DNA of 64,000 nucleotides, taken from positions 7,773 through 71,772 of the forward strand of contig JAQTQJ010000008.1 in NCBI GenBank assembly GCA_028712255.1. The letters are read 5' to 3'. Origin of the DNA: Candidatus Omnitrophota bacterium. Its GTDB lineage: Bacteria > Omnitrophota > Gorgyraeia > Gygaellales > Profunditerraquicolaceae. This document shows positions 1 to 64,000 of the stretch, one piece after another. Positions within the stretch are counted from its first letter, which is position 1. Each line of letters opens with the position of its first letter. The position numbers and the translations under genes are program-made. The notes beneath the pieces were generated by a model. That model saw only the letters and a program-made list of their open reading frames with translations. It made no database searches and had not been told where the DNA came from.

Positions 1-22
1 AAGGTTATTCTACAATAAAATT

Positions 23-1054
23 ATGGGTTTTACATATTTACAGAAAATTCCGACACCGGCGCAGATTGTGCAAGATATGCCTATATCCGCAAAATTAAAA
101 AAAATAAAAGCGGATAGAGACAAAGATATTATAAATGTTTTAAAAGGCAAAGATAACCGGTTGCTTTTGATTATCGGCCCATGTTCGGCTGATGATGAAG
201 AGGCGCTCTCTGAATATGTAGCAGGCCTTGCTCAACTTCAAGACACGGTTAAAGATAAGTTGATTTTAATTCCGCGTATCTATACGAACAAGCCGCGTAC
301 AACTGGTCAAGGTTATAAAGGAATGTTACATCAGCCTAAAGCTTCAGAGGGGCCGAATATCTTTCAGGGGATTATCGCTATCCGGCGTATGCATCTGAGA
401 GTTTTAGCCGAATCCGGCTTGACTGCTGCTGATGAGATGCTATATCCGGGAAACTATCCTTATTTAGAGGATGTCTTAAGTTATGTAACTATTGGTGCCC
501 GTTCTGTGGAAAACCAGGAGCATCGCCTCACGGTAAGCGGTTTGGATATTCCCGCAGGTATGAAAAATCCGACTAGCGGCGATTTAAATGTTTTATTAAA
601 TTCTGTACAGGCTGCTCAAATTCAACATACTTTTATTTATAACGGTTGGGAGGTTAAGACTAAAGGTAATCCTTTGGCGCATTGTATTTTGCGTGGGGCA
701 ATTAACAATCACGGCCAGAGCATTCCTAATTATCATTATGAAGATTTAATTAATTTTGCGCAACTTTATTTAAAACGCAATCTTGCCAATCCTGTGATAA
801 TTGTTGATACAAATCATGCTAATTCCGATAAAAAATTCCGTGAACAACCCAGGATTGCCGAAGAGGTAATGAATAGTTTGAATAAGTCTAAAGATTTAAA
901 AAAGATGGTTAAGGGGTTGATGGTGGAAAGTTATCTTAAAGAAGGTTCACAAGAGGTTACGGGAAAGGTATTCGGGCAATCAATTACCGATCCTTGTTTA
1001 GGTTGGCCTGATACTAAAGAATTAATTTTAATATTGGCTGGTAAAAATAAATAG
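23..1054 (+). CDS. 3-deoxy-7-phosphoheptulonate (DAHP) synthase, class I
   Basis: 343 aa; KPRTTGQGYKG and IGARSVENQEHR-type motifs of AroG/F/H-class DAHP synthases. Confidence 0.88.
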   Translation: MGFTYLQKIPTPAQIVQDMPISAKLKKIKADRDKDIINVLKGKDNRLLLIIGPCSADDEEALSEYVAGLAQLQDTVKDKLILIPRIYTNKPRTTGQGYKGMLHQPKASEGPNIFQGIIAIRRMHLRVLAESGLTAADEMLYPGNYPYLEDVLSYVTIGARSVENQEHRLTVSGLDIPAGMKNPTSGDLNVLLNSVQAAQIQHTFIYNGWEVKTKGNPLAHCILRGAINNHGQSIPNYHYEDLINFAQLYLKRNLANPVIIVDTNHANSDKKFREQPRIAEEVMNSLNKSKDLKKMVKGLMVESYLKEGSQEVTGKVFGQSITDPCLGWPDTKELILILAGKNK

Positions 1055-1063
1055 GAGTTTTAA

Positions 1064-2530
1064 ATGGGGATAAAATTTGATTTTAATAATTTGTTTAGTT
1101 TTAGTGTCAGAGAACATGGCGTAAGCCAGCAGGATATTGATGAGATTATGCCAAGTGCCCAAAAAGCAGCAGCGCACTTAAAGAAAATTATTGCTGATCC
1201 GGCTGCAAGAGTAAAATTACAGTTAGAATGGGTAAAATTACCTGAGCAAAAAAATGAAGATATCGATAGGATTAAAAAACTAGCCCGCCAGATTTCTAAG
1301 AAATATGAAAATGTACTTTTTTTAGGAATTGGAGGTTCATATCTTGGACTAAAAGCAGCTCAGGATGCATTGTGTGCTCCTTATTATAATGAATTTAAAC
1401 CTTTAAGAAAAAAATCACCGCGTATTTATTTGGAAGGCAATAATCTTGATCCGGATACTTTAGCTACTATATTGAAGAATCTTAATCCAAAAAAAACATT
1501 TGTAGTTGTTATTTCTAAATCGGGTGAGACTACTGAAACCAAAGTAGCTTTTATTTTGGTTGAGGCCTGGCTTAAGAAAGCGGTGGGGACAAAATACGGC
1601 AGGCAGGTTTTGGCAATTACCGATCCTGAATCAGGGTCTTTGCGTAAGAGAGTGGAGCTGGAACAAAAAAAAGATGCTTTAAGTTTTCAATCTTTACCGC
1701 TTTTAAAAGGGGTCGGAGGCAGGTATTCCGAGTTTAATATGGGCCTCTTGCATTTGGCAATTGTAGGCATAGACATATCGGAGTTATTCTCTGGAGCCAA
1801 AGATATGTTCACCAGATGTAGCCAGGAGGATATCTTAAAAAATCCTGCCTACATGTATGCTTTGTTGCATACGGTACTTTATCGCAAAAAAGCAAAATCT
1901 CTGGCAATTCTGATGCCGTTTTCTCAGACACTTAAATCTACCGCTGATTGGTATGTGCAGCTTCTAGCAGAAAGCTTAGGCAAGAAATATCACCGTAAAA
2001 TTGAAGTGGGTAAAGATGGGGTAGAAAACTGGCTAGTCGATAAAGAAAATTTATTTAACCATGGCCGTACGCCAATATCAGCTGCCGGTACCAATGACTT
2101 GCATTCGATTCAGCAAAATAATGTTGAGGGTGATAATAATAAGGTAGTTACTTTTATTCGGGTGGAGAAATTTAAAGCAGAGTTAAAAATTCCTGTAAAA
2201 TTTGACTTTCTATCTGGTAGGAGTTTTAGTGGGCTTATGAAGTTGGCCCAGGAAGCAACGGAGTGGGCCTTAGTTAGCCAGAACCGCCCTAATTGTACGA
2301 TTATCATGCCTGAAGTTAACGCCTATAACTGGGGTGCTTTGTTATTTTTCTTTGAGTTAGCTACTGCTTTTGAAGGTGAGTTGGAAAACGTAAATGCCTT
2401 TGACCAGCCGGGTGTAGAAGGCTATAAAAATTATATGTATTATAAATTAGGCAAACTCGGAATTCCGCAAGTGATTACTGATGAAATTAAGAATAAGCCA
2501 TTAATTAAAAAATCTGAATATATACTTTGA
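1064..2530 (+). CDS. pgi: glucose-6-phosphate isomerase
   Basis: 488 aa; GIGGSYLG and ISKSGETTET sugar-isomerase (SIS) signatures. Confidence 0.88.
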   Translation: MGIKFDFNNLFSFSVREHGVSQQDIDEIMPSAQKAAAHLKKIIADPAARVKLQLEWVKLPEQKNEDIDRIKKLARQISKKYENVLFLGIGGSYLGLKAAQDALCAPYYNEFKPLRKKSPRIYLEGNNLDPDTLATILKNLNPKKTFVVVISKSGETTETKVAFILVEAWLKKAVGTKYGRQVLAITDPESGSLRKRVELEQKKDALSFQSLPLLKGVGGRYSEFNMGLLHLAIVGIDISELFSGAKDMFTRCSQEDILKNPAYMYALLHTVLYRKKAKSLAILMPFSQTLKSTADWYVQLLAESLGKKYHRKIEVGKDGVENWLVDKENLFNHGRTPISAAGTNDLHSIQQNNVEGDNNKVVTFIRVEKFKAELKIPVKFDFLSGRSFSGLMKLAQEATEWALVSQNRPNCTIIMPEVNAYNWGALLFFFELATAFEGELENVNAFDQPGVEGYKNYMYYKLGKLGIPQVITDEIKNKPLIKKSEYIL

Positions 2531-2535
2531 AAAAA

Positions 2536-2587
2536 GGGGACGGTTCTATTTTTCTTCTCTTCAATTAAGAAAAATAGAACCGTCCCC
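2536..2587. repeat. AT-rich perfect palindrome GGGGACGGTTCTATTTTT..AAAAATAGAACCGTCCCC (family i), likely bidirectional terminator/REP-like element
   Basis: perfect inverted repeat seen in sequence between pgi and dus; same motif recurs 7 more times in window. Confidence 0.85.
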
Positions 2588-2596
2588 TTTATTATT

Positions 2597-3565
2597 ATGT
2601 TAAAAATTGGTAAATTAAAACTTGAATCTAATTTAATTTTAGCTCCGATGGCTGGAATTACGGATTTAGCGTATCGGTTACTTTGTCGTAAATTTGGCGC
2701 GGAGCTTACTTTTGTAGAAATGATTAATTGTCGGTCAGTTAGTTTTAAGAGCAAAAGAACTAAGCAGATGCTTTCGACTGTGCCTAAAGATAAGCCTTTA
2801 GGTCTGCAAATATTAGGATGTGAAGAGCAGTATATTTTAAAATCCTTGGAAATTCTAAGAAATTACAAATTTGATATTTTAGATTTTAACGCAGCATGCC
2901 CGGCAAAGAAAGTTGTGCGCAGAGGAGAAGGCTCAGGATTGTTACGCGAGCCTGAAAAATTCGCTAAATTGTTAAAATTAGTGGTGAAGAACTCCTGGCT
3001 TCCGGTAAGCGTGAAGATTCGTTTGGGATGGGATAAGAATTCCGTTAATGCCATAGAGATCGCTTTACTTGCCCAGGATTGCGGAGCAGATGCCTTATTT
3101 ATCCATGGTCGCACCAAAACTCAGGGCTATAGCGGACAAGTAGATTACAAAATAATTGGAGAAGTTAAGAAAGCTTTGTATATACCACTGATTGCCAGTG
3201 GAGATGTTTTTTCTGCACTGTTAGCTAAAAAAATGTTGGATGAAACTGGATGCGATGGCCTGGCGATTGCCCGGGGTTCTTTGGGTAACCCTTGGATATT
3301 TAAAGAGATAAAAGAATATTTAGAGAATGGTAAAATTATTAATCGGCCCAAGGAAAGCGAGATTGCTAGGGTCATGTTGGAACATTTAGGCTCCTGTGTT
3401 GATTTTTACGGAGAAAGAAAGGGAGTGGTAATCTTTCGTAAATTTTACACCTGGTATACCAAGGGTTTAGTTAAGGTGCGCCGTTTAAGAGAGAAATCTT
3501 CGCGTGTAAAAACTAAAATAGAGGTGGAAGAAATTATTTCAGAGGCTTTTAAGAAATATATTTGA
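2597..3565 (+). CDS. dus: tRNA-dihydrouridine synthase
   Basis: 322 aa; LAPMAGITD..FVEM N-terminal Dus signature, TIM-barrel flavoenzyme pattern. Confidence 0.88.
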   Translation: MLKIGKLKLESNLILAPMAGITDLAYRLLCRKFGAELTFVEMINCRSVSFKSKRTKQMLSTVPKDKPLGLQILGCEEQYILKSLEILRNYKFDILDFNAACPAKKVVRRGEGSGLLREPEKFAKLLKLVVKNSWLPVSVKIRLGWDKNSVNAIEIALLAQDCGADALFIHGRTKTQGYSGQVDYKIIGEVKKALYIPLIASGDVFSALLAKKMLDETGCDGLAIARGSLGNPWIFKEIKEYLENGKIINRPKESEIARVMLEHLGSCVDFYGERKGVVIFRKFYTWYTKGLVKVRRLREKSSRVKTKIEVEEIISEAFKKYI

Positions 3566-3753
3566 TAATAAAGATAAATTTCTTGCTATTTATTATTAAA
3601 AATAGTAGAATTAAAATAGATGTGAGTCTGTGGATAAACGTATCATAACATAGTACCCCGCGCTAATAGCACCTGGCCTTAAAGGAATTGGGTCAGTGTT
3701 CGCCTGGTGGCGAAGAATTGTGCGGGTATGCCCTTGTGGGCAAGGAGGTGGTT

Positions 3754-3816
3754 ATGAGCTGTGGATCATGCGGACCAAAGAAACCAAAGAAAAAAGCAAA
3801 GAAGAAAAAGAAATAA
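3754..3816 (+). CDS. tiny Lys-rich peptide MSCGSCGPKKPKKKAKKKKK (20 aa), hypothetical
   Basis: AGGAGG Shine-Dalgarno 6 nt upstream of ATG; followed immediately by strong hairpin terminator; no homolog recognised. Confidence 0.35.
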   Translation: MSCGSCGPKKPKKKAKKKKK

Positions 3817-3823
3817 GTTTTAA

Positions 3824-3860
3824 GGGGCAGATCGATAATTTTTGATCTGCCCCTTGTTTT
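3824..3860 (+). terminator. rho-independent terminator GGGGCAGATCgataatttttGATCTGCCCC + T tract
   Basis: 10-bp perfect stem followed by TTGTTTT. Confidence 0.7.
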
Positions 3861-3872
3861 CTAGGAGGCCAA

Positions 3873-4730
3873 ATGCCCAGAACAATAACTTTCAAAGACT
3901 CACCCCTAACTTTAGTGGGAAGGGTTTTAAAAACCGAAACTTTCGCCCCGAATTTTATGGTTATTTCACAGGATTTAAAAGAGGTTAATTATTCGGATTT
4001 TTCAGGTAAAATAAAAATAATCGCTTCATTCCCATCTTTGGATACGCCGGTATGCGATTTACAGGTTAAAGAGTTTAATAAAAGAGCCTCTCAAATATCT
4101 TCAGAAGTAGTAATTTTGGGAATCAGTAAAGATTTACCTTTTGCCCAGAAGCGATTTTGTTCAATGAATGAAATCAAAAACGAAATTGTGTTATCTGATT
4201 ATAAATATTCTTCTTTCGGCATAAATTACGGCTTGCTTATTAAGGAATTAAATCTTTTAGCCAGGTCTGTTTTTATTGTAGATAAAAATGATGCCATTAG
4301 ATATATTCAAATCGTTGGGGAGTTAACTAATCCTCTTGATTATGAAGATGTCCTGAAGAACTTGGATACTGTAATTAAAAAACCGACACTTCCTTTAAAT
4401 AAGACGGCTTTACCTTCTAAATGTATTCCTTGTGAAGGTAAAGTTTTGCCATTACCTAAAGATAAAATAGAAGCAATGTTAGCTCAATCCCACGGTTGGG
4501 AATTAGTAGACGATAAAAAAATAGTTAAAGAATTTAAATTTGTAGATTTTATCGAAGCAAAATATTTTCTGGATCTTGTATCAGCTATCGCCCAGGACCA
4601 GGGGCACCATCCTACACTGACCTTAATTTATAATAAATTAAAAGTTACCCTGACTACGCACGTAGCCGGCGGCCTAACCGAGAATGATTTTATTATGGCG
4701 GGTATTATTAATGAGCTGGGGATAGCTTAG
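3873..4730 (+). CDS. tpx: thiol peroxidase (Tpx, atypical 2-Cys peroxiredoxin) fused to pterin-4a-carbinolamine dehydratase (PCD/DCoH) domain
   Basis: N-terminal 170 aa with SLDTPVC peroxidatic-Cys motif of Tpx; C-terminal 110 aa with E-x3-HHP..Y..H PCD signature (QDQGHHPTLTLIYNKLKVTLTTH). Confidence 0.8.
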   Translation: MPRTITFKDSPLTLVGRVLKTETFAPNFMVISQDLKEVNYSDFSGKIKIIASFPSLDTPVCDLQVKEFNKRASQISSEVVILGISKDLPFAQKRFCSMNEIKNEIVLSDYKYSSFGINYGLLIKELNLLARSVFIVDKNDAIRYIQIVGELTNPLDYEDVLKNLDTVIKKPTLPLNKTALPSKCIPCEGKVLPLPKDKIEAMLAQSHGWELVDDKKIVKEFKFVDFIEAKYFLDLVSAIAQDQGHHPTLTLIYNKLKVTLTTHVAGGLTENDFIMAGIINELGIA

Positions 4731-4731
4731 T

Positions 4732-6401
4732 ATGAACGATTTTTCTGTGCTTATTGGAGGCAAAGCAGGTTTTGGCATTGATAAATCCGCCACAGTAATA
4801 GGGGCAATCTTTAATCAACTTAGTTATCGCACCTATATCTACCGTGATTATCCTTCTCTTATCAGAGGAGGTCATAGCTTTTCCATTGTTCGCCTTTCAC
4901 AGGAAAGAATCGCCACCCATAAAGAAAAAATAGATTTTATTCTTGCTCTAAATCAGGATACCTTCAACTTTCATAAAAATAGAGCTAATGATAATTGTGT
5001 GATTATCTATGATTCAGATACGGTTAAAATAGAGGGAGCGCCAGCCAATGCTCAGCTTCAGGGGATTTCTGTATCAAAGATTATAAAAGAAGAGAATGCA
5101 AATGAGATAATGCTAAATAGTTGCATAATCGGCGCGCTTGTAAAAGCCTCCGGAGTAAATTGGCATGTCCTAGATAGTATTTTTAGAAAAGAGTTTACCA
5201 AAGAGACCGATCTTAATTTAAAGGTTGCACGCCGTGGTTTTGATGAAGCAAAGGAATTTAAAAAGATAGAACCTTTATCGCAGAATATCCTTCCCTTGTC
5301 TACCGGTAATCAAGCAGTAGGCTTGGGTTTAATTAAAGGTGGGCTTAAGGCGTATATATCTTATCCAATGACTCCAACATCTCCTATTTTACATTTTCTG
5401 GCAGAAATTGCTCTTGAGCATCACCTAAAGGTTCTTCATCCGGAAAGCGAAATCGGAGTAATCCTTATGGCCTTAGGGTTTTCTTATATGGGAGAGAAAG
5501 TTGCCGTAGGCACAAGTGGTGGTGGATTTTGTTTGATGACTGAGGGTTTAAGTTTTGCGGGAATGAGCGAGTTGCCTGTTGTAATTGTCGTCGGCCAGCG
5601 GCCGGGACCTTCAACCGGGTTACCTACATATTCTGCGCAAACCGATCTATATTTTGTCTTAAGTGCCGGCCAGGGAGAATTTACGCGTTTTGTTGTCGCT
5701 CCTGGAGATACGGAGGAGGCATATTTCTGGTCGGCTACTGCCATGAATATGAGCTGGGAATATCAGGTGCCTTCAATTATACTTACCGATAAAAATTTAG
5801 GAGAAGGGCTTTTTAATTTTGATATAAATTCTGTATCTCAAATAAAAGAAGCGGTGTCCTTATCGTGGGATGGAAAATCTCCTTACAAAAGATATCAGGA
5901 TACAGAAAATGGAGTTTCTCCTTTGGCTTTTGCTCTCGCTAAAGATGCGGTTATTAAAGTTAACAGTTACGAACATGATGAGTATGGTATAACTACTGAA
6001 GATCCTAAATTGACTATATCGATGCAGAATAAACGTCTGCGTAAGGAAAAATATTTAGCGCAGGAGCTTGATAAGATCGAAACCGTCAAAGTTTACGGAA
6101 ATGAAAATTCTGATGTTAGCCTGCTTTGCTGGGGGTCGAATAAAGGGGTTTGTATTGAGGCGGCTAACAACCTGGGTTTAAAAGTTATCCAGCCTTTAGT
6201 GTTATCTCCATTTCCAATAAAACAATTCCAAAAAGCTTTGGAAAGAACGAAAAAGTTAATTTCTATAGAGAATAATGCTACGGCTCAGCTGGGGCGCTTG
6301 ATTAAAACATTCGGCTTTAATGTGGACCAGAATATTCTAAAATATGATGGGCGTCCTTTTTCTTTGGATGAGCTGGAAGAGTTAATAAAAGGAACTATAC
6401 G

Positions 6402-6405
<4 letters not shown>
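4732..6405 (+). CDS. 2-oxoacid:ferredoxin oxidoreductase, alpha subunit (KorA/OFOR alpha-type)
   Basis: 557 aa; pyruvate/2-oxoglutarate ferredoxin oxidoreductase alpha-gamma fused architecture; start is 2 nt after the tpx fusion stop, stop overlaps beta subunit start by 4 nt. Confidence 0.8.
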
Positions 6406-7193
<788 letters not shown>

Positions 7194-7222
7194 TCGCGTT
7201 TGTTATCGTATAGGATAAATTT

Positions 7223-7663
7223 ATGAATGAATATTTAAAAGTTGCTATAGAGCAAGCAAGGGCAGGGTTAAAAGAAGGTGGTATCCCAGTAGGGTCGGTT
7301 CTTGTTTATGCTGGTAAAATAATTGGCCGTGGGCATAACCGACGCGTTCAAAAAAATAGCGTAATTTTGCATGCTGAAATGGATGCTTTAGAAAATGCCG
7401 GCCGCCTGCCACTAGCTGTATATAAACAATGCATACTATACACGACGCTTTCTCCCTGTGCTATGTGTTCGGGAGCGATAATTCTTTATCAGATCCCGCG
7501 CGTGGTTATTGGAGAAAATAAGACATTTATGGGGCAAGAAAAGCTTTTGCAGGCAAGAGGAGTGCAGTTGGAAGTTTTACAGGATGAAACTTGTATTGGA
7601 CTTATGAGGAGTTTTGTTCAGGGTAATTCGAAGCTTTGGAATGAGGATATTGGCTCAGAATAA
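7223..7663 (+). CDS. CMP/dCMP-type zinc deaminase (TadA-like nucleoside/tRNA adenosine deaminase)
   Basis: 146 aa; HAEMDAL ... SPCAMCSGA zinc-binding motifs. Confidence 0.75.
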   Translation: MNEYLKVAIEQARAGLKEGGIPVGSVLVYAGKIIGRGHNRRVQKNSVILHAEMDALENAGRLPLAVYKQCILYTTLSPCAMCSGAIILYQIPRVVIGENKTFMGQEKLLQARGVQLEVLQDETCIGLMRSFVQGNSKLWNEDIGSE

Positions 7664-7737
7664 AAGCCCAAGACTCTTAAATTACTTGCAATTTTAAAAA
7701 TAAAGAGGATAATCAATTTTTATACAAAGGAGGGAGT

Positions 7738-8049
7738 ATGGGAAAGAAAAATTTGGTAGTTATTGCAATTGTGTTAATAATTTTAGTTGTTACTATTGGT
7801 ATTGCCTATCAAAGCTATGGATATGTGAAATTAATGAAAAAACAGGTTGATACATTAAATGGCGTAATTGAGCAAAAGGATGTTGAGATAGCCAAGCTTA
7901 CTCAAGAAATAGAGGTAAAGGAAGATGAGCTAAGCAGTGTTAAAGCACAACTGGATACCGTAAAAAAAATAACCAGTGAAGCCAATGTACAAATCAATAA
8001 AGTTATTGAGCAGCCAGTTGTTCAAGAGTCTCAACCTCTTACTAAATAA
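7738..8049 (+). CDS. hypothetical membrane-anchored coiled-coil protein
   Basis: 103 aa; N-terminal TM helix (VVIAIVLIILVVTIGIA) then heptad-like K/E-rich segment; good RBS; strong terminator follows. Confidence 0.5.
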   Translation: MGKKNLVVIAIVLIILVVTIGIAYQSYGYVKLMKKQVDTLNGVIEQKDVEIAKLTQEIEVKEDELSSVKAQLDTVKKITSEANVQINKVIEQPVVQESQPLTK

Positions 8050-8071
8050 AGAATAAAGTAAAACAAAAAAG

Positions 8072-8096
8072 CCCCGATTGTTTCCGGGGTTTTTTG
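8072..8096 (+). terminator. rho-independent terminator CCCCGattgtttcCGGGG + T7
   Basis: seen in sequence. Confidence 0.75.
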
Positions 8097-8220
8097 TAGG
8101 TGATAGGCCTAATAGCTTTCGCTATCCTTACTAGCCTCCTGTTATGTGCGTTTCTCTCACCTTCTAAATGAAGTATGCCATATAAATATCTAAATTTCAA
8201 GTCCCATCCAAAAATATATT

Positions 8221-8275
8221 GGGACCGTTTCTATTTTTTTATATTTTTAAAATAGTAAAAAATAGAAACGGTCCC
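8221..8275. repeat. AT-rich palindrome family i copy (GGGACCGTTTCTATTTTT..AAAAATAGAAACGGTCCC)
   Basis: perfect 18-bp arms upstream of recG. Confidence 0.85.
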
Positions 8276-8300
8276 TGATTTTATATAGTATAATAATCTT

Positions 8301-10376
8301 ATGCAAAACACCTCAATTCAATATCTTAAAGGCGTCGGGCCAAAACGCGCCAAAAGCTTTCTTACCCGCGGTATAGAGAGTATTGAGGATCTGTTATATT
8401 ATTTTCCGCGCCGCTATGAAGACCGTACAAATTTTGCCAGCATTTCTAAGCTTAAAGATGGCCAAATTTATACCATAAAAGCTCAGGTTTTGGCTGCAGG
8501 CCAGCATAATTCCTGGCGCAGGCGTTCATTTAGTATTACCGAAGCAGTGCTTGGGGACAATACTGGGAAAATCTCTTGTGTTTGGTTTAATCAGCCATAT
8601 CTTAAATCGTATCTTTTGCCCGGTGCGTCGATGATTCTTTATGGAAAAGTCCAGCGGTATAATGCCAAGTTGCAGATGAGCAACCCGGAATTTGAATTTA
8701 TTGACAGTCAGGAAGATTCTTTAAATGCAGGTAGGATTGTTCCGGTTTATACTTTGCCGCAGGGTTTTAGTCAGCGCAGTATGCGCTATTTAATCAAGAG
8801 TACCCTTGAGGAGTTTCTGCCGAAAGTTAATGATGCTTTACCTTTTGATTTACGTTCTCGTAACAATTTAATTAATCTGGCAGAGAGTCTGCTAAATATC
8901 CATTTCCCGAAAGATCTGGATTTGCAGAAGCAGGCGCACAGGCGTTTAAGTTTCGAAGAGTTTTTTATTTTCCAGCTACCGCTTGTTTTAAGAAAGCTAA
9001 GCCGTAAAGAGAAAAAAGGCATCCCTCACATTGTCGAAGGTAAATTGAACGAAGATTTTATTTTTAATCTGCCTTTTAAGTTGACCAGTGCTCAAGCTAA
9101 GGCCTTGACGGAAATAAAAGCGGATATGGCAGTATCCCAAGCCATGCAACGGCTCCTGCAAGGAGACGTAGGGTCAGGCAAAACTGTAGTGGCTACTTTA
9201 GCTTGTTTAATTGCCATTCAAAGCGGTTATCAGGCAGCATTTATGGCGCCCACAGAGATACTGGCTCGCCAGCATTATGAAAAAATATCTTTGCAGCTAG
9301 CCAAGTTAAATTTTTCCGGCCGAAATTTAAAGGTAGGTTTATTAGTTGGGCAGGATAAGCAGAAGGAAAAAATATATCGGGATTTAAAAGAGGGAAGGAT
9401 TGATTTGATTATTGGCACACATGCCTTGCTGCAGGAAGAATTAATTTTTAAGAATTTGAGTTTCATAGTTATTGATGAGCAGCACAAATTTGGCGTAGGC
9501 CAAAGAGCGCTTTTGCCTAAGAAAGGAAATAATCCAGATGTTTTGATTATGACCGCAACCCCGATTCCGCGCACTCTGGCGATTACTCTTTATGGTGATT
9601 TGGATATTTCTGTAATTAATGAACTTCCTGCCGGCAGAATCCCGATCAAAACAATGCATTTTGAGCAGAAAAACATTCAAAAAGCTTACGCTATTGTTAA
9701 GGAGGAGCTAAAATACGGCCGACAGGCTTATGTAATATATCCGGTAATTGAAGAATCCTATGCTTTGGATATTGCCGGAGCCAAGAAAATGTTTGCAGAA
9801 CTTAAATCAAAAGAATTTAAAGATTTCAAACTCGGGCTAATCCATGGCCAACTAAAAACAAAAGAGCAGGATGAAATCATGCTTAAGTTTAAAAATAGGG
9901 AGCTGGATCTTTTGGTCTCAACCACTATTTTAGAAGTAGGTATTGACATTGCCAATGCTACCTGTATGATTATTGATTTTGCGGAACGTTTTGGCTTAAG
10001 CCAACTGCATCAGTTGCGTGGTAGAATAGGTAGAGGAAAGTTACAGTCATTTTGTATGTTAATTTCCGACGCCCAAAGCCAGGAGGCAGCTGCCCGCATG
10101 CAAGCAATGGTAGCTTCAGGGGATGGTTTTCGTATTTCAGAAGAGGATTTAAAGATTAGGGGGCCAGGTGAATTTTTTGGCAGTAGGCAACATGGCTTGG
10201 CTGAGTTAAAGATTGCTAATCCCCTGACGCAAATGCAGCTGCTTAAAGCGGCCAGAGACGAAGCTATTGCTTTACTTAAACAAGATTCTCGGTTAGAGGA
10301 TCGTTCGCACCAATTATTAAAGGCAAAGCTTCTTCAGAGATTCCCGGAGTATGAGAAACTGATGTTAGTGGGGTAA
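8301..10376 (+). CDS. recG: ATP-dependent DNA helicase RecG
   Basis: 691 aa; wedge domain, DVGSGKT Walker A, DEQH box, RGRIGRG motif VI. Confidence 0.92.
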   Translation: MQNTSIQYLKGVGPKRAKSFLTRGIESIEDLLYYFPRRYEDRTNFASISKLKDGQIYTIKAQVLAAGQHNSWRRRSFSITEAVLGDNTGKISCVWFNQPYLKSYLLPGASMILYGKVQRYNAKLQMSNPEFEFIDSQEDSLNAGRIVPVYTLPQGFSQRSMRYLIKSTLEEFLPKVNDALPFDLRSRNNLINLAESLLNIHFPKDLDLQKQAHRRLSFEEFFIFQLPLVLRKLSRKEKKGIPHIVEGKLNEDFIFNLPFKLTSAQAKALTEIKADMAVSQAMQRLLQGDVGSGKTVVATLACLIAIQSGYQAAFMAPTEILARQHYEKISLQLAKLNFSGRNLKVGLLVGQDKQKEKIYRDLKEGRIDLIIGTHALLQEELIFKNLSFIVIDEQHKFGVGQRALLPKKGNNPDVLIMTATPIPRTLAITLYGDLDISVINELPAGRIPIKTMHFEQKNIQKAYAIVKEELKYGRQAYVIYPVIEESYALDIAGAKKMFAELKSKEFKDFKLGLIHGQLKTKEQDEIMLKFKNRELDLLVSTTILEVGIDIANATCMIIDFAERFGLSQLHQLRGRIGRGKLQSFCMLISDAQSQEAAARMQAMVASGDGFRISEEDLKIRGPGEFFGSRQHGLAELKIANPLTQMQLLKAARDEAIALLKQDSRLEDRSHQLLKAKLLQRFPEYEKLMLVG

Positions 10377-10381
10377 TTATC

Positions 10382-10924
10382 ATGCGCATAACTACAGGAA
10401 AATACCGAAATTTTAAGATATACATGCCTAGAGGTATTCGGCCTACCCAGGATAAAGTACGTAAGGCGGTATTTGATATACTGGGGGATATCAGTGGTTT
10501 GACATTTTTAGAGCTTTATGCCGGTTCGGGGGCGGTCGGCTTGGAGGCACTTTCCCGCGGTATCAGCGCTTTAACCATGGTTGAGAGTAATCGAGATTCC
10601 ATATTAGCCATAAAAAAGAATCTTGCGTTGCTTAGGGTTCCTGATTGTAATCTGTATCATTTGGAGGCAGAAAAAGGGGTTAAGCTTTTGGCTCGGGATA
10701 AAAAATTCTTTGATATAATATTCATTGATCCGCCGTACCACCTGGATATGGCAAAAAAAATCTTGCAAACGCTTGAAGGTTATGATATATTAGCGCCTCA
10801 TGGTTTAATAGTTGCGCAGCATTTTAAGTCGGAATTATTGCCAATAGAAAATTCAATTTTTAGTTTAATTAAAGAAGCCAAGTATGGAGATACCTGGCTT
10901 TCAATTTTCAGGAAGAAAGAATAA
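10382..10924 (+). CDS. rsmD: 16S rRNA (guanine966-N2)-methyltransferase RsmD
   Basis: 180 aa; LELYAGSGAVGLEALSRG SAM motif and DPPY catalytic motif. Confidence 0.85.
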   Translation: MRITTGKYRNFKIYMPRGIRPTQDKVRKAVFDILGDISGLTFLELYAGSGAVGLEALSRGISALTMVESNRDSILAIKKNLALLRVPDCNLYHLEAEKGVKLLARDKKFFDIIFIDPPYHLDMAKKILQTLEGYDILAPHGLIVAQHFKSELLPIENSIFSLIKEAKYGDTWLSIFRKKE

Positions 10925-11413
10925 ATGTGCCAAACTGCTTTATATCCAGGGACATTTGATCCGGTAACTAATGGCCATATTGATTTGATTTGCCGGGCGC
11001 ATGAAATTTTCCATGATGTAATTATTGCCGTGGCGCATAATCCGCATAAGAAACCGGTTTTTAGCGTTGAGGAGAGAATGTCAATGCTTAAAAAAGCTAC
11101 TGCGGGTATGGACGGGGTAACGGTTACGCATTTTGATGGCTTAGTTGTTGATTTTGCGCATAAAATGAAGGTTAAGGTTTTGGTGCGCGGGTTACGCATG
11201 CTATCAGATTTTGAATATGAATTTCAGATGGCGTTAACTAACCGTAAACTTGCCAGCGATATTGAGACTATTTTTCTCATGCCGCATGAATCTTATAGTT
11301 ATCTTTCCGCTAAATTAATCAAGGAAGCAGTTACCTTGGGAGCGGATTTATCTGATTTTGTACCGGATTTTGTGGCGGAGGCCTTGCAAAAAAAGTTACA
11401 TAGAAAAAAGTGA
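10925..11413 (+). CDS. coaD: phosphopantetheine adenylyltransferase
   Basis: 162 aa; YPGTFDPVTNGH nucleotidyltransferase motif. Confidence 0.9.
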   Translation: MCQTALYPGTFDPVTNGHIDLICRAHEIFHDVIIAVAHNPHKKPVFSVEERMSMLKKATAGMDGVTVTHFDGLVVDFAHKMKVKVLVRGLRMLSDFEYEFQMALTNRKLASDIETIFLMPHESYSYLSAKLIKEAVTLGADLSDFVPDFVAEALQKKLHRKK

Positions 11414-11823
11414 AGATAACTGTTAATCAGGTTCCTCAAGAGGGCCTGTATTTAGAAGAGAAGATTAAGCCGGCGGAATTGGATCTTGAAACAGAACTAA
11501 TAAAATTTCGCTCAGATTTACTGGTAAAAACGCATATTTATCGTATCACTAATGCGCTTACGGTTGAGTTAAATATAGAAGCGATTATGTGCGCAAATTG
11601 TTCACGCTGTCTGGATGAGTTTGAATGGGAATTTAAAAAAGATGTGCAATTAAATTTCCCCTTAGATATTAGTACTGCTTTTATTGATTTGGATCCAGAC
11701 ATAAGAGAAGAGGTAATTTTAGATTACCCCATAAAGCCTTTATGTAAAATAGATTGTAAAGGGCTTTGTGTAAAATGCGGTAAAAACAAAAACGAAGGAG
11801 GATGTAACTGTGGCTTTACCTAA
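11410..11823 (+). CDS. yceD: YceD/DUF177 family protein (23S rRNA accumulation), conserved upstream of rpmF
   Basis: 137 aa, Cys-rich C-terminus (CKGLCVKCGKN..CNC), GTG start, classic position before L32. Confidence 0.75.
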   Translation: MKITVNQVPQEGLYLEEKIKPAELDLETELIKFRSDLLVKTHIYRITNALTVELNIEAIMCANCSRCLDEFEWEFKKDVQLNFPLDISTAFIDLDPDIREEVILDYPIKPLCKIDCKGLCVKCGKNKNEGGCNCGFT

Positions 11824-12010
11824 ACGAAAGCATTCAGCAGCGCGCGGCAGAAAACGCCGTACGCATTGGAAGATCAAAGCAACCACCTTGGCAGCTTGTC
11901 CACAATGCAAGGAATTAAAACTTGCGCACCGGGCTTGCTTGGTTTGTGGATATTACGATGGCCGCCAGGTTATTGAGATTAAAGTCAAAGAGAAGAAGAA
12001 AAAGAAATAA
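11810..12010 (+). CDS. rpmF: 50S ribosomal protein L32
   Basis: MALPKRKHSAARGRKRRTHWK N-terminus; C4 zinc motif. Confidence 0.9.
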   Translation: MALPKRKHSAARGRKRRTHWKIKATTLAACPQCKELKLAHRACLVCGYYDGRQVIEIKVKEKKKKK

Positions 12011-12027
12011 TCAAATAAGTGTTGCAA

Positions 12028-12058
12028 TAGGGACTGTCCCCGGAGGGGACTGTCCCTA
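12028..12058 (+). terminator. near-perfect hairpin atagGGACTGTCCCCggaGGGGACTGTCCCtat
   Basis: 15-bp arms with one mismatch immediately after rpmF stop; related GGGGACTGTCC motif again at 14135 after fabH. Confidence 0.55.
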
Positions 12059-12106
12059 TTGTTAATAAGGCAACCAAAAGTATGCTTTAATAGCAGGAGT
12101 TAAAGA

Positions 12107-13090
12107 ATGAAAATAGTCGTTGACGCAATGGGCGGAGATTTTGCCCCTGGTGTAGTTATCGATGGCAGTTTAGACGCAATAAAAGAGTATGATGCCGAGG
12201 TTATTTTAATTGGCGATCAGCCAAAAATTGAAGCTCTCCTAAAAAAAGCTAAATATACCGGTAACAAAATTAGTGTATTGCATGCCTCTGAGGCGATTGA
12301 GATGTGTGAACCTGCAGCTAATAGTGTTCGGCGTAAAAGAAATTCATCTATTGTTTTAGGTTTAAACTTAGTTAAAGAAGGTAAAGCCGATGCATTTTTT
12401 AGCGCGGGTAATACCGGAGCAGTTGTTTGTGCAGCTACTTTAGAATTAAGGCTTTTACCGGGAATTGAGCGTCCGGGAATTGGTATCGTTACTCCTACTT
12501 TAAAAGGAGTGTCTTTTATCATTGATGTTGGAGCAAATATTGATCCTAAGCCCACGCAGTTACTGCAATATGGATTTATGGCCGATGCTTACTGCAAAAA
12601 TATCCTAAATAAAGCCAACCCTAGCGTAGGGTTATTAAACATCGGAGAAGAAGAGAAGAAGGGTACGGAATTTATCCGTGAGGCTTATGAGTTGTTGGAA
12701 AAGAGTAAATTAAATTTTATCGGCAATGTCGAAGGCAAAGATCTCTTTAAAGGTAAATGCGATATTATCATCTGCGACGGTTTTGTGGGTAATGTGGCTT
12801 TGAAGGTTTCAGAAAGTGCTGCAGAAGCAATGCAGACATTTTTAAAGCGCCATCTTTTAAGCAATATTTGGGGAAAGATTGGTTTAATTTTTATGATGCC
12901 TAACCTTAAGCGTTTTAAGAAGGAGCTTGATTACGCTGAATATGGTGGAGCGCTTTTGTTGGGGGTTAACGGCGTGGTAATTATTGGACATGGCCGTTCC
13001 AATAAAAGAGCGATCAAAAATGCCATCAGGGTAGCTAAAGAAGAAGTCGAGCGTCAGGTTAACAGCAAAATTCTGGAAGCAATAAAATGA
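12107..13090 (+). CDS. plsX: phosphate acyltransferase PlsX
   Basis: 327 aa; MKIVVDAMGGDFAP N-terminus typical of PlsX. Confidence 0.9.
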   Translation: MKIVVDAMGGDFAPGVVIDGSLDAIKEYDAEVILIGDQPKIEALLKKAKYTGNKISVLHASEAIEMCEPAANSVRRKRNSSIVLGLNLVKEGKADAFFSAGNTGAVVCAATLELRLLPGIERPGIGIVTPTLKGVSFIIDVGANIDPKPTQLLQYGFMADAYCKNILNKANPSVGLLNIGEEEKKGTEFIREAYELLEKSKLNFIGNVEGKDLFKGKCDIIICDGFVGNVALKVSESAAEAMQTFLKRHLLSNIWGKIGLIFMMPNLKRFKKELDYAEYGGALLLGVNGVVIIGHGRSNKRAIKNAIRVAKEEVERQVNSKILEAIK

Positions 13091-13143
13091 CAGCACAAGC
13101 TGTCATCCCCGCGGAAGCGGAAATCTAGCAATAGGAGTATATC

Positions 13144-14121
13144 TTGAAAAAAGTAGGGATTATTGGTGTAGGTGAATACCTGCCAGAAAAAATACTCACC
13201 AATGCCGATCTTGAAAAAATGGTGGATACTTCAGATGAGTGGATTACTACGCGCACTGGTATAAGAGAAAGGCATATGGCCGCCCCTGGCCAGGCTGCTT
13301 CGGATTTAGCTTTTAAAGCTGCTCAAAGAGCATTAGAAAATGCTAAACTTAAAGCCGAAGATTTAGATTTGATTATTGTTGCAACAATAACCCCAGATAT
13401 GCCTTTTCCCTCAGTAGCTTCAATTATTCAAGATAGGCTTGGTGCCAAAAAAGCAGTATGTTTTGATATTTCAGCAGCTTGCGCGGGCTTTGTTTACGGG
13501 CTATCTGTGGCTGAGAAATTTATTGCAGCTTCTGCTTATAAAAATGCTTTGGTAGTCGGTACCGAAGTTTTATCTTCTATTACTGATTGGCAGGATCGTA
13601 ATACCTGTGTATTATTTGGTGATGGTTCAGGAGCAGTAGTGTTATCAGAGGTAAAAAAGGGTGGAATTATTTCTACATACTTAGGATGTGATGGATCAAA
13701 AGCTGGTATATTGAATCTACCTGCCGGCGGCTCACGTAATCCGGCGACTGCCGAGACAGTCAGGAACCGCCAGCATTTTTTAAAGATGCAGGGTAATGAG
13801 TTATTTAAAATAGCAGTTAATACCATGACTGATGCGGCCGAAACTGTTTTAAAACAGGCCGGTATGACCTTTACTGATGTTGATTTGATTATTCCGCATC
13901 AGGCAAACGCGCGCATTATTATGGCTGTGGCAAAAAAATTAGGTATTCCTACGGACAGGGTTTATCTTAATATCGAGCGTTGTGGTAATATGTCCAGCGC
14001 CTCCACAGTTACTGCGCTTTGTGAAGCGGTGCAAGAAGGAAAAGTTAAGAAAGGTGATATCATTCTCCTTGATGCGTTTGGAGCGGGCCTTGTTTGGGGT
14101 GCCTGTATCATCGAATGGTAG
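13144..14121 (+). CDS. fabH: 3-oxoacyl-ACP synthase III
   Basis: 325 aa; TTG start; active-site Cys (AACAGF), His/Asn region (HQAN..GNMSSAS). Confidence 0.9.
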   Translation: MKKVGIIGVGEYLPEKILTNADLEKMVDTSDEWITTRTGIRERHMAAPGQAASDLAFKAAQRALENAKLKAEDLDLIIVATITPDMPFPSVASIIQDRLGAKKAVCFDISAACAGFVYGLSVAEKFIAASAYKNALVVGTEVLSSITDWQDRNTCVLFGDGSGAVVLSEVKKGGIISTYLGCDGSKAGILNLPAGGSRNPATAETVRNRQHFLKMQGNELFKIAVNTMTDAAETVLKQAGMTFTDVDLIIPHQANARIIMAVAKKLGIPTDRVYLNIERCGNMSSASTVTALCEAVQEGKVKKGDIILLDAFGAGLVWGACIIEW

Positions 14122-14178
14122 ATAAATATTGCAGTGGGGACTGTCCACACTTAGCTAGATACGTATTGATCGCTAAAT

Positions 14179-15090
14179 ATGCCAAAAACATTCGGTTATC
14201 TTTTTTCCGGCCAAGGTAGTCAATATGTGGGAATGGGAAAAGATCTGTATGATTCTTTTCCTCAGGCAAAAGATATCTTTGAAAAAGCAAATAAAGTTTT
14301 AGGATTTTCTATAAGCGATCTTTGTTTTAACGGCCCTTTGGATGAACTGACTGAGACCAATAATTGCCAGCCGGCGATTGTTACCATGACTATTGCCTGT
14401 TGGCAGGTCTATAAAGCCAAGCAGCCGCAGATAGACGGATTTATGGCAGGTTTGAGTTTGGGTGAGTATTCAGCTTTAGTTGCTGCGGGCGCACTTAATT
14501 TTACTGATGCGGTTTATCTAGTCAGGCAGAGAGGCCAGTTCATGGAAGAAGAGGCGCTTAAGCATCCGGGAAAGATGCTTTCGATAATCGGCCTGGATTT
14601 AGCTAAAGTTAAAGAAATCTGCGCTGAAGTTAAAGCAGAGGTAGCTAATATTAATTGTCCTGGGCAAACGGTTATTTCCGGAATTTCTGAGGCAATTGAA
14701 AAGGCGCAAATTCTAGCCAAGGAAAAGGGATCAAAGCTGGCGGTTATTCTGGATGTTAGTGGAGCATTTCATTCCTCTTTTATGCAAGAGGCTTCGGTAA
14801 AATTAGCTAAAGAGCTTGAGAAAATAAAAATAAGTACTCCTGAGTTTCCTATAATTAGCAATGTTACCGGTAAGGCCGTTTTAACCCCTGAAGAGATTAA
14901 GCAGAATTTGATCCATCAGGTTTCTGCCAGTGTGCTTTGGGATGATTCGATGAGACTGATTTTATCAAAAGGGGTGAGTAGTTTTATCGAGTTTGGCCCG
15001 GGTAAAGTGTTAAAAGGATTAATGCGCCGTATTGATAGTAATGCGCAGGTTATGAATATAGAGAAAAAGGAAGATTTGCTTAAGTCGTAA
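14179..15090 (+). CDS. fabD: malonyl CoA-ACP transacylase
   Basis: 303 aa; GQGSQYVGMG and GLSLGEYSAL motifs. Confidence 0.9.
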   Translation: MPKTFGYLFSGQGSQYVGMGKDLYDSFPQAKDIFEKANKVLGFSISDLCFNGPLDELTETNNCQPAIVTMTIACWQVYKAKQPQIDGFMAGLSLGEYSALVAAGALNFTDAVYLVRQRGQFMEEEALKHPGKMLSIIGLDLAKVKEICAEVKAEVANINCPGQTVISGISEAIEKAQILAKEKGSKLAVILDVSGAFHSSFMQEASVKLAKELEKIKISTPEFPIISNVTGKAVLTPEEIKQNLIHQVSASVLWDDSMRLILSKGVSSFIEFGPGKVLKGLMRRIDSNAQVMNIEKKEDLLKS

Positions 15091-15153
15091 GCTATAAGCC
15101 ATAAGTCTTAAGCTAAAAATTTACAGCTTATAACTTAATACTTATAGCTTATG
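15085..15153. repeat. imperfect AT-rich hairpin built from TAAGCT-type heptads (family iii)
   Basis: taagctataagccataagtcttaagct / agcttataacttaatacttatagctta arms around aaaaattt loop between fabD and fabG. Confidence 0.6.
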
Positions 15154-15171
15154 TTTTAAAAGGAGAATAAC

Positions 15172-15915
15172 ATGCGTCTAAAAGATAAAGTGGCTTTAAT
15201 AACTGGTGGAGCAAGGGGAATAGGCCAGGCAATCGCCATGACTTTTGCCAGAGAAGGCGCCGATATTGTGGTAGCGGATGTTAACCTCGAAATAACTCAG
15301 AAAACGGCTCTTGAAATTGAAGGTTTAGGCCGTAAAGCCTTGGCTTTACAGATGGATGTAACTAATTATGATGTGGTTGAAGAAGGTATAAACAAAATTC
15401 TTGACAAAATGGGAAAGGTTGATATATTAGTTAACAACGCTGGAATTACTAAGGACAATCTTTTACTTAGGATGTCTCCGGCGGATTGGGATGCGGTAAT
15501 TAATGTTAATTTAAAGGGTACTTTTAACTGTATTAAAGCCGTATCTAGGCCTATGATTAAACAGCGAAGCGGCCGGATTATCAGTATCGCTTCGATTATT
15601 GGTTTGATGGGCAATCCGGGTCAGGCAAATTACGCTGCTTCAAAAGCCGGAATAATCGCTCTTACAAAAACAGTAGCTAAGGAATTAGCCAGCCGTAATA
15701 TTAATGCTAATGCAGTAGCTCCGGGATTTATTCAGACGGAGATGACCGCGAAGCTTCCTGAAGATATAAAAAAGAAGATGTTGGAGGCAATTCCGTTAGC
15801 TAAGTTAGGTACGCCACAAGACGTAGCGAATGTTTGTTTATTTTTGGCATCTGATGAATCTAGTTATATAACTGGACAGGTAATTACGATTGATGGCGGT
15901 ATGGTCATGGCGTAA
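15172..15915 (+). CDS. fabG: 3-oxoacyl-ACP reductase
   Basis: 247 aa; [11 protein letters not shown](P) motif, SDR YxxxK. Confidence 0.9.
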
Positions 15916-15990
15916 AGCCTCGTAGTGGATTATTCCACTTGTCTACGCCACTTTACGTGGCAAGAGCATATAACCCAAGGAGGAAAAAGA

Positions 15991-16227
15991 ATGGCATCAC
16001 AAGAGAAAGTAAAATCAATTATAGCAGAACAGTTAGGTGTAAAACCGGAGGAAGTAACTCCTGAGGCATCATTTGTTGATGATTTAGGTGCGGATTCTCT
16101 GGATACCGTAGAGTTAGTTATGGCTTTAGAAGAGGAGTTTGGTATTGAGATTCCTGATGAGGACGCGGAGAAAATCACTACTGTTGGCGATGCCATCAAG
16201 TATATTGATGAGAAAAGCGCCAAATAA
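15991..16227 (+). CDS. acpP: acyl carrier protein
   Basis: [20 protein letters not shown] phosphopantetheine site; AGGAGG RBS before ATG at 15991 (track ORF start at 15925 is an unsupported upstream extension). Confidence 0.9.
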
Positions 16228-16304
16228 TATAGCTAGACAACAATAAATAAATAATTTACCCCGCATTTTTTATTCTGGCGGGGTAAATTTATATTGGTAT
16301 AAAT

Positions 16305-17549
16305 ATGAAAAAGAGAGTAGTAGTTACAGGATTAGGTGTTATTTCCCCTGTAGGTAATGATGTCTTGAGCTTTTGGGGGTCATTAAAGAGTGGTCTAGGC
16401 GGAGTCGGTCCAATTACCAGCTTTGATGCAACAGCTTTTGATTCGCGAATCGCCGCAGAAGTAAAAAATTTTGATCCAACTCATTATGGAATTTCTGTTA
16501 AGGATACCAAAAGAACGGCAAGATTTGTACAGTTTGCCGTAGCTGCCGCAAAACAAGCGATCGAATCCAGCGGCCTTGTTTTAGATAAGGAAGACCGGGA
16601 TCGTATAGGCGTAATTATTGGTTCTGGAATCGGCAGCTTGCATACAATAGAAGAAGAGCATAAAGTTTTTCTAAACAAAGGCCCATCCAGGTTATCTCCA
16701 TTTTTGATTCCTATGCTTATTGTAAATGAAGCAAGCGGCTTGGTTGCCATTATGCACGGATTAAAAGGCCCGAATTCATGTGTTGCTACAGCCTGCGCTT
16801 CTGGTTCTCACGCTATAGGAGAGGCATATCGTACCATACTTTATGGCGATGCTGATATTATGATCACTGGAGGCACGGAGAGCTGTATTGTTCCTACTGC
16901 GGTGGGTGGTTTTTGCGCCTTAAGGGCTCTTTCTACTAGAAATGATGAGCCCAAAAAAGCCAGCCGGCCTTTTGATTTGGATCGTGATGGTTTTGTTATG
17001 GCTGAAGGTAGTGGTTTAGTGGTTTTAGAAAACTTAGAGCATGCTCAGAAAAGAGGCGCTAATATAATCGCCGAGATTGTGGGTTTTGGTATGACATGCG
17101 ATGCGTATCATATAACTGCGCCCGATCCTGATGGCCAGGGTGCAGCTAGCGCAATGACTATAGCTTTAAAAGACGCGAAAATGAAACCCGAAGATATAGT
17201 TTATATAAATGCCCATGGTACTTCTACTAAGCTTAATGATAAAATTGAAACTTTGTCTATGAAAAAGGCATTTGGCCAATATTGCAAGAAAGTAATGGTT
17301 TCTTCGACCAAATCTATGACCGGGCATCTTTTGGGTGCTGCCGGCGGGGTGGAATTTTTAGTTTGTTGCCTGGCAATCAAAGATGGTGTCATTCCTCCCA
17401 CCATTAATTATGAACATCCTGATCCGGAGTGTGACTTGGATTATGTGCCTAACACAGCACGAAAAGCCAATGTAACTGCCTGCATGTCTAATTCTTTAGG
17501 ATTCGGCGGGCATAACGCCTCCCTGATCGTCAAGAAGTTTAAAGCATAA
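16305..17549 (+). CDS. fabF: 3-oxoacyl-ACP synthase II
   Basis: 414 aa; active-site Cys (ATACASG), His-His ([13 protein letters not shown]). Confidence 0.9.
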
Positions 17550-17554
17550 AATCA

Positions 17555-17599
17555 GGGGACGGTTCTCTTTTTTAAATTTTGAAAAAGAGAACCGTCCCC
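17555..17599. repeat. AT-rich palindrome family i copy
   Basis: GGGGACGGTTCTCTTTTTT..AAAAAGAGAACCGTCCCC after fabF. Confidence 0.85.
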
Positions 17600-17610
17600 T
17601 TGCTTTTAAA

Positions 17611-18882
17611 ATGCCATATACTATCGCAGAAAAAATATTATTAGCGCATTGTAAACAGAAGGCGCTCAAGCCGGGGGAGTTTATCGAGGCTAGCGTTGAT
17701 GTTGCCCTGGCCAACGATATTACCGCTCCTCTTGCAATTTCCGAATTCAAAAAATCCGGTTTCAAAAAAGTATTCAATAAAAATAAAATTGTTTTAGTTC
17801 CTGATCATTTTGCCCCTGCTAAAGATTTAAAAAGCGCCAATCAGTGTAAAATTCTAGCGAATTTTGCCAAAGAGCAGGGAATCAAAAATTATTTTGAGAT
17901 TGGTTCTATGGGTATTGAGCATGCGTTTTTACCAGAAAAAGGAATTGTTCTGCCCGGAGACCTGGTAATTGGCGCAGATTCTCATACTTGTACTTATGGA
18001 GCGTTAGGTGCATATGCCACCGGGATGGGCTCGACGGATCTAGCCCGCGCTTATATTGATGGTAAATGTTGGTTAAAGGTTCCTGCTACCCATAAATACA
18101 TATTTAAGGGTAAGTTGAATAAATGGGTGGGGGGGAAAGATTTAATCCTTTATACCATTGGCAAGATCGGCGTGGATGGGGCATTATATAAAGTAATGGA
18201 GTTTTCTGGTCCGGTGATTAAAAAATTAAGTATGGATAATCGTTTTTCCATGTGCAACATGGCAATTGAGGCAGGCGCGCGCGCCGGGTTAATTGAGCCA
18301 GATGCTATTACCAAAAAATTTGTATCCGGGTTTAAACGTAAATCCAAATTCTATTATTCAGATCCTGATGCTGTTTATGAAAAAACATACGAATGGGATG
18401 TTACGGATTTAGAGCCATTGGTTGCTTGTCCGCATTTACCCAGCAATGTTAAGCCGGCTAGGCAGTTAAAAAATATAAAAGTTGATCAGGTAGTTATCGG
18501 CTCATGCACTAATGGCAGAATTTCGGATTTACGTATTGCAGCTTCTTTACTTAAGGGTAAAAAAGTAGCCAAAGGAGTAAAATTAATTGTTTTTCCGGCA
18601 ACGCAAAAAATTTATCTGGAGGCGGTAAAAGAAGGGCTGGCGGAGATCTTTGTTAAGGCTGGCGGCGTTTTTTCGACGCCTACTTGTGGGCCATGCCTGG
18701 GCGGCCATATGGGTATTTTAACTGATGGCGAGGTGGCTATTGCTACAACCAACAGAAATTTTTTAGGTAGGATGGGTAGCCCTAAATCTTTTGTATATTT
18801 GTCTAATCCGGCGGTAGCTGCAGCCTCGGCTGTTACCGGTAAAATCACGCATCCGGATGAAATAGTCATTGCGAGGAGTTAA
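17611..18882 (+). CDS. leuC: 3-isopropylmalate dehydratase large subunit (short, archaeal/aconitase-X-like type)
   Basis: 423 aa; aconitase-family Fe-S ligands (CTNGR, CGPC) ; adjacent small subunit. Confidence 0.85.
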   Translation: MPYTIAEKILLAHCKQKALKPGEFIEASVDVALANDITAPLAISEFKKSGFKKVFNKNKIVLVPDHFAPAKDLKSANQCKILANFAKEQGIKNYFEIGSMGIEHAFLPEKGIVLPGDLVIGADSHTCTYGALGAYATGMGSTDLARAYIDGKCWLKVPATHKYIFKGKLNKWVGGKDLILYTIGKIGVDGALYKVMEFSGPVIKKLSMDNRFSMCNMAIEAGARAGLIEPDAITKKFVSGFKRKSKFYYSDPDAVYEKTYEWDVTDLEPLVACPHLPSNVKPARQLKNIKVDQVVIGSCTNGRISDLRIAASLLKGKKVAKGVKLIVFPATQKIYLEAVKEGLAEIFVKAGGVFSTPTCGPCLGGHMGILTDGEVAIATTNRNFLGRMGSPKSFVYLSNPAVAAASAVTGKITHPDEIVIARS

Positions 18883-18890
18883 ACGTTTAT

Positions 18891-18981
18891 CGTCATTCTG
18901 AGGGAGCGAAGCGACCGAAGAATCTAGATCCTTCGCCCGGAGCCTGCACTGAGCGAAGCGAATGTGGGCTCAGGATGACGG
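18891..18981. repeat. GC-rich ~90-bp MITE-like element, family ii copy A (CGTCATTCTGAG ... CTCAGGATGACG terminal IR; inner GAAGAATCTAGATCCTTC palindrome)
   Basis: seen in sequence between leuC and leuD; three further copies at 30622, 38317, 42492. Confidence 0.8.
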
Positions 18982-18997
18982 AACCAAAAGGTAAAAA

Positions 18998-19486
18998 ATG
19001 ATTATTAAAGGTAAAGTCCATAAATTTAGTGATGATATTAATACTGATGATATCATTGCAGCTAAATACCTGGTTTCTACTGACGCGCAGGAATTAGGTA
19101 AGCATTGTATGGAAACCATTAGCCCTGAATTTTCTCAAAAGGTAAGTCCTGGTGACATAATTATTGCCGGAAATAACTTCGGTTGCGGTTCAAGCCGGGA
19201 ACACGCGCCTTTGGCAATTAAAGGGTGCGGAGTTTCCGCGGTGATTGCTAAGAGTTTTGCGGCCATATTTTTCAGAAACGCCATTAATATCGGCCTGCCT
19301 TTTCTGGAATCTGCAGATGTCGATAAGATTAACGACGGTGATGTAATTGAAATAGATTTATCTACGGGTATAATTAATAATATAACACAGGATAAAAACT
19401 ATAAGACGCAGGCCTTCCCGGATTTCTTGCAACAGATTGTCGCCAGTGGCGGCTTAATTAATTATATTAAAAAACATAAGCAATAA
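18998..19486 (+). CDS. leuD: 3-isopropylmalate dehydratase small subunit
   Basis: 162 aa; aconitase swivel domain, GCGSSREHA motif. Confidence 0.85.
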   Translation: MIIKGKVHKFSDDINTDDIIAAKYLVSTDAQELGKHCMETISPEFSQKVSPGDIIIAGNNFGCGSSREHAPLAIKGCGVSAVIAKSFAAIFFRNAINIGLPFLESADVDKINDGDVIEIDLSTGIINNITQDKNYKTQAFPDFLQQIVASGGLINYIKKHKQ

Positions 19487-19530
19487 GCCGTAAGCTTATA
19501 GCTTAAAACTTAGAGCTTAAGGCTTATGCG
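19484..19530. repeat. TAAGCT-heptad imperfect hairpin (family iii)
   Basis: gccgtaagcttatagcttaaaacttagagcttaaggcttatgcgg between leuD and leuB. Confidence 0.55.
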
Positions 19531-19563
19531 GATTTAGAGTTTAAATAGACAGGGAGATAGAAA

Positions 19564-20613
19564 ATGTATAAGATAGCAGTAATACCAGGTGATGGGACGG
19601 GGCCAGAAGTAGTTTCTGAAGGGCTAAAAGTCTTGCAAGCGGCTTCTAAAAAGTTTAATTTTAAGTATGAGACAAAGTCTTTTGATTTTAGCGGGCAAAG
19701 GTACTTAAAAACGGGAAAACTGGTTGATGACAGCGATATTGAAGAATTAAAAAAATACAACGCAATCTATCTTGGCGCGGTGGGCGACCCGAATGTAAAA
19801 CCCGGTATTATTGAGACGGGTGTGTTGCTTAAGTTAAGGTTTGCTCTTGATCAATATATCAACCTGCGTCCGGTCAAGCTCTATAATTCCGCCTATTGTC
19901 CTCTTAAGGATAAGAAGCCGGAGGATATTGATTTTGTAGTTGTGCGCGAGAATTCTGAAGGCCTCTATAAAGGCATGGGGGAGTTTCAGGACAAAGGAAC
20001 TGCTGATGAAGTGGCTATTCAGATTTCTTACAATACTCGCAAAGGTGTTGAGCGATGTATCCGCTATGCTTTTGAATATACGCGTAAGCGTAATAAAAGA
20101 AAAAAACTCACCCTCTGCGGTAAAACCAATGTTTTGACCTATGCCTGGGATCTCTGGCAGCGAATATTCAATGAAGTAGCTAAAGAATATCCTGATGTAA
20201 CTACTGATTATGCCCATGTTGATGCAACGACGATGTGGTTTGTGAAGAATCCTGAATGGTTTGATGTGATTGTTACGGATAATATGTTCGGTGATATTAT
20301 TACGGATTTAGGGGCAATGATTCAGGGTGGAATGGGAATTGCTGCCGGAGGCAATATTAATCCGCAGGGGGTTTCTATGTTTGAACCAATCGGCGGAAGC
20401 GCTCCGAAATATACAGGTCAAAATGTAATTAATCCTTTAGCTGCGATTTGTGCTGTAGGTATGATGCTTGAGAATTTAGGTGAAGATAAAGCGGGCAAAG
20501 CAATTGAGAATACGGTAATTAACTTGGTGGGACATGATTTAAAATCATTAGCCGCAGGGAAAATGGGATATTCTACTACTGAGGTTGGAGATTTAGTAGT
20601 AAAAAAATTATAA
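19564..20613 (+). CDS. leuB: 3-isopropylmalate dehydrogenase
   Basis: 349 aa; isocitrate/isopropylmalate DH family, [11 protein letters not shown]-terminus, NMFGDIITD motif; leu cluster context. Confidence 0.85.
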
Positions 20614-20627
20614 GGGTTGTAAATAAA

Positions 20628-20680
20628 GGGGACGGTTCTATTTTTTACTATTTTTTAAATATAAAAATAGAACCGTCCCC
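20628..20680. repeat. AT-rich palindrome family i copy
   Basis: GGGGACGGTTCTATTTTTT..AAAATAGAACCGTCCCC after leuB. Confidence 0.85.
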
Positions 20681-20702
20681 TAGTTTCAAAAGGAGAATCT
20701 CG

Positions 20703-21728
20703 ATGAAAAAATATAATGTTGTGGTAATCGGAGCAGGGGTAGTCGGGATTGAGATACTGCGGGTCCTAAAGCAGCGTAATTTTCCTATTGATACTTTAAA
20801 GGTTTTTGCCCGTTCCGCTCGCGATATTAATGTTGATGGAGTTGTTTATTCAGTTGAGTCGATTACTCCTGATGGTTTTAACGGGATAGATATTGCCTTA
20901 TTTGCAGGAACAGAAGGAGAGAAGGGCGCTGCGGTTACTTATGCGGCGGAAGCGGTAAAAAGAGGCGCCGTGGTTATTGATAATGGGGCGGATTTTCGTA
21001 TGGACCCTAAAGTGCCTCTAGTTGTTCCGGAGGTTAATGCTGCCGATGTTAAAAAACATAAAGGAATTATTGCTAATCCTAATTGTTCGACAATTCAAAT
21101 GGTGGTAGCTCTAAATCCTATTCATAAAAAAGTAGGGATTAAAAAAATTATTGTTACTACCTTGCAGGCTTCAAGCGGAGCCGGTAAAGGAGCGGTTGAA
21201 CAATTAAATGAAGAGACGAATTTAATTGTTCAGGGTGGCTGTGAGAATATTAACGTTCAGGCGCAAAAGAAAGCTATGCCACAACAGTTAGCGTACAATT
21301 GTTTTCCGCATATCGGTAGTTTTGTGGAAGGCGATTATACTAATGAAGAGTGGAAATTGATTAATGAAACACATAAGATTATGCATGCGCCAAAGATTAA
21401 GATTTCCGCAACCACGGTACGGGTTGCGGTTAGAACCGGGCATTCAGAATCTGTATACATTGAAACTGCTAAGCCTATAACCCCTGAGCAGGCTAAAAAA
21501 ATCCTTGCCCGTTCCCCGGGAGTTGTGGTTATGGATGATCCTAAGAATCATTTATATCCCATGCCTAAGGATGTCGAGGGAAAGGATGAAACATTTGTCG
21601 GGCGTATTCGCCAGGATGTCTTTAATAAAAAAGGTTTATGGCTGTGGGTAGTGGCGGATAATCTACGTAAAGGCGCTGCCACAAATGCTGTCCAAATTGC
21701 CGAATGCATAATTTCAAGCTCCAAATAG
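20703..21728 (+). CDS. asd: aspartate-semialdehyde dehydrogenase
   Basis: 341 aa; NPNCSTI active-site Cys region. Confidence 0.9.
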   Translation: MKKYNVVVIGAGVVGIEILRVLKQRNFPIDTLKVFARSARDINVDGVVYSVESITPDGFNGIDIALFAGTEGEKGAAVTYAAEAVKRGAVVIDNGADFRMDPKVPLVVPEVNAADVKKHKGIIANPNCSTIQMVVALNPIHKKVGIKKIIVTTLQASSGAGKGAVEQLNEETNLIVQGGCENINVQAQKKAMPQQLAYNCFPHIGSFVEGDYTNEEWKLINETHKIMHAPKIKISATTVRVAVRTGHSESVYIETAKPITPEQAKKILARSPGVVVMDDPKNHLYPMPKDVEGKDETFVGRIRQDVFNKKGLWLWVVADNLRKGAATNAVQIAECIISSSK

Positions 21729-22459
21729 AGTATGACGGCAGCCGTTATTACGGATGGCAGGAGCAGAATGGAAAGAACGCCAGTTACCAGGTAAACAAGA
21801 CTATTCAATATTCCCTAGAGAAAGTCCTCAAGCAAATCCTCCAGGAAGATGTTAAGCTTATTGTTGCTGGCCGTACAGATTCAGGCGTGCATGCGCTTGC
21901 TCAAGTAGCAAATTTTAAAAGTTCAACTAAAATGCCTCTTGATAGATTGCGCTGGGCTCTAAATTGCCTTCTACCTGAAGATATAAAGGTAACGCGGATT
22001 CAGTATGTAGACTTGGATTTCAACAGCCGATTTTGCGCTAAATCTAAAATTTACCGTTATACGGTTTTAAATCGGAAATATTCTTCACCTCTTTCGGCAG
22101 GAAAGGTATATTTTTTCCATTATCCTCTGGATGTGAGATTGATGCGTAGCGAAGCAAATGTTCTTCTTGGTAGGCATAATTTTAAATCTTTTCAGGCAAC
22201 TGAATTAAGACAGAGAAACCCTATACGCACAATTAAGAGTATCAAGATTGCTAAAGATAAGGATTTTTTATATATTGATATTGAGGCAGATAGTTTTTTG
22301 TATAATATGGTTAGAAACATTGCAGGTACTCTGCTAGAGATAGGTAGAGGGCGGTTCTCTGAAGGGAGTATGAGTAAAATATTGAAATCACGTAAACGTA
22401 GTTGTGCTGGGCCAACATTGCCGGCAAAGGGATTGTGTTTAGTTAGAGTAAAATATTAA
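21704..22459 (+). CDS. truA: tRNA pseudouridine(38-40) synthase TruA
   Basis: 251 aa; LQIEYDGSRYYGWQ and GRTDSGVHA catalytic Asp motif; overlaps asd end by 25 nt. Confidence 0.88.
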   Translation: MHNFKLQIEYDGSRYYGWQEQNGKNASYQVNKTIQYSLEKVLKQILQEDVKLIVAGRTDSGVHALAQVANFKSSTKMPLDRLRWALNCLLPEDIKVTRIQYVDLDFNSRFCAKSKIYRYTVLNRKYSSPLSAGKVYFFHYPLDVRLMRSEANVLLGRHNFKSFQATELRQRNPIRTIKSIKIAKDKDFLYIDIEADSFLYNMVRNIAGTLLEIGRGRFSEGSMSKILKSRKRSCAGPTLPAKGLCLVRVKY

Positions 22460-22506
22460 TAAAAATTATTTGACTTTATTTATTATTCTGCTATAATCAT
22501 TTTTCT

Positions 22507-22944
22507 ATGAAAAAGACATATATTGCTAAACCAGAAGACATTAAAATGAAGTGGTATATTGCCGATGCCAAGGGCCAGACGCTTGGAAGATTAGCAGCCA
22601 GGATTGCCACTATCTTAAGAGGTAAGCACAAGCCGATTTTTACTCCTCATTTAGATACCGGTGATGGTGTGATTGTGATTAATGCTGCTTTGATTAAGGT
22701 GACCGGACGTAAACTTAAACAGAAAGTTTACCGTAGGTACTCAGGTTACCCCGGCGGCCAGCGTGAAGTAACATTAGAGGTGCTTTTAGCTAAGAAACCT
22801 ACCACAGTTATGCATTTAGCTGTTGAGAGGATGCTTCCCCATGGACCATTGGGAAGGGACTTGATTAAAAAATTAAGAGTTTTTGCTGATGATAAACATA
22901 ATTTAACAGGCGTAAAACCGGTTGTTTTGGAGGCTAAAAAATAA
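22507..22944 (+). CDS. rplM: 50S ribosomal protein L13
   Basis: 145 aa; KTYIAKPED..KWYIADA N-terminus. Confidence 0.92.
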   Translation: MKKTYIAKPEDIKMKWYIADAKGQTLGRLAARIATILRGKHKPIFTPHLDTGDGVIVINAALIKVTGRKLKQKVYRRYSGYPGGQREVTLEVLLAKKPTTVMHLAVERMLPHGPLGRDLIKKLRVFADDKHNLTGVKPVVLEAKK

Positions 22945-23340
22945 ATGAGTGATTCTGTTAAATATATTGCTTTAGGTAGGCGTAAGGAATCAACTGCCAG
23001 AGTACGTATGGAGCCAGGAACAGGCTTGATTACGGTTAATGGCAGGTCTTTTGAGAAATATTTCTTACGTGAGACAGATAGGATTATTGTCTTGCAACCT
23101 TTGGCACTTACTGAGACTAAGGCTAAATTTGATGTTGCAGCTAGGCTTAGTGGAGGCGGAATGACCGGCCAAGCAGGTGCTTTACGCTTAGGTATTGCCC
23201 GAGCGCTTTTAAATGCAGATGAAAGTTTTAAGGCTATTTTTCGCAAAAACGGATATTTAACACGCGATCCGCGCATGAAGGAACGCAAGAAATACGGACA
23301 GAAAGGCGCACGTAAACGCTTCCAGTGGACAAAGAGATAA
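22945..23340 (+). CDS. rpsI: 30S ribosomal protein S9
   Basis: 131 aa; [12 protein letters not shown] start and [16 protein letters not shown] end. Confidence 0.92.
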
Positions 23341-23380
23341 ATGCAGATTTAAGACTAAGATTTAAGAACTAACAAAAAAG

Positions 23381-23409
23381 ATCCCGCTGATGAAGCGGGA
23401 TTTTTTTTG
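23381..23409 (+). terminator. rho-independent terminator ATCCCGCtgatgaaGCGGGAT + T8
   Basis: seen after rpsI stop. Confidence 0.75.
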
Positions 23410-23442
23410 TTTTTTTGTTTTCGAAACAGTTTTCAATAAAAA

Positions 23443-23886
23443 GTGACAGCTTTAAATCAATCAGCTATTGGAACATTGGTCGAACGTAAAACGCGCTTAA
23501 CCCTATTGGTTAAGCTAATTAAAAAAGATGCCCTTACCGTGCGAGAAGCTTTTAGCGCAAAATTTAACAATCTACCTAAACATCTTAAGAAATCGCTGAC
23601 GTATGACCAGGGCCAAGAAATGGCAGAGCATCAACAATTTACCCAAGAAACAAGCATATTAGTTTATTTTGCTCATCCTCACTCTCCTTGGGAGCGAGGA
23701 ACCAGCGAAAATACAAACATGTTAGTTCGAGACTTTTTTCCCAAAGGGACGGATTTTTCAAAGATCTCAGAAAACAAGCTTCAAGAAGTTCAAAATATGC
23801 TTAATGACAGGCCTCGAAAAGTTTTAGACTGGTATACACCAAATGAGGCCTTTAGTAAATCTGTTGCGCTAGAAACTAGAATGTAA
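23443..23886 (+). pseudogene. IS30-family transposase, C-terminal fragment only (truncated remnant)
   Basis: 147 aa matching the IS30 DDE integrase core from TLVERKTR.. through HSPWERGTSENTNMLVRDFFPKGTDFS..LNDRPRKVLDWYTP; N-terminal HTH and first catalytic Asp region absent; GTG start. Confidence 0.7.
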
Positions 23887-24004
23887 GCAGTCACCTTTAT
23901 TCGGGCTGAATTTTACGTTCCGTCGAGAAAAAACCTTGACGGGAGTTTGATTTTATTCTAATATAATAGAAAATAAGCCTATTGCTGGTACTTATGGAGA
24001 TAAA

Positions 24005-25039
24005 ATGGTTATTAATGTTGGAATAATCGGAGCAACCGGGCATACCGGAGAAATTTTAATTGAACTTTTACTTTGCCACCCCAATGTTAGGATTACACAT
24101 CTTTACAATAGTGGGAAAAACGGCCAAAGTGTTTGTATTATTTCCGATGTTTTTCCGAAATTTAAGAAGAGGTTAGATTTGGTTTGTGGCAAGCCGGATT
24201 TTAATCAGATAAAAAATGATTGCGATCTGGTCTTTTTGGCTCTGCCGCATACAGTATCTATGAAATTTGCGCCTAAACTATTGAAGCTGGGCAAGAAAGT
24301 TATCGACTTAAGTGCTGATTATAGAATAAAGAATCCGTCGGTATATGAGAAAGCTTATAAAGTAACGCATCTGGATAAGGCTAATCTCAAAGAAGCAATT
24401 TATGGTCTGCCTGAATTAAACCGGGCTAAGATTAAAACTGCTAGGCTCTTGGCAAATCCGGGATGTTATCCAACTTCTGCAATCCTTGGGCTTGCTCCAT
24501 TATTGGCAGTATGCTTCGTGGATACAGATTCAATTATTATTGATGCTAAGTCCGGAGTAAGCGGTGCAGGAAAAAAGGTAGAAAAAGAATATTTATTTTC
24601 CGAGATTCAGGGAGATTTTCGGGCCTATAAAGTTAATGTGCATCAGCATTCACCAGAAATAAACCAGAGCCTTTCTAAGATATCCGGAAAAAAGATCGAA
24701 GCGGTATTTGTGCCGCATTTATTGCCTATTGAGCGGGGAATTCTTTCAACGATTTACCTTAAGAAAGTTCAGGGTGCTAAGCTTAAGGTAAAGAATATAG
24801 TAGAATTATATAAGAAATTTTATAAGAATGAACCTTTTATTCGCATCAAGCCGGATGGTGTTTTTCCTAGAATCAAGGACGTGGTAAAGACCAATTTCTG
24901 TGATATTGGGGTAAAAGATTTTGGCTCAACCATCATTGTTATTTGTGCTATCGACAATTTATTAAAAGGCGCATCAGCTCAGGCTGTACAAAATATGAAT
25001 ATCATGTATAAGCTGCCAGAAACAGCAGGATTATTATGA
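24005..25039 (+). CDS. argC: N-acetyl-gamma-glutamyl-phosphate reductase
   Basis: 344 aa; IIGATGHTGEIL Rossmann, NPGCYPTS active-site Cys. Confidence 0.9.
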   Translation: MVINVGIIGATGHTGEILIELLLCHPNVRITHLYNSGKNGQSVCIISDVFPKFKKRLDLVCGKPDFNQIKNDCDLVFLALPHTVSMKFAPKLLKLGKKVIDLSADYRIKNPSVYEKAYKVTHLDKANLKEAIYGLPELNRAKIKTARLLANPGCYPTSAILGLAPLLAVCFVDTDSIIIDAKSGVSGAGKKVEKEYLFSEIQGDFRAYKVNVHQHSPEINQSLSKISGKKIEAVFVPHLLPIERGILSTIYLKKVQGAKLKVKNIVELYKKFYKNEPFIRIKPDGVFPRIKDVVKTNFCDIGVKDFGSTIIVICAIDNLLKGASAQAVQNMNIMYKLPETAGLL

Positions 25040-26172
25040 AAAAGATTTCAAAAGCAATTCTGCCGGCAGGTTTTAAGGCAAACGGAATCTCCTGTGGATT
25101 AAAGAAATCAGGCAAGTCTGATCTAGCCTTGATCTATTCAGCACTTCCCGCTGTAGCTAGCGCAAAATTTACAACTAACAGTATTATTGCTGCCCCTTTA
25201 ATAATCTGCAAAAAATATCTAAAATCAGCAAAAAAAATTCAGGCTGTTTTGATTAATAGTGGTAATGCCAATTGTTTTACCGGTAAAGTGGGAATTAAAG
25301 ATGCTCAAGCTTCTTGTGAATTTGTTGCGAGGAAATTAAAAATCGCAGAAACGAGCGTTCTGGTTAATTCTACGGGAATTATTGGTAAGAGATTAAATAT
25401 AGGAAAAATTAAACGGGGTATTCCTGAACTAGTTAGTGGATTATCTGTTTCTGGGATACATAAAGCAGAACTTGCGATTATGACCACGGATACTTTCGCT
25501 AAAGAAATAAGCTTGAATTTGCATATTGGAAGTAAGTTGGTGCATATCTGTGCTATAGCCAAGGGTGCGGGTATGATTGCTCCGAATATGGCGACTATGC
25601 TTTGTTTTATTATGACTGATGCCGCAATTAGTAAGCAGGTCCTAGATAAAGCACTGGGTAGGGCCGTAGAAAAAACATTTAACTGTATTTCTGTTGATGG
25701 ATGCATGAGCACTAATGATATGGTTTTAGTTTTAGCTAATGGGGCTGCTGGGAATAGAAGTATTTCCAGAGGCAAGGACCTGCAAGACTTTTCTAAGGCC
25801 CTGGAGTTTATTTGCCTGAAGCTGGCCAAGATGATAGTTTTGGATGCTGAAGGCGCTACTAAATTTATTCAGATTGATGTCTGTCAGGCAAAAAATTGGC
25901 AGGAAGCAAAAAGGGCAGCTTTGAGTATTGCAAACTCCGCGCTTTTTAAAACTACTGTTTTTGGCCAGAATCCTAATTTCGGCAGGGTAGCTGCGGCAGT
26001 TGGAGCAAGTGGGGCCGGAATTAAAGAAGGACAGTTAAAAATAAAATTAGGTTCATTAAAAACAAAGTTTGTAAGATTACAGGTGAGTTTATCCAGTGGC
26101 AAAGCCAGTTGTACGGTTTTTACCTCTGATCTTAGCCCTGAATATATAAAAATAAACGCCGCATATAACTAA
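25036..26172 (+). CDS. argJ: bifunctional glutamate N-acetyltransferase/ornithine acetyltransferase
   Basis: 378 aa; self-cleavage site ATML (MATMLCFIMTDA). Confidence 0.9.
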   Translation: MKKISKAILPAGFKANGISCGLKKSGKSDLALIYSALPAVASAKFTTNSIIAAPLIICKKYLKSAKKIQAVLINSGNANCFTGKVGIKDAQASCEFVARKLKIAETSVLVNSTGIIGKRLNIGKIKRGIPELVSGLSVSGIHKAELAIMTTDTFAKEISLNLHIGSKLVHICAIAKGAGMIAPNMATMLCFIMTDAAISKQVLDKALGRAVEKTFNCISVDGCMSTNDMVLVLANGAAGNRSISRGKDLQDFSKALEFICLKLAKMIVLDAEGATKFIQIDVCQAKNWQEAKRAALSIANSALFKTTVFGQNPNFGRVAAAVGASGAGIKEGQLKIKLGSLKTKFVRLQVSLSSGKASCTVFTSDLSPEYIKINAAYN

Positions 26173-26271
26173 TCATTCGGCGCTAATAGGTGCCCGGCGT
26201 AAAAGGTATGCGCCGGCATGCGCTTGTGCGCTAATTGCGCCGGTGTTGTGTTCATGCACAAGAAAGGTATT

Positions 26272-27126
26272 ATGGAAGACGCTATCAGAAAAGCAGATGT
26301 TTTAATCGAAGCATTGCCTTACATAAAGAGGTTCCACAAAAAAGTAATTGTTATCAAATATGGCGGAAGTATTCTAGGAGATGAAAAAATCCGCACTGGT
26401 GTCCTGGAGGATATTGTTTTTTTGAATTTTATGGGTTTGCGCCCCATCCTTGTACATGGAGGAGGTCCGAATATCAGTGACCGGATGCGTGCCACCGGTA
26501 AGAAAACCGAGTTTGTTGAGGGGATGAGGGTTACCGATGAGGAAACGTTAAAATTAGTGGAAGAAGAATTATTGGTTTTAAATAAATTGATCGTAAAAGA
26601 GCTCAATGAGTTGGGGGTGAAGGCTGTGGGCTTAAATGGTAAGGATGATGATTTGATTCAGGTTGAAAAAAAGAAAACTAAAGTAGATATTGGTTTAGTT
26701 GGCCAAATTAAAGGTGTTAACGTGCAACTGTTGAATGAGGAGCTCAAAAAAGACAAAATTGCCGTAATTCTGCCTATGGGGCATGGAAAAGACAAGAAAA
26801 CCTATAATGTTAATGCGGATGAGGTTGCTGCTAGCATTGCTTCAGATATGCAGGCAGAAAAATTTGTTTTGTTGACTAATGTTAAAGGGATTATGCGCAA
26901 TGCCGATGACCCGCATTCTTTTATCTCTACTTTAACGGTTGATGAAGTAAACGGATTAATTGACAATAAGATTATTCAGCAAGGAATGATTCCTAAAGTT
27001 ACTGCTTGCGTAGAAGCATTAAAAGGCGGGGTGAAGAAGACTCATATTATCGATGCGCGTACGCCGCATGCTTTGCTTTTAGAGATTTTTACTGACCAGG
27101 GTATCGGAACTGAGATAATAAGATAA
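26272..27126 (+). CDS. argB: acetylglutamate kinase
   Basis: EALPYIKRF..VIKYGGS N-terminus typical of ArgB begins at Met 26272; track ORF start 26218 lies in GC-rich palindromic intergenic segment and is probably not used. Confidence 0.85.
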   Translation: MEDAIRKADVLIEALPYIKRFHKKVIVIKYGGSILGDEKIRTGVLEDIVFLNFMGLRPILVHGGGPNISDRMRATGKKTEFVEGMRVTDEETLKLVEEELLVLNKLIVKELNELGVKAVGLNGKDDDLIQVEKKKTKVDIGLVGQIKGVNVQLLNEELKKDKIAVILPMGHGKDKKTYNVNADEVAASIASDMQAEKFVLLTNVKGIMRNADDPHSFISTLTVDEVNGLIDNKIIQQGMIPKVTACVEALKGGVKKTHIIDARTPHALLLEIFTDQGIGTEIIR

Positions 27127-27196
27127 GCGTTAAAAGAGCGTAAGCTTTAAGTTGTAAGTGATAAGTTTGCAACTTTTTTAAAGTCTATATTACAAA

Positions 27197-28372
27197 ATGA
27201 AAATCGAAGAGATATTTCAAACATATGAAGATAATATAATGCCTACCTATAACAAGGTGCCGCTTATATTTGTTAAGGGGAAAGGTTCCAAGCTTTGGGA
27301 TATTCATGGGAAGCTGTATCTGGATTTTTTTCCGGGTTGGGGAGTAGGTAATTTAGGGCACTGCCATCCTAAAGTTATGCAGGGAGTTAGGGATCAAATC
27401 AGTAAATTGATATTTATACCGAATAATTACTATCATCCTTTTCAGGCAAAGTTGGCTAAAGAATTAATTTTTCAGAGTTTTCCAGGTAAAGTATTCTTCG
27501 CAAACTCCGGAGCAGAGGCAAATGAAGGGGCGATTAAATTAGCCAGAAAATTCGGACAGGGAAGATATGAAATAATTACTTTTGAGAATGCTTTTCATGG
27601 CAGGACATTGGCTGCTTTAGCTGCTACCGGCCAGAAGAAATACCAGAATGGTTTTGAGCCTATGCCGGAAGGCTTTAAGCAGGTTAAGTTTAATGATATA
27701 AAGGCAGTTAAACAGGCACTGACAGATAAAACTTGTGCTATTATGCTTGAGCTTATCCAGGGTGAGGGTGGGATAAATGTTGCTGAGAAAGATTTTGTTT
27801 TATCACTTAGGAAAATATGCGATGAAAAAAAATTACTTTTGATTATCGATGAGGTGCAAACCGGCGTAGGCAGGACAGGTAAGATGTTCTGCTATCAGAA
27901 TTATGGTGTAACTCCTGATGTAATGACTTTAGCCAAAGCTTTAGGTGGAGGTTTGCCTATCGGAGTAATGATAGCCAAGAAAGAGCCGGCTGATTTACTA
28001 GTTTCTGGTATGCATGCTTCTACCTTTGGAGGAGGCCCGGTAATTTGTAGGGCAGCCTTAGGGGTTTTTAAAGCTATGCAGGAGGATAAGATTCTGAAGA
28101 ATTGCCAGAATATGGGCAAGTATATTTTAGAAAGATTGAACTTATTAAAAATGAAGTATCTAGTGATTAAGAAAATAAAAGGTATGGGATTAATGCTGGG
28201 TATGGAATTAGATATGGACGGTAAACAGATTGTAGATAAATGCATAGAGAAGGGGTTATTGATTAATTGCACCCATGGTAAGGTTCTAAGATTGATGCCG
28301 GCGTTGAATATAACAAAAAAAGAGATAGACAAAGCGTTAGAAATTTTAGAAAGAGTTTTAGCGGATGTTTAG
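27197..28372 (+). CDS. argD: acetylornithine aminotransferase
   Basis: 391 aa; class III PLP aminotransferase, DEVQTGVGRTG Lys-region. Confidence 0.88.
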   Translation: MKIEEIFQTYEDNIMPTYNKVPLIFVKGKGSKLWDIHGKLYLDFFPGWGVGNLGHCHPKVMQGVRDQISKLIFIPNNYYHPFQAKLAKELIFQSFPGKVFFANSGAEANEGAIKLARKFGQGRYEIITFENAFHGRTLAALAATGQKKYQNGFEPMPEGFKQVKFNDIKAVKQALTDKTCAIMLELIQGEGGINVAEKDFVLSLRKICDEKKLLLIIDEVQTGVGRTGKMFCYQNYGVTPDVMTLAKALGGGLPIGVMIAKKEPADLLVSGMHASTFGGGPVICRAALGVFKAMQEDKILKNCQNMGKYILERLNLLKMKYLVIKKIKGMGLMLGMELDMDGKQIVDKCIEKGLLINCTHGKVLRLMPALNITKKEIDKALEILERVLADV

Positions 28373-28409
28373 TTAGCATTAACTCGCGCATAACTCAAAA
28401 AGGATTAAA

Positions 28410-29339
28410 ATGAAAAAAGACCTGCTTTCAATCAGAGATTTAACGGGCGAGCAGATTGATTCTATTTTTAAACTTTCCAGCCTGCTTAAAAAGAATAAGA
28501 AGAAATTTAGTAAGGTTTTATTTGGTAAAACCTTAGTTTTGATTTTTCAGAAACCATCTAATAGGACAAGAGTTTCTTTTGAAGTGGGTATGTATCAGTT
28601 GGGAGGAAATTCCTTATACTTGTCGCCAAGTGAAATTAATATCGGAGTAAGAGAAAGTGTAAAGGATGTTGCTAAAACCATCTCTCGCTATGTCAATGGG
28701 ATTGTTCTAAGAACTTTTGAGCACAAAAATTGTTTAGATATGGCGCTTGCGGCGACGGTTCCGGTTATAAATGGGTTATCGGATTTCTCTCATCCATGTC
28801 AGGGTTTGGCCGACGTTTTTACGATCAAGGAAAAATTAAAAAGCTTAAAAAATATTACTTTAGCTTATATTGGCGATGGTAATAATGTTTGTAACTCTTT
28901 GCTTTTTGCAGCCAGTAAATGCGGGATGAATATTACAATTGGTGCGCCAAATGGCTATTTTCCAAGTGAGCAGGTAGTTGAGTGTTCAAAGGAGATTGCG
29001 CAGGAGACAGGCAGTAAAATAAAGGTTACGCAGGATCCGGTTGAGGCGGTAAAAGGTGCGCAAGTTGTTTATACCGATGTTTGGGCCAGTATGGGGCAGG
29101 AGGAAGAGGTTGCCAAAAGAAAAATTATCTTTAAGGATTTTCAAATTAATGCTAAACTTTTATCCTTTGCTGCGCCGGGAGCTTTAGTGATGCATTGTTT
29201 ACCTGCGCATAGAGGCGAAGAGATAACTGATGAGGTTATGGATAGTAAGAATTCGATTGTCTTTGATCAGGCTGAAAATAGAATGCACGTACAGAAGGCA
29301 ATATTAATTAAGCTTTTAAAAGGAGCTAAATCTAAATAA
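28410..29339 (+). CDS. argF: ornithine carbamoyltransferase
   Basis: 309 aa; SNRTRVSFE carbamoyl-P motif, HCLP ornithine motif. Confidence 0.9.
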   Translation: MKKDLLSIRDLTGEQIDSIFKLSSLLKKNKKKFSKVLFGKTLVLIFQKPSNRTRVSFEVGMYQLGGNSLYLSPSEINIGVRESVKDVAKTISRYVNGIVLRTFEHKNCLDMALAATVPVINGLSDFSHPCQGLADVFTIKEKLKSLKNITLAYIGDGNNVCNSLLFAASKCGMNITIGAPNGYFPSEQVVECSKEIAQETGSKIKVTQDPVEAVKGAQVVYTDVWASMGQEEEVAKRKIIFKDFQINAKLLSFAAPGALVMHCLPAHRGEEITDEVMDSKNSIVFDQAENRMHVQKAILIKLLKGAKSK

Positions 29340-29340
29340 G

Positions 29341-29400
29341 ACTTAAGCCGTAAGCTATAAGCCGTAAGTTTTAAGCTTATAACTTACAGCTTACAACTTA
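29341..29400. repeat. TAAGCT-heptad imperfect hairpin (family iii)
   Basis: taagccgtaagctataagccgtaag tttt aagcttataacttacagcttacaactta between argF and argG. Confidence 0.6.
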
Positions 29401-29426
29401 TTTTAGGTTTAGAATTTAAGACAGCA

Positions 29427-30608
29427 ATGAAGAAAATAGTATTGGCTTATTCGGGTGGTTTAGATACCTCTTGTATTGTTAGATGGTTGAAAGAAAGAAG
29501 CTATGAGGTAGTGTGTTTTGTTGCAGATCTCGGTCAGGGTTTAGGCCAGGGAGAAGATTTTGAAGTAATTGAAAAACGGGCGCTGGCCGCAGGTGCATCT
29601 AAAGTTTATATTCGTGATCTTCAAGAGGAATTTATTCATGATTTTATAATTCCAGCTTTAAAGGCTAATGCAGTTTATGAAGGTAAATATCTTTTGGCTA
29701 CGGCTTTAGGCCGGCCATTGATTGCCAAATATCTGGTTCAGATTGCGCATAAAGAAAAAGCAAGCGCAATTGCTCATGGTTGCACAGGTAAAGGCAATGA
29801 TCAGGTAAGGCTTGAGGTTGCAGTAGGCATATTGGATTCGAAGCTAGAGATTATTGCACCGGTAAGAGAGTGGGAATTCAAATCGCGGGATGAAGAGATT
29901 GAATATGCCTTAAAATATAATATTCCGATCGATGTAACTAAAAAGAAGCCTTATAGCATTGATAGAAATCTTTGGGGAATAAGTATTGAAGCCGGTGTCT
30001 TGGAGAATCTCGAGCAGGAGCCTCCGGAAGACGCCTATATGATTACTAAGAGCCCGACGCATAACGCAAGCTATCCTAGGTATATTGGGATAACTTTTGC
30101 AAAGGGAGTACCCGTAAAGATTGATGGGAAAATTTTTAAAGCCAAAAACTTGATTACTTATCTTAATGAAGTAGGAGGGCAGTTCGGAGTAGGCAGAAGC
30201 GATATGGTTGAGAATAGGTTGGTAGGGATTAAATCCCGGGAGATTTATGAGGCGCCTGCTGCTACTATTCTTTATACCGCGCATAAAGAATTAGAGGCTT
30301 TAGTTTTAGATAGAGAGCTGGCACATTTTAAAGAAATGATTAGCCTTAAATATGCCGATTTGGTTTATTATGGGCTGTGGTTTTCTGCTCTAAAAGATGC
30401 ATTGGATGGTTTTGTGGATAAGACGCAAAAGTTAGTAAGCGGTACGATTAAATTAAAATTGTCTAAAGGTTCTTGTGTTGTAGTGGGGCGAAAATCAAAT
30501 AATTCACTATATAAGAAAGAATTAAGTACATACGGTAAAGAAGATAAATTTGACCAAAAGTTAGCCGAAGGTTTTATTAAACTTTGGGGCATGCCTTATA
30601 AGAGGTAA
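29427..30608 (+). CDS. argG: argininosuccinate synthase
   Basis: 393 aa; AYSGGLDTS PP-loop. Confidence 0.92.
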   Translation: MKKIVLAYSGGLDTSCIVRWLKERSYEVVCFVADLGQGLGQGEDFEVIEKRALAAGASKVYIRDLQEEFIHDFIIPALKANAVYEGKYLLATALGRPLIAKYLVQIAHKEKASAIAHGCTGKGNDQVRLEVAVGILDSKLEIIAPVREWEFKSRDEEIEYALKYNIPIDVTKKKPYSIDRNLWGISIEAGVLENLEQEPPEDAYMITKSPTHNASYPRYIGITFAKGVPVKIDGKIFKAKNLITYLNEVGGQFGVGRSDMVENRLVGIKSREIYEAPAATILYTAHKELEALVLDRELAHFKEMISLKYADLVYYGLWFSALKDALDGFVDKTQKLVSGTIKLKLSKGSCVVVGRKSNNSLYKKELSTYGKEDKFDQKLAEGFIKLWGMPYKR

Positions 30609-30621
30609 TGAAAGTTTTTTC

Positions 30622-30703
30622 CGTCATCCTGAGCCCGGAGGGCGAAGGATCTAGATTCTTCGTCACCCGCCACTGAATCAATGGCGGGTTCCTCAGAATG
30701 ACG
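30622..30703. repeat. GC-rich MITE-like element family ii copy B (inverted relative to copy A)
   Basis: CGTCATCCTGAG..GAAGGATCTAGATTCTTC..CCCGCCActgaatcaaTGGCGGG..CTCAGAATGACG between argG and argH. Confidence 0.8.
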
Positions 30704-30737
30704 AAATTATAAAGAGAGGATACAGGGGGGGATAAGA

Positions 30738-32123
30738 ATGTCCAAGAAACTTTGGGGAACAAGGTTTGGCAAGAAAACCAACATACTTACTGATAAGTTT
30801 ACTTCATCGATAGCATTTGATAAAAGATTAGCCAAGTATGATATCTTAGGCAGTATTGCCCATGCCAAAATGCTGGGTAAGCAAAAAATTATTCCCCTAA
30901 AAGATAGTCAGCAGATTGTTAGGGGCCTGAATGTGTTACTTAAAGACGTAATCAGCGGTAAATTTAAATTTGATCCAGATGCCGAGGATATTCATTCGAA
31001 TATTCAGGAGTTATTAGTTAAGAAAGTTGGTGATTCGGCGCATAAATTACATACTGCCCGTTCTCGCAATGACCAGATTGCTCTGGATATAAAGATGTAT
31101 TTAAAAAGCGAAGTTGATGATCTGGTTGAGTATATTAGGGAGTTGCAGAAATCCATATTGAAACTTGCTGAATCGAATTCGTTCGTGGTAATTCCCGGAT
31201 ATACGCATCTACAGGTTGCCCAGCCAGTATTATTGGGTCACCATTTATTATGCTATATCGAAGGGCTAGAAAGAGATAAAGACAGGATTTTGGATGCTAA
31301 GAAAAGAATAGATGTAATGCCTTTGGGAGCTTGTGCGTTTTCCGGAACAGGCTTGCCTATTGACCGGGAGTTTGTTAGAAAAGAACTTGGGTTTAGTACT
31401 ATAACTGCCAATAGTATTGATAGCGTTAGCGACAGGGATTTTATCCTTGAGGTGCTTGCCCAACTTACGATACTTTCTGTTCATTTATCACGCATTGCCG
31501 AGGATTTGATACTCTGGAGTACGAAAGAATTTAATTTTATCGATATCGATTTTTCTTTCTGTACTGGATCCAGTATCATGCCGCATAAAAAGAATCCGGA
31601 TATTCTGGAGCTAATCCGGGGCTCGGTCGGTAAAATTCACGGAGATCTTTCCAGTGTCATGATTTTGATGAAGGGGCTGCCTTCATCTTATAACCGGGAT
31701 TTACAGATGGATAAACCTCCGCTTTTTGATGCTGTGGATACGGTTAAAGATATCTTAGAGATTCTTGCAGTGCTTTTCCAAAATATTGTAATCGAGAAAG
31801 AGGCGATTGCTTGCAAGGTGCAGGATGAATCTTTATTTTCCGTTGATATCGTCGAATACCTGATTGCTAAGGGTATCTCCTATAGAAAATCGCATGATAT
31901 CGTTGGGCTAATGGTTAGGGATTGCCTGGATAAAGGCAAAAAAATATCAAGTTTATCTAATAGTGAATTGAAGAAATATTCAGAAAAGTTAGCTCCTGAT
32001 GTCAGAAATATCCTGAATGCCTGGGATTCGGTAAACCGAAAAACTTCCTTTGGTAGTACGAATCCTAAGTTGGTAGCTAAGCAGTTATATAAATGGGAAA
32101 AAGAATTTACCAAGAATAGATAA
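30738..32123 (+). CDS. argH: argininosuccinate lyase
   Basis: 461 aa; fumarate-lyase signature GSSIMPHKKNPD. Confidence 0.92.
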   Translation: MSKKLWGTRFGKKTNILTDKFTSSIAFDKRLAKYDILGSIAHAKMLGKQKIIPLKDSQQIVRGLNVLLKDVISGKFKFDPDAEDIHSNIQELLVKKVGDSAHKLHTARSRNDQIALDIKMYLKSEVDDLVEYIRELQKSILKLAESNSFVVIPGYTHLQVAQPVLLGHHLLCYIEGLERDKDRILDAKKRIDVMPLGACAFSGTGLPIDREFVRKELGFSTITANSIDSVSDRDFILEVLAQLTILSVHLSRIAEDLILWSTKEFNFIDIDFSFCTGSSIMPHKKNPDILELIRGSVGKIHGDLSSVMILMKGLPSSYNRDLQMDKPPLFDAVDTVKDILEILAVLFQNIVIEKEAIACKVQDESLFSVDIVEYLIAKGISYRKSHDIVGLMVRDCLDKGKKISSLSNSELKKYSEKLAPDVRNILNAWDSVNRKTSFGSTNPKLVAKQLYKWEKEFTKNR

Positions 32124-32131
32124 AAAATAAT

Positions 32132-33370
32132 ATGCACGATTTTAAATATAAGGGAAATAATTTTTATTGCGAGAATGTAAGAGTTGAGGAATTGGCTGGC
32201 CGTTTCGGTACGCCTCTTTATGTTTATAGCTATAAAACTCTTACGGATCACTATAAAAAACTAAAATCCGCATTTGCCAGAATTAATCCGCTTATCTGTT
32301 ATTCTGTAAAAGCAAATTCAAATCTATCGATATTAAAAGCCTTAGTAGCAAAGGGTGCCGGTTTGGATATTGTTTCAGGAGGCGAGCTTTTTCGTGCTCT
32401 TAAAGTTGGGTGTCCTGCGCAAAGAATAGTTTATGCTTCTGTGGGTAAAACCGATAATGAAATTACTGCGGCTTTATCAAAAGGTATTTTATTTTTTAAT
32501 GTCGAATCACTTGCCGAGCTAGAGAATATTAACCGCATATCGGGCAGGCTTAAAAAAAATACCCGCGTGGCTATTCGCATTAATCCTGACGTAGAGGCTA
32601 AAACTCATAAATATGTTACTACGGGAAAAATTACGAATAAATTCGGGATTGATTTAGGCAGCGCTTACTCGATTCTGCTAATGCGCTCTAAATTTAAAAA
32701 TTTAAATATTTGCGGTTTGCATATTCATATTGGATCACAGATTACCGATAGCGCTCCATTTGAGGCCGCGATCAAAAAAATATCGGATTTTATTCTGCGC
32801 CTGGAGCATAAAGGAATCTGCCTAGAATATTTAAATATCGGTGGAGGTATGGGTATTATTTATGACCGTGAAACTCCGCAAACTGCCCAGATCTACGCTG
32901 GGAAAATCATTCCGCTTTTAGAGAAAACCGGGCTTAAAATAATTATGGAACCGGGAAGGTTTATTGTTGGCAATGCCGGAATTCTGGTTACAAAAATTTT
33001 ATATATTAAGCATACTCCGAAAAAGAAATTTATCATCGTAGATGCTGGAATGAATGATTTGATTCGTCCTGCGCTGTACTCTGCGTATCATAATATTCTG
33101 GCTTTGCATAAAAATTTAAAAACTGAGAAAGCTGATGTGGTCGGCCCCATTTGTGAAAGCGGTGATTTTTTAGCCAAAGAACGGCTTGTTCCAAAAGTTA
33201 AAGAAGGGAATTATTTAGTAGTGATGGGGGCGGGGGCATATGGTTTCAGTATGTCCAGTAATTATAACTCACGTTTGCGTCCTGCAGAGATTATGGTAAA
33301 TGGGAATAATGTATCTATAATTTGTAAAAGAGAGAATTTTGAGGATTTAGTTCGAAATGAAAAAACTTAA
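32132..33370 (+). CDS. lysA: diaminopimelate decarboxylase
   Basis: 412 aa; YSVKAN PLP-Lys motif, alanine-racemase-like fold II decarboxylase. Confidence 0.88.
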   Translation: MHDFKYKGNNFYCENVRVEELAGRFGTPLYVYSYKTLTDHYKKLKSAFARINPLICYSVKANSNLSILKALVAKGAGLDIVSGGELFRALKVGCPAQRIVYASVGKTDNEITAALSKGILFFNVESLAELENINRISGRLKKNTRVAIRINPDVEAKTHKYVTTGKITNKFGIDLGSAYSILLMRSKFKNLNICGLHIHIGSQITDSAPFEAAIKKISDFILRLEHKGICLEYLNIGGGMGIIYDRETPQTAQIYAGKIIPLLEKTGLKIIMEPGRFIVGNAGILVTKILYIKHTPKKKFIIVDAGMNDLIRPALYSAYHNILALHKNLKTEKADVVGPICESGDFLAKERLVPKVKEGNYLVVMGAGAYGFSMSSNYNSRLRPAEIMVNGNNVSIICKRENFEDLVRNEKT

Positions 33371-34142
33371 TTTTACCAAGATGGTTGGTTCAGGGAATGA
33401 TTTTGTTGTGATTAATGATAGTCGCCTGGGGAATTTATCTGTATTAGCTAGGAGATTGTGTGATAGAAAATTTGGTATCGGAGCTGATGGCCTGCTTATA
33501 TTGGGGAAATCTAAAAAAGCTAACATCAGTATGAGAATATTTAATGCTGATGGATCAGAAGCGCAGATGTGTGGTAATGGAGCTCGCTGCGCTGTTTTAT
33601 TTAGTGGTAAGAAAAAACTTAAACTCGATACTGGCGCCGGAATAATAAATGGTCAAGTTTATGGGGATTGTGTAAAGATTCAGATTACTGACCCCAAAAA
33701 TATAAAATTAGATATTCCTATAAAAGTAAATGGTAGGTTAATAAGAGTAAATTTTATTGATACTGGTGTTCCGCATGTGGTAGTTTTTGTAAACGGTATC
33801 GATTGTATTAATGTGAACCATATTGGTTGGATTATTCGAAATCATATAAAATTTTCCCCTAAAGGCACAAATGTAAATTTTGTAGAAGTAAAGGGTAATA
33901 ATCTTATTCAGATTCGTACCTATGAGAGGGGAGTAGAGGGTGAGACTCTGGCTTGTGGCACAGGAAGTACTGCTTGCGCTTTAATTTTTGCTTTAAAAAA
34001 TAATCTGGATGATTTAGTTAAGGTTAAGACGCAGGGTAGCGAGATTCTGAAGGTTCATTTTCAGAGAACTGTTTGTAAATTTAGCGATGTTTGGTTGGAA
34101 GGCAGCGCAAAAATAGTCTACAAAGGAGAATATTATGTTTAA
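33357..34142 (+). CDS. dapF: diaminopimelate epimerase
   Basis: 261 aa; MVGSGNDFVVI start, two catalytic Cys regions (QMCGNGARC, ACGTGSTA). Confidence 0.88.
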   Translation: MKKLNFTKMVGSGNDFVVINDSRLGNLSVLARRLCDRKFGIGADGLLILGKSKKANISMRIFNADGSEAQMCGNGARCAVLFSGKKKLKLDTGAGIINGQVYGDCVKIQITDPKNIKLDIPIKVNGRLIRVNFIDTGVPHVVVFVNGIDCINVNHIGWIIRNHIKFSPKGTNVNFVEVKGNNLIQIRTYERGVEGETLACGTGSTACALIFALKNNLDDLVKVKTQGSEILKVHFQRTVCKFSDVWLEGSAKIVYKGEYYV

Positions 34143-35043
34143 GGGCTCAATCGTAGCCATAGTCACGCCGTTTTCCGCCAAAGGCGGATCCGCCTCCGGA
34201 GGGAAAAATCTAAAGGTGGATGAAAAGAAATTGCGTGAGCTTATTGATTTTCAGATTAAAAACGGTACCAGCGGTATCGTGCCTTGCGGGACTACCGGTG
34301 AAAGTGCAACTTTAAATTTTGATGAACATGAGTCCGTAATTCAGATTACTATTGACCAGGTTAAAAAAAGAGTCCCAGTAATCGCCGGAACCGGTTCAAA
34401 TTCTACTGAAGAAGCAATTATGCTTACTAAACAAGCAGCTAGTTCCGGCGCTAGCGCTTCTTTACAGGTTAGCCCATATTATAACCGTCCTACACAAAAA
34501 GGTTTATATGAACATTTTAAAGCAATTGCTCAGTCGGTAAAAATTCCGATCATCCTTTATAATATTGCAGGACGCACTGGAGTAAACATTGAGCCGGAAA
34601 CAATTGCAAAATTAGCCAATGATTGTAAAAATATTGTGGCGGTAAAAGAGGCATCTGCAAGTCTTGACCAGATGTCGCGGATAAAGCAGCTCTGCCCAAA
34701 AGATTTTGATTTGATTTCAGGGGATGACGGTTTAACATTACCGGTGTTAAGTATTGGAGGCACCGGAATAATTTCCGTAGTTGCCAATATTGTCCCAAAA
34801 GATGTTGCGGATTTAGTTTCTGCTTTTGAAAAAGGGGATATTAAAGCATCCAGGAAATTACATTATAAGTTATTACCTTTAATTAAAGCGGTATTTCTAG
34901 AGACTAATCCTATACCGATTAAAACAGCAATGGGTTTATTGGGGATGTGCCAATCGGATTTGCGTCTTCCGATGTGTAGCATGTCGGAGAGTAATTTGGA
35001 GAAGCTTAAAAAAGCTTTAAGGGATTATGGTCTTTTAAAATAA
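34135..35043 (+). CDS. dapA: 4-hydroxy-tetrahydrodipicolinate synthase
   Basis: 302 aa; GTTGES, YNRP and KEA Schiff-base Lys motifs. Confidence 0.9.
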   Translation: MFKGSIVAIVTPFSAKGGSASGGKNLKVDEKKLRELIDFQIKNGTSGIVPCGTTGESATLNFDEHESVIQITIDQVKKRVPVIAGTGSNSTEEAIMLTKQAASSGASASLQVSPYYNRPTQKGLYEHFKAIAQSVKIPIILYNIAGRTGVNIEPETIAKLANDCKNIVAVKEASASLDQMSRIKQLCPKDFDLISGDDGLTLPVLSIGGTGIISVVANIVPKDVADLVSAFEKGDIKASRKLHYKLLPLIKAVFLETNPIPIKTAMGLLGMCQSDLRLPMCSMSESNLEKLKKALRDYGLLK

Positions 35044-35050
35044 AAAACAT

Positions 35051-35096
35051 GGGACCGTTTCTATTTTTCTAAATTTATAAAAATAGAAACGGTCCC
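35051..35096. repeat. AT-rich palindrome family i copy
   Basis: GGGACCGTTTCTATTTTT..AAAAATAGAAACGGTCCC after dapA. Confidence 0.85.
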
Positions 35097-35117
35097 AAGA
35101 TTCTCGTTTTTGGAGGA

Positions 35118-35831
35118 ATGATGATAAAAATAGGGATTGCAGGAGCCTGTGGAAAAATGGGCAGGCGTATTTTTGAGCTTGCCGGATTTGATAAGGATCT
35201 GGAGGTGGCTTTTCTTCTTGAGAAAAAAGGTACTTCTTTGATTGGTAGAGATATGGGAAAATTAAAAGTTTCATCTAATCCGGATGGTTTATTCCTGGTT
35301 GATGCATTGATCGACTTTACTTTGCCTGAAGCAACTGATGAACATTTAGATTATGTTGCTAGATATAAAAAAGCACTTGTTTTGGGAACTACAGGATTAA
35401 CTGATACCCAAAAAAATAAGATAGAAGAGGTTTCTAAGGTTGTTCCGATAGTTTTTTCACCGAATATGTCAATCGGCGTAAATGTCTTGTTTTCATTTCT
35501 CCCTGAAATAGCTAAAAAATTGGGCCCGGATTATAGCGTAGAGATTGTGGAAGCACATCATAAAGCTAAAAAAGATGCGCCTAGCGGTACGGCAAAGAAG
35601 TTAGCCGAGGTTATCACTCAAGTTACTAAAAAAGATATTCCCATGCATTCCATTCGTTTAGGTGATATCTTTGGAGATCATACGGTTATCTTTTGCGGTA
35701 TTTCTGAGCGTATAGAGATAAAGCATCAGGCGCATTCACGCGATTTGTTTGCTGTCGGGGCACTAAAAGCAGTCAAATGGATTATCGGTAAACCTGCAGG
35801 ATTATATTCTATGCAGGATGTTTTAAAATAA
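35118..35831 (+). CDS. dapB: 4-hydroxy-tetrahydrodipicolinate reductase
   Basis: 237 aa; GIAGACGKMGRR NAD motif, EAHHKAKKDAPSGTA signature. Confidence 0.9.
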   Translation: MMIKIGIAGACGKMGRRIFELAGFDKDLEVAFLLEKKGTSLIGRDMGKLKVSSNPDGLFLVDALIDFTLPEATDEHLDYVARYKKALVLGTTGLTDTQKNKIEEVSKVVPIVFSPNMSIGVNVLFSFLPEIAKKLGPDYSVEIVEAHHKAKKDAPSGTAKKLAEVITQVTKKDIPMHSIRLGDIFGDHTVIFCGISERIEIKHQAHSRDLFAVGALKAVKWIIGKPAGLYSMQDVLK

Positions 35832-35838
35832 AAAACAA

Positions 35839-35882
35839 GGGACCGTTTCTATTTTTTAAATTTAAAAAATAGAAACGGTCCC
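35839..35882. repeat. AT-rich palindrome family i copy, followed by tandem CGGGATTTC x2
   Basis: seen after dapB. Confidence 0.85.
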
Positions 35883-35917
35883 GGGATTTCCGGGATTTCG
35901 ACATCGAGGAGTGTTCA

Positions 35918-37078
35918 ATGTTTAAAGTTTCAAATAAACTAAATTTTCTTCCACCTTATTTGTTTTTAGAGATTGATAAAGCCAAGCGTCAGGCGCGCGC
36001 CGAAGGCAGGGATATCATTGACCTAGGAATAGGTGATCCTGACCAGCCGACTCCAAAATTCATTATTGAAGCTCTAAATCTGGCTGCGCAGGATTCGGCC
36101 AACCATCGTTATGCTTTAGATCAAGGTATGCCGGTATTACGCAGCGCAATCGCAGGTTGGTATAAGCGTAGGTTTAATGTTGATTTAAATCCGGATACAG
36201 AAGTTTTACCACTGATTGGTTCAAAAGAGGGTATTGCGCATTTTCCTTTAGCTTTTCTAAATCAAGGGGACGTTTCCCTTGTTCCTGATCCGTGCTACCC
36301 TCCGTATAAAGGCGGAACAATTCTGGCAGGAGGTAGGCCTTATCTTTTACCGTTGTTGGCATCAAATTCATTTCTTCCCGATTTAAGCAAAATTTCATTT
36401 TTTACTCGTAAAAAAGCAAAAATAATATTTGTTAATTATCCGAATAATCCAACTGGCGGTTGTGCAAGTGATGATTTTTATAAGCAACTTATCGAATTTT
36501 CCGTCAAAAATAAAATCATAATTATTTCGGATTTAGCTTATTCGGAAATGGCTTATGATGGATATAAACCGCCTAGCTTACTAGAGTTTTCAGGAGCAAA
36601 AGAAACTGTGATCGAGTTTCATTCTTTGTCAAAAACTTATAATATGACTGGTTGGCGCATCGGATGGGCATGTGGCAATTCTGCTTTAGTTGGCGCATTA
36701 GCAAAGGTAAAATCCAATATCGATTCGGGAATATTTTCCGCTATCCAACTTGCTGGAGTTAGAGCTTTAGAAGGGCCACAGGATTATTTAAAATCAATGT
36801 GTGCGCTCTATCAGCAGAGAAGGGATATTTTAGTCGAAGGACTTAATTCTTTAGGTTGGCAGGTAATGAAACCAAAAGCGACATTTTATGTTTGGATTAA
36901 AGTTCCGCCGCAGGAGAGTTCCATAAGTTTTGCTGGACGACTCTTAAAAGATGTTAATATTGTGGTGACTCCAGGAACAGGGTTTGGTAAATATGGGGAA
37001 GGTTATATTCGTATGGCTTTAACTGTTTCTGTTGAGAGGGTTAAAGAGGCTTTAGAGCGCATAAAGAAGATTACTTAA
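35918..37078 (+). CDS. dapL: LL-diaminopimelate aminotransferase (DapL-type class I aminotransferase)
   Basis: 386 aa; N-terminal YLFLEI..GIGDPDQPTP pattern characteristic of DapL; NYPNNPTG, SLSKTYNMTGWRIG PLP-Lys; sits at end of dapFAB cluster. Confidence 0.7.
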   Translation: MFKVSNKLNFLPPYLFLEIDKAKRQARAEGRDIIDLGIGDPDQPTPKFIIEALNLAAQDSANHRYALDQGMPVLRSAIAGWYKRRFNVDLNPDTEVLPLIGSKEGIAHFPLAFLNQGDVSLVPDPCYPPYKGGTILAGGRPYLLPLLASNSFLPDLSKISFFTRKKAKIIFVNYPNNPTGGCASDDFYKQLIEFSVKNKIIIISDLAYSEMAYDGYKPPSLLEFSGAKETVIEFHSLSKTYNMTGWRIGWACGNSALVGALAKVKSNIDSGIFSAIQLAGVRALEGPQDYLKSMCALYQQRRDILVEGLNSLGWQVMKPKATFYVWIKVPPQESSISFAGRLLKDVNIVVTPGTGFGKYGEGYIRMALTVSVERVKEALERIKKIT

Positions 37079-37479
37079 TGGTTATTTGTTATATTGGTGT
37101 TGGAACAAATTTGGGCTCTCGTATGAAGAATATAAAATTGGCAATTAAAAAGATTGGCGCTCTTAAAGATACCCGAATAACTAAAATATCAAGATTTTTT
37201 GAATTTGCTTCTGTTGGAGGCCCGGCTGGCCAGAGTAATTATTATAATGCCGCATTAAAAATCCAGACTAAATTTTCCCCTATAAATTTATTAAAAAAAT
37301 TAAAAGAAATTGAAAATGAGCTAGGTCGTACTCGAGGCGTGCGTTTTGGCCCCAGAGTGATTGATTTAGATGTTTTGCTTTATGGGGATAAGTTTATAGA
37401 AAGTAAAAGATTAACTGTCCCGCATCCGCGTATGTTTAAGCGTGATTTTGTAATTAAACCGTTAAAAGAGGTTTTATGA
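37078..37479 (+). CDS. folK: 2-amino-4-hydroxy-6-hydroxymethyldihydropteridine pyrophosphokinase
   Basis: 133 aa; GPRVIDLDVLLYGD and PHPRM motifs. Confidence 0.88.
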   Translation: MVICYIGVGTNLGSRMKNIKLAIKKIGALKDTRITKISRFFEFASVGGPAGQSNYYNAALKIQTKFSPINLLKKLKEIENELGRTRGVRFGPRVIDLDVLLYGDKFIESKRLTVPHPRMFKRDFVIKPLKEVL

Positions 37480-38360
37480 GGGTTATAACTGATCCGCAGA
37501 AATTAAATAATGAAATTAAGAAAACCAAGCGTAGCGGTAGGACAGTTGGTTTTGTTCCCACAATGGGGGCTTTACATCTTGGGCATTTAAGCCTTATTAA
37601 ACAGGCAGCCAAGGATAATGATTTTATTATAGTGAGTATATTTGTTAATCCTACTCAATTTGGTCCGAATGAGGATTTAAAAAAATATCCTCATCCACTT
37701 AAGAATGACCTTCAATTATGTTCTAAGGCAGGAGTGAATTTAGTTTTTCTGCCGAATGCTAAAATTATGTATCCAGAAGGTTTTTCTACTTTTGTTAATG
37801 TCGAGGGATTAAGCAGTGTTCTTTGTGGAGCATCTAGGCCCGGGCATTTTCGAGGGGTTACCACCGTTGTAGCTAAGTTGCTCAATATTGTTGAGCCAGA
37901 CCTGCTTTACCTGGGGCAGAAAGACGCCCAGCAGGCAGCTATTATCGGCAGAATGGTTAAAGATTTAAACTTTCCAGTTAAGGTAAAAGTTATGCCTATT
38001 GTGCGCGAGCCTGATGGCTTAGCGGTCAGTTCTCGCAATCACTATTTAAGTAAAGATCAAAGAATATACGCCAAAGTTTTATTTAAGTCTTTATCCTTGG
38101 CAAAGTCTTTAATTGATAATGGCCAGCGTGATTGCGTAAGGTTAGTCAGTAGGATGAGGCAGCTTATTGACAAGAAGAAACAGGTAAAAATTGATTATAT
38201 TGCGATAGTTGATCCAATAAATCTTAAACCGCTTAAGCGAATTTTCGGGAATTGTTTAGTTGTTTTAGCCGTATATATAGGCAAGACAAGGTTGATAGAT
38301 AATCTAGTCATTCTGAGGGAGTCCGCCACTAAACCAATGGCGGACGCCCGAAGAATCTAG
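37476..38360 (+). CDS. panC: pantoate-beta-alanine ligase
   Basis: 294 aa; PTMGALHLGHLSL HIGH-type motif; conserved GKTRLIDN near C-terminus, last ~14 codons and stop are provided by repeat element copy C. Confidence 0.88.
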   Translation: MRVITDPQKLNNEIKKTKRSGRTVGFVPTMGALHLGHLSLIKQAAKDNDFIIVSIFVNPTQFGPNEDLKKYPHPLKNDLQLCSKAGVNLVFLPNAKIMYPEGFSTFVNVEGLSSVLCGASRPGHFRGVTTVVAKLLNIVEPDLLYLGQKDAQQAAIIGRMVKDLNFPVKVKVMPIVREPDGLAVSSRNHYLSKDQRIYAKVLFKSLSLAKSLIDNGQRDCVRLVSRMRQLIDKKKQVKIDYIAIVDPINLKPLKRIFGNCLVVLAVYIGKTRLIDNLVILRESATKPMADARRI

Positions 38361-38401
38361 AAACCAGATCCTTCGTCCACCTGCGGCGGACTCAGGATGA
38401 C
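38317..38401. repeat. GC-rich MITE-like element family ii copy C
   Basis: GTCATTCTGAG..TCCGCCActaaaccaaTGGCGGA..GAAGAATCTagaaaccAGATCCTTC..CTCAGGATGAC; overlaps panC 3' end. Confidence 0.8.
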
Positions 38402-38410
38402 AGAGAGATA

Positions 38411-39229
38411 ATGAAAAAATTAAAAATCGGTATTGTAGGATGCGGAGCAATCGGCAGCTCTTTGGCAAAAGAGGTAGTTATTAATTTGCGCAGCTGTGCT
38501 TATTTAGCAGCTATTTATGATATAAAGCCTGAAAAGGCCCAGGTTCTTTCTAGGAAATTGGTAAAAAATGCTAAATTGTGCGTTTCCAATCTTGATACCC
38601 TTATTAAAAAATCGGATTTGGTGATTGAGGCTTCTAGTGCAAAGGCATCTTGGGAGATAGCGCGTAAATCTTTACTAAACGGATGTAAAGTCATGATTAT
38701 GAGTGTAGGAGGCGTAGTTGAGCATTCAGATGAATTGTTTGCTTTAGCCCGAAAATATGAAACTCAGGTATATTTTCCCAGTGGAGCCATCTCTGGTGTC
38801 GATGCTTTAAAGGCTGCTAATATTGCAGGAGTAAAAAGTGTTGTTTTGACTACACGTAAACATCCCGATGCATTTAAGGGAGTAGAATATGTCACAAATA
38901 ATTTTAAACTTTTGGGCCTAAAAAAAGATAAGGTTCTATTTTCAGGAACTGCAGCGCAGGCAGTGAAATATTTTCCGCAAAATATTAATGTTGCCGCGGT
39001 TTTAGGTTTAGCTGCTATCGGCATGCGCAAAACGAAGGTACGTATAATTGCCAGCCCCTTTGTTAGAAGGAATATTCATGAAGTTTTAATTGAATCTAAG
39101 GCTGCAAAGATTTTTACGCGTACCGAGAATGTTTTGCATCCGCAGAATCCCAAGACTTCTTATTTAGCGGTATTATCGGCTATCGCGGCTTTAAGACAAA
39201 TTTTACAACCGGTGAAGATAGGCACTTAA
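38411..39229 (+). CDS. L-aspartate dehydrogenase-like protein (NadX/DUF108 family)
   Basis: 272 aa; MKKLKIGIVGCGAIGS Rossmann start and overall Asp-DH pattern. Confidence 0.7.
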   Translation: MKKLKIGIVGCGAIGSSLAKEVVINLRSCAYLAAIYDIKPEKAQVLSRKLVKNAKLCVSNLDTLIKKSDLVIEASSAKASWEIARKSLLNGCKVMIMSVGGVVEHSDELFALARKYETQVYFPSGAISGVDALKAANIAGVKSVVLTTRKHPDAFKGVEYVTNNFKLLGLKKDKVLFSGTAAQAVKYFPQNINVAAVLGLAAIGMRKTKVRIIASPFVRRNIHEVLIESKAAKIFTRTENVLHPQNPKTSYLAVLSAIAALRQILQPVKIGT

Positions 39230-39236
39230 AAAACAA

Positions 39237-39290
39237 GGGACCGTTTCTATTTTTTACTATTTTTAAAAATTAAAAAATAGAAACGGTCCC
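39237..39290. repeat. AT-rich palindrome family i copy
   Basis: GGGACCGTTTCTATTTTTT..AAAAAATAGAAACGGTCCC. Confidence 0.85.
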
Positions 39291-39324
39291 TAGATTTTCA
39301 CATAGAAAGGGGGTGAGTACAAAG

Positions 39325-39564
39325 ATGGCAGAAAAAGTCGTTAAAGTAGGGGTTAAGAGGGAAAAAGGTTATCTCTATTATATTGACAAGCAGGGTGATG
39401 TTTCTTGCGCCAAGATGAAAAGGGGTACTAAAAAAGGCGGTAGCCCTAAGAAGGTAACCAAGTGTGGTATTAAAAGAAAAGTAGGTTACCTTTATTTCTT
39501 GGACAAGCAGGGTGATGTTTCTTGCGCCAAGATGAAAAGAGGCGGGAAGAAGAAAAAGAAGTAA
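39325..39564 (+). CDS. small basic protein with internal tandem repeat (2 x KxGYLY(Y/F)xDKQGDVSCAKMKRG) and poly-Lys tail, hypothetical
   Basis: 79 aa from ATG after GGGGGTGA RBS; 27-aa unit duplicated at DNA level; flanked on both sides by family i palindromes. Confidence 0.55.
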   Translation: MAEKVVKVGVKREKGYLYYIDKQGDVSCAKMKRGTKKGGSPKKVTKCGIKRKVGYLYFLDKQGDVSCAKMKRGGKKKKK

Positions 39565-39580
39565 TTTATTAGTAAAAAAT

Positions 39581-39633
39581 GGGGACGGTTTTGTTTTTTT
39601 ACTGTTTAAGTTTAAAAAAACAGAACCGTCCCC
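39581..39633. repeat. AT-rich palindrome family i copy (GGGGACGGTTTTGTTTTTTT..AAAAAAACAGAACCGTCCCC variant)
   Basis: seen upstream of uvrA. Confidence 0.8.
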
Positions 39634-39650
39634 TAGATTTTTAATTTCCT

Positions 39651-42446
39651 ATGGAAAACAAATTTATAATTATCCGCGGGGCAAAAGAGCATAATTTAAA
39701 AAATATCAACTTAGAGCTGCCGCGTAATAAACTGATTGTTATAACCGGTTTATCCGGTTCAGGAAAATCAAGCCTTGCTTTTGATACAATTTATGCCGAA
39801 GGCCAGCGCCGGTTTGTAGAAAGCCTCTCTAGTTATGCACGCCAATTCTTAGAGCAATTGCAGAAACCGGATGTAGATTTTATTTCAGGATTGTCTCCTG
39901 CAATTGCTATTGAACAGCGCTCTGCTGGTGGTAATCCCCGCTCAACCGTTGCTACCCAAACTGAGATCTATGATTATTTAAGGTTATTATTTGCAAGGAT
40001 TGGTAAAGTTCATTGCTATAAGTGCGGTGCTTTAATTCAGAGCCAAAGCGCCCAGGAGATAGTTGAAGCAGTTATGAACTTACTGTTGAATTGCGATATC
40101 CAAATTCTTGCACCTTTAATTCAAGGGAAAAAAGGCCAATACAAAGATATCTTTTTACAGATTCAAAAGTCCGGATTTATGCGGGCAAGAGTGGATGGTA
40201 AAATTTACGAAGTCAGCGACAAGATTAAATTAGCTAAATATAAAATTCATAGTATTGAAGTAGTGGTGGATCGTTTAAATATTAAAAACGATGTCCGTAG
40301 AAGGCTCACGGATTCTATTGAAACTGCTTTAAAGATTGGAAAAGGTACAGTTATCATTGTAAAGAATGCATCAAAAGATCTGGTCTTTAGTGAGCAATAT
40401 GCCTGCTTGAAATGCGGGATAAGCTATCCTGAAATTTCCCCTCGTAATTTTTCATTTAACTCTCCTTATGGAGCTTGTCCTGAATGTAATGGCCTTGGTA
40501 ATAAACTAAAATTTGATCCGGATTTAATCATTCCGGATAAAAAGAAGAGTATTAATGCAGGGGCTCTTGAACCATGGAAACGCGGAGGTAGAGGCTATAT
40601 CCTTTATTACCGTTGGCTTATTCGAGAATTAAGTGACCGTCTTAAGTTTGATTTGGATACTCCTTTTAATAAGTTGTCCAAGCATATTCAGAAAGTTGTC
40701 CTTTATGGAACGCAGGAAGTTATAGGTAGTAAGCCTTTTGAAGGAGTTATCCCGCATCTTGAAAGGTTATTTCATCAGACCGATAGCGATTATTTAAAAG
40801 AAGAAATTAGTAAATTTATGTCTACTCTGCCTTGTCCGGCGTGTAAAGGAGCAAGGCTTAAACCTGAGAGCTTAGCTGTATTGATTAACCAGAAAAATAT
40901 CTGGCAACTTAGCAAAATGCCCATAAAAGAGGCGATAAATTTCTTTTCTTCTCTTGAATTATCGGAAAAGGAAAAATTAGTAAGCTATCAGGCATTAAAG
41001 GAGATAACTCAAAAATTAAAATTCTGCGTAGATGTCGGTTTAGATTACTTGACTTTAGACCGTAAAAGTTCGACTTTATCCGGTGGAGAGGCTCAGAGGA
41101 TTCGCTTGGCTACCCAGGTAGGCAGCGGTTTGGTCGGGGTTTTGTATGTTTTGGATGAACCTAGTATTGGTTTGCACCAGCGAGATAATGAAAAACTACT
41201 TTCAACCTTAAAAGCATTACGGGATTTGGGAAATACCCTGGTGGTTGTTGAGCATGACCAAGCCACAATCCTTACTGCAGACCATATTGTGGATCTGGGG
41301 CCTGGCGCAGGAAGGCATGGGGGAAAGGTTATTTTTTCCGGTAATAGGGAAGAGCTTCTAAAAGATAAGGAATCTTTGACTGCGAAATATTTACGTAGAG
41401 AACTTTTAATTCAGACGCCTCTAGAAAGGCGGAATTGGCGTAAATGTAAATATATTGAAATAAAGGGAGCAGCTGAGCATAATCTTAAAAATATTGATTT
41501 ACGTTTTCCTTTGGGTACCTTTATTTGTGTAACCGGAGTATCGGGTTCGGGTAAATCTACATTAATTAGCGATATACTTTATCCGGCATTGGCGCAAAGG
41601 ATCTATAGATCGAAGGATAAGCCAGGTTTATTTAAATCCATAAGCGGTATCCAGCAGATCGATCAGGTAATTGTAGTCGATCAATCGCCTATTGGTAGGA
41701 CACCACGGTCAAACCCGGTTACTTACACCGGAGTTTTTAGCCATATAAGAGACTTATTTGCTCAGCTTCCGGAAGCCAAAATACGCGGGTATAAACCCGG
41801 AAGATTTTCATTTAACGTTAAAGGAGGCCGCTGTGAAGCTTGCGCTGGTGACGGCATAAAGAAAATTGAGATGCATTTTCTTCCCGATGTGTATGTTAAA
41901 TGTGATTTGTGTAAAGGGTTAAGATTTAATAATGCCACTTTAGAAGTAAAATACAAAGGCAGATCTATCGCAGATTGTTTGGAGATGACCGTAGAGGATG
42001 CTCTGGAATTGTTTGCCAATATCCCTAAGATAAAAAATACCCTGGGGTATTTATCCGATGTTGGTTTAGGTTATCTACAGTTAGGCCAAAGCGCTACTAC
42101 TTTATCCGGAGGGGAAGCCCAGAGGATTAAGCTTTCTTCACAACTGTCAAAGCGTTCAACGGGCAAGACGCTCTACCTTTTAGATGAGCCTACTACCGGA
42201 TTACATTTTGCGGATGTGGCCAGGTTAATATCGGTTTTAGAGAGATTGGTTGAACGTGGTAATACAGTGATTGTAGTTGAGCATAATTTAGAGGTAATTA
42301 AATGTGCAGATTTTATTATTGACCTTGGCCCTGAAGGCGGAGATAGGGGAGGAGAGGTCGTTGCCGCTTGTAGCCCGGGAGAACTTGTGGAAATAGAGAA
42401 TTCATATACCGCTAAATTCCTTAAAGAAGTTTTAATGAATAAATGA
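39651..42446 (+). CDS. uvrA: excinuclease ABC subunit A
   Basis: 931 aa; two ABC modules (GLSGSGKSS, GVSGSGKST Walker A; LSGGEAQR signatures), zinc-finger Cys clusters. Confidence 0.93.
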   Translation: MENKFIIIRGAKEHNLKNINLELPRNKLIVITGLSGSGKSSLAFDTIYAEGQRRFVESLSSYARQFLEQLQKPDVDFISGLSPAIAIEQRSAGGNPRSTVATQTEIYDYLRLLFARIGKVHCYKCGALIQSQSAQEIVEAVMNLLLNCDIQILAPLIQGKKGQYKDIFLQIQKSGFMRARVDGKIYEVSDKIKLAKYKIHSIEVVVDRLNIKNDVRRRLTDSIETALKIGKGTVIIVKNASKDLVFSEQYACLKCGISYPEISPRNFSFNSPYGACPECNGLGNKLKFDPDLIIPDKKKSINAGALEPWKRGGRGYILYYRWLIRELSDRLKFDLDTPFNKLSKHIQKVVLYGTQEVIGSKPFEGVIPHLERLFHQTDSDYLKEEISKFMSTLPCPACKGARLKPESLAVLINQKNIWQLSKMPIKEAINFFSSLELSEKEKLVSYQALKEITQKLKFCVDVGLDYLTLDRKSSTLSGGEAQRIRLATQVGSGLVGVLYVLDEPSIGLHQRDNEKLLSTLKALRDLGNTLVVVEHDQATILTADHIVDLGPGAGRHGGKVIFSGNREELLKDKESLTAKYLRRELLIQTPLERRNWRKCKYIEIKGAAEHNLKNIDLRFPLGTFICVTGVSGSGKSTLISDILYPALAQRIYRSKDKPGLFKSISGIQQIDQVIVVDQSPIGRTPRSNPVTYTGVFSHIRDLFAQLPEAKIRGYKPGRFSFNVKGGRCEACAGDGIKKIEMHFLPDVYVKCDLCKGLRFNNATLEVKYKGRSIADCLEMTVEDALELFANIPKIKNTLGYLSDVGLGYLQLGQSATTLSGGEAQRIKLSSQLSKRSTGKTLYLLDEPTTGLHFADVARLISVLERLVERGNTVIVVEHNLEVIKCADFIIDLGPEGGDRGGEVVAACSPGELVEIENSYTAKFLKEVLMNK

Positions 42447-44953
42447 AGAAAATAATTGTAAAGTGTCAGTTATTAGGAAAATTTTTCAATTTGTCATTCC
42501 TGCCCTCGATTAACACATTCGAGGGTAGGCTCCAGCGGGAATCTATAAAGAGATCCCCGATAAAGGCACTCGGGGATGACGGCGCATCCCCGTTCACTGG
42601 CTGGTTGCGAATAATTATTTATCTATTTATTTTTATTTTGTTTTTTAACGCCGTCAGCTTTGCTTATGAGGGCTCCAAGGAAACTGAATTGCTTTTTATG
42701 GCAAAAAAAGCTTATGAAGATGGGTTTTATGAAGTGAGCCTCGGTATGCTGGAAAGATTTCGGAATGATTTTAGTGGTTCAACTCAATTAAAACAGGCTC
42801 GCCTTTTAAGCGGACAATGTTATTTTCAGCAGGGCAGATATTTGGAGGCATTGAATATTTTTGAAGAATTACTCAATGATCCACAATGCGCCTCTTTTAA
42901 GGATGCTATTTATTTTTGGATGGCGGAGGTGCATTTTAAAGGCAATAATTTTGATAATGCTGCCTTGCTTTATCATAAACTAATAAATGAGTTTCCTCTT
43001 TCATCGTATACGGCTTCAGCCTACTATTCATTAGGTTGGTCGCTTTCCCAAACGGGAAAATATGACCAGGCACTGCAGGTTTTTATGAGTTTACTAGAGA
43101 AATTTCCAACTGAGCCACAGAGTAAAGATGCTGCTTTTAAATTAATTGAGTGTTTGTATAACCTTAAAAAATATGCAGAATTAGAGAATAAGGTGAAGTC
43201 TGTCCTTAGGCTTTACAATAATGATAGATTGCGGCTGCCCTACCTATATTTTTATTTGGCAGAGTCGCAATTTTACTTGGATAATTTCAATGAAGCAGTT
43301 AAGAACTACCTTAAATCAGTGCAGGCTTTTAAAGAGCAGAAGGCGCAGGTATTGGCAAAGTTAGGGCTTGGTTGGTCGTATCTTAAGCTTGCTAAATATA
43401 AAGAAGCCGAAGAGGTATTTGGGGATATTAAATATGGTAGTCTGGATAAAAAAAGCCTTGATATTTTTATATTGGGCCAGGCAGTATTAATGAATCAGAC
43501 TAATCGCGTTTATGAGGCTAAGAAACTTTATGAACAGCTTATTAATATAAGCAGCGATCCTTTGATGTGTATGCAGGCTTATTTAGGTAAAGCGGATGCG
43601 CTCTATAACCTAGCGGAATATAATCATGCCGCGGATGTTTATAAAGAAGGATTGGATAAGATTGACAGCTCTGTGGTGCCAGATGAGTTAACGAGTAGAT
43701 TGCGGTATAATTTAGCTTTAGCTTATATAAAAGGAGGGCAGTTTTCTTCAGGTATAGGCATATTTGATGATCTTATGGAAAAAAGTAAAGACCAGGCTGT
43801 TAATATCAAGATGCTTTTTCAGGTGGGCGACGCTTATAAGGATGAGGGTGAATTAGTAAAAGCCGAAGAAACCTATACGAAGATTCTAAAAAAATACCCT
43901 ACTGTAGCTTATGCAGATTATGCGCAATATCAAATTGGAGCTTTAAAGTTAAAAAGAGGCGATTATGATGGAGCAGTTATGATTTTTGAGTCCTTTTTAA
44001 AAAATTATCCTCAATCGAATTTTCTGGCGGATACGTTTTATTCGTTAGGTACAGCTTATTTTCAAAAAGCAGATTACAAAAATAGTCTCGAAATCTTTTC
44101 TAAGTTTCAGGGACAGTTCAAAGACAACGCTTTAGCCTCCCAAGCCTTATATATGCTTGGAAATTCGCTCCTTAATTTAGGAAAAATCAATGAGGCGCTT
44201 TCTATTTTTAAAGATACACTTAAGTTAGCTTCGCAGGATATTGAATTACGCCAGAAGGCTGAATATGAAATTGCCGATTGTTATTATAAGCTAGGGCAGG
44301 TAAATGAAGCCCTCAAGAGTTTTAAACTTTTACGTACTAAGTATCCGGATTCAAAACTTCTTCCTGATATTATGTGGTGGCTTGGCCAGTATTATTATCG
44401 TTGTGGTGATTTAGTTCTTGCGCAGAGATACTTCAATTCTTTAATAAAAGATTTTTCAGATAGCCGACTAGTTGCGGATGTGTTTTATGCTATGGGCCTG
44501 ATTTTTACTGCTGAGAATAAATTTGAACAGGCAGCTGAAAGTTTTAAAAAAGTACTTGAATTAGGTAGCGTTGATTTGAGAGCTCAAGCTCAAGTAGCAT
44601 TAGCAAAGGCATATTATAAGCTCCAGGATTATGAAAAAGCAAAGCTATATTACAGTAAAAGCCTTGAGGAGACAGATGTTTTGGATGCAGCTGATATTCA
44701 CTTTAATTTAGCTGAAGTATTTGAAAGTAATTTAGAGTTTGATGCGGCTATCCAGCAATATATCCTGGCTGCTGATTTAGACAAACAAGATATGCATTCA
44801 TCTGTATTGGCACTTTTGCGCGCAGCTAAACTTTATGAAGATAAAGAGGATTTTAAAGAGGCATTGAAGATATACAAAAGAGTCATTCAGAAGAATACGG
44901 AAGAAGCAAAATTTGCTCAGGAGAGGATTGATTGGATAAATTCAAATCAGTAG
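42443..44953 (+). CDS. large secreted TPR-repeat protein (836 aa)
   Basis: signal-peptide-like IIIYLFIFILFFNAVSFA then >15 TPR-like repeats (AxxYxxLG, ALxxY patterns); annotated start lies inside repeat element copy D so true start uncertain. Confidence 0.7.
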   Translation: MKKIIVKCQLLGKFFNLSFLPSINTFEGRLQRESIKRSPIKALGDDGASPFTGWLRIIIYLFIFILFFNAVSFAYEGSKETELLFMAKKAYEDGFYEVSLGMLERFRNDFSGSTQLKQARLLSGQCYFQQGRYLEALNIFEELLNDPQCASFKDAIYFWMAEVHFKGNNFDNAALLYHKLINEFPLSSYTASAYYSLGWSLSQTGKYDQALQVFMSLLEKFPTEPQSKDAAFKLIECLYNLKKYAELENKVKSVLRLYNNDRLRLPYLYFYLAESQFYLDNFNEAVKNYLKSVQAFKEQKAQVLAKLGLGWSYLKLAKYKEAEEVFGDIKYGSLDKKSLDIFILGQAVLMNQTNRVYEAKKLYEQLINISSDPLMCMQAYLGKADALYNLAEYNHAADVYKEGLDKIDSSVVPDELTSRLRYNLALAYIKGGQFSSGIGIFDDLMEKSKDQAVNIKMLFQVGDAYKDEGELVKAEETYTKILKKYPTVAYADYAQYQIGALKLKRGDYDGAVMIFESFLKNYPQSNFLADTFYSLGTAYFQKADYKNSLEIFSKFQGQFKDNALASQALYMLGNSLLNLGKINEALSIFKDTLKLASQDIELRQKAEYEIADCYYKLGQVNEALKSFKLLRTKYPDSKLLPDIMWWLGQYYYRCGDLVLAQRYFNSLIKDFSDSRLVADVFYAMGLIFTAENKFEQAAESFKKVLELGSVDLRAQAQVALAKAYYKLQDYEKAKLYYSKSLEETDVLDAADIHFNLAEVFESNLEFDAAIQQYILAADLDKQDMHSSVLALLRAAKLYEDKEDFKEALKIYKRVIQKNTEEAKFAQERIDWINSNQ
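42492..42581. repeat. GC-rich MITE-like element family ii copy D (divergent)
   Basis: GTCATTCC..CCCTCGAttaacacatTCGAGGG..GGGAATCTataaagAGATCCCC..GGGGATGACG; overlaps 5' end of TPR gene. Confidence 0.65.
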
Positions 44954-45062
44954 GTCCCGCTGCGTAACATGTGCCAAAATTCTCTTCGATAATTTTGGCA
45001 CACTCCGCGGGACTAATTCGCGCATTGACTTACTCACACTTACGTGTTCGTAAGTCAAGCGC
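44954..45062. promoter_or_regulatory. two stacked palindromes after TPR gene: GTCCCGC..TGTGCCAAAATT..AATTTTGGCACA..GCGGGAC (terminator-like) and GCGCATTGACTTAC..GTAAGTCAAGCGC (operator-like)
   Basis: seen in sequence; second palindrome sits directly upstream of a sigma70-like promoter. Confidence 0.5.
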
Positions 45063-45076
45063 TCATTAAAAAATAG

Positions 45077-45104
45077 TTGACTTATTACTGATTGTTTATA
45101 GAAT
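45077..45104 (+). promoter_or_regulatory. putative sigma70-type promoter TTGACT-N16-TAGAAT for the pilus locus
   Basis: consensus-like hexamers about 20 nt upstream of RBS AAGGGAGG of the first gene. Confidence 0.4.
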
Positions 45105-45124
45105 AAACAATTAAGGGAGGCAAT

Positions 45125-45331
45125 ATGATTATTGAAATCGGTATAGTTGCTGGTGAGATTTGGCATTACCTGGACCAAAAGGGAGAGGTTAGTTTAACTG
45201 AGCTGAGCAAGAATATTGATCGTACAAAAGAGAATATTTTAATGAGTTTAGGCTGGCTTGCTCGGGAAGGACATGTCATTTTAGTGAAAACAAATAATGA
45301 CTACCGGATTTCTTTAAGGAAAGATGTCTAA
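45125..45331 (+). CDS. small winged-helix DNA-binding protein (DUF2582-like)
   Basis: 68 aa; IG..AGEIWHYL ... LSLGWLAREGHV pattern matches DUF2582 wHTH family as remembered. Confidence 0.55.
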   Translation: MIIEIGIVAGEIWHYLDQKGEVSLTELSKNIDRTKENILMSLGWLAREGHVILVKTNNDYRISLRKDV

Positions 45332-45752
45332 TTCTATAGGGATAAGTCTTCCTATACCTTTTCAGAAGGAGCCTAATTGTACTAAAAAAGGGATAATTCT
45401 TTTAATCGTTCTAGGGGTAATTCTTTTGGTGGTGACCCTAACTACTGTTATCTTAAGAATTATCTCTAACCAGTCACGTTTAACCCATCATCAGGTGAGC
45501 CGTATTCAAGCCCAATATGCTGTTAAGGCAGGAGTGATTTATGCTTTGGATAAACTACGCAGGAATGATGACGTAGGATGGCCTGCTAGCGGAGAATATA
45601 TAAAGACTATGTGTAAAACTGGTTGTGATATTAATGAGCCAGATCTGCCTAAATCAATTCAGCGAGTAGATATTACTGTATATAACACTGGGACAGGAAT
45701 TTCTGGCACAAGGAAGATAAGCGCCAAAGCCACCTATACTTACTCACCTTAG
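45324..45752 (+). CDS. PilX_N/GspK-like minor (pseudo)pilin
   Basis: 142 aa; N-terminal hydrophobic helix GIILLIVLGVILLVVTLTTVIL followed by QAQYAVKAGVIYAL (PilX N-terminal domain pattern); no canonical G/FTLIE site. Confidence 0.5.
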   Translation: MSNSIGISLPIPFQKEPNCTKKGIILLIVLGVILLVVTLTTVILRIISNQSRLTHHQVSRIQAQYAVKAGVIYALDKLRRNDDVGWPASGEYIKTMCKTGCDINEPDLPKSIQRVDITVYNTGTGISGTRKISAKATYTYSP

Positions 45753-45972
45753 CAGTTTATTTAATAAGATATTATAATCTAAGTAAGTTTATTATAATGG
45801 CGTATGCAAAGGCATACTCCATTATTCGTCGCTGTTAACTAATGCAAGTAAGTATAAGTAAGTATATATAAAAAAATACTTGACAAGATAAGTGGATTAT
45901 GTTTTAATTAAAACCATAGTACTTTATAGTTAAGCTACTGTGTATGCCTGATAGAGAGGAAAACTGGTATTC

Positions 45973-46164
45973 ATGTCAAGACTGATAGATATTGATGAAT
46001 TAGCAGATTATTTAAAATTAAAGAAACAAACTATCTATAATTGGCTTAATCAGCGTAAGATCTCAGGGATTAAGGTGGGAGGTGTCTGGAGATTTGACCG
46101 TAAGGATATTGATAATTGGCTAAGGTCTAAGAAACGTGAGAGTACTTCGGGAGATGGACAATGA
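45973..46164 (+). CDS. excisionase-family HTH (HTH_17) DNA-binding protein
   Basis: 63 aa; LADYLKLKKQTIYNWLNQRKISGIKVGGVWRFDRKDIDNWL; same family as the Xis-like ORF at 62608 (about 40% identity by eye). Confidence 0.65.
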   Translation: MSRLIDIDELADYLKLKKQTIYNWLNQRKISGIKVGGVWRFDRKDIDNWLRSKKRESTSGDGQ

Positions 46165-47708
46165 ATTCTTTAGGTATATATTTTGGAATTAAAGATATCT
46201 GCCTGGTAGAAACCAGCGGAAAAAAGATTGTAAATAACATCCGCCTGCCGCATCCTAATTTAGCGATGGCAGAATTAGAAGAAAAAGTCCCATCGGATAT
46301 AAAACTAATGGCTATGCTCAAAGATGCTTTTCGGACTTACCATGTAAGTGCCGAAGAAGCTTTCTTTTGCCTTTCCGGGCAGGATTTAGTTATTCGTACT
46401 TTTGAAATTCCGCTTCTTCCTCAGAGCGAATTAAAAGGGGCGGTTAATTTTGAGGCAAAGAAATATATACCTTTCAAACTTGAGGAACTGGATTATGATT
46501 TTCAGGTTCTGTTTAACAAGAAAGATAAAACAAGCTTAGTGCTTTTTGTCGGCATCAAGAAGGAAATTTTGGCAAATTATGTTTCTATTGCCAAGCAGCT
46601 TAACCTTAAAGTTAGTATGCTTGAGTACTCGGCTTTTAGTATTTTACGGTTTTTAAAGCTATCCGGCCTAAAAGAAACAGGCATAGTTGCAATTCTTTGT
46701 TTTGATTTAAATAACGAAGATGAGTCAAATTTCACTGTTTTTGAAAACGGTTTTTCTTTATTTAGCCGTGATTTTGTTCTAACTGGAGAGCCTGCGGGAT
46801 TTGAGCAAACTGTTGAAGCGGATTCTATTGCTAAGCAGGAGAAATTAAAAAATGAAATCCGTGTTTCTCTTGATTACTATAACCGTAAATTTCCGGGAAA
46901 AAATATTAAGACTATTTTTGTTATCTCAGATAAGAATAGCTCTACAGAGGTAAATTCTTTTTTTACGGAATCTGCTATACCGGTAAAGTTTGTAGAAACT
47001 CAAAAAGTTTTTGGTAAAGACGTTGAGTATTCTTCGATACTTGCTAAAAGTTTTTCTGCTGCTTTATTTAGGTCTGTGCCTCTTAAAACAAAAATTAATT
47101 TGATTGGAGCTAGGCTTAAAGCAACTAAGGAAGCTGCAGAGGGATGGAAAACAGCTGGTTTATTAGAGGGTATAAAACTTGACTTAAAATTTATTATTTT
47201 AGGTATTTTTTTGTGCGCGGCTGTTTTTGGGTATGGATTAATGCGTAAGAAGCCTATTCAGGAAAAATTGGCTGAAATTAGGAGCCAGCGCATAAAAATC
47301 AGCTTTATGCCTGCTGATGACAGTTTTGATAGCTTAACCGCGTTAAGTGGAAAATATAGAAAAAAAATCATTACCTTAGGAAACTTAATAAAAAATCAAA
47401 AGTATGTTACTTACCCGCTTGATGCGATCCCGGCAGCTTTACCTAAAGGGGTATGGTTAGATAGTTTCAGTTTTAACCAAAAAAAGGACCTTACGGCAGA
47501 GCTTACGCTTAGTGGAAAGGTTTATCTTGATAATACTGACCAGGAATTTGATTCGGTAAACATTTTTCTTACAAACTTGAAAAAAGAACCTTTGTTTTCC
47601 AAATATTTTAAAGAAATTTCAATAAGTTCTATTGATCAAAAACTGATAAATAATAAAACCGTAACGGTATTTAAGATAATTTGCCGTAGTCTTCCGGAGA
47701 AAAAATAG
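46161..47708 (+). CDS. pilM: type IV pilus assembly protein PilM fused to PilN-like domain
   Basis: 515 aa: N-terminal ~340 aa actin-like PilM (starts GIYFGIKDICLVETS), single TM (FIILGIFLCAAVFGYGLM), then ~170-aa periplasmic PilN-like region; followed by pilO-pilP-pilQ. Confidence 0.75.
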   Translation: MNSLGIYFGIKDICLVETSGKKIVNNIRLPHPNLAMAELEEKVPSDIKLMAMLKDAFRTYHVSAEEAFFCLSGQDLVIRTFEIPLLPQSELKGAVNFEAKKYIPFKLEELDYDFQVLFNKKDKTSLVLFVGIKKEILANYVSIAKQLNLKVSMLEYSAFSILRFLKLSGLKETGIVAILCFDLNNEDESNFTVFENGFSLFSRDFVLTGEPAGFEQTVEADSIAKQEKLKNEIRVSLDYYNRKFPGKNIKTIFVISDKNSSTEVNSFFTESAIPVKFVETQKVFGKDVEYSSILAKSFSAALFRSVPLKTKINLIGARLKATKEAAEGWKTAGLLEGIKLDLKFIILGIFLCAAVFGYGLMRKKPIQEKLAEIRSQRIKISFMPADDSFDSLTALSGKYRKKIITLGNLIKNQKYVTYPLDAIPAALPKGVWLDSFSFNQKKDLTAELTLSGKVYLDNTDQEFDSVNIFLTNLKKEPLFSKYFKEISISSIDQKLINNKTVTVFKIICRSLPEKK

Positions 47709-47709
47709 A

Positions 47710-48237
47710 ATGGCAAAATCAGGAGTATTGGAAAAAAATAAAAATAAGATTTTGAATTTAGGCGTAGTTCTTTTGGCATTATTTATCGCCTTTCAGATTT
47801 ATAGGTCTGGTGATGAAAAGGCTAATTCCTTGGTTCAGGAGAAAGATAATGAAGTTAAGAAAAATATGCTTATGGAAGAGATATCGGGACTGGAAAAGAA
47901 AATGGATGGATATAAGAAGGTTTTTGTAAAAAAAGATATAGGTTCAGTTATGGATTCAATTTCAGCCATAGCTAAGAATTGTTCGGTGAAGGTTGTTTCT
48001 ATAAAGCCTAGCTCTGAAGAGTCGTTTGCCTCCTACATAAAGACATCATTTTTGTTGACGATTTCTGCCCCTAATTATCATTCCTTAGGTGATTTTATCA
48101 GTCAAGTTGAGAGTTATAAGGATATTTATATAGTTGATGAAGTAAGTGTAGCTTTAGCGGAATCTAATCGACCAGAAGAAGTTGTTACTGAAAATTTAAA
48201 CGTTAATTTGAAAATCAGCACTATCGCTTACTTATAA
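47710..48237 (+). CDS. pilO: type IV pilus assembly protein PilO
   Basis: 175 aa; N-terminal TM, coiled coil, C-terminal ferredoxin-like domain; position between pilM/N and pilP. Confidence 0.65.
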   Translation: MAKSGVLEKNKNKILNLGVVLLALFIAFQIYRSGDEKANSLVQEKDNEVKKNMLMEEISGLEKKMDGYKKVFVKKDIGSVMDSISAIAKNCSVKVVSIKPSSEESFASYIKTSFLLTISAPNYHSLGDFISQVESYKDIYIVDEVSVALAESNRPEEVVTENLNVNLKISTIAYL

Positions 48238-48240
48238 ATA

Positions 48241-48684
48241 ATGAAAAGAACTCTTAGTTTTATGTTATTTTTAACTATTTTATCTGGCGGAATAAATTTA
48301 GCTGGTTTTGTTTTGGCTCAAGAAGGTGCTTCGGATGTGATAACTGAACGTCCGCAAATCAAATATAAATCTGGAAAACTTCGTGACCCGTTTTCTACAT
48401 ACTTAGTTAAAGAAGAGAAAAAAGAGGTGTCTTTACAGCCAGGAGAGGGTCAGTTAATTGCGCCTACTATTGATCTTAATTCTTTGAAAGTACAAGGAAT
48501 AATCTGGGGAGGGAAGATGCCTCAGGCCATTATTAATGGTGAGGTTTTATCTGTAGGTGATGTTGTAAATGGGGCTAAGATCCTTAGTATAGATAAAAAA
48601 GGAATTAATTTAGATTTTTCTGGTGAGGTTATTAATCTATCTGCTTCTGGTCAAAATCCTGAAGCCAGGCAAAACGAAAAATAA
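48241..48684 (+). CDS. pilP: type IV pilus assembly protein PilP
   Basis: 147 aa; signal peptide, C-terminal beta domain GIIWGGKMPQAIINGEVLSVGDVVNGAKILSIDKKGINL matching PilP pattern. Confidence 0.65.
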   Translation: MKRTLSFMLFLTILSGGINLAGFVLAQEGASDVITERPQIKYKSGKLRDPFSTYLVKEEKKEVSLQPGEGQLIAPTIDLNSLKVQGIIWGGKMPQAIINGEVLSVGDVVNGAKILSIDKKGINLDFSGEVINLSASGQNPEARQNEK

Positions 48685-48726
48685 TGTTCTTTTTTAATGT
48701 CATAAAGTTATCTTAAGGAGGATCAA

Positions 48727-50262
48727 ATGAAGAAAGTATTTTTAATGATGGTCGGTGTCATTTTTTTAATGTTTGTTTTTTTTAACATGCGGTTAAACGC
48801 ACAAGCAGAACCGGATATTTCCTCAAGTGAGGTTACGATCTCCATGGATTTTAAAGACGCCAGCCTCAAGGATATCCTAAAAGTATTTTCTATGCAGTCA
48901 GGGCTGAATTTTATTGCTTCTGAAGCGGTGCAGGATAGAAAGGTTACTCTTTATCTTGATAAGGTACCGTTGAGCCAGGCAATGGATAAAATTTTTAGCG
49001 CAAATAATCTTTCCTATGATTTGGATAATAAGTCCAGTATTATTGTAGTTAAAGAATGGGGTAAAATGGGAACGGAAACAGTGACAAAAGTATTTTATTT
49101 GAAAAATGCCACTGTATCAATCTCATCATTAAAATCTGAATTATCCAAAGATGTGCTCAAACCTGGATCATCTGAAACCTCAAGTTCTCAGGCTGTTTCC
49201 AATACTAAATGGAAAGAAGAAAGTGAAGGTGGTATTACTACTGCCATTAAAAAGTTACTTTCTCCTAATGGTTCTTTGATAGAAGATTTTCGCACTAATA
49301 GCCTTATTGTTACTGATACCCCCATGAAAATTAAGGTAATTAACCAGGTTATCGCGTCTTTAGATGTATCAATACCTCAAGTTATGCTTGAGGTAGAAAT
49401 GCTTGATGTGAGCAAGAATGCAGTTGATAAAATAGGCTTTGAGTTTGGCGATACTCCCTTTACTGCTATTCTTACAGGGGCTACAGCTGCCAGTGGTTTT
49501 CCTTACCATAGTTGGGGAAAATTTACAAATGGAGCTTATGGTACTTTGTCCATTAATCCGGACGCCAATACTTATCAGATGCAGCTTGATTATATTAAAA
49601 CATTAACTGATACGAAATATTTAGCGCGGCCCAAACTTCTTACATTAAATAATGAGACTGCAGAAATTTTTATTACTAAAGACGAGATAGTAGGCAGGAC
49701 AGATACGACAGTGTTTAGCACGGGAGGTTCGCCTACTACTACCAGTGAATATAAAAGATCTACTGATTTGGAGCTTACTAAAGAAGGAACCGGTATTTTT
49801 CTTAGGGTGACTCCACAGATAAATTTGGATACGGGTGAGATTACTATGGTTGTAAATCCAAAATCAAGTGTCTCCAGCATAAGTTCATTAAGTAGCGCAA
49901 CTAATCCGCAATCTGATATTGAAATAAGAAGTACAAAATCTATAGTCAAAGTTAAGGATGGGGAAACAGTGGTTTTAGGCGGATTGATCCATCAGGATAA
50001 GAGCCTTGAAAATAAAAAGCTGCCTATATTAGGTGATATTCCTTTGGTGGGTGCGTTGTTTAGGCATAGATCTCAAACAAAAGATATCGAACGCGAGCTA
50101 ATAGTTTTTATTACCCCCCGCATTGTTAAAGACAAGGTAGATGTTAGCCTTGCTCAAATTCAGAATATCCAGCTTCCGATTAGGGAACAGGGGTCTGCAT
50201 TTGGTTCAGCTAGAGAGCATATTATCGATTCCAGTATGAATAAATTCGATAAGAAGCGTTAA
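48727..50262 (+). CDS. pilQ: type IV pilus secretin PilQ
   Basis: 511 aa; signal peptide, secretin_N (LIVTDTP), C-terminal secretin domain VVLGGLI..LPILGDIPLVGALF. Confidence 0.88.
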   Translation: MKKVFLMMVGVIFLMFVFFNMRLNAQAEPDISSSEVTISMDFKDASLKDILKVFSMQSGLNFIASEAVQDRKVTLYLDKVPLSQAMDKIFSANNLSYDLDNKSSIIVVKEWGKMGTETVTKVFYLKNATVSISSLKSELSKDVLKPGSSETSSSQAVSNTKWKEESEGGITTAIKKLLSPNGSLIEDFRTNSLIVTDTPMKIKVINQVIASLDVSIPQVMLEVEMLDVSKNAVDKIGFEFGDTPFTAILTGATAASGFPYHSWGKFTNGAYGTLSINPDANTYQMQLDYIKTLTDTKYLARPKLLTLNNETAEIFITKDEIVGRTDTTVFSTGGSPTTTSEYKRSTDLELTKEGTGIFLRVTPQINLDTGEITMVVNPKSSVSSISSLSSATNPQSDIEIRSTKSIVKVKDGETVVLGGLIHQDKSLENKKLPILGDIPLVGALFRHRSQTKDIERELIVFITPRIVKDKVDVSLAQIQNIQLPIREQGSAFGSAREHIIDSSMNKFDKKR

Positions 50263-50272
50263 TTAATCAATA

Positions 50273-58866: not shown

Positions 58867-59658
58867 ATGAGTGATGAGCTAAGTAAGCTTTGGAGACCAC
58901 AAGATGATAAGGGAAATCGCTTGTATTCTGGCATTCCCAATTGTCTTCTCATGGAGATAATAAATGGGACATACAAACCTACTGAATCTCAGGTATTACT
59001 TTTTATTGCTAGAATGAGTTGTGGAATGATGAGGAGAGAACAAACAAATTACCTTGGATTAGGTGATATTGAAGCAGAAACAGGTATTAAAATACCGCAT
59101 TTGTCTAAGATAATCAATGAACTTATTAGGAAAGGTATTCTACTAAGAGGTAAGGAATCAGCCAAAAAGTATAAATACGCTATAAATCTTTATTACTATG
59201 GTCTACCAATGAAGTATTACAAAATTAGGCATAGTCTTAAAGAAATTAAGGATGATGAAGAAGTATTTGGTGTGTTAGATTACAGATTTGGTAAGCCTGT
59301 AAAAGACGAGAGGGCTATAGTTGTATATAATTCAAAGGGTTATGAGAAGCAAGAAAATGGCTATATAAAGACTGATATAAATACTGATAGAAAGATAGAT
59401 ACTACTGTTAAAAATAACTCTTATAATTCTTTAGTATCTAGTTTTATGAAAGATATTAAAGAACACGATTGTGCAGATACAATACTAAAACACATGCAGC
59501 AAATGCATGTTAATGGCTATAATCCCGATCTTATAATTTTAGCTTATGATGCTGAATGGATACGTAAGGGCTACGTAGCCCCAGATGTCGGTAAAGGCAA
59601 TATTGAAACAGCTGAAGGAAAATTTAAACATTGGCTAAAAATACGTAATAATGTTTAA
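58867..59658 (+). CDS. replication protein with phage lambda O-like N-terminal domain
   Basis: 263 aa; ESQVLLFIARMSCGMMRREQTNYLGLGDIEAETGIKIPHLSKIINELIRKGIL matches Phage_rep_O N-terminal pattern. Confidence 0.55.
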   Translation: MSDELSKLWRPQDDKGNRLYSGIPNCLLMEIINGTYKPTESQVLLFIARMSCGMMRREQTNYLGLGDIEAETGIKIPHLSKIINELIRKGILLRGKESAKKYKYAINLYYYGLPMKYYKIRHSLKEIKDDEEVFGVLDYRFGKPVKDERAIVVYNSKGYEKQENGYIKTDINTDRKIDTTVKNNSYNSLVSSFMKDIKEHDCADTILKHMQQMHVNGYNPDLIILAYDAEWIRKGYVAPDVGKGNIETAEGKFKHWLKIRNNV

Positions 59659-59738
59659 TTAATACATCAATTTGACAAAGTAAATGCATCTATTTGGAAG
59701 GAAAGTTAACAAAAGAAGACTCTTGTAATGAGGAGCGT

Positions 59739-59975
59739 ATGATAATTAAATGTAGAGAATGCAAAAAGGAAATTTCTTCAGAAGCTAATTCTTGTCCGCA
59801 TTGCGGATGTCCACAGAAACAAGAACAAGTAGGTGTGCCTAAATGTCCTACTTGTAACTCAACAGAAGTTGAAAAAATATCAGCGGGAGACAAGGCAATG
59901 ACAATGTTCCTTTGGGGTTCAGTTAAGAATTTTACTTGTACCTTTAAGTGTAGAAAATGTGGTCACAAATGGTAA
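59739..59975 (+). CDS. small double zinc-ribbon protein
   Basis: CRECKK..CPHCGC and CPTC..CRKCGH pairs. Confidence 0.5.
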   Translation: MIIKCRECKKEISSEANSCPHCGCPQKQEQVGVPKCPTCNSTEVEKISAGDKAMTMFLWGSVKNFTCTFKCRKCGHKW

Positions 59976-59994
59976 CTATCAGATAAGGGAAACT

Positions 59995-60258
59995 ATGAAT
60001 TCCATAAATATTATATATACTTGTTTGATTATTTTTGGTATTTTGTTTATTTGCAGAGAAATTATTTGCTGGTGGTTTAAAATGAATCAGGTTGTGAATC
60101 TACTTACTGAAATACGGGATATTTTACATGCTAAAAAGAATAAAGGAGAAGGATCTAAACAACCTATAGCGAAACTACAGGAAAAAGAAACAGTCATATT
60201 AAAAGATTTTTTTGGAAAACCGCATAAGGTAACTTCATTTAAGGATGAAAATAAATGA
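59995..60258 (+). CDS. small membrane-anchored hypothetical protein
   Basis: N-terminal TM IIYTCLIIFGILFICREIICWWF. Confidence 0.4.
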   Translation: MNSINIIYTCLIIFGILFICREIICWWFKMNQVVNLLTEIRDILHAKKNKGEGSKQPIAKLQEKETVILKDFFGKPHKVTSFKDENK

Positions 60259-60755
60259 AAGTAAAAAGGCTAGTTTGTTTATTAGTTTTAGTATTATCAA
60301 TGAATGGATGCGTTACAGTAACTCCCTTGATCCATAAAGAATTTGAAAGTAGCAGGACATTTCAATCTACTTATAATGAAGTCTGGCAGGCAGCGGTTAA
60401 GTCCGCTACTTCTACGGGAGATGCTATACTAGCAGCTGAGAAAGAGGGCGGGTTGATATCTTTTGATAGGAGGGTTTCTCTCAATATTAGACCAAAGGCC
60501 GACCTTGCTTTAATTCCCAAAAACCGATATTGCTGGAATCCGCACATTTCAGTTAATTTAATTCTAAAGGAATTGAATCCTGAGAAAGTGAGTGTAAGTG
60601 TCAAAGTGAGGATTACTGCTACATGCGGTGGCAATCTTGGTTTTACCTTCCCAGCACTAGCTGATTTAGGTTCTAGCGGTGAACTTGAGAAGGAGTATTT
60701 AGATAAAATACAAGATTTTCTTATTGGAGATAAATCACCGAAGGATAGTAAATAG
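60255..60755 (+). CDS. lipoprotein, paralog family A (second copy)
   Basis: 166 aa; lipobox SMNGC; shares motifs with ORF 56213. Confidence 0.65.
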   Translation: MKVKRLVCLLVLVLSMNGCVTVTPLIHKEFESSRTFQSTYNEVWQAAVKSATSTGDAILAAEKEGGLISFDRRVSLNIRPKADLALIPKNRYCWNPHISVNLILKELNPEKVSVSVKVRITATCGGNLGFTFPALADLGSSGELEKEYLDKIQDFLIGDKSPKDSK

Positions 60756-61110
60756 CTGTAATTTAAAATAATCAAACAAAACTGTTATTTATTACGAAAT
60801 AAAGGAAGAAAAGAAACAGAATAGTACATAATAGGGTAAATTACAAGCATTTCCCTTCACTTTGCCTCAAAAGACAATATAGCTTACCGAAGTCAAATAC
60901 TAAACTTACCGAAGAATGGGTATAGTCGGTTCCGAAACTACCCCGAAACACACCGAAGCGAAATACGACCCCAGCTATAAATTAATTATAGAGTTATAAA
61001 ACAATTTAGCTATAATAATGTTAATAGCTATAGGACGATTTACTGTTCTTAGCAGTATTTCTGTATTGCTGTTTTTTAAGAAGGATGTATTCTTATAAGT
61101 TGATGATAAG

Positions 61111-61752
61111 ATGAAAAAATGGTTAAAAATACTAGCTGACTTAAGAAGAGTTTCAAGAAGTGGAGCAGTCAAGTATGTCCCTTTAGATAAAGGAAAGGGT
61201 TTTTTTATTTTTAAGAAGCCAGAAGCTCCCTTAGAGTATACTTCTTATGAGCTAGATGCTAAGGGCATTGATAGGAAGAAGGTGGAATTTAGATGTATGA
61301 TATTTACAGGCAAAGAGATAATCTATGCGAACCAGAAAAGAAAGATTGGAGCTTACATAAAGAAGTATGATAAAGAGATTAATTCTTCTCCGGAGTTTCT
61401 GATAAGTAATTTCTTGGCCGCAAGAGACTATAAAATTCAATCCCCAAAGTATGCTAGACCAATTATGGATCTTTTTAGAAGGCTTGGTTTATTAAGAGAA
61501 AAGAGAGGCAAAGTTAAGATACCAGATACTACCACACAAAATCTAAGATGGTTTATAAGGGAGCAGTTTGAGTTACTCTCTAAGAAGAAGCCTTTACCAA
61601 TAGAAATCTTACAAAGAAAATTAGAGCGAGAAGTGCATAGGTTATTCCCAGATAACCCCGAAAAAGCCGAGAAGTACTATTGGAATGACTTAACTGTAAG
61701 GAGGTTAATTGAAAAGCATCTGCTATTAAGAAGAATTATCTTTAAGAAATAA
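61111..61752 (+). CDS. hypothetical basic protein
   Basis: 213 aa, K/R-rich; preceded by TTACCGAAG iteron-like repeats. Confidence 0.45.
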   Translation: MKKWLKILADLRRVSRSGAVKYVPLDKGKGFFIFKKPEAPLEYTSYELDAKGIDRKKVEFRCMIFTGKEIIYANQKRKIGAYIKKYDKEINSSPEFLISNFLAARDYKIQSPKYARPIMDLFRRLGLLREKRGKVKIPDTTTQNLRWFIREQFELLSKKKPLPIEILQRKLEREVHRLFPDNPEKAEKYYWNDLTVRRLIEKHLLLRRIIFKK

Positions 61753-61863
61753 TTTTCTTAATGTAACGATTTAAAACAAGTTTTGATTTATTATAGACCC
61801 TGTAAGCAAAAGCTTATGGGGTTTTTTTATTTGTCTAACAATCTTTAAAAAGGAGAGGAAAAA

Positions 61864-62124
61864 ATGGGTAAGGGCGATGGGAAGCTAATAGACAGGATTC
61901 AAAAGAGCGGAGTAGTTTTAAGCATTTGGAAGAATCCTGGTGTTAAGGATGGTAAGGTAGTTGGGATAAATACCTTTGTGATTAATAGGTGCTATCTAAA
62001 TAAGAAAGATGGGAAATGGTATTATCCCAAAGACTTCAAAGAGTCAGATTTGCCGGCAATTAAAGAAGCAATAGATGAGTATTTATTAAGATCACAGGAG
62101 GATAACACTATGAATGGGAGTTAA
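61864..62124 (+). CDS. hypothetical protein
   Basis: 86 aa; strong RBS AAAGGAGAGG. Confidence 0.4.
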   Translation: MGKGDGKLIDRIQKSGVVLSIWKNPGVKDGKVVGINTFVINRCYLNKKDGKWYYPKDFKESDLPAIKEAIDEYLLRSQEDNTMNGS

Positions 62125-62306
62125 TGATAAGGCGAGGCAAGTATGATACTTAGCATTATACTAAGTTAGTTATACTTTTACTCATGAATAATACTACTTA
62201 GTAATACTCATAAAACATACTAATTAATAATACTCATGAATGATACTTATTAATAATACTCTAGTATTATACTTAGTTATGATACTAGACAATAATTACT
62301 AGAAAG

Positions 62307-62495
62307 GTGGATAAAATGTTAACTCCAATTAAAGCAATACGAAAGTGGTGTCTTAGTTGTCAAGAATCTTGTTCTCTAGTACGGTATTGTGATGATACTG
62401 AATGTCCTTTATTTCCGTATCGTATGGGTAATAATCCAAAGAGGAAAGGCATAGGTAGAAAAAAATCAAATCCTACACAAGAAACCAATACTTGA
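62307..62495 (+). CDS. small Cys-rich (zinc-binding) phage-type protein
   Basis: 62 aa; CLSC..C..C..C pattern, basic tail; preceded by TAATAATACTC iterons. Confidence 0.45.
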   Translation: MDKMLTPIKAIRKWCLSCQESCSLVRYCDDTECPLFPYRMGNNPKRKGIGRKKSNPTQETNT

Positions 62496-62607
62496 GTTGA
62501 TAATTTTGAATGGAAGATTGCTTATAAGTAAAAGCATGCCATTAAAATACTTATTTAAAAAATGCTTAGTTGAGTTGGGTAAAATAGGGAATAGGAATTT
62601 TATTCTT

Positions 62608-62790
62608 ATGGATAAACGACTTTTAAATATAACAGAGCTATCAGAGTATTTACGTTTGACTAAAGGCACTCTTTATGTATGGGTGTGCCATAAGAAAATT
62701 CCTTATTTAAAGATCGGGAGTTCGCTAAGGTTTGATTTAACTCAAATTGACAACTGGCTTAAAGGGAGAAGGGTCGCAGAAATGACTTGA
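62608..62790 (+). CDS. excisionase-family HTH (HTH_17) protein, Xis-like
   Basis: LLNITELSEYLRLTKGTLYVWVCHKKIPYLKIGSSLRFDLTQIDNWL; Met at 62608 preferred over track start 62497. Confidence 0.6.
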   Translation: MDKRLLNITELSEYLRLTKGTLYVWVCHKKIPYLKIGSSLRFDLTQIDNWLKGRRVAEMT

Positions 62791-62817
62791 CAAACTGAAT
62801 AAACTATACTAAAGTAT

Positions 62818-63003
62818 ATGAAGGATATGGGAAAGAGATATTTCATAAGAGACTTAGAGAAGATACTTCAGGTAAGCCGTAGGACTTATTTCTATTGGGA
62901 GCAAACCGGAAAAGTGCCTAAGCCCAAGAGGACTACTATGGGTAATTATCGTTATTGGACTAAAGAAGAGATTAACAAACTAAAGAAGCTGATAGAGGGA
63001 TAA
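62818..63003 (+). CDS. small HTH DNA-binding protein (AlpA/Xis-like), immediately upstream of int
   Basis: 61 aa; ILQVSRRTYFYWEQTGKVPKPKR..YWTKEEIN. Confidence 0.5.
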   Translation: MKDMGKRYFIRDLEKILQVSRRTYFYWEQTGKVPKPKRTTMGNYRYWTKEEINKLKKLIEG

Positions 63004-63004
63004 A

Positions 63005-64000
63005 ATGGGAGTTATTCTTAAAAGAGATAATTGGTATGTAGATTACTATTTTAACGGAAGAAGAAAAAGAGAGAAAATCGGCACTAGCAAAAAGCTGGCT
63101 GAAATTGTGCTCAAGAAGAGAAAAGTTGCTATAGCTGAAGGTAAGTTCCTAGATATTAAGAAAGAGCAGAAAGTAAGGTTTGATGAATTTGCCGATGAGT
63201 ATTTAGTGGTGCATTGCAAATCTAATAACAAGTCGTGGTTTAAATCTGATTATTTTAACCTTAAGAATCTAAAAGCTTATTTCGGTAATAAATACCTTCA
63301 CGAGATAACCCCGAAAGACATTGAGCAATACAAAGCAGAGAGGATTAAAGAAGTTAAAAAGCAAAAGACGGAAGACAAAGAGGAGCAGTTTATATCTCAT
63401 GCAACAGTAAATAGGGCGTTAAACTGCCTTAGTTCTTTGTATAATCGTGCTATTGAATGGGGTAAAGCAACAGATAACCCCATGAGTAAAGTGAAGCTTT
63501 TTAAGGTGCCTGATAAGCGAGTTCGTTTCCTTGAGAAAGAAGAAATAGACAAGCTCTTATCTCATTGCTGCGAGCATCTAAAGCCAATAGTTATTGTTGC
63601 CTTACATACTGGTATGCGTAAGGGTGAGATCCTGGGGCTTAAATGGCACGATATAGATATTAAAAGAAATATAATCCACCTATACGATACCAAGAACGGA
63701 GAAAAGAGAGAAGTGCCTATGAACGAAGTTGTGCAGAAGACCGTCATAGGCGTTCTTAAAAACCCAGAAAGCCAATATGTCTTCTGTAATAAAGATAATA
63801 AACCTTATGGGAATGTCAGAAAATCATTCTTTACAGCTCTTAAAAAGGCGGGTATAATTAACTTTCGCTTCCACGATTTAAGACATACCTTTGCTTCTCA
63901 GCTTGTTATGTCAGGAGTTGATTTAAATACTGTTAGAGAGCTTCTGGGGCATAAATCCATTGAAATGACCCTTAGGTATAGCCATCTATCTCCAGACCAT
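63005..64000 (+). CDS. int: tyrosine recombinase / phage integrase (3' end beyond window)
   Basis: 332 aa in window; N-terminal SAM-like domain, catalytic region with R (HTGMRKGE), HDLRHTFAS, LLGH motifs; catalytic Tyr not reached. Confidence 0.85.
   Translation, partial: MGVILKRDNWYVDYYFNGRRKREKIGTSKKLAEIVLKKRKVAIAEGKFLDIKKEQKVRFDEFADEYLVVHCKSNNKSWFKSDYFNLKNLKAYFGNKYLHEITPKDIEQYKAERIKEVKKQKTEDKEEQFISHATVNRALNCLSSLYNRAIEWGKATDNPMSKVKLFKVPDKRVRFLEKEEIDKLLSHCCEHLKPIVIVALHTGMRKGEILGLKWHDIDIKRNIIHLYDTKNGEKREVPMNEVVQKTVIGVLKNPESQYVFCNKDNKPYGNVRKSFFTALKKAGIINFRFHDLRHTFASQLVMSGVDLNTVRELLGHKSIEMTLRYSHLSPDH

Follow-up and report, generated by a model that had tools for sequence, protein, structure and literature searches.

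The eight palindromes in the 64-kb stretch of DNA from an uncultured Omnitrophota bacterium analysed here (the window) are very probably REPIN-like miniature elements, that is, doublets whose arms are shared with a clade of RAYT-type HUH/Y1 transposases. Each element consists of two inverted REP-like arms of about 18 nt around a short variable spacer. The type is already known; the lineage that carries it has been little studied. The assignment rests on the finding that a RAYT-type gene in related genomes lies between these same arms, arranged as inverted repeats, and the family is therefore assigned to the REP/REPIN-RAYT systems. Since a search of the 64 kb for a RAYT gene retrieved none, the cognate enzyme of the source genome is assumed.

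Sequence, pairing and folding of the palindromes

Searching the window with the 18-mer arm at up to three mismatches yielded exactly 16 arms (shuffle expectation 0.06), which make up eight inverted pairs at the very positions where a previous sequence-only reading had located eight palindromes; none of the 16 was unpaired or placed inside a gene. The two subtypes distinguished in that reading were likewise recovered, with four copies each: subtype A, with the arm GGGACCGTTTCTATTTTT, at 8221, 35051, 35839 and 39237, and subtype B, GGGGACGGTTCT(A/C/G)TTTTT with GGGGACGGTTCTATTTTT arms, at 2536, 17555, 20628 and 39581. The elements, none of them assigned to a strand, are as follows:

Doublet 1, 2536..2587: subtype B, GGGGACGGTTCTATTTTT arms, 10-nt spacer; between the pgi stop (2530) and the dusB start (2597).
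Doublet 2, 8221..8275: subtype A, GGGACCGTTTCTATTTTT arms, 17-nt spacer, -31.1 kcal/mol; ends 25 nt 5' of recG.
Doublet 3, 17555..17599: subtype B, GGGGACGGTTCTCTTTTT arms, 9-nt spacer, -36.7 kcal/mol; between the fabF stop (17549) and the leuC start (17611).
Doublet 4, 20628..20680: subtype B, 17-nt spacer opening with a second CTATTTT motif, -31.0 kcal/mol; between the leuB stop (20613) and the asd start (20703).
Doublet 5, 35051..35096: subtype A, 10-nt spacer, -28.1 kcal/mol; between the dapA stop (35043) and the dapB start (35118).
Doublet 6, 35839..35882: subtype A, 4-nt spacer, 20-bp stem, -30.7 kcal/mol; between the dapB stop (35831) and the start of the LL-diaminopimelate aminotransferase gene (35918).
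Doublet 7, 39237..39290: subtype A, 14-nt spacer opening with a second CTATTTT motif, -29.9 kcal/mol; after the stop of the aspartate dehydrogenase gene (39229) and before a small ORF at 39313.
Doublet 8, 39581..39633: subtype B variant, GGGGACGGTTTTGTTTTT / GGGGACGGTTCTGTTTTT arms, -33.1 kcal/mol; between the stop of the small ORF (39564) and the uvrA start (39651).

The perfect stems span 19-24 bp, more than the 13-19 bp first given, and enclose spacers of 4-17 nt that are AT-rich, as had been described for the loops. Folding energies predicted for the hairpins range from -28 to -37 kcal/mol (z-scores between -7.3 and -10.6); the stem of doublet 1 reaches 24 bp if its AAA/TTT flanks are included (-37.1 kcal/mol, z -10.6). 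The arms of doublet 8 differ from each other by one T/C, and its TGTTTTT variant is also present in the Omnitrophota MAGs L060, L080 and L087. Doublets 5, 6 and 7 have a common left flank, TAAAAAACA, that includes the stop codon. An A-run lies on one side of the element and a T-run on the other. The arms start with GGGGAC or GGGACC and show no complementarity within a single arm; the GTAG tag was looked for in them and is absent, and the CGTC of the subtype B arm is paired inside the long stem, subtype A having no CGTC. Pairs of DNA uptake sequences, whose motif should also occur inside genes and singly, do not match this picture, there being no intragenic or unpaired copies in the window at up to three mismatches, and neither do integron attC sites, as the arm does not fit the RYYYAAC / GTTRRRY core and the neighbours are housekeeping genes in conserved synteny.

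Gene context of the doublets

Every ORF flanking a window copy lies on the + strand, and the placement between convergent genes previously proposed was thus wrong. Copies begin 5-16 nt after a stop codon, except for the one at 8221 (171 nt), and end 9-35 nt before the following start; doublets 7 and 8 do bracket a small ORF, as the sequence-only reading had it, of 83 codons (39313-39564). Across the fetched loci and the window, the neighbours of doublets are co-directional in 54 cases, convergent in 12 and divergent in 6, with the stop codon mostly within 20 nt. The location at operon boundaries does not hold for all copies, since the dapA/dapB copy sits where the two genes overlap by ATGA in the relative L114.

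The position directly after stop codons, the very stable hairpins with a G+C-based stem and the A-rich upstream and T-rich downstream flanks of many doublets recall bidirectional intrinsic terminators, and ordinary Rho-independent terminators kept alike by descent and by selection for termination, with no mobility, would present the same features. A simple terminator scan restricted to loops of up to 8 nt flags copy 3 only; copies 1 and 8 have good U-tracts, those of 2, 3, 4 and 7 are moderate and those of 5 and 6 poor. Several copies are nonetheless found inside likely operons with such poor U-tracts (e.g. CCC-AAGAUUCUCG after dapA), and the same 18-mer recurs at eight unrelated loci of the window and in other phyla. 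These observations, together with the state of the orthologous sites and the association of the arms with a transposase gene described below, set the doublets apart from ordinary terminators and render this explanation extremely improbable.

Gain, loss and exchange at orthologous sites

Comparison with relatives whose RecG is 77-91% identical revealed that repeats have come and gone at orthologous sites between genes, and that subtype and orientation have changed there as well; among L001, L002, L124, L125, L036 and L114 these sites were found filled, empty, with a lone arm, with the other subtype or with a flipped spacer. The site of doublet 1 carries unrelated spacer sequence in L124 and L125. 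At that of doublet 2, L001 has the variant GGGACCTGTTC, with compensatory changes in both arms and the spacer flipped, L124 a decayed single arm and L125 an empty site (AAATT|TTATAGTATAAT). The doublet 3 site holds subtype A in L001, subtype B in L036, a lone right arm (AAATAGAAACGTCCTC) in L002 and a 14-nt empty spacer in L124, and the doublet 4 site is empty in both L124 (15-nt spacer) and L002 (4-nt spacer). In L114 the element is absent at the doublet 5 site, and two GGGGACTGTCCCC units take the place of doublet 6. By contrast, a nearby acpP terminator is kept both in the window and in each of the four relatives for which the retrieved DNA extends over it, its hairpin being detected directly in L001, L002 and L124. 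Some close relatives have lost the doublet family and carry other palindromes instead. The palindromes are therefore not vertically conserved terminators: identical presence at orthologous positions, which would have been expected of a conserved terminator, gives way to polymorphism in presence, subtype and orientation.

A probable RAYT-type transposase between the same arms

In the Omnitrophota MAG locus L054 a Y1/HUH transposase gene (5934-6608) lies between inverted arms of the family at 5850(+) and 6649(-). Its product matches Pfam Y1_Tnp (E = 1.4e-15) and, as its best NCBIfam model, the REP-associated tyrosine transposase (REP_Tyr_transpos), at 68.2 bits against a curated cutoff of 80. 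The best solved relative is the E. coli TnpA_REP 4ER8 (E = 3e-6), and the alignment with it covers the HUH (NHVHLI) and YIERNPV motifs. Both the HUH and the Y motif are invariant, and the proteins are 224-237 aa long and end in a conserved C-terminal GRPKK tail.

We retrieved 80 homologous transposase loci by protein patterns and similarity only, the arms playing no part in the selection, and found arms on both sides of the gene in 34 and at least one arm in 50 of them. Arm density was 20-fold higher beside the gene, at 2.96 per kb up to 200 nt from it vs 0.15 per kb elsewhere. Orientation was nearly uniform, with 47 + vs 2 - arms upstream and 42 - vs 3 + downstream; upstream arms lay most often 52-55 nt ahead of the start codon (17 of 47), and downstream arms end between the last codons of the gene and about 90 nt past it. 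The typical layout is an arm, a promoter-like TTGACA...-10 sequence, the gene and a second arm, and the association of the arms with RAYT-like genes is both specific and directional. This supports the suggestion made from the sequence alone that the palindromes are a REP-like selfish element, possibly the target of a RAYT.

Hosts of RAYT-like genes with arms include Omnitrophota, Smithellaceae and further uncultured anaerobes. Subtype A arms flank the RAYTs of L140, L160 and L193, the second of these assigned to Omnitrophota by its 72% nucleotide identity to L112, and one 16-18 nt arm is common to transposases just ~45-57% identical. More distant RAYTs are flanked by diverged repeats (GGGGACGCTTCT, GGGGACGGTTCC, GGGGACGTTCCCC, GGGACACCC), and comparison of these sequences indicates that transposase and flanking repeat diversify together. 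L223 and L224 carry the transposase with flanking arms and show no dispersed doublets within 20 kb, so that presence of the gene does not guarantee proliferation.

The identity of this gene also bears on the possibility that the doublets are classical MITEs, i.e. deletion derivatives of DDE-type insertion sequences moved by cut-and-paste with target-site duplications. Terminal inverted repeats, a short variable core, a modal size near 55 nt and a copy number that differs between lineages are all in line with it. However, the sole gene found between matching arms encodes a Y1/HUH transposase, no consistent direct target-site duplication accompanies the copies, the A-rich left and T-rich right flanks stand in an inverted and not a direct relationship, and the single clean comparison of an empty with a filled site leaves at most an ambiguous ATT. 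A MITE origin is accordingly very unlikely.

The family beyond the window

Confinement of the motif to the window, which would have spoken against a REP-like element, is not seen, copies being common in other sequences as well. Our survey of 123 fetched genome or assembly loci plus the window gathered 89 doublets, with a modal length of 53-58 nt and an arm-to-arm spacing from 4 to about 90 nt, in which the arm positions that vary pair in 96-99% of cases vs 54-79% expected. Arm mismatches on the sense strand showed no G.U bias (18 vs 14) and hence no direct sign of RNA-level selection. Perfect doublets were found in Omnitrophota, Aminicenantes (including a closed 4.35-Mb chromosome), Smithellaceae and others, with copy numbers that differ among lineages and a local density of 8 in 40 kb in the window and up to 5 in 7.4 kb in L101. 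Unpaired single arms are also present in the surveyed loci. Half-arms arranged in tandem were seen in L098, L101, L103 and L107.

Conservation of the arm across phyla, in genomes of 38-67% G+C, and the existence of single arms might suggest uptake or binding signals for a host protein (DUS, nucleoid or regulatory) whose pairs were later selected as terminators, in the manner of the DUS pairs of Neisseria. This is most improbable in view of the confinement of all window arms to intergenic doublets, the variable arm spacing, the loss of the family in close relatives that carry other palindromes, and the 20-fold enrichment of arms in fixed orientation at RAYT genes; nor do the data call for the alternative offered earlier, a terminator particular to the lineage with its own binding protein.

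It could also be argued that the doublets never transposed, being relics of full RAYT units whose gene was lost by internal deletion or products of gene conversion or template switching between palindromes. A RAYT gene between single inward-facing arms is indeed a doublet-like unit with the gene as spacer; spacers vary, and some keep the second CTATTTT that also occurs inside the left end of the L140 RAYT unit, and the tandem half-arms mentioned above may be counted on the same side. Most spacers, however, do not resemble RAYT genes, doublets are far more numerous than these genes in the sampled genome loci (89 vs 6 RAYT hits), and insertion of full units into spacers of 4-15 nt followed by precise deletion everywhere is less parsimonious. 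We regard this origin as unlikely.

Proposed mechanism

For the REPIN-like reading, it can be proposed that a RAYT encoded elsewhere in the source genome recognises the doublet hairpin in single-stranded DNA and would cleave and rejoin at the hairpin foot, as do E. coli TnpA_REP and the TnpA of IS200/IS605, and that doublets could be copied or exchanged through these reactions. Copies would then persist in the short spacers following stop codons, presumably because insertions are tolerated there, and the transcribed hairpin (-28 to -37 kcal/mol) with its U-rich tail may serve as a terminator, an attenuator or a stabiliser of mRNA 3' ends. As spacers vary in sequence and length between copies, the unit of transposition may be either the single arm or the doublet.

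Relation to known systems

REPINs, i.e. REP doublets forming hairpins, and their RAYT/TnpA_REP proteins are known from Pseudomonas fluorescens and E. coli (PMC3116915, PMC3337134, PMC5581495, PMC3479197). Like them, the elements reported here are short extragenic repeats in which two inverted units and a spacer form one long hairpin, located mostly just downstream of genes, with single units resembling decayed doublets, and their families turn over between related genomes. The HUH/Y1 gene between the same repeats in inverted orientation, as well as the joint diversification of repeat and transposase, also parallels REPIN-RAYT systems. Nonetheless, classical REP units fold singly into imperfect hairpins that leave a 5' GTAG (or CGTC) tag unpaired, while the arms reported here have no 5' GTAG and form a hairpin only in pairs. 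Classical REPINs are copied as fixed units, whereas spacers here differ between copies, and the transposase is longer than classical RAYTs and falls short of the curated cutoff for RAYT. Another precedent is the set of RAYT genes with long terminal inverted repeats and moderately abundant repeat families described by Di Nocera et al. 2013 (PMC3733652), in which a RAYT-like gene is likewise bounded by non-GTAG inverted repeats with copies dispersed in the genome. That study covered cultured Proteobacteria and a few other phyla, and the arm sequence found here is not described in it, nor are the host phyla concerned (PMC3733652); the high local density and the predominance of perfect doublets among the repeats further distinguish our family from that set.

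RAYTs have been reported to be mostly vertically inherited (PMC3116915, PMC3337134, PMC5581495, PMC3479197), and classical REPs are species- or genus-specific, whereas here the arm is common to several phyla. It is possible, although we put it forward only tentatively, that this REPIN-RAYT lineage moves between phyla or has an unusually frozen recognition sequence. If true, this would challenge the view of REPIN-RAYT systems as lineage-specific and vertically inherited, and in some Omnitrophota the doublets may have become the main post-gene hairpin.

Resemblance also extends to IS200/IS605 elements and their palindrome-associated miniature derivatives, in the Y1 HUH transposase, the presumed dependence on hairpins in single-stranded DNA and the lack of target-site duplication. 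The ends of IS200/IS605 are, however, two different subterminal hairpins instead of an identical inverted arm pair, and the transposase matches the IS200 model weakly (19.6 bits for L054) and TnpA_REP better. In some of these RAYT genes a 5' stem-loop sequesters the ribosome-binding site, a feature in which they resemble IS200.

Family structure and fold of the palindromes

Arm motifs lie in the window at exactly the places where the sequence-only reading had put eight palindromes (family i; starts 2536, 8221, 17555, 20628, 35051, 35839, 39237 and 39581). Each of them is a doublet, i.e. two inverted arms of about 18 nt and a spacer: GGGACCGTTTC has 8 exact matches in the window, making up 4 inverted pairs, and GGGGACGGTTC forms another 4 inverted pairs. 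Searching the 64 kb with the 18-mer GGGGACGGTTCTATTTTT at up to 3 mismatches retrieved 16 arms and no other match (expected 0.06), and a general hairpin scan of the window delimited perfect stems of 19-24 bp around AT-rich spacers of 4-17 nt. RNA folding of the eight elements yielded -28 to -37 kcal/mol (z-scores -7.3 to -10.6). Family i is a genuine, non-random feature of this DNA, to which Rfam offered no match at gathering thresholds over the whole window. Arms are absent from the last 24 kb (40000-64000); gene density and co-direction in this part equal those of the arm-bearing part, and its G+C content falls to 33-36% beyond about 44 kb.

Pooling the fetched loci with the window provided 89 doublets of a modal length of 53-58 nt, in which 18 core arm positions are conserved and spacers show no conservation. 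The two arms covary, the four variable arm positions being paired in 96-99% of doublets versus 54-79% expected. Doublets have A-rich sequence to their left and T-rich sequence to their right, and the pairing of these flanks modestly exceeds expectation. The fetched loci further include lone arms and tandem half-arms. A transcription-factor operator was rejected because arm spacing varies across the family, from 4 to 90 nt. As a test for selection at the RNA level, mismatches between arms were counted on the sense strand and showed no bias toward G.U (G.U 18 versus A.C 14). Direct reading of the orientation of the second CTATTTT motif gave about 7 copies one way and 1 the opposite way, with few clear cases.

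Gene context and possible effects on expression

The sequence-only reading had placed the copies between convergent genes, which does not hold: all ORFs of window 1-42 kb are on the + strand and the copies separate co-directional genes. Across the family, co-directional settings likewise prevail (54 doublets, as against 12 in convergent and 6 in divergent ones), and a stop codon usually lies within 20 nt of the doublet. In the window the doublets adjoin ordinary housekeeping genes (pgi, dusB, recG, the fab cluster, leuCDB, asd, dapA, dapB, the LL-DAP aminotransferase gene, folK, panC, nadX and uvrA), and several copies are probably located within operons. Integron attC sites were considered and discarded, since the arm departs from their core consensus and the flanking housekeeping genes are in conserved synteny. 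DNA uptake sequences were also set aside, the arms of the window being all intergenic and paired at up to 3 mismatches.

Once transcribed, the hairpin could act as a terminator, an attenuator or a stabiliser of 3' ends. Only 9-35 nt separate the copies from the start codon that follows, which leaves no room for a promoter, so that downstream genes (e.g. dapB) need read-through expression and termination at such sites has to be incomplete. The distance from the stop codon to the palindrome is 5-16 nt, except for the copy at 8221 (171 nt). In E. coli, a REP lying no farther than about 15 nt from a stop codon can lower translation of the upstream gene; by analogy, the spacing in the window would allow such an effect. 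The last two copies, at 39237-39290 and 39581-39633, do enclose a small ORF, as had been noticed, for which searches of Pfam and NCBIfam gave no match:

39313-39564, + strand: 83-codon ORF, very basic, with two ~38-residue repeats (…KxGYLY(Y/F)(I/L)DKQGDVSCAKMKRGxKK…)

Polymorphism at orthologous intergenic sites

RecG of the window equals, at 100% identity, a protein from a Candidatus Omnitrophota MAG (78.9-kb contig), and has hundreds of Omnitrophota homologues at 77-93% identity. We compared four syntenic loci, with RecG identities to the window of 91% (L001), 84% (L124), 83% (L125) and 82% (L002), and two further orthologous loci recovered through motif matches, L036 (window 16.5-23.4 kb) and L114 (30.8-37 kb).

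State of intergenic sites in the window and in orthologous loci (subtypes A and B are arm variants)
fabF/leuC: window, subtype B; L001, subtype A; L036, subtype B; L002, decayed right arm only; L124, empty, 14-nt spacer
leuD/leuB: L036, filled; window, without element
leuB/asd: window, filled; L124, empty (15 nt); L002, empty (4 nt)
recG upstream: window, subtype A; L001, variant GGGACCTGTTC with both arms altered and the spacer reversed; L124, degenerate lone arm; L125, clean empty site (AAATT directly followed by TTATAGTATAAT)
dapA/dapB: L114, ATGA overlap of both genes, element absent
after dapB: L114, two GGGGACTGTCCCC units in place of the family-i doublet

Comparison of these regions, proposed along with the original observation, thus uncovered presence/absence polymorphism. 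Simple vertical conservation of terminators would predict the same element at the same site in relatives, and this is what the acpP terminator (AATTTACCCCGC...GCGGGGTAAATT) does, being kept at the same position in the window, L001, L002 and L124, whereas the family-i sites are polymorphic, which rules out vertical conservation alone.

Distribution of the arms

A scan with GGGRMCKKTTCTATTTTT of one genome per species returned at least 120 loci. Among the matches listed, single matches in cultured organisms are no more frequent than chance predicts, and inward-facing arm pairs occur in many Omnitrophota MAGs, in Smithella and in several MAGs deposited under the labels Planctomycetales or Eubacteriales; pairs were also found in at least 5 Aminicenantes assemblies, one of them the closed chromosome CP070750.1 (L088, L099). 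The G+C content of the host loci ranges from 38 to 67%, and the AT-rich arm GGGGACGTTTCTATTTTT is unchanged at 61-68% G+C in Aminicenantes (L016, L039, L070) and Omnitrophota (L028, L041, L042, L056). Such constancy in high-G+C loci would imply strong constraint on the arm or its recent arrival. Plasmid and phage collections contained nothing related to the arms, and the 17 matches in IMG/VR viral contigs are all single, unpaired and compatible with chance, so that a viral vector is not indicated. Full-text literature searches by arm sequence met unrelated primers only.

Arms flank genes for a RAYT-like transposase

Screening of arm-bracketed ORFs identified, in an Omnitrophota MAG (L054), a gene at 5934-6608 lying between arm 5850(+) and arm 6649(-). 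Its 224-aa product matches Pfam Y1_Tnp (E = 1.4e-15); the top NCBIfam model is the REP-associated tyrosine transposase (RAYT), at 68 bits, under the cutoff of 80, and the IS200 model scores 19.6 bits. The closest solved structure is 4ER8, E. coli TnpA_REP (E = 3e-6), with which the HUH (NHVHLI) and YIERNPV motifs align. The protein has 555 homologues. Homologues in L108 and L067 also adjoin arms; no RAYT was found in the window or in the sampled Aminicenantes-labelled loci.

We then considered 80 loci, metagenome contigs scanned by protein pattern only, the pattern being derived from an alignment of 20 homologues. In 50 of them a gene end has a family arm no more than about 150 nt away, and in 34 both ends do; DNA within 200 nt of the transposase gene has 2.96 arms per kb, versus 0.15 per kb elsewhere. 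Orientation is nearly invariant, upstream arms being + (47:2) and downstream arms - (42:3). The layout runs from the arm, most commonly 52-55 nt before the start codon (17/47), through a sigma-70-like TTGACA with a -10 element and the gene to the second arm, which ends anywhere from within the gene's final codons to ~90 nt beyond and often contains the stop codon. The guess of a REP-associated transposase is supported: the arms flank HUH/Y1 transposase genes specifically and in fixed orientation. DDE-type MITEs were rejected because no consistent direct duplication accompanies the copies and the gene between the arms encodes a Y1 transposase.

Repeat and enzyme have diversified together, as along the transposase tree the flanking repeat varies with the protein (GGGGACGGTTCTATTT, GGGGACGGTTCTCTTTTGA, GGGGACGGTTCC, GGGACCGTTTC, GGGGACGCTTCT, GGGGACGTTCCCC, GGGACACCC). 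Subtype A arms, the window type, flank transposases in L140, L193 and L160, the last assigned to Omnitrophota from its 72% nucleotide identity to L112. A subclade with subtype B arms comprises, by source names, Smithellaceae, Smithella, Syntrophus and Nitrospira; two long contigs of this subclade (1.3 Mb and 4.78 Mb) carry the gene and its arms, with other doublets absent within 20 kb. On the 4.78-Mb contig (L224 1-13800) the RAYT unit sits amid mobile-element genes, namely several DDE transposases, a group II intron reverse transcriptase, an IS91-type Y2 transposase and an integrase. In six loci (L139, L140, L141, L146, L156 and L160) the 60-70 nt that precede the RAYT start codon contain a conserved stem (e.g. 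CCCTCCTTTTACGTCTATTAACAGTAGAAGGAGGG) in which the GGAGG ribosome-binding site just before the ATG is paired, resembling the translational occlusion of IS200 tnpA.

Relation to known REP/RAYT systems and significance

Family i very probably represents a REP/REPIN-type repeat (a REPIN being a hairpin-forming REP doublet) linked to a RAYT-type transposase. It belongs to the known REP/REPIN-RAYT kind, with some unusual traits. Classical REPs carry a GTAG (or unpaired CGTC) tag, whereas the single arms here have neither and do not fold on themselves. The transposase gene has a single arm on either side, much as terminal inverted repeats bound an insertion sequence, a layout already reported for some RAYTs by Di Nocera et al. 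(PMC3733652). In addition, the arm is common to several phyla and G+C contents, whereas PMC5581495 and the abstract of the RAREFAN preprint describe REPIN-RAYT systems as inherited vertically for the most part and found mainly in Gammaproteobacteria; another study favoured patchy horizontal spread of tnpA_REP genes (PMC6006769).

By analogy with E. coli TnpA_REP and IS200/IS605 TnpA, established models for hairpin recognition and cleavage (PMC3479197, PMC6006769), the transposase would recognise the doublet hairpin in single-stranded DNA and cut and rejoin at its foot, whereby doublets might be copied, exchanged or flipped. Spacers differ from copy to copy, in another departure from the classical picture, and so the doublet itself may not be the copied unit.

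Prior characterisation of REP/REPIN-RAYT systems concerns almost exclusively Proteobacteria, and our findings extend their reach to the uncultured candidate phyla Omnitrophota and Aminicenantes and to Smithellaceae. That the arm is conserved in different phyla and at different G+C contents bears on the possible horizontal spread of such systems and on how tightly a RAYT constrains its target. The arm GGGGACGGTTCTATTTTT and the 224-aa protein P0121 make a concrete repeat/enzyme pair for in vitro work. Annotation and binning of such MAGs should benefit as well, since dense perfect palindromes fragment assemblies, yield spurious small ORFs and mimic terminators.

Other palindromes and nearby features

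Further features of the window are as follows.

8060-8215, - strand, upstream of recG: candidate small RNA gene, ~150 nt, non-coding, kept in L001, L124, L125 and L002
12025-12061, just upstream of plsX: second, related palindromic repeat, two GGGACTGTCCC units (CAATAGGGACTGTCCCCGGAGGGGACTGTCCCTATTG), expected 0.01
53292-53684 and 53751-54143: two tandem 130-codon ORFs with the same small palindrome, TATTAAATA...TATTTAATA, after each
53679-53710 and 54138-54170: the hairpins after the tandem ORFs

The first looks like a small RNA gene, its minus-strand end being a clean terminator (CCCCGGAAACAATCGGGGCTTTTTT); in Rfam, at E<=1, region 8040-8300 gave generic hairpin and microRNA-precursor matches only, with no family for this stretch. 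The 13-mer of the plsX-upstream repeat recurs twice in L114 (6725-6790), at the site after dapB, and similar self-complementary units (e.g. GGGGACGTTCCCC, GGGGACAGGTCCC) border RAYT homologues that are more distant. Two relatives without family i have palindromes of their own, AAATCAGCCCTG... twice in L002 (7339-7368 and 9742-9774) and AATAAGACCCTGTTTCCC...GGGAAACAGGGTCTTATT in L125 (2804-2847), which suggests that palindrome families turn over among Omnitrophota lineages. The tandem ORFs with their hairpins suggest that a gene and the hairpin after it were recently duplicated in tandem.

What the first reader, a model, noticed from the sequence alone, without database searches (positions are those of the whole stretch)
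3873..4730. Thiol peroxidase fused to a pterin-4a-carbinolamine dehydratase domain
A complete Tpx (SLDTPVC peroxidatic Cys) is followed in the same frame by a complete PCD/DCoH domain (QDQGHHPTLTLIYNKLKVTLTTH). These are normally separate proteins in unrelated pathways (peroxide detoxification vs pterin recycling). A covalent fusion suggests a functional link, for example protection or recycling of a pterin cofactor under oxidative stress. folK is present in the window, but no obvious aromatic amino-acid hydroxylase is.
Basis: partly seen in the sequence, partly recalled or inferred. Interest (0 to 1): 0.55.

Follow-up and report, generated by a model that had tools for sequence, protein, structure and literature searches.

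The report
Thiol peroxidase fused to pterin dehydratase
A real, widely conserved gene of anaerobic Omnitrophota bacteria joins a peroxide-destroying enzyme to a pterin-cofactor dehydratase inside an oxygen-defence gene set, hinting that 'orphan' pterin dehydratases protect reduced pterins from oxidative damage, although that function is still only inferred.

Summary
Window 3873-4730 (+) is one uninterrupted 285-aa ORF with a complete Tpx-type peroxiredoxin (aa 4-164; T58, C61, C96, R131 present) and a complete PCD/DCoH domain (aa 193-282; H245-H246-P247, Y253, H263, D272), joined by a length-constrained linker that ends in a [KHQR]-C-x-P-C-E motif (C184 invariant in 164/164 sequences, C187 in 160/164). 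It is not an assembly artefact: over 120 protein clusters, 31 species-level genomes and about 20 clusters at 50% identity share the architecture, nearly all from Candidatus Omnitrophota. Public annotation hides it. This locus is recorded as a 94-aa 'dehydratase' called from an internal TTG.

In relatives the gene sits in an oxygen/ROS-defence island (superoxide reductase, rubrerythrin, rubredoxin, flavodiiron protein, Hcp, DJ-1, Grx-like plus TrxR-like, Rrf2, and the same 2-oxoacid:ferredoxin oxidoreductase that follows it here). No pterin gene recurs nearby, and folK lies 33 kb away and is unrelated.

The pterin half rests only on the conserved catalytic signature. Rival roles for the PCD half are a Cys-x-Pro-Cys thiol relay or a scaffold. 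I found no paper describing the fusion. It is a new variant of known kinds and moderately interesting.

The parts
3873..4730 (+). Complete Tpx-PCD fusion ORF (285 aa plus stop codon)
3863..3868 (+). AGGAGG ribosome-binding site, 4 nt upstream of the ATG
   Evidence: read from the sequence
3882..4364 (+). Tpx (atypical 2-Cys peroxiredoxin) domain, aa 4-164
   Evidence: NF001808 177.6 bits against a cutoff of 123. PDB 3p7x E 4e-39.
4053..4055 (+). Codon of the peroxidatic Cys61, within P54-x3-T58-x2-C61
   Evidence: Conserved in 162 of 164 fusions. Aligned to Tpx structures.
4158..4160 (+). Codon of the resolving Cys96, within FAQKRFC
   Evidence: Conserved in 155 of 164 fusions and lost in several divergent lineages.
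4368..4421 (+). Inter-domain linker, aa 166-183, with tightly constrained length
   Evidence: Y157..C184 spans 27-28 residues in 153 of 164 sequences. P171 and L180 are at least 90% conserved.
4422..4433 (+). C184-I-P-C187 motif at the N-terminus of the PCD domain (family motif [KHQR]-C-x-P-C-E)
   Evidence: C184 in 164 of 164, C187 in 160 of 164. Motif table.
4446..4448 (+). Internal in-frame TTG (Leu192) that the public annotation used as the start of a 94-aa 'dehydratase' (P0271)
4449..4718 (+). PCD/DCoH (Pterin_4a) domain, aa 193-282
   Evidence: PF01329 E 9e-26 over the full profile. PDB 2ebb E 6e-14.
4605..4613 (+). H245-H246-P247 catalytic motif of PCD
   Evidence: H245 163/164, H246 159/164, P247 164/164
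4732..6405 (+). 2-oxoacid:ferredoxin oxidoreductase alpha (gamma-alpha) subunit. It starts 1 nt after the fusion's stop codon (stop 4728-4730, ATG 4732), so it is probably co-transcribed.
   Evidence: POR and POR_N domains. No terminator-like site lies between the two genes. The same genes are part of the ROS island in L086, L002 and L005.
6402..7193 (+). 2-oxoacid:ferredoxin oxidoreductase beta subunit
   Evidence: TPP_enzyme_C and PFO_beta_C domains
3821..3856 (+). Terminator-like hairpin (15 pairs followed by a T-rich tail) between the upstream peptide gene and the fusion's ribosome-binding site
3754..3816 (+). Conserved 20-codon ORF encoding MSCGSCGPKKPKKKAKKKKK, preceded by a GGAGG ribosome-binding site. 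It travels with the same island in relatives.

Best explanation
This is a genuine two-domain protein of anaerobic Candidatus Omnitrophota that belongs to the cell's oxygen/peroxide defence set.

Step 1, supported by homology with every catalytic residue present: the N-terminal Tpx domain reduces hydroperoxides. Cys61 is oxidised and forms a disulfide with Cys96.

Step 2, inferred from context: that disulfide is re-reduced by the glutaredoxin-like/thioredoxin-reductase-like pair, or a thioredoxin, encoded in the same island in relatives. Low-potential electrons for the island's other enzymes plausibly come from the co-transcribed 2-oxoacid:ferredoxin oxidoreductase.

Step 3, inferred only from the conserved signature: the C-terminal domain keeps pterin-4a-carbinolamine dehydratase chemistry. 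It acts not in a hydroxylase cycle but as damage control. It would dehydrate 4a-hydroxy-tetrahydropterins or -folates that form when reduced pterins are oxidised at C4a during peroxide or oxygen exposure. That would channel them to the re-reducible quinonoid dihydro form and away from dead-end rearrangement products.

The fusion would ensure both activities are made together and in equal amounts when the cell meets oxygen.
For: - Both domains are complete and significant.
- Across 164 unique fusion sequences the Tpx residues (T58 159, C61 162, C96 155, R131 161) and the PCD residues (H245 163, H246 159, P247 164, Y253 153, H263 158, D272 163) are almost invariant. Both active sites are therefore under selection.
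- Most members fit the published PCD-activity signature [EDKH]-x3-H-[HN]-[PCS]-x5,6-[YWF]-x9-[HW]-x8,15-D. I recalled that signature from Naponelli et al. 2008. The paper's existence and its 'validated in 8 prokaryotes, role in Moco metabolism' summary are confirmed in PMC3223725.
- Recurrent same-strand neighbours in the 31 fusion loci: flavodiiron protein 13, FNR-like reductase 12, PNPOx-like 11, rubrerythrin 10, DJ-1 10, desulfoferrodoxin 9, TrxR-like 8, Rrf2 6, Hcp 5, rubredoxin 13 and Grx-like 9.
- L086 shows the full island on one strand, including OFOR alpha/beta next to the fusion.
- Plain Tpx occupies the same island slot in other Omnitrophota.
- Without PCD the carbinolamine dehydrates non-enzymatically and yields 7-substituted by-products (PMC9737128).
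- folK in the window shows that the organism makes folate, so reduced pterins are present.
Against: - No pterin, folate or Moco gene recurs near the fusion.
- The window protein has Q rather than [EDKH] at the first signature position (23 of 164 have Q).
- All NCBIfam PCD equivalog models score below their cutoffs (85.9 against 137, 78.2 against 80).
- Nested Tpx-only lineages show that the peroxidase works without the PCD domain.
- In a few divergent lineages the PCD His residues have decayed while the domain is kept (P0127, P0129, P0137, P0139, P0141).
- Formation of 4a-hydroxy-pterins by peroxides in vivo is assumed. The review read here places O2/radical attack at C8a and only electrophile attack at C4a-N5.
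- No enzymatic activity was or could be measured.
Confidence: 0.42

Rival explanations
1. Thiol relay. The PCD domain is used mainly as the carrier of a thioredoxin-like Cys-x-Pro-Cys motif on the linker-proximal arm. That motif attacks the oxidised Tpx cysteine(s) and passes the disulfide to the Grx-like/TrxR-like system, as the fused redoxin does in hybrid peroxiredoxins. Pterin chemistry would be irrelevant or secondary.
For: - C184 is the only residue besides P247 that is invariant in all 164 fusions. It persists where the Tpx Cys61/Cys96 or the PCD His residues have decayed.
- The motif is [KHQR]-C-x-P-C-E, with Pro in the same position as in thioredoxin's CGPC.
- Five lineages have lost the Tpx resolving Cys96 but keep CxPC (L028, P0124, P0128, P0131, P0148).
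- Linker length is fixed.
- Some members add an N-terminal rhodanese module with a YC-x4-C loop.
- The AF2 model places C184 just before a short helix at 187-190.
Against: - The same CxPC/CxxC motif occurs in true standalone PCDs in unrelated contexts (P0370 CIPC, P0381 CVPC). It therefore predates the fusion and is not specific to Tpx.
- The relay model does not explain why the PCD His-His-Pro, His and Asp residues are near-invariant.
- A dedicated Grx-like/TrxR-like pair is already present with both plain Tpx and the fusion.
- The Tpx-DsrC-like fusion in L044 lacks the canonical DsrC cysteines, so 'Cys modules on Tpx' is not a general rule.
- C187 loss tends to coincide with PCD His decay (3 of 5 cases), which links CxPC to the PCD site rather than to Tpx.
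- No coordinates were available to measure Cys-Cys distances.
Confidence: 0.22
2. Scaffold. The PCD domain acts as a non-catalytic oligomerisation or partner-binding module, as in DCoH with HNF1 or the PCD-like RuBisCO assembly factors. It would stabilise a Tpx oligomer or dock the protein to another island component.
For: - PCD-fold proteins with non-enzymatic roles are known (my own knowledge; RAF2 as a COG2154 member appears in PMC5972614, listed).
- Lineages L037, L040 and P0140 (and P0142, P0145) keep a tail of about 85 aa whose pattern aligns in register with PCD but lacks the Cys and His residues.
- The PCD half is unusually conserved (about 70-79% identity among close members), as expected for an interaction surface.
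Against: - A scaffold does not need the catalytic His-His-Pro/His/Asp residues, yet they are near-invariant in the main clade.
- The hhalign support for degenerate PCD tails is weak (probability 26%).
- No partner has been identified.
Confidence: 0.13
3. Classical recycling. The PCD domain recycles the pterin cofactor of an aromatic amino-acid hydroxylase or another unrecognised pterin-dependent oxygenase encoded elsewhere in the genome. The fusion to Tpx would then only serve co-expression.
For: - The catalytic signature is intact.
- This is the only experimentally established PCD function (established knowledge).
Against: - The hosts are anaerobes and the gene sits among oxygen-detoxifying genes, not oxygen-using ones.
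- No hydroxylase is seen in 64 kb of window or in about 16 kb around each of 31 loci.
- Many prokaryotes with active PCD lack any such hydroxylase (Naponelli 2008, from memory; summarised in PMC3223725).
- Whole genomes could not be searched here.
Confidence: 0.06
4. Artefact. The ORF would be an assembly or frameshift artefact, or really two genes, as the public annotation of a separate 94-aa dehydratase suggests.
For: - Public records list 'standalone' dehydratases of 91-180 aa that are 65-99% identical to this domain.
- L039 and L059 are split.
Against: - Those records map inside continuous fusion ORFs in the window, L001, L004, L012 and L027. Their first residue replaces an internal L, V or M at varying positions, so they are nested gene calls.
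- The two split loci come from assemblies of about 1x coverage.
- The same ORF, with constant linker length, is seen in over 120 clusters from four data sources.
Confidence: 0.01

Closest known systems
Tpx (thiol peroxidase, p20/scavengase), the atypical 2-Cys peroxiredoxin subfamily; solved examples S. aureus 3p7x, B. subtilis 2jsy, E. coli 1qxh
   Same: Residues 4-164 align end to end (E 4e-39). The P-x3-T-x2-C motif, the resolving Cys about 35 residues later, and the conserved Arg are all present. The NCBIfam equivalog scores above its cutoff.
   Different: Canonical Tpx is a single-domain protein of about 165 aa. This one carries an 18-aa linker and a 100-aa PCD domain. Some relatives add a rhodanese or ferritin-like N-terminal module.
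Partnerless bacterial PCD/PhhB proteins (COG2154, PF01329) with an N-terminal CxxC
   Same: Full-length Pterin_4a match. The His-His-Pro, aromatic, His and Asp signature is present. The CxxC sits ahead of the first strand, as in standalone P0370 and P0381.
   Different: It is fused to a peroxiredoxin. The window protein has Gln at the first signature position. All NCBIfam PCD equivalogs fall below their cutoffs. No hydroxylase or Moco context was found.
Hybrid peroxiredoxins with a fused redoxin (for example Haemophilus influenzae Prx5-glutaredoxin), and the Clostridium pasteurianum Cp34 (TrxR-like)/Cp9 (Grx-like)/Cp20 peroxiredoxin system. Both are cited from my own knowledge.
   Same: A peroxiredoxin carries a C-terminal add-on bearing a Cys-x-x-Cys. 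A Grx-like plus TrxR-like gene pair lies in the same island.
   Different: The add-on has a PCD fold, not a thioredoxin fold. Its CxPC also exists in standalone PCDs. No evidence yet shows that it exchanges electrons with Tpx.
Non-catalytic PCD-fold proteins (DCoH as HNF1 cofactor; plant RAF2 and carboxysomal acRAF)
   Same: The same fold is used as an accessory module. Possibly degenerate PCD-like tails occur on Tpx in L037, L040 and P0140.
   Different: Those proteins, or those roles, do not require the catalytic histidines. The main fusion clade retains them almost without exception.

Membership tests
Tpx subfamily of peroxiredoxins | Thioredoxin-fold Prx domain matched by family models above curated thresholds | tested here: met
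   NF001808 177.6 bits against 123. PF08534 74.9 bits against 26.6.
Tpx subfamily of peroxiredoxins | P-x3-T-x2-C motif with the peroxidatic Cys, plus the conserved active-site Arg | tested here: met
   P54, T58, C61 and R131 are present in the window and conserved in 148-162 of 164 relatives.
Tpx subfamily of peroxiredoxins | Resolving Cys about 34-35 residues after the peroxidatic Cys (atypical 2-Cys mechanism) | tested here: met
   C96 in FAQKRFC aligns with FAQKRWC of solved Tpx. Conserved in 155 of 164.
Tpx subfamily of peroxiredoxins | Thiol-dependent hydroperoxide reductase activity | not testable with these tools
   Needs an enzyme assay.
PCD/DCoH (PF01329, COG2154) | Full-length match to the Pterin_4a model above the gathering score | tested here: met
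   90.2 bits against 26, profile positions 2-91 of 91.
PCD/DCoH (PF01329, COG2154) | PCD-activity signature [EDKH]-x3-H-[HN]-[PCS]-x5,6-[YWF]-x9-[HW]-x8,15-D (Naponelli 2008, recalled from memory) | tested here: inconclusive
   In the window protein, H245-H246-P247, Y253, H263 and D272 fit with correct spacing, but the first position is Q241. 134 of 164 relatives have E there and fit fully.
PCD/DCoH (PF01329, COG2154) | NCBIfam 4a-hydroxytetrahydrobiopterin dehydratase equivalog score above cutoff | tested here: not met
   Best scores are 85.9 against 137 (NF002019) and 78.2 against 80 (NF002017). These cutoffs were set for standalone proteins.
PCD/DCoH (PF01329, COG2154) | Dehydratase activity on 4a-hydroxytetrahydropterins, and a pterin-dependent partner enzyme in the genome | not testable with these tools
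None was seen in the 64-kb window or the loci.
Hybrid peroxiredoxin-redoxin fusions | The fused domain is a thioredoxin-fold redoxin (Grx/Trx) with a redox-active CxxC | tested here: not met
   The fused domain is Pterin_4a, with no Trx or Grx family hit. A CxPC motif exists, but in a different fold.
Anaerobe oxygen/ROS-defence gene island | Co-location with superoxide reductase, rubrerythrin, rubredoxin, flavodiiron protein and thiol reductases | tested here: met
   Met for the family: 8-13 of 31 loci per component, and the complete island in L086. In the window itself only the OFOR pair and the Cys-Lys peptide gene are adjacent.

The most novel reading that the evidence does not exclude
The two halves act in sequence on one substrate class. 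Tpx, a peroxiredoxin that prefers organic hydroperoxides, would reduce a 4a-hydroperoxy-tetrahydropterin or -folate, or intercept the peroxide that would oxidise C4a, to give the 4a-carbinolamine. The fused PCD domain would dehydrate that product at once. The CxPC dithiol might then re-reduce the quinonoid product. Together these steps would form a self-contained repair enzyme for oxidised pterin cofactors in anaerobes. If true, it would give the first physiological explanation for 'partnerless' PCDs and for their conserved N-terminal CxxC.
Probability: 0.15. Interest if true: 0.8.

Novelty: new variant of a known kind. Interest (0 to 1): 0.5.

Why it matters
COG2154/PCD proteins are active in many organisms that have no aromatic amino-acid hydroxylase, and their role there has been open since 2008.

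This is a phylum-wide, selection-maintained fusion of such a PCD to a peroxidase, placed in an oxygen-defence island. It is a Rosetta-stone link that turns 'PCD protects reduced pterins during oxidative stress' into a hypothesis testable with one recombinant protein.

It also adds a new accessory-domain type to the peroxiredoxins. And it exposes a systematic annotation error: nested 'dehydratase' gene calls remove the peroxidase half from public proteomes of these genomes.

Tried and rejected
1. Literature. No paper in the library mentions PCD together with peroxiredoxin or thiol peroxidase. The key COG2154 paper (Naponelli 2008) is not held, so its signature motif is cited from memory and only its existence and summary are confirmed.
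2. The public 'standalone' Omnitrophota PCDs were first taken as evidence for separate genes. I rejected that reading after mapping them inside continuous fusion ORFs. P0271's contig could not be retrieved.
3. The context of true standalone CxxC-PCDs (P0370, P0381) is housekeeping and uninformative.
4. No solved PCD structure covers the CxxC segment.
5. The AF2 model from 26 close sequences was only moderate (pLDDT 71.7, pTM 0.66, with a weak Tpx active-site loop). No coordinates are exposed, so Cys-Cys and domain-domain distances could not be measured. I did not use the second structure job or fold search because they could not answer that question.
6. I considered a general rule that Tpx add-ons in anaerobes are Cys-bearing redox modules. 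The rhodanese fusions fit, but the L044 DsrC-like tail lacks the canonical cysteines, so I dropped the idea as a rule.
7. The profile comparison of the L037/L040/P0140 tails with PCD was in register but weak (probability 26%), so I left it as inconclusive.
8. OFOR adjacency looked window-specific at first (5 loci). It was later explained as part of the island.
9. The promoter scan gave no more sites than shuffled sequence.

Full report
**1. Observation**

The window has one uninterrupted ORF at 3873..4730 on the + strand. It encodes 285 aa, starts with ATG, and has an AGGAGG ribosome-binding site at 3863-3868.

- Pfam finds Redoxin/AhpC-TSA over aa 25-161 (E 7e-21 and 1e-18) and Pterin_4a over aa 193-282. 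The Pterin_4a hit covers the whole profile (E 9e-26, 90.2 bits against a gathering score of 26).
- The NCBIfam thiol-peroxidase equivalog NF001808 scores 177.6 bits against a cutoff of 123 over aa 4-164.
- The five PCD equivalog models all match but stay below their cutoffs, which were set for standalone proteins (best 85.9 against 137 and 78.2 against 80).
- Solved relatives are Tpx structures (3p7x, 2jsy; E about 4e-39) and PCD structures (2ebb, E 6e-14).

**2. Not an artefact, but hidden by annotation**

- The best 120 homologue clusters (68-87% identity, from NCBI, JGI, ENA and Logan assemblies) all have both domains and are 270-298 aa long. Where named, they are 'thiol peroxidase [Candidatus Omnitrophota]'.
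- A scan of species-representative genomes returned 31 loci with the in-frame fusion. Two of them (L039, L059) are split only in assemblies of about 1x coverage.
- An exhaustive search of 50%-identity representatives found about 20 clusters with the full architecture, down to 32% identity.
- The junction length is fixed: 27-28 residues from Y157 to C184 in 153 of 164 sequences.

A search with the PCD half alone returned many 'standalone' 4a-hydroxytetrahydrobiopterin dehydratases of 91-180 aa from Omnitrophota. Mapping them showed that P0271 (94 aa) is residues 192-285 of this window's protein, with an internal TTG (4446-4448) read as Met. P0280, P0281, P0315 and P0339 lie in the same way inside continuous fusion ORFs of L004, L001, L012 and L027. 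The internal 'starts' differ in position and codon, so they are gene-calling artefacts. No full-length copy of the window protein is in the protein collection (the best hit is 85% identical). The peroxidase half of this locus therefore appears to be missing from the public proteome.

**3. Anatomy and conservation**

In an alignment of 26 members and a table of 164 unique fusions, these positions are nearly invariant:

| Half | Residue counts out of 164 |
|---|---|
| Tpx | T58 159, C61 162, C96 155, R131 161 |
| PCD | H245 163, H246 159, P247 164, Y253 153, H263 158, D272 163 |
| CxPC motif | C184 164, C187 160 |

- Most members have Glu at position 241 and fit the PCD-activity signature (recalled from Naponelli 2008). 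The window protein has Gln there.
- The domain begins with the motif [KHQR]-C-x-P-C-E.
- True standalone PCDs with the same motif exist (P0370 CIPC, P0381 CVPC), so the motif predates the fusion. No solved PCD structure covers it.
- Divergent lineages decay in different ways. Five lose the resolving Cys96 but keep CxPC and the His residues (L028, P0124, P0128, P0131, P0148). Two lose the peroxidatic Cys (P0139, P0168). Five lose the PCD histidines (P0127, P0129, P0137, P0139, P0141).
- Some members add an N-terminal rhodanese domain (P0122, P0128, L020, L027), and one adds a weak rubrerythrin-like domain (P0125).

**4. Context**

In the window, a 2-oxoacid:ferredoxin oxidoreductase alpha/beta pair follows the gene. 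Its ATG (4732) lies 1 nt after the fusion's stop codon (4728-4730), with no terminator-like site between them. A 20-codon Cys/Lys-rich ORF and a strong hairpin precede the gene. The rest of the annotated window (about 39 kb) is housekeeping. folK (37078-37479) sits in a lysine/pantothenate block.

Across the 31 fusion loci, these same-strand neighbours recur:

| Neighbour | Loci (of 31) |
|---|---|
| Flavodiiron protein | 13 |
| Rubredoxin | 13 |
| FNR-like flavin reductase | 12 |
| PNPOx-like flavoprotein | 11 |
| Rubrerythrin | 10 |
| DJ-1/PfpI | 10 |
| Desulfoferrodoxin (superoxide reductase) | 9 |
| Glutaredoxin-like protein | 9 |
| Thioredoxin-reductase-like protein | 8 |
| Rrf2 regulator | 6 |
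| Hybrid-cluster protein (Hcp) | 5 |

Locus L086 shows the whole set on one strand: Rrf2 - Hcp - SOR - ferritin-like - ferredoxin - PEBP - OFOR alpha/beta - rubredoxin - Tpx-PCD - DJ-1 - FNR-like - FDP - PNPOx-like - rubrerythrin - Grx-like - TrxR-like - Rrf2. The OFOR pair in the window is therefore a piece of this island.

Omnitrophota with a plain Tpx have it in the same island (L029-L035, L037, L040, L047). In a crude neighbour-joining tree of Tpx domains, with no support values, the fusions form one clade and two Tpx-only groups are nested inside it. This suggests one gain and later losses. No pterin, folate or molybdopterin gene recurs near the fusion.

**5. Mechanism**

- Supported by homology: a functional Tpx-type peroxidase site.
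- Supported by context: membership of the oxygen/ROS-defence set, with a Grx-like/TrxR-like pair as a probable reductant. That pair is analogous to the Clostridium pasteurianum Cp34/Cp9 system, which I cite from my own knowledge.
- Inferred: the PCD half keeps dehydratase chemistry, because its catalytic signature is under selection. In an anaerobe with no hydroxylase context, it would serve damage control for reduced pterins or folates oxidised at C4a. The literature read here confirms that without PCD the carbinolamine decays non-enzymatically to 7-substituted by-products (PMC9737128). It also confirms that prokaryotic COG2154 proteins were validated as PCDs with a proposed Moco-related role (PMC3223725).

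Rivals:
- A thiol-relay role for the invariant CxPC. This would explain C184 and the losses of Cys96, but not the histidines, and the motif is not fusion-specific.
- A scaffold role. This is supported weakly by tails that may be degenerate PCD domains in L037, L040 and P0140 (hhalign probability 26%, in register).
- Classical hydroxylase-coupled recycling, which is unlikely in this context and could not be tested genome-wide.
- Artefact, which is effectively excluded.

**6. Comparison and novelty**

Each half is a clear member of a known family: the Tpx half fully, and the PCD half by Pfam and signature but not by the NCBIfam equivalog cutoffs. The combination resembles hybrid peroxiredoxin-redoxin fusions in layout, but the added domain does not have a thioredoxin fold. 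I found no description of the fusion in the searchable literature. It is a new variant of known kinds.

Its value is as a Rosetta-stone clue to the open question of what partnerless PCDs do. It is also a correction to public annotation.

**7. Verdict**

Interest is moderate (0.5). The most novel reading not excluded, sequential peroxide-to-carbinolamine-to-quinonoid repair of pterins, has a probability of about 0.15.

Noticed in passing
window 3754-3816 (+); also L001 10143, L002 2549, L003 16270, L005 3592, L015 10138, L086 4298: A conserved 20-codon ORF encodes MSCGSCGPKKPKKKAKKKKK: a CxxCG knuckle, like half a rubredoxin site, plus a poly-Lys tail. It has a GGAGG ribosome-binding site and a terminator-like hairpin (3821-3856). 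It travels with the ROS-defence island, often right after the flavodiiron gene, and gene callers do not call it.
   Followed up: partly
window 4446-4730 (P0271); L001, L004, L012, L027: Public records annotate a 'standalone' 4a-hydroxytetrahydrobiopterin dehydratase from internal TTG, GTG or ATG codons inside continuous Tpx-PCD ORFs. This is a systematic annotation error that drops the peroxidase half.
   Followed up: yes
L044 7923-8846 (Thermodesulfovibrio MAG): A Tpx is fused to a DsrC-like domain (PF04358, E 7e-17). Its C-terminus (…LAGLPRPDGLV…) lacks the canonical DsrC cysteines.
   Followed up: partly
L020 7633-8838, L027 7554-8837; proteins P0122, P0128, P0125: Three-domain variants exist. 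Rhodanese-Tpx-PCD has a rhodanese loop YC-x4-C-xAS. One protein is ferritin/rubrerythrin-like-Tpx-PCD (weak, E 1.5e-4).
   Followed up: partly
L037 4306-5055, L040 7989-8741; P0140, P0142, P0145: These Tpx proteins have a C-terminal tail of about 85 aa with no Pfam hit. It aligns weakly but in register with PCD (hhalign probability 26%) and lacks the CxPC and His residues. The tails may be degenerate PCD domains.
   Followed up: partly
proteins P0136, P0153, P0180 (representative library): P0136 and P0153 are tandem Tpx-Tpx proteins of 385-451 aa. P0180 is a 554-aa protein with four tandem Pterin_4a domains, a signal-like N-terminus and a C-terminal hydrophobic segment.
   Followed up: no
L086 1-16855 (JGI/NCBI contig of 124 kb): A complete single-strand oxygen/ROS-defence island of Omnitrophota that includes a 2-oxoacid:ferredoxin oxidoreductase, ferredoxin and a PEBP-family protein. 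This suggests OFOR supplies the island with low-potential electrons.
   Followed up: partly
window 23-39229 and beyond: Every annotated gene in at least the first 39 kb is on the + strand, and the genes are tightly packed. An integrase-core fragment (rve, E 4e-7, below the gathering score) lies at 23443-23886 between the rpsI and arg genes. The ORFs at 7738-8049 (103 aa) and 45324-45752 (142 aa) have no Pfam match.
   Followed up: no

Follow-up and report, generated by a model that had tools for sequence, protein, structure and literature searches.

The 64-kb window analysed here, the whole stretch of DNA from a Candidatus Omnitrophota MAG, contains four non-coding insertions (c1 to c4) of 80-95 bp, and raises the question of what kind of short element can settle inside operons and even inside reading frames. 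A sequence-only reading had taken them for one family of four MITE-like elements or a small RNA. Their description as short, non-coding, bounded by inverted repeats, present in both orientations and lying inside operons is supported, as is the contrast in GC content (58, 56, 57 and 52% for c1 to c4, versus 38% for the whole window). NCBIfam assignments bear out the gene settings: leuC/leuD for c1, argG/argH for c2, panC and the aspartate dehydrogenase gene nadX for c3, and uvrA and a TPR gene for c4. The insertions start 9 to 46 nt past the end of the upstream ORF or overlap that end.

The elements are no chance assembly of similar ends: GTCATYCTGAG, with up to one mismatch, is found six times in the window versus 0.85 times expected, and six matches were reached in 0 of 100 shuffles. 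They mark both ends of c1 (18892-18979), c2 (30623-30702, inverted relative to c1 and c3) and c3 (38307-38401); this moves the start of the third element from 38317 to 38307. Common termini (GTCATYCTGAG...CTCAGRATGAC) are thus a property of c1, c2 and c3; c4 has only the GTCAT/ATGAC ends in common with them. The inner palindrome GAAGAATCTAGATCCTTC, ascribed to all four copies, is intact in c1 and c2, split by 7 nt in c3 and missing from c4, and the CCGCCA..TGGCGG hairpin is present in c2 and c3 only. Instead of one family of four, the window holds two arm classes (c4 belongs to the second) and remnants of others.

All four elements are head-to-head pairs of REP-like hairpin arms with the tags pointing outward (Table 1). 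In an arm, an unpaired (C/T)GTC tag precedes a stem with AT as its first bases, and a C follows the stem immediately; the interior has tandem G.A mismatches and small nested hairpins, for example GCGAAGC. The tag is CGTC in five of the eight arms, TGTC in two and AGTC in one, and all eight conform to HGTC, AT...AT and C, with the GTC before and the C after the palindrome always present. A strict arm definition returned only the eight arms of the four dimers in the 64 kb. A loose one (GTCAT with any 5-bp complement) showed no enrichment in the window, with 17 observed versus 14 expected from shuffled sequence; only the stricter definition is therefore specific.

Table 1. Hairpin arms of c1 to c4 and arm remnants (coordinates of the window)
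Feature	Position	Strand	Composition	Context	Basis
c1, 5' arm	18892..18924	+	CGTC tag, ATTCT-GA-GG-GA-GCGAAGC-GA-CC-GA-AGAAT stem-loop, then C		sequence
c1, second arm	18927..18979	-	CGTC-ATCCT...AGGAT-C	2 nt from first arm; leuC-leuD gap	strict arm finder
c2, arm	30623..30651	+	CGTC-ATCCT-GA-GCCC-GGA-GGGC-GA-AGGAT-C		sequence, strict arm finder
c2, arm	30654..30702	-	CGTC-ATTCT-GA...nested ACCCGCCA/TGGCGGGT hairpin...GA-AGAAT-C	argG-argH gap	
c3, 5' arm	38307..38357	+	AGTC-ATTCT-GA...nested TCCGCCA/TGGCGGA hairpin...GA-AGAAT-C	panC reads through	
c3, second arm	38367..38401	-	TGTC-ATCCT-GA...GA-AGGAT-C	9-nt spacer from first arm	
c4, 5' arm	42493..42543	+	TGTC-ATTCC...nested CCCTCGA/TCGAGGG hairpin...GGAAT-C	different class	
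c4, second arm	42552..42580	-	CGTC-ATCCCCGA-(9-nt loop)-TCGGGGAT-C		strict arm finder
Truncated ATTGC-class arm	18865..18882	+	GTCATTGCGAGGAGTTAA	leuC 3' end	exact GTCATTGCGAG at 18865-18875
Degenerate solo arm	13102..13126	+	TGTCATCCCCGCGGAAGCGGAAATCT	between ORFs 12107-13090 and 13144-14121	

The last two features of Table 1, the truncated arm in leuC and the solo arm at 13102-13126, had been missed before. The solo arm fails the strict arm test and is a probable relic. GTCATTGCGAG also occurs exactly at 31063 (minus strand), but within conserved argH coding sequence and with no matching half-stem, and this copy is considered a chance match.

The ends had been read as terminal inverted repeats of the transposase type, but every single arm is an imperfect palindrome, with sequence changes compensated within the arm. 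When the left terminus is ATTCT, the left inner sequence is AGAAT in 22 of 23 elements and the right arm stays ATCCT/AGGAT; between the two arms, T.G and A.C mismatches result, and compensation therefore occurs within an arm only. A matrix of class-specific complements over 734 GTCAT sites gives diagonal values of 0.86, 0.51, 0.81 and 0.36 and off-diagonal values of about 0. In c1, c2 and c3 the outer stem of the arms is 5 bp long and encloses GA/GA internal loops and nested hairpins; an 8-bp stem (loop of 9 nt) is found in one arm only, the right one of c4. Folded as single-stranded DNA and compared with shuffled sequence, c2 reaches z values of -4.3 and -5.6, c3 of -5.6 and -4.9 and c4 of about -3; with standard DNA parameters, c1 folds no better than shuffled sequence (-1.0 and -0.6).

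Two published descriptions match this anatomy. CGTC-tagged REPs have the tag CGTC (variants TGTC and CCTC), AT-initiated stems and no transposase, are mostly arranged as head-to-head dimers near the 3' ends of upstream ORFs, with some copies inside genes, and were reported from five phyla (PMC3733652). Neisseria SsnA, a single-domain GIY-YIG nuclease of about 94 amino acids (CDD family cd10448), binds and cuts the NTS repeat as single-stranded DNA only, with the cut upstream; critical bases are the GTC that precedes the palindrome and the C that follows it, and the gene order is NTS-ssnA-NTS (Chenal 2025, PMC11893778). We consider it likely that c1 to c4 are new examples of these recently described Ssn-linked hairpin repeats (CGTC-tagged REP/NTS/SRM dimers), and this judgement includes the origin and spread proposed below.

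The link to an ssn gene comes from relatives: tblastn found no ssn homologue in the 64-kb window, but Ssn homologues are encoded in many Omnitrophota MAGs. One Omnitrophota locus (L039) has a 96-aa ORF with a Pfam GIY-YIG match (E = 3.8e-18) covering residues 5-77. It lies between GTCATTCTGAG...CGAAGAATCT and GATCCTTCG...CTCAGGATGAC, with the arm polarity of c1 and c3, and thus occupies the central-loop position of a dimer with the same arms. The MAG of this locus and that of the window have protein accessions of one series, yet they are different genomes. The protein from L039 shares 53% identity (E = 8e-36) with a homologue whose arms differ from the NTS consensus by one mismatch, and its nearest solved structures are the UPF0213 proteins 1zg2 and 1ywl. 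A Hymenobacter locus (L036) has the same arm-ssn-arm arrangement, and arms of this class frame ssn genes in many further bacteria. Among 72 evaluable metagenomic ssn homologues, 66 have GTCAT arms within 160 nt on at least one side and 46 on both. ATTGC is the commonest arm class beside ssn genes; arms of the ATYCT class are found on one or both sides of ssn in L039, L036 and the metagenomic loci L154, L170, L182, L183, L185 and L194. On a neighbour-joining tree of Ssn proteins, the arm classes cluster.

The published SRM pattern, HGTCWYN(0-2)YYVSBRHN(0-5)WNVSBRGN(0-2)RNCYNB, has no match on either strand of the window, and membership of c1 to c4 therefore rests on architecture and gene association and not on the published definition. 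The pattern is also sparse at ssn genes, with four matches in 3 of 80 ssn loci; a simple hairpin definition finds 292 arms in 73 loci. Arms with 5-bp stems, nested hairpins and tandem G.A mismatches escape the pattern, and the published numbers of Ssn-associated repeats are therefore probably too low.

Comparison with relatives indicates that the elements were mobile, because syntenic loci exist without them: c2, c3 and c4 are missing from one (L121) and c1 is missing from two others (L205 and L206), and the insertion polymorphism suspected earlier is thereby confirmed. Presence and absence hold at the level of the locus, as no base-for-base alignment of empty and filled sites was obtained. 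Another relative (L122) has an orthologous c4, in the plain NTS-like form GTC-ATTCCCGC-GAAA-GCGGGAAT-C, and an orthologous c3 that is diverged and has a degenerate right arm; c3 and c4 were thus inherited vertically between lineages whose PanC proteins are only 83% identical. The element ends are found on at least 120 contigs of many phyla among the matches listed, a lower bound and no census; the pattern used for the genome collection ended in CTCARGATGAC (the true complement is CTCAGRATGAC), and dimers with two T-type arms fall outside this sample. Some Hymenobacter copies lie inside the loops of larger palindromes, as expected of insertion into single-stranded DNA hairpins. Literal sequence searches of the literature returned only unrelated primer matches, and each of four 16-mers was absent from all papers.

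Identical arm sequences occur in genomes that range from the 38% GC of this window to high-GC Bradyrhizobium and Acidobacteriota. Because the arm sequence stays constant across host GC, structural constraint is preferred over horizontal origin, the other explanation that had been offered: the high GC content is that of a constrained arm sequence and does not reflect recent foreign origin.

Three genes of the window have taken up repeat sequence. The last 17 codons of panC (VILRESATKPMADARRI, followed by the stop TAG at 38358-38360) are derived from c3, and the start codon of the aspartate dehydrogenase gene lies beyond the element, at 38411. By residue 279 the encoded PanC (MDD5108844.1) has completed the protein profile, at position 282 of 283, and orthologues without the element end in RLIDNLIVK; about three native residues and the stop were therefore replaced and the protein was lengthened. 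Replacement of the native C-terminus and stop had been recognised before, with a tail of about 14 codons instead of 17. In some other PanC orthologues the element-derived tail is read in a different frame, and this may be the result of more than one insertion at the 3' end of panC. Comparison of LeuC tails shows that the last five codons (VIARS) and the stop of leuC are encoded by the truncated arm, of which there is an orthologous copy in L204. In the element-free L205 and L206, leuC and leuD overlap by ATGA; the c1 locus has a 115-nt spacer instead. The TPR gene (42443-44953) was thought to receive its 5' end from an element, but its ATG, which overlaps the uvrA stop, is native: c4, together with its flanks, adds 51 codons in frame, within the signal peptide and starting after about codon 5. 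Annotation should treat the C-terminal ends of PanC and LeuC, like the 51 residues inserted into the signal peptide of the TPR protein, as repeat-derived and not as native sequence.

How the arms may be cut can be proposed from work on the SsnA proteins of Neisseria and Wolbachia and on related ones. Each arm would fold whenever the DNA becomes single-stranded, as it does when it is replicated, repaired or taken up in transformation. A cognate Ssn would bind the fold and nick the same strand close to the tag, a few nucleotides to its 5' side; a head-to-head dimer would offer one cuttable arm per strand, immediately beyond either end of the element. The non-coding dimers may be arm-ssn-arm units with an internal deletion; in c1 as in c2, 2 nt separate the arms. 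They would spread by an Ssn-dependent single-stranded DNA route, settle mainly at the 3' ends of genes and in intergenic spacers within operons, and persist where reading frames stay open, as at the ends of panC and leuC and in the signal peptide of the TPR protein.

A stronger version holds that arm-ssn-arm units are autonomous mobile elements moved by the GIY-YIG single-strand nuclease itself, with the dimers of the window as miniature derivatives. The central position of ssn, the polymorphism of the sites, the frames of the PanC tails and the Hymenobacter copies in palindrome loops count in its favour. We know of no insertion mechanism for a nuclease-only GIY-YIG protein, and we put this version forward tentatively, as one that may well prove wrong. 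If true, arm-ssn-arm units would form a class of transposons that differs in mechanism from the DDE, HUH, serine and tyrosine systems, is spread over most bacterial phyla and can enter essential genes in frame. Syntenic contigs with empty and filled sites offer a way to test whether repeats can be spread by a nuclease-only GIY-YIG protein.

The elements could also be fossils: descendants of Ssn-hairpin dimers that have lost their cognate nuclease and now decay slowly as inert spacers and peptide tails. This would fit the lack of ssn in the window, the weak folding of c1, the truncated arm at 18865, the degenerate solo arm at 13102 and the degenerate right arm of the c3 orthologue in L122, as well as the vertical passage of c3 and c4 across the PanC divergence described above. 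However, tag, AT-initiated stem and 3' C are retained in 8/8 arms, c2 and c3 fold with z values below -4, and Ssn homologues are found in many Omnitrophota MAGs. We regard this reading as doubtful.

A function as RNA, either as a small RNA or as a cis-acting mRNA structure (stabiliser, processing site or translation uncoupler), is unlikely. All four elements lie within operons on the sense strand and must be transcribed, c1 turns the leuC-leuD overlap into a spacer, and many REPs have been argued to act as RNA (PMC3733652). However, c2 is reversed relative to transcription compared with c1 and c3, and none of the promoter-like or terminator-like sites in the window coincides with an element. 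A search of the window and 18 element-bearing loci against Rfam gave no match at gathering score, and relaxing the threshold to E = 10 added only microRNA and snoRNA matches at chance level. The features conserved here are required for recognition of single-stranded DNA, the RNA form of the hairpin is not bound by SsnA (PMC11893778), and the near two-fold symmetry indicates a constraint at the DNA level. A hammerhead reading of CUGAGGA...GAA was rejected: the sequences are near-perfect palindromes, position 15.1 misfits the core and the Rfam hammerhead models are unmatched.

Classical MITEs, that is deletion derivatives of insertion sequences moved in trans by a DDE transposase, would share the inverted ends, the size of about 90 bp, the lack of coding capacity and the presence or absence among relatives, and yet this identity is very improbable. 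Target-site duplications, for which a search at each copy had been suggested, are found neither at the four window copies nor in 104 elements from many phyla: only T/C at position -1 (78 T, 19 C) and A/G at +1 are conserved, and both are part of the tag. Compensation inside the arms instead of between them also argues against MITEs, and the only gene repeatedly framed by arms encodes a GIY-YIG nuclease and not a DDE transposase. Distant arm pairs 1.9-2.0 kb apart (L056, L102 and L119) were considered as a possible parent element; they enclose argH, lysA, ribosomal-protein and other ordinary genes.

REPINs mobilised by a RAYT (Y1 HUH transposase) also consist of a pair of inverted REP hairpins able to form a single long hairpin, persist vertically and sit in intergenic regions (PMC3116915, PMC3733652), but are scarcely tenable here, as the tag is CGTC/TGTC and not GTAG, no tyrosine transposase flanked by CGTC repeats was described (Di Nocera 2013, PMC3733652) and the arm-flanked gene is of the GIY-YIG type.

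Identification as Ssn-linked hairpin repeats replaces the vague label of MITE or small RNA by a testable identity, the single-stranded DNA hairpins of the Ssn/CGTC-REP system. It would extend this system to Omnitrophota and to an arm architecture missed by the published pattern. The ATTGC, ATYCT, ATGCT, ACCCT and ATTCC classes are candidate nuclease-site pairs for single-stranded DNA tools.

Among known systems, the NTS/SRM repeats with their Ssn nucleases share the most specific features: the (C/T)GTC tag, the AT-initiated palindrome with C directly after it and the co-variation of arm sequence with nuclease lineage and, with the relatives studied here, the arm-ssn-arm order and a single-domain GIY-YIG protein of about 94-97 amino acids. 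The c4 orthologue of L122, GTCATTCCCGCGAAAGCGGGAATC, agrees with the dRS3 palindrome ATTCCC-N8-GGGAAT and is similar to the core of NTS. Unlike NTS/SRM, the arms of c1 to c3 are 29-53 nt long, with a 5-bp outer stem, tandem G.A mismatches and nested hairpins, and the window copies are minimal head-to-head dimers and not clusters, in an Omnitrophota host and with a role as Ssn targets that is predicted from sequence. A likeness of the Ssn system to insertion sequences was already raised by Chenal et al. (PMC11893778).

The CGTC-REP superfamily, which includes Rickettsia RPE-4/RPE-6 and Neisseria dRS3, has in common with c1 to c4 the tag, A-T pairs at stem positions 1 and 2, a prevalence of head-to-head dimers just past ORF 3' ends, in-frame genic copies (including uvr genes and N-termini) and several families per genome. 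Its families have stems of 8-9 bp and loops of 4-5 nt, whereas the stems here are interrupted and the interiors longer; five phyla were reported (PMC3733652), and many more are among the matches listed here. Bacterial MITEs such as Correia and RUP are similar in size, inverted ends, insertion into operons and an occasional coding contribution, but have transposase-binding terminal repeats and target duplications, neither of which is seen here. The REPIN-RAYT system (Bertels and Rainey 2011) parallels the elements in its inverted, non-autonomous and long-lived REP doublets, and parallels the Ssn system in having a single-copy gene for an enzyme acting on single-stranded DNA that is flanked by the repeats; it differs in the GTAG tag and in the enzyme, which is a Y1 HUH transposase in REPIN-RAYT and a GIY-YIG nuclease in the Ssn system.

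The four short GC-rich insertions of the window (c1 to c4), each a head-to-head pair of hairpin arms, are probably new representatives of the known CGTC-REP/SRM-Ssn system that differ in arm architecture; in this system hairpin repeats are linked to ssn, the gene of a small GIY-YIG nuclease. Their GC content is 52-58% in a window with 38% GC and all genes on the plus strand, and the gene neighbours proposed by the sequence-only reading were borne out by NCBIfam. GTCATYCTGAG, allowing up to one mismatch, has six matches in the window (0.85 expected), which are the two ends of c1, c2 and c3. c4 has only the GTCAT/ATGAC ends in common with these three. The four copies described earlier as one family are real elements, but the interior of c4 is different and c3 starts at 38307, not 38317.

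Positions of the insertions and other repeats in the window
Feature	Position	Context
c1	18892-18979	leuC/leuD junction
c2 (inverted versus other elements)	30623-30702	argG/argH junction
c3	38307-38401	panC/aspartate dehydrogenase junction
c4	42493-42580	uvrA/TPR protein junction
Truncated ATTGC-class arm	18865-18882	just upstream of c1
Degenerate solo arm	13102-13126	between two same-strand ORFs
AT-rich hairpins	2529, 8214, 17548, 20621, 35043, 35831, 39230, 39574	operon ends
TAAGC arrays	15079-15151, 19454-19526, 29328-29400	intergenic spacers
13-nt tandem unit	62179-62295	very AT-rich surroundings
300-nt duplication	53280-53579, 53739-54038	
Diverged copies of its start	54189, 54603	
73-nt direct repeat	39353-39425, 39470-39542	between aspartate dehydrogenase gene and uvrA

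The long AT-rich hairpins (GGGAC(C)GTT(T)CTATTTTT...AAAAATAGAAACGGTCCC) are a separate family and probably bidirectional intrinsic terminators; a terminator scan detects the one at 35839-35882. In the three TAAGC arrays the repeated unit is roughly 7 nt long (CTTAAGC, CGTAAGC, TATAAGC), and the arrays also occur mutually inverted; the 13-nt unit (TACTCATGAATAA-like) has about nine tandem copies. The exact 300-nt duplication (copies 459 nt apart) has the look of small paralogous genes in tandem, perhaps pilin-like; in the syntenic loci, PilM/N/O-type genes are found nearby. The 73-nt repeat has 84% identity; the same spacer contains a 79-aa ORF in the syntenic relatives L121 and L122.

When one genome per species was scanned with both termini as query, both were present in at least 120 contigs, those listed being from Bacteroidota, Acidobacteriota, Chloroflexota, Gemmatimonadota, Verrucomicrobiota, Planctomycetota, Proteobacteria, Firmicutes, Bifidobacterium, Synergistota, Nitrospirota, Patescibacteria and Omnitrophota. 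On a Flavobacterium contig (L055), a Flavo-1 RNA (RF01705, 72 bits; 1822-1911) lies 64 nt downstream of an element. The elements share the plan GTC-ATCCT-GA-GCGAAGC-GA-AGGAT-C, then a variable centre and the reverse complement of the first arm, and a single arm is therefore an imperfect palindrome on its own. Decisive for arm structure is the location of compensating base changes: elements with an ATTCT left terminus have AGAAT as left inner block (22/23) and the right arm stays ATCCT/AGGAT, so that pairing is Watson-Crick inside an arm but T.G or A.C from one arm to the other. Within-arm compensation is seen in all three window copies of the c1-c3 class. Across 734 GTCAT sites in 80 ssn loci, stems are followed by their own complement and C at fractions of 0.86 (ATTGC), 0.81 (ATTCT), 0.51 (ATCCT) and 0.36 (ATTCC), with cross-class fractions around zero. 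A strict arm definition (HGTCAY tag, 6-bp stem or 5-bp stem then GA, then C) has exactly eight matches in the 64 kb, the arms of the four dimers and no others; the degenerate solo arm (TGTCATCCCCGCGGAAGCGGAAATCT) is probably a decayed NTS-like hairpin. Z-scores of ssDNA folding are -4.3 to -5.6 for c2 and c3, about -3 for c4 and only -1 for c1, with standard energy parameters that credit tandem G.A pairs only a little. The sequence d(GCGAAGC) is a DNA mini-hairpin of notable stability.

The arms are associated with ssn genes. In the Omnitrophota contig JAQTOZ010000110.1 (L039), a 96-aa ORF (Pfam GIY-YIG, E = 3.8e-18) is flanked by TGTCATTCTGAG...CGAAGAATCT on one side and GATCCTTCG...CTCAGGATGACA on the other; it fills the position of the 2-9-nt spacer of c1-c3 with identical polarity of T-type and C-type arms, and a Hymenobacter locus (L036) has the same arrangement. 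The 80 loci come from scanning metagenomes with aligned homologues, and 72 of them have sufficient flank: 46 of the 72 have GTCAT arms within 160 nt on both sides and 66 at least one arm. Many of these homologues are on very short contigs (1-3 kb), with about four arms per locus on average, which suggests that the repeats break metagenome assemblies. Arms and nuclease co-vary: on a neighbour-joining tree of Ssn, loci group by arm class, with ATYCT, ATGCT and ACCCT arms in one block that includes L039. The L039 protein shares 53% identity with a homologue whose flanking arms differ from the NTS consensus by a single mismatch. None of the window arms matches the published SRM search pattern, which detects just 4 arms across the 80 ssn loci; this architecture therefore falls beyond the published definition while still belonging to the same system.

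PanC of the window, whose sequence is exactly that of MDD5108844.1 in a Candidatus Omnitrophota MAG, has, as previously proposed, an element-derived C-terminus: the reading frame continues through the left arm to the tail VILRESATKPMADARRI, while the nearest element-free orthologue ends with RLIDNLIVK. Some other orthologues also have element-derived tails, but in another frame (ICHSE...), and most orthologues have 279-282 aa. The last five codons and stop of LeuC (VIARS*) are supplied by the truncated ATTGC-class arm (exact GTCATTGCGAG; no other arm class is as common around ssn genes), which had been overlooked; the locus L204 has an orthologous remnant. c4 does not provide the 5' end of the TPR gene, as had been suggested: the native ATG of this gene overlaps the stop codon of uvrA, and c4 with its flanks is an in-frame internal insertion of 51 codons (41 in L122) that separates the n-region of the signal peptide from its h-region.

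Insertion is polymorphic, with both empty and filled sites among syntenic contigs: L121 (PanC 77% identical) is without c2, c3 and c4, L205 and L206 are without c1, and L122 (PanC 83% identical) has c3 and c4 as diverged orthologous copies. In L205 and L206, leuC and leuD have an ATGA overlap (2001-2004 in each), suggesting translational coupling, versus a 115-nt spacer created by the insertion in the window (within 18882-18998), where a purine-rich AAAAGG upstream of the leuD ATG could be a ribosome-binding site. The earlier reading as MITE or small RNA is partly supported. Target-site duplications are absent, and no terminator-like or promoter-like sites coincide with the elements. On some contigs of Hymenobacter and others (L001, L016, L079, L089, L095), dimers form part of a larger terminator-like palindrome and occupy its loop, as in gtaaaaagtacggct[element]agccgtactttttac; REP dimers are inserted in palindromes in similar fashion (Di Nocera 2013, PMC3733652).

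CGTC-tagged REPs were defined by Di Nocera et al. 2013 (PMC3733652): the tag is CGTC, frequently TGTC, the first pairs of the stem are A-T, and most copies are head-to-head dimers, directly 3' of ORF ends or in frame within genes, uvr genes included. Rickettsia RPE-4/6 and Neisseria dRS3 are among the members of this family, and 'no dedicated transposase' was found (PMC3733652). The Neisseria version, NTS (CGTCATTCCCGCGMAVGCGGGAATCYRG), was studied by Chenal et al. 2025 (PMC11893778): SsnA, a 94-aa single-domain GIY-YIG nuclease encoded in the order NTS-ssnA-NTS, binds NTS solely as ssDNA and cuts a few nt upstream; cleavage depends critically on the three bases 5' of the palindrome, and binding on the C that follows it. 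In N. meningitidis, the system reduces integration of NTS-carrying transforming DNA (PMC11893778). Going by this enzymology, the arms would fold in single-stranded DNA and be nicked 5' of the tag by a cognate Ssn, so that a head-to-head dimer would offer one cuttable arm per strand. More speculatively, the dimers could be ssn-deleted derivatives that spread via an Ssn-dependent ssDNA route; as the 64-kb window has no ssn gene, its copies may be relics in the host genome. The anatomy of the window elements matches both CGTC-REPs (PMC3733652) and NTS/SsnA hairpins (PMC11893778), and the L122 orthologue of the c4 left arm, GTCATTCCCGCGAAAGCGGGAATC, resembles the NTS core and also encodes VIPAKAGI, a peptide listed for Rickettsia CGTC-1.

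Follow-up and report, generated by a model that had tools for sequence, protein, structure and literature searches.

Which proteins and which stretches of DNA might control the type IVa pilus of the Omnitrophota, and are they to be found at the head of the pilus locus itself? To our knowledge, nothing is known of how Omnitrophota type IVa pili are controlled. Such pili occur nearly universally in this phylum, which is uncultivated and for the most part probably parasitic or predatory, and are believed to be the basis of its attachment to host cells (PMC10066038). The question arises from a window of 64,000 nt (the whole stretch of DNA that was analysed) from a Candidatus Omnitrophota bacterium (GTDB lineage Bacteria; Omnitrophota; Gorgyraeia; Gygaellales; Profunditerraquicolaceae), namely positions 7,773–71,772 of the forward strand of contig JAQTQJ010000008.1 in assembly GCA_028712255.1. 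Here, a regulatory module had been proposed ahead of pilM, and the region does prove to be the real head of a pilus locus, with two small predicted DNA binders, a pilin-like protein and a credible promoter. Coordinates below are those of the window, and features lie on its plus strand unless stated otherwise. A literature search returned no mention of DUF2582, no link between excisionase-type HTH proteins and pilM and none between the Omnitrophota and palindromic intergenic elements.

Downstream of the module lies a PilM–PilN fusion (46161..47708), followed in order by PilO, a 147-aa protein, the secretin, PilB, PilC and pilins up to around position 55649, as assigned with Pfam. The order uvrA, TPR, DUF2582, PilX-like, HTH_17, pilMN, pilO is complete in 57 Omnitrophota loci, and since this gene order is common to about 60 related Omnitrophota species the module can be seen as old and inherited. 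The HTH_17 gene stands directly 5' of pilMN in 64 of 65 loci, each from a different Omnitrophota species, and is the best-conserved gene of the stretch: its orthologues retain 67–98% identity as against 39–76% for PilMN, it exceeds PilMN in 55 of 55 loci, and its identity tracks that of PilMN (Spearman rho 0.83). The median identities across orthologues are 84% for HTH_17, 76% for DUF2582, 51% for PilMN and 42% for the pilin-like protein. As for the wider distribution, every organism-named homologue among the best 120 for either DUF2582 or HTH_17 is from the Omnitrophota, save for two HTH_17 matches, one labelled 'Patescibacteria group' and the other an unclassified 'bacterium'.

The module opens with a promoter, P1 (45068..45104), made up of an A-tract (45068–45073), a -35 element TTGACT (45077–45082), a 16-nt spacer and a -10 element TAGAAT (45099–45104). 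It had been proposed as TTGACT-N16-TAGAAT, and a consensus scan recovers it at 45077–45104, where it agrees with the consensus at 10 of 12 positions. In an alignment of 58 species, the positions of its two elements show conservation of 90% or higher, and the promoter is kept whichever gene lies upstream, including loci with ExbB/ExbD genes instead of TPR; this conservation across species is far stronger evidence than the match to the consensus. The first gene behind it (45125..45331) codes for a 68-aa protein whose suggested winged-helix nature is borne out by the DUF2582 profile (PF10771, E = 4.7e-15, 55.9 bits against a cut-off of 24.2); it matches the PDB entries 2L02 (E = 8.4e-9) and 2L01 (E = 0.007) and is 59–87% identical in 58 species. 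The stop of this gene is overlapped by 8 nt by the start of the next (45324..45752), which codes for a fast-evolving (18–70% identity) 142-aa PilX-like minor pilin, or pseudopilin. Its likeness to PilX_N stands in part: the window copy has no match to PF14341 even at E <= 1, whereas 25 of 61 orthologues do match (best E = 5.2e-5). The protein has a pilin fold, with a long N-terminal helix on a beta-sheet. As for the classical cleavage site, which had been described as lacking, its N-terminus agrees in part with a class III signal peptide (basic leader, Gly at -1, hydrophobic +1, Glu at +5): KKG precedes the hydrophobic stretch without a Glu at +5, and in the orthologues KKG followed by (V/I)ILFIVIG is conserved, the +5 residue being Ile, Phe or Leu and never Glu. 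P1 would drive both the DUF2582 protein and the PilX-like minor pilin, and the DUF2582 protein probably controls P1 or acts jointly with HTH_17.

The 220-nt spacer between this unit and HTH_17 contains conserved cis-elements, including a second promoter, that were missing from the original prediction. Its 5' part has a conserved block, ATTATAAT-CTAAGTAAGT-TTATTATAAT (45771..45798), i.e., a single AAGTAAGT box with AT-rich flanks, which is visible in most species and in many loci yields matches of 18–39 nt at 83–100% identity. It is followed by a hairpin (45794..45825; inverted repeat I12) between the two transcription units that differs in sequence between species while keeping its self-complementarity at the same place. 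This hairpin may be the terminator of the P1 unit, because T-runs come after it in several species. The terminator scan of the window did not call it, and since that scan found no canonical terminator between the units, read-through from P1 is possible. Beyond a conserved CGTCGCTG motif (45827..45834, from the consensus of alignment A1) stand two direct AAGTAAGT boxes in tandem (45846–45853 and 45856–45863) with a period of 10 bp, at about -69 to -52 of the second promoter, which are proposed as an operator. They are at least 90% conserved in 60 species, and the tandem motif has 75 matches at this site against 11 elsewhere in 775 kb, a count over those 775 kb that is compatible with a larger regulon or a global regulator. 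The single box AAGTAAGT occurs seven times in the window, where 3.0 are expected, and three of the seven fall in the spacer before HTH_17.

The second promoter, P2 (45864..45908), has an A-tract (45870–45876), a -35 element TTGACA (45880–45885), a 17-nt spacer and, read directly from the sequence, an extended -10 region with TG at 45900–45901 and TTTAAT at 45903–45908. Across 60 aligned species, TTGACA and the pattern T-G-n-T-n-n-A-n-T are invariant, and the alignment has no indels from the boxes to the -10 element. Box 2 starts 24 nt before the -35 element in about 45 of the 60 loci, with box 1 another 10 nt upstream. The register of the boxes picks out a third in-phase box, AGATAAGT (45886–45893), within the P2 spacer; in roughly half of the loci, an 8-mer that resembles the box with at most two mismatches is found exactly 30 nt downstream of box 2, and in three species a 1-nt deletion is compensated such that this distance of 30 nt is retained. 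The non-coding DNA around P2 is 75–88% identical in many species, including some with PilMN only 40–50% identical. A hidden small ORF as the source of this conservation was rejected because stop codons occur in all six frames. The conserved control DNA of the locus is P1 before DUF2582 and the near-invariant P2 before HTH_17, not the palindromes upstream of them.

What, then, are those palindromes? Both of the strong palindromes proposed 3' of the TPR gene are present. The first hairpin (44954..45013; inverted repeats I6 and I24) starts directly after the TPR stop codon and has arms at 44970–44984 and 44988–45002 nested inside a second pair at 44954–44965 and 45002–45013; the other palindrome has arms at 45025–45039 and 45044–45058. 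The segment 44954–45064 folds as two hairpins at -51.5 kcal/mol as against a shuffle mean of -21.7 (z = -11.0), a fold equalled by none of 200 shuffles. The description of one palindrome as terminator-like holds for its GC-rich stem and fails otherwise: neither hairpin has a T-run after it, and the terminator scan called no intrinsic terminator at 44954–45013, where TAATTCGCGC comes after the stem. The pair instead belongs to a dispersed two-hairpin repeat with a conserved core (45014..45069) consisting of the junction TAATTCGCGCA, hairpin 2 (TTGACTTAC...GTAAGTCAA) and GCGCTCATTAA; this core contains the palindrome that had been called operator-like, and in other copies the first hairpin is constant in position and variable in sequence. 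The repeat is found on at least 120 metagenome contigs, with at least 88 full copies among the matches listed and several copies each in two loci (L037 and L108). Its stem is kept by compensatory changes, its two variable pairs being intact in all 164 cells from 82 distinct copies, with six pair combinations represented. Copies favour one strand by 39 to 3 and often immediately precede a ribosome-binding site, and the termini of the repeat are imperfect inverted repeats, TTAATTCGCGC ... GCGCTCATTAA. Rfam gave no match in the whole window at gathering thresholds, and an E-value scan of 44900–46000 gave RAGATH-7 as the sole match (E = 0.44, 17 bits against a gathering score of 112). The two palindromes are best placed outside the pilus control logic, as one copy of a dispersed strand-specific repeat that here sits in the 3' end of the uvrA–TPR transcript. 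Such a widespread structured repeat could mislead other operator predictions in Omnitrophota genomes.

The first gene of the P2 unit (45973..46164) codes for a 63-aa protein that had been assigned to HTH_17, an assignment that the PF12728 profile upholds (E = 6.2e-16, 58.8 bits against a cut-off of 27). It has the strand-helix-helix-wing-helix fold common to Xis and BldC, and is a small MerR-like winged helix that stands alone and has no coiled coil. Close relatives of the domain occur in 2–8 tandem copies per protein or fused to receiver and PilZ domains, both of which are transcription-factor architectures; the fusions checked comprise receiver, PilZ and Panacea domains or tandem HTH_17 arrays. 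The best PDB match of the HTH_17 profile is the Pukovnik Xis gp37 (4J2N, E = 0.02).

On balance, we lean towards reading the region as the inherited control head of a type IVa pilus locus, with two separate sigma-70-type transcription units and with autoregulation by HTH_17 as a proposal. P2 would drive HTH_17 and then the pilus assembly genes, and HTH_17 is probably made together with the pilus assembly proteins because its stop codon overlaps the pilM–pilN start as ATGA. HTH_17 would form head-to-tail multimers on the two AAGTAAGT boxes (about -69 to -52), which are separated by one turn of the helix, and may also bind the third in-phase box in the P2 spacer; as a counterpoint, that box is found at two or fewer mismatches in only around half of the species. 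Binding would control the promoter of HTH_17 itself and with it the whole pilMNO-secretin-pilBC operon, repression being the likelier direction because P2 is close to consensus. A near-consensus P2 could also simply be constitutive, and the extreme conservation of HTH_17 could reflect some other constraint, e.g., a protein partner. HTH_17 as the reader of the boxes is a tentative proposal given slightly less than even weight, the assignment to it, as opposed to DUF2582 or a factor encoded elsewhere, being drawn from analogy of fold and the geometry of the direct repeats.

Against this stands the alternative that DUF2582 reads the AAGTAAGT boxes and controls P2, with HTH_17 having another DNA-related or protein-partner role. 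DUF2582 is likewise a predicted DNA binder, it is highly conserved and always in the same locus, a single box lies just 3' of its own unit (the conserved block described above), and nothing computed tells the two proteins apart as box reader. Typical dimeric winged-helix proteins prefer inverted repeats, though, and direct repeats with a 10-bp period suit monomeric winged helices of the Xis/BldC type better; autoregulation of an operon by its first gene is also the commoner arrangement, which leaves the DUF2582 alternative with a minor but appreciable chance. Further removed is the possibility that HTH_17 is not a transcription factor at all but a stoichiometric partner of the pilus machine, handling DNA in uptake or anchoring PilM. 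Other bacteria take up DNA by means of type IV pili, HTH_17 is translationally coupled to pilMN (the ATGA overlap is seen in 56 of 64 loci) and its conservation exceeds that of any structural pilus gene. Yet the best 150 family representatives include no Rosetta-stone fusion of HTH_17 relatives to PilM, and the conserved operator-like boxes before HTH_17 would then need a separate explanation, so that such a partner role is considered unlikely. Farthest from the evidence is the suggestion that HTH_17 was recruited from, or is cross-regulated by, a putative integrative element near the end of the window, which has a lower GC content (32–34%) and, by Pfam, an Xis-like HTH_17 gene (62608..62790; used as comparator only), a MerR_1 gene (62818–63003) and a tyrosine integrase running from 63005 to beyond the window end. 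The statement that the Xis-like gene is the closest in-window relative of HTH_17 is true but trivial, as the 64 kb contain no HTH_17 besides these two. The proteins share the family PF12728, their alignment has an E-value of 5.5e-14, and as their fold class is common to excisionases a very ancient origin shared with mobile-element Xis is plausible. They are nevertheless only about 40% identical over 52 residues, far below the identity among orthologues, with unlike recognition-helix regions (QTIYNWLNQRK in the pilus protein, GTLYVWVCHKK in the Xis-like one); with an orthologue profile, all 65 pilus-linked copies reach at least 106 bits and the Xis-like gene only 60.5, and the element lacks the tandem box, its one AAGTAAGT (58555) standing alone. 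The 66 orthologous loci, 711 kb in all, contain no integrase-like ORF; within the window itself the closest integrase is at a distance of 17 kb, and the 64 kb have no tRNA as an integration site. The distribution of HTH_17 is not patchy or horizontal: as described above, it is fixed beside pilMN and diverges with it. As judged from sequence, recent recruitment is thus not supported, given the low identity to the Xis-like protein, the conserved order, the co-divergence and the want of a nearby integrase, and is already refuted by the synteny; this is the outcome that the original prediction had itself named as counting against the idea. The chance of recruitment or cross-regulation is accordingly put at very small, and membership of one Pfam family together with an Xis gene in the vicinity is no sign that a gene was recruited from the element concerned.

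The last alternative concerns the DNA, namely that the palindrome at 45021–45062 is a genuine operator of the pilus regulators, as had been proposed. It lies just 5' of P1, and its left arm and loop hold a reverse-strand copy of the tandem box: CGTAAGTGTGAGTAAG at 45029–45044 on the minus strand fits with one mismatch and is the only tandem-box-like site in the window besides that at P2. This match was rejected as operator evidence because it is not rare in shuffles, 10 of 100 of which yield at least two tandem-box matches, and because the stem and the CTCACACTTACGTGTTCG loop recur as a variant in repeat copies on unrelated contigs (e.g., L085). Moreover, most species lack the element 5' of P1, among them the four closest relatives (L001, L002, L004 and L005), where the TPR-to-DUF2582 spacer is only 49–65 nt, and among the listed loci with the repeat only 4 of 87 carry any homologue of a pilus-locus gene. 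The operator proposal does not survive these observations well and is considered very unlikely. By comparison, the anatomy of the locus, its vertical inheritance and the identity of the palindromes as a repeat can, taken together, be held with high confidence.

A more far-reaching picture, possible but doubtful as a whole, joins two independent claims: that HTH_17 is a phylum-wide master switch of the pilus, and that the two-hairpin unit is a new RNA or MITE family. A short HTH_17 filament on the three in-phase AAGTAAGT boxes would wrap the upstream element and the -35 element of an otherwise constitutive P2, HTH_17 being co-translated with PilM, while 44954–45069 would represent a new strand-specific family of structured RNAs or MITEs absent from Rfam. 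If the master-switch claim were true, it would define a new class of pilus regulators and the first functional cis/trans pair for the uncultivated phylum Omnitrophota. One AGTAAGTNTRAGTAAG site per genome, at the pilus locus, would point to a dedicated regulator, and many sites to a global one; 176 complete Omnitrophota genomes are reported in a 2026 preprint (10.64898/2026.06.07.730766). Irrespective of this, the region offers a compact and testable candidate—two proteins of fewer than 70 residues and an 8-bp box whose copies keep helical phase—with a P2 that hardly varies between species even where identity of the pilus proteins is down to 40%, and both the proteins and the DNA are small enough for tests in vitro or in E. 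coli without culturing the organism.

Parallels might be struck with several known systems. The repeat resembles the REP/BIME elements of E. coli and the Correia elements of Neisseria in being a short intergenic palindromic unit in multiple, sometimes tandem copies, often co-transcribed with flanking genes, with imperfect terminal inverted repeats and a patchy presence at orthologous sites. It differs in its unrelated sequence, in pairing a variable hairpin with a conserved one, in its strong strand bias and in often directly preceding a ribosome-binding site. The PilX-like protein shares with PilX/GspK/GspI minor pilins the long N-terminal hydrophobic helix and small sheet, and with GspK-type proteins, which lack Glu5, the absence of that residue. 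In contrast to these, its gene stands apart from the other pilins (53292–55649) and is translationally coupled to that of a DNA-binding protein, and the window copy is very small (about 120 mature residues) and below Pfam detection. AlpA-type antitermination was rejected as an analogue of HTH_17, as P. aeruginosa AlpA is larger, has a 21Q-like fold with DNA-contact residues at about 128–142 and recognises one GGGACG element located between the -35 and -10 elements (PMC9371919). A close analogue is seen in BldC of Streptomyces, which forms head-to-tail multimers on direct repeats one helical turn apart, its footprints covering -50 to -80 at the promoter of whiI and -60 to -10 at that of smeA (PMC5859096). 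Like HTH_17, BldC is a single-domain protein of about 65 residues without a dimerisation or effector domain, and on the DNA side only, the geometry of its sites (direct repeats, promoter position) matches the AAGTAAGT boxes at P2. The two differ in that no BldC similarity to HTH_17 is detectable among PDB sequences (phmmer at E <= 1, profile at E <= 10), in that the BldC consensus AATTxxxxC is unrelated to the AAGTAAGT box, and in that BldC is a pleiotropic developmental regulator encoded alone, whereas the HTH_17 gene heads a pilus operon and overlaps pilM. Similarly, the HTH_17/AlpA-type comparators, i.e., Pukovnik Xis gp37 (4J2N), the GIsul2 excisionase (8C3T) and RdfS (8DGL), with which HTH_17 shares PF12728, represent excisionases and recombination directionality factors that also multimerise on phased direct repeats; HTH_17 differs in its fixed position, its vertical inheritance, the absence of a nearby integrase or attachment site from all 66 loci and a proposed role in promoter control rather than recombination. 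Finally, the known regulators of type IV pili, among them PilS–PilR and FimS–AlgR, likewise provide dedicated transcriptional control of pilus genes from within or near the clusters. They work as two-component systems, their activators being of the sigma-54 or response-regulator kind, whereas the Omnitrophota locus has two proteins of fewer than 70 residues without a sensor domain, a sigma-70-type promoter and a putative direct-repeat operator.

The window has a G+C content of 38% and carries nearly all of its long ORFs on the + strand, and a gene map based on Pfam results places a pilus locus downstream of UvrA (39651–42446) and an 836-aa TPR protein (42443–44953). The locus opens with DUF2582, a 68-aa winged-helix protein (45125–45331), a 142-aa pilin-like protein (45324–45752) and HTH_17, a 63-aa member of the Pfam HTH_17 family (45973–46164), followed by a PilM–PilN fusion (46161–47708) and, up to about 55.6 kb, by PilO, a 147-aa protein, a secretin, PilB (T2SSE), PilC (T2SSF) and several N_methyl pilins. 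Two tandem 130-aa pilin genes (53292–53684 and 53751–54143) are nearly identical, with two residues different, and their upstream regions are unlike, TTGACA-16-TAGAAT preceding the first copy only. Judged by family and fold, the pilin-like protein is probably a minor pilin of the PilX/GspK type. Compared with most orthologues, the window's gene carries an N-terminal extension of 15 residues (45324–45392); the usual start position is GAG here, so translation must begin at the ATG overlapping the DUF2582 stop. The features noted in the original prediction, which read this stretch as a pilus regulatory module, were confirmed as observations.

The head of this locus is deeply conserved. A search with PilMN as the query and one genome per species yielded 65 Omnitrophota-type loci, 57 of which retain the complete order uvrA, TPR, DUF2582, pilin-like, HTH_17, pilMN, pilO. 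HTH_17 lies directly 5' of pilMN in all except a truncated contig (64 of 65), and 56 of 64 loci show a 4-nt overlap between its stop and the start of pilMN. Its identity is the highest of any gene in the stretch (median 84%, range 67–98%), against medians of 76% for DUF2582, 51% for PilMN, 42% for the pilin-like protein and 40% for PilO; it is better conserved than PilMN in every one of the 55 loci compared, and the identities of the two are correlated (Spearman 0.83). A distant Omnitrophota clade (L037 1173–3124, L045 3077–4986 and about 15 other loci) has four genes between TPR and DUF2582, namely ExbB, ExbD, a 211–227-aa ORF without a Pfam match and a small Cys-rich membrane protein.

These patterns bear on the proposal that the pilus regulator was recruited from a mobile element. 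The far end of the window (58300–64000) is plausibly an integrative element, with a lower G+C of 32–34%, an Xis-like HTH_17 gene (62608–62790), a MerR_1 gene, a weak Phage_rep_O-like gene and a tyrosine integrase truncated where the window stops; a search for a tRNA as integration site found none in the window. In 1.55 Mb of searched sequence, a profile of the pilus HTH_17 orthologues recovered 65 copies, each scoring at least 106 bits, and its single further match was this Xis-like gene, at 60.5 bits. No integrase-like ORF was found in the 66 orthologous loci, and the distribution of HTH_17 is not patchy, so that it fails these tests of a mobile-element excisionase. Synteny, the identity that tracks PilMN, the gap in profile scores and the integrase-free loci all speak against recruitment from an element, and place HTH_17 with chromosomal, vertically inherited homologues rather than with Xis genes carried by elements, the outcome that the original prediction itself had named as its refutation. 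Its fold and that of excisionases may still go back to a very ancient common ancestor.

The control DNA is likewise conserved. The predicted promoter before DUF2582 (P1) consists of an A-tract, TTGACTTAT, a 16-nt spacer and TA(A/G)AAT, followed by a GGAGG ribosome-binding site; it is kept in 58 species, including the distant clade, where it remains directly 5' of DUF2582 despite the four-gene insertion. Every locus has a long spacer (123–418 nt) separating the pilin-like gene from HTH_17; its DNA identity is 75–88% in many species, including some whose PilMN are only 40–50% identical, and it harbors a second predicted promoter (P2). The consensus of the P2 region in a 60-species alignment is TAAGTAAGTnTAAGTAAGTnTATATAAAAAAACACTTGACAAAATAAGTnTnTTATGTTTTAAT; in the window it comprises two AAGTAAGT boxes with a 10-bp period (45846 and 45856), an A-tract (45870–45876), a −35 TTGACA (45880) that is invariant in the alignment, a 17-nt spacer with a TG extension (45900) and a −10 TTTAAT (45903–45908). 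From the boxes through the −10 the alignment has zero indels, and stop codons occur in all six frames of the region. Across 775 kb, the tandem box had 75 matches at the P2 site versus 11 elsewhere. About half of the species have a third box-like 8-mer, AGATAAGT (45886), exactly 30 nt past box 2, and three species that have lost 1 nt from the A-tract show a matching 1-nt shift of this third box, such that the register is kept. Further 5' lie a conserved single box in AT-rich flanks (45771–45798), a hairpin whose sequence varies and a CGTCGCTG motif. In the 5' leader after P2 (45909–45972), a CCATAGTAGTTTATAG stretch is conserved in most species, and the window's genome has about 20 extra nucleotides.

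The palindromes directly after the TPR gene, originally taken as an operator, have a different character. TPR and DUF2582 are separated by 171 nt in the window versus 49–65 nt in its four closest relatives, which are without the hairpins and retain the promoter, and just a few species, scattered in distribution (L006, L037, L050), have similar two-hairpin units at this site. Each unit consists of a variable hairpin, TAATTCGCGCA, a conserved hairpin (ACTTA...TAAGT) and then GCGCTCATTAA. Metagenome contigs scanned for the junction TAATTCGCGCA-N2-4-ACTTA gave matches on at least 120 contigs; among the matches listed, 88 have the complete second hairpin and a GCGCTCATT end, 36 copies have a ribosome-binding site and start codon within 30 nt downstream, and only 4 of the 87 loci with a full unit have a pilus-locus homologue of any kind. 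Copies were located in the window (44954–45069), in L108 (1607 and 6193), in loci L067–L186 and in L037 (3200–3400 and 11690–11932), which has tandem arrays at the site equivalent to that in the window and after pilC. Two base pairs of the stem vary, and they are paired in 164 of 164 cases, in six pair combinations. The unit shares the orientation of both its flanking genes 39 times and opposes both 3 times. The absence from the closest relatives, dispersal, covariation and strand bias thus indicate a single member of a structured repeat family that is dispersed and strand-specific, located here at the 3' end of the predicted uvrA-TPR transcript, and the reading as an operator is not sustained. 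The repeat, without a match in Rfam, could be either a new MITE or an RNA structure that is transcribed; we take its behavior to be like that of REP/BIME or Correia-type elements, although it is apparently unrelated to them in sequence and, by comparison, unusually strand-biased. On the reverse strand its loop resembles the box motif; unrelated copies that share this loop show the same resemblance, which was therefore set aside as coincidence. A second palindromic repeat, GGGGACGGTTCT...AGAACCGTCCCC, occurs in different species (L007, L010, L011, L022, L035) at several intergenic sites, ahead of DUF2582 and in the spacer that separates the pilin-like gene from HTH_17.

The idea of a regulatory module is supported, and is extended by a second predicted promoter and a putative box operator; its mobile origin and palindromic operator find no support. 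The main Omnitrophota survey describes type IVa pili as near-universal and linked to host attachment, without mention of regulators (PMC10066038), and our literature search found no publication that treats DUF2582 or excisionase-type proteins adjoining pilM. The documented case of such a protein working as a transcription factor is BldC, which binds head-to-tail on direct repeats one helical turn apart, with footprints from −50 to −80 or −60 to −10 (PMC5859096). Relatives of the pilus HTH_17 at the 50% identity level include proteins in which 2–8 HTH_17 domains stand in tandem, and others in which the domain is fused to a receiver or PilZ domain (P0369, P0372, P0383, P0419 and P0455 are among the nearest non-orthologous ones), which fits a DNA-reading module operating in arrays. 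Taken with the BldC precedent, these tandem-domain relatives suggest that HTH_17 might multimerize on the two phased boxes (about −69 to −52) and perhaps reach the in-phase box in the spacer. Once bound, we infer, it would control the near-consensus promoter of its own gene and, with it, the pilus operon, with repression the more likely direction; DUF2582 could equally be the reader of the boxes. BldC and the pilus HTH_17 are alike in fold and predicted DNA geometry, yet have no detectable sequence likeness. With HTH_17 as the reader, the system would consist of a small winged-helix protein that regulates its own gene through a direct-repeat operator, within and co-translated with a pilus operon across the phylum: a conserved, compact and directly testable candidate whose mechanism, of a known kind, is not exotic.
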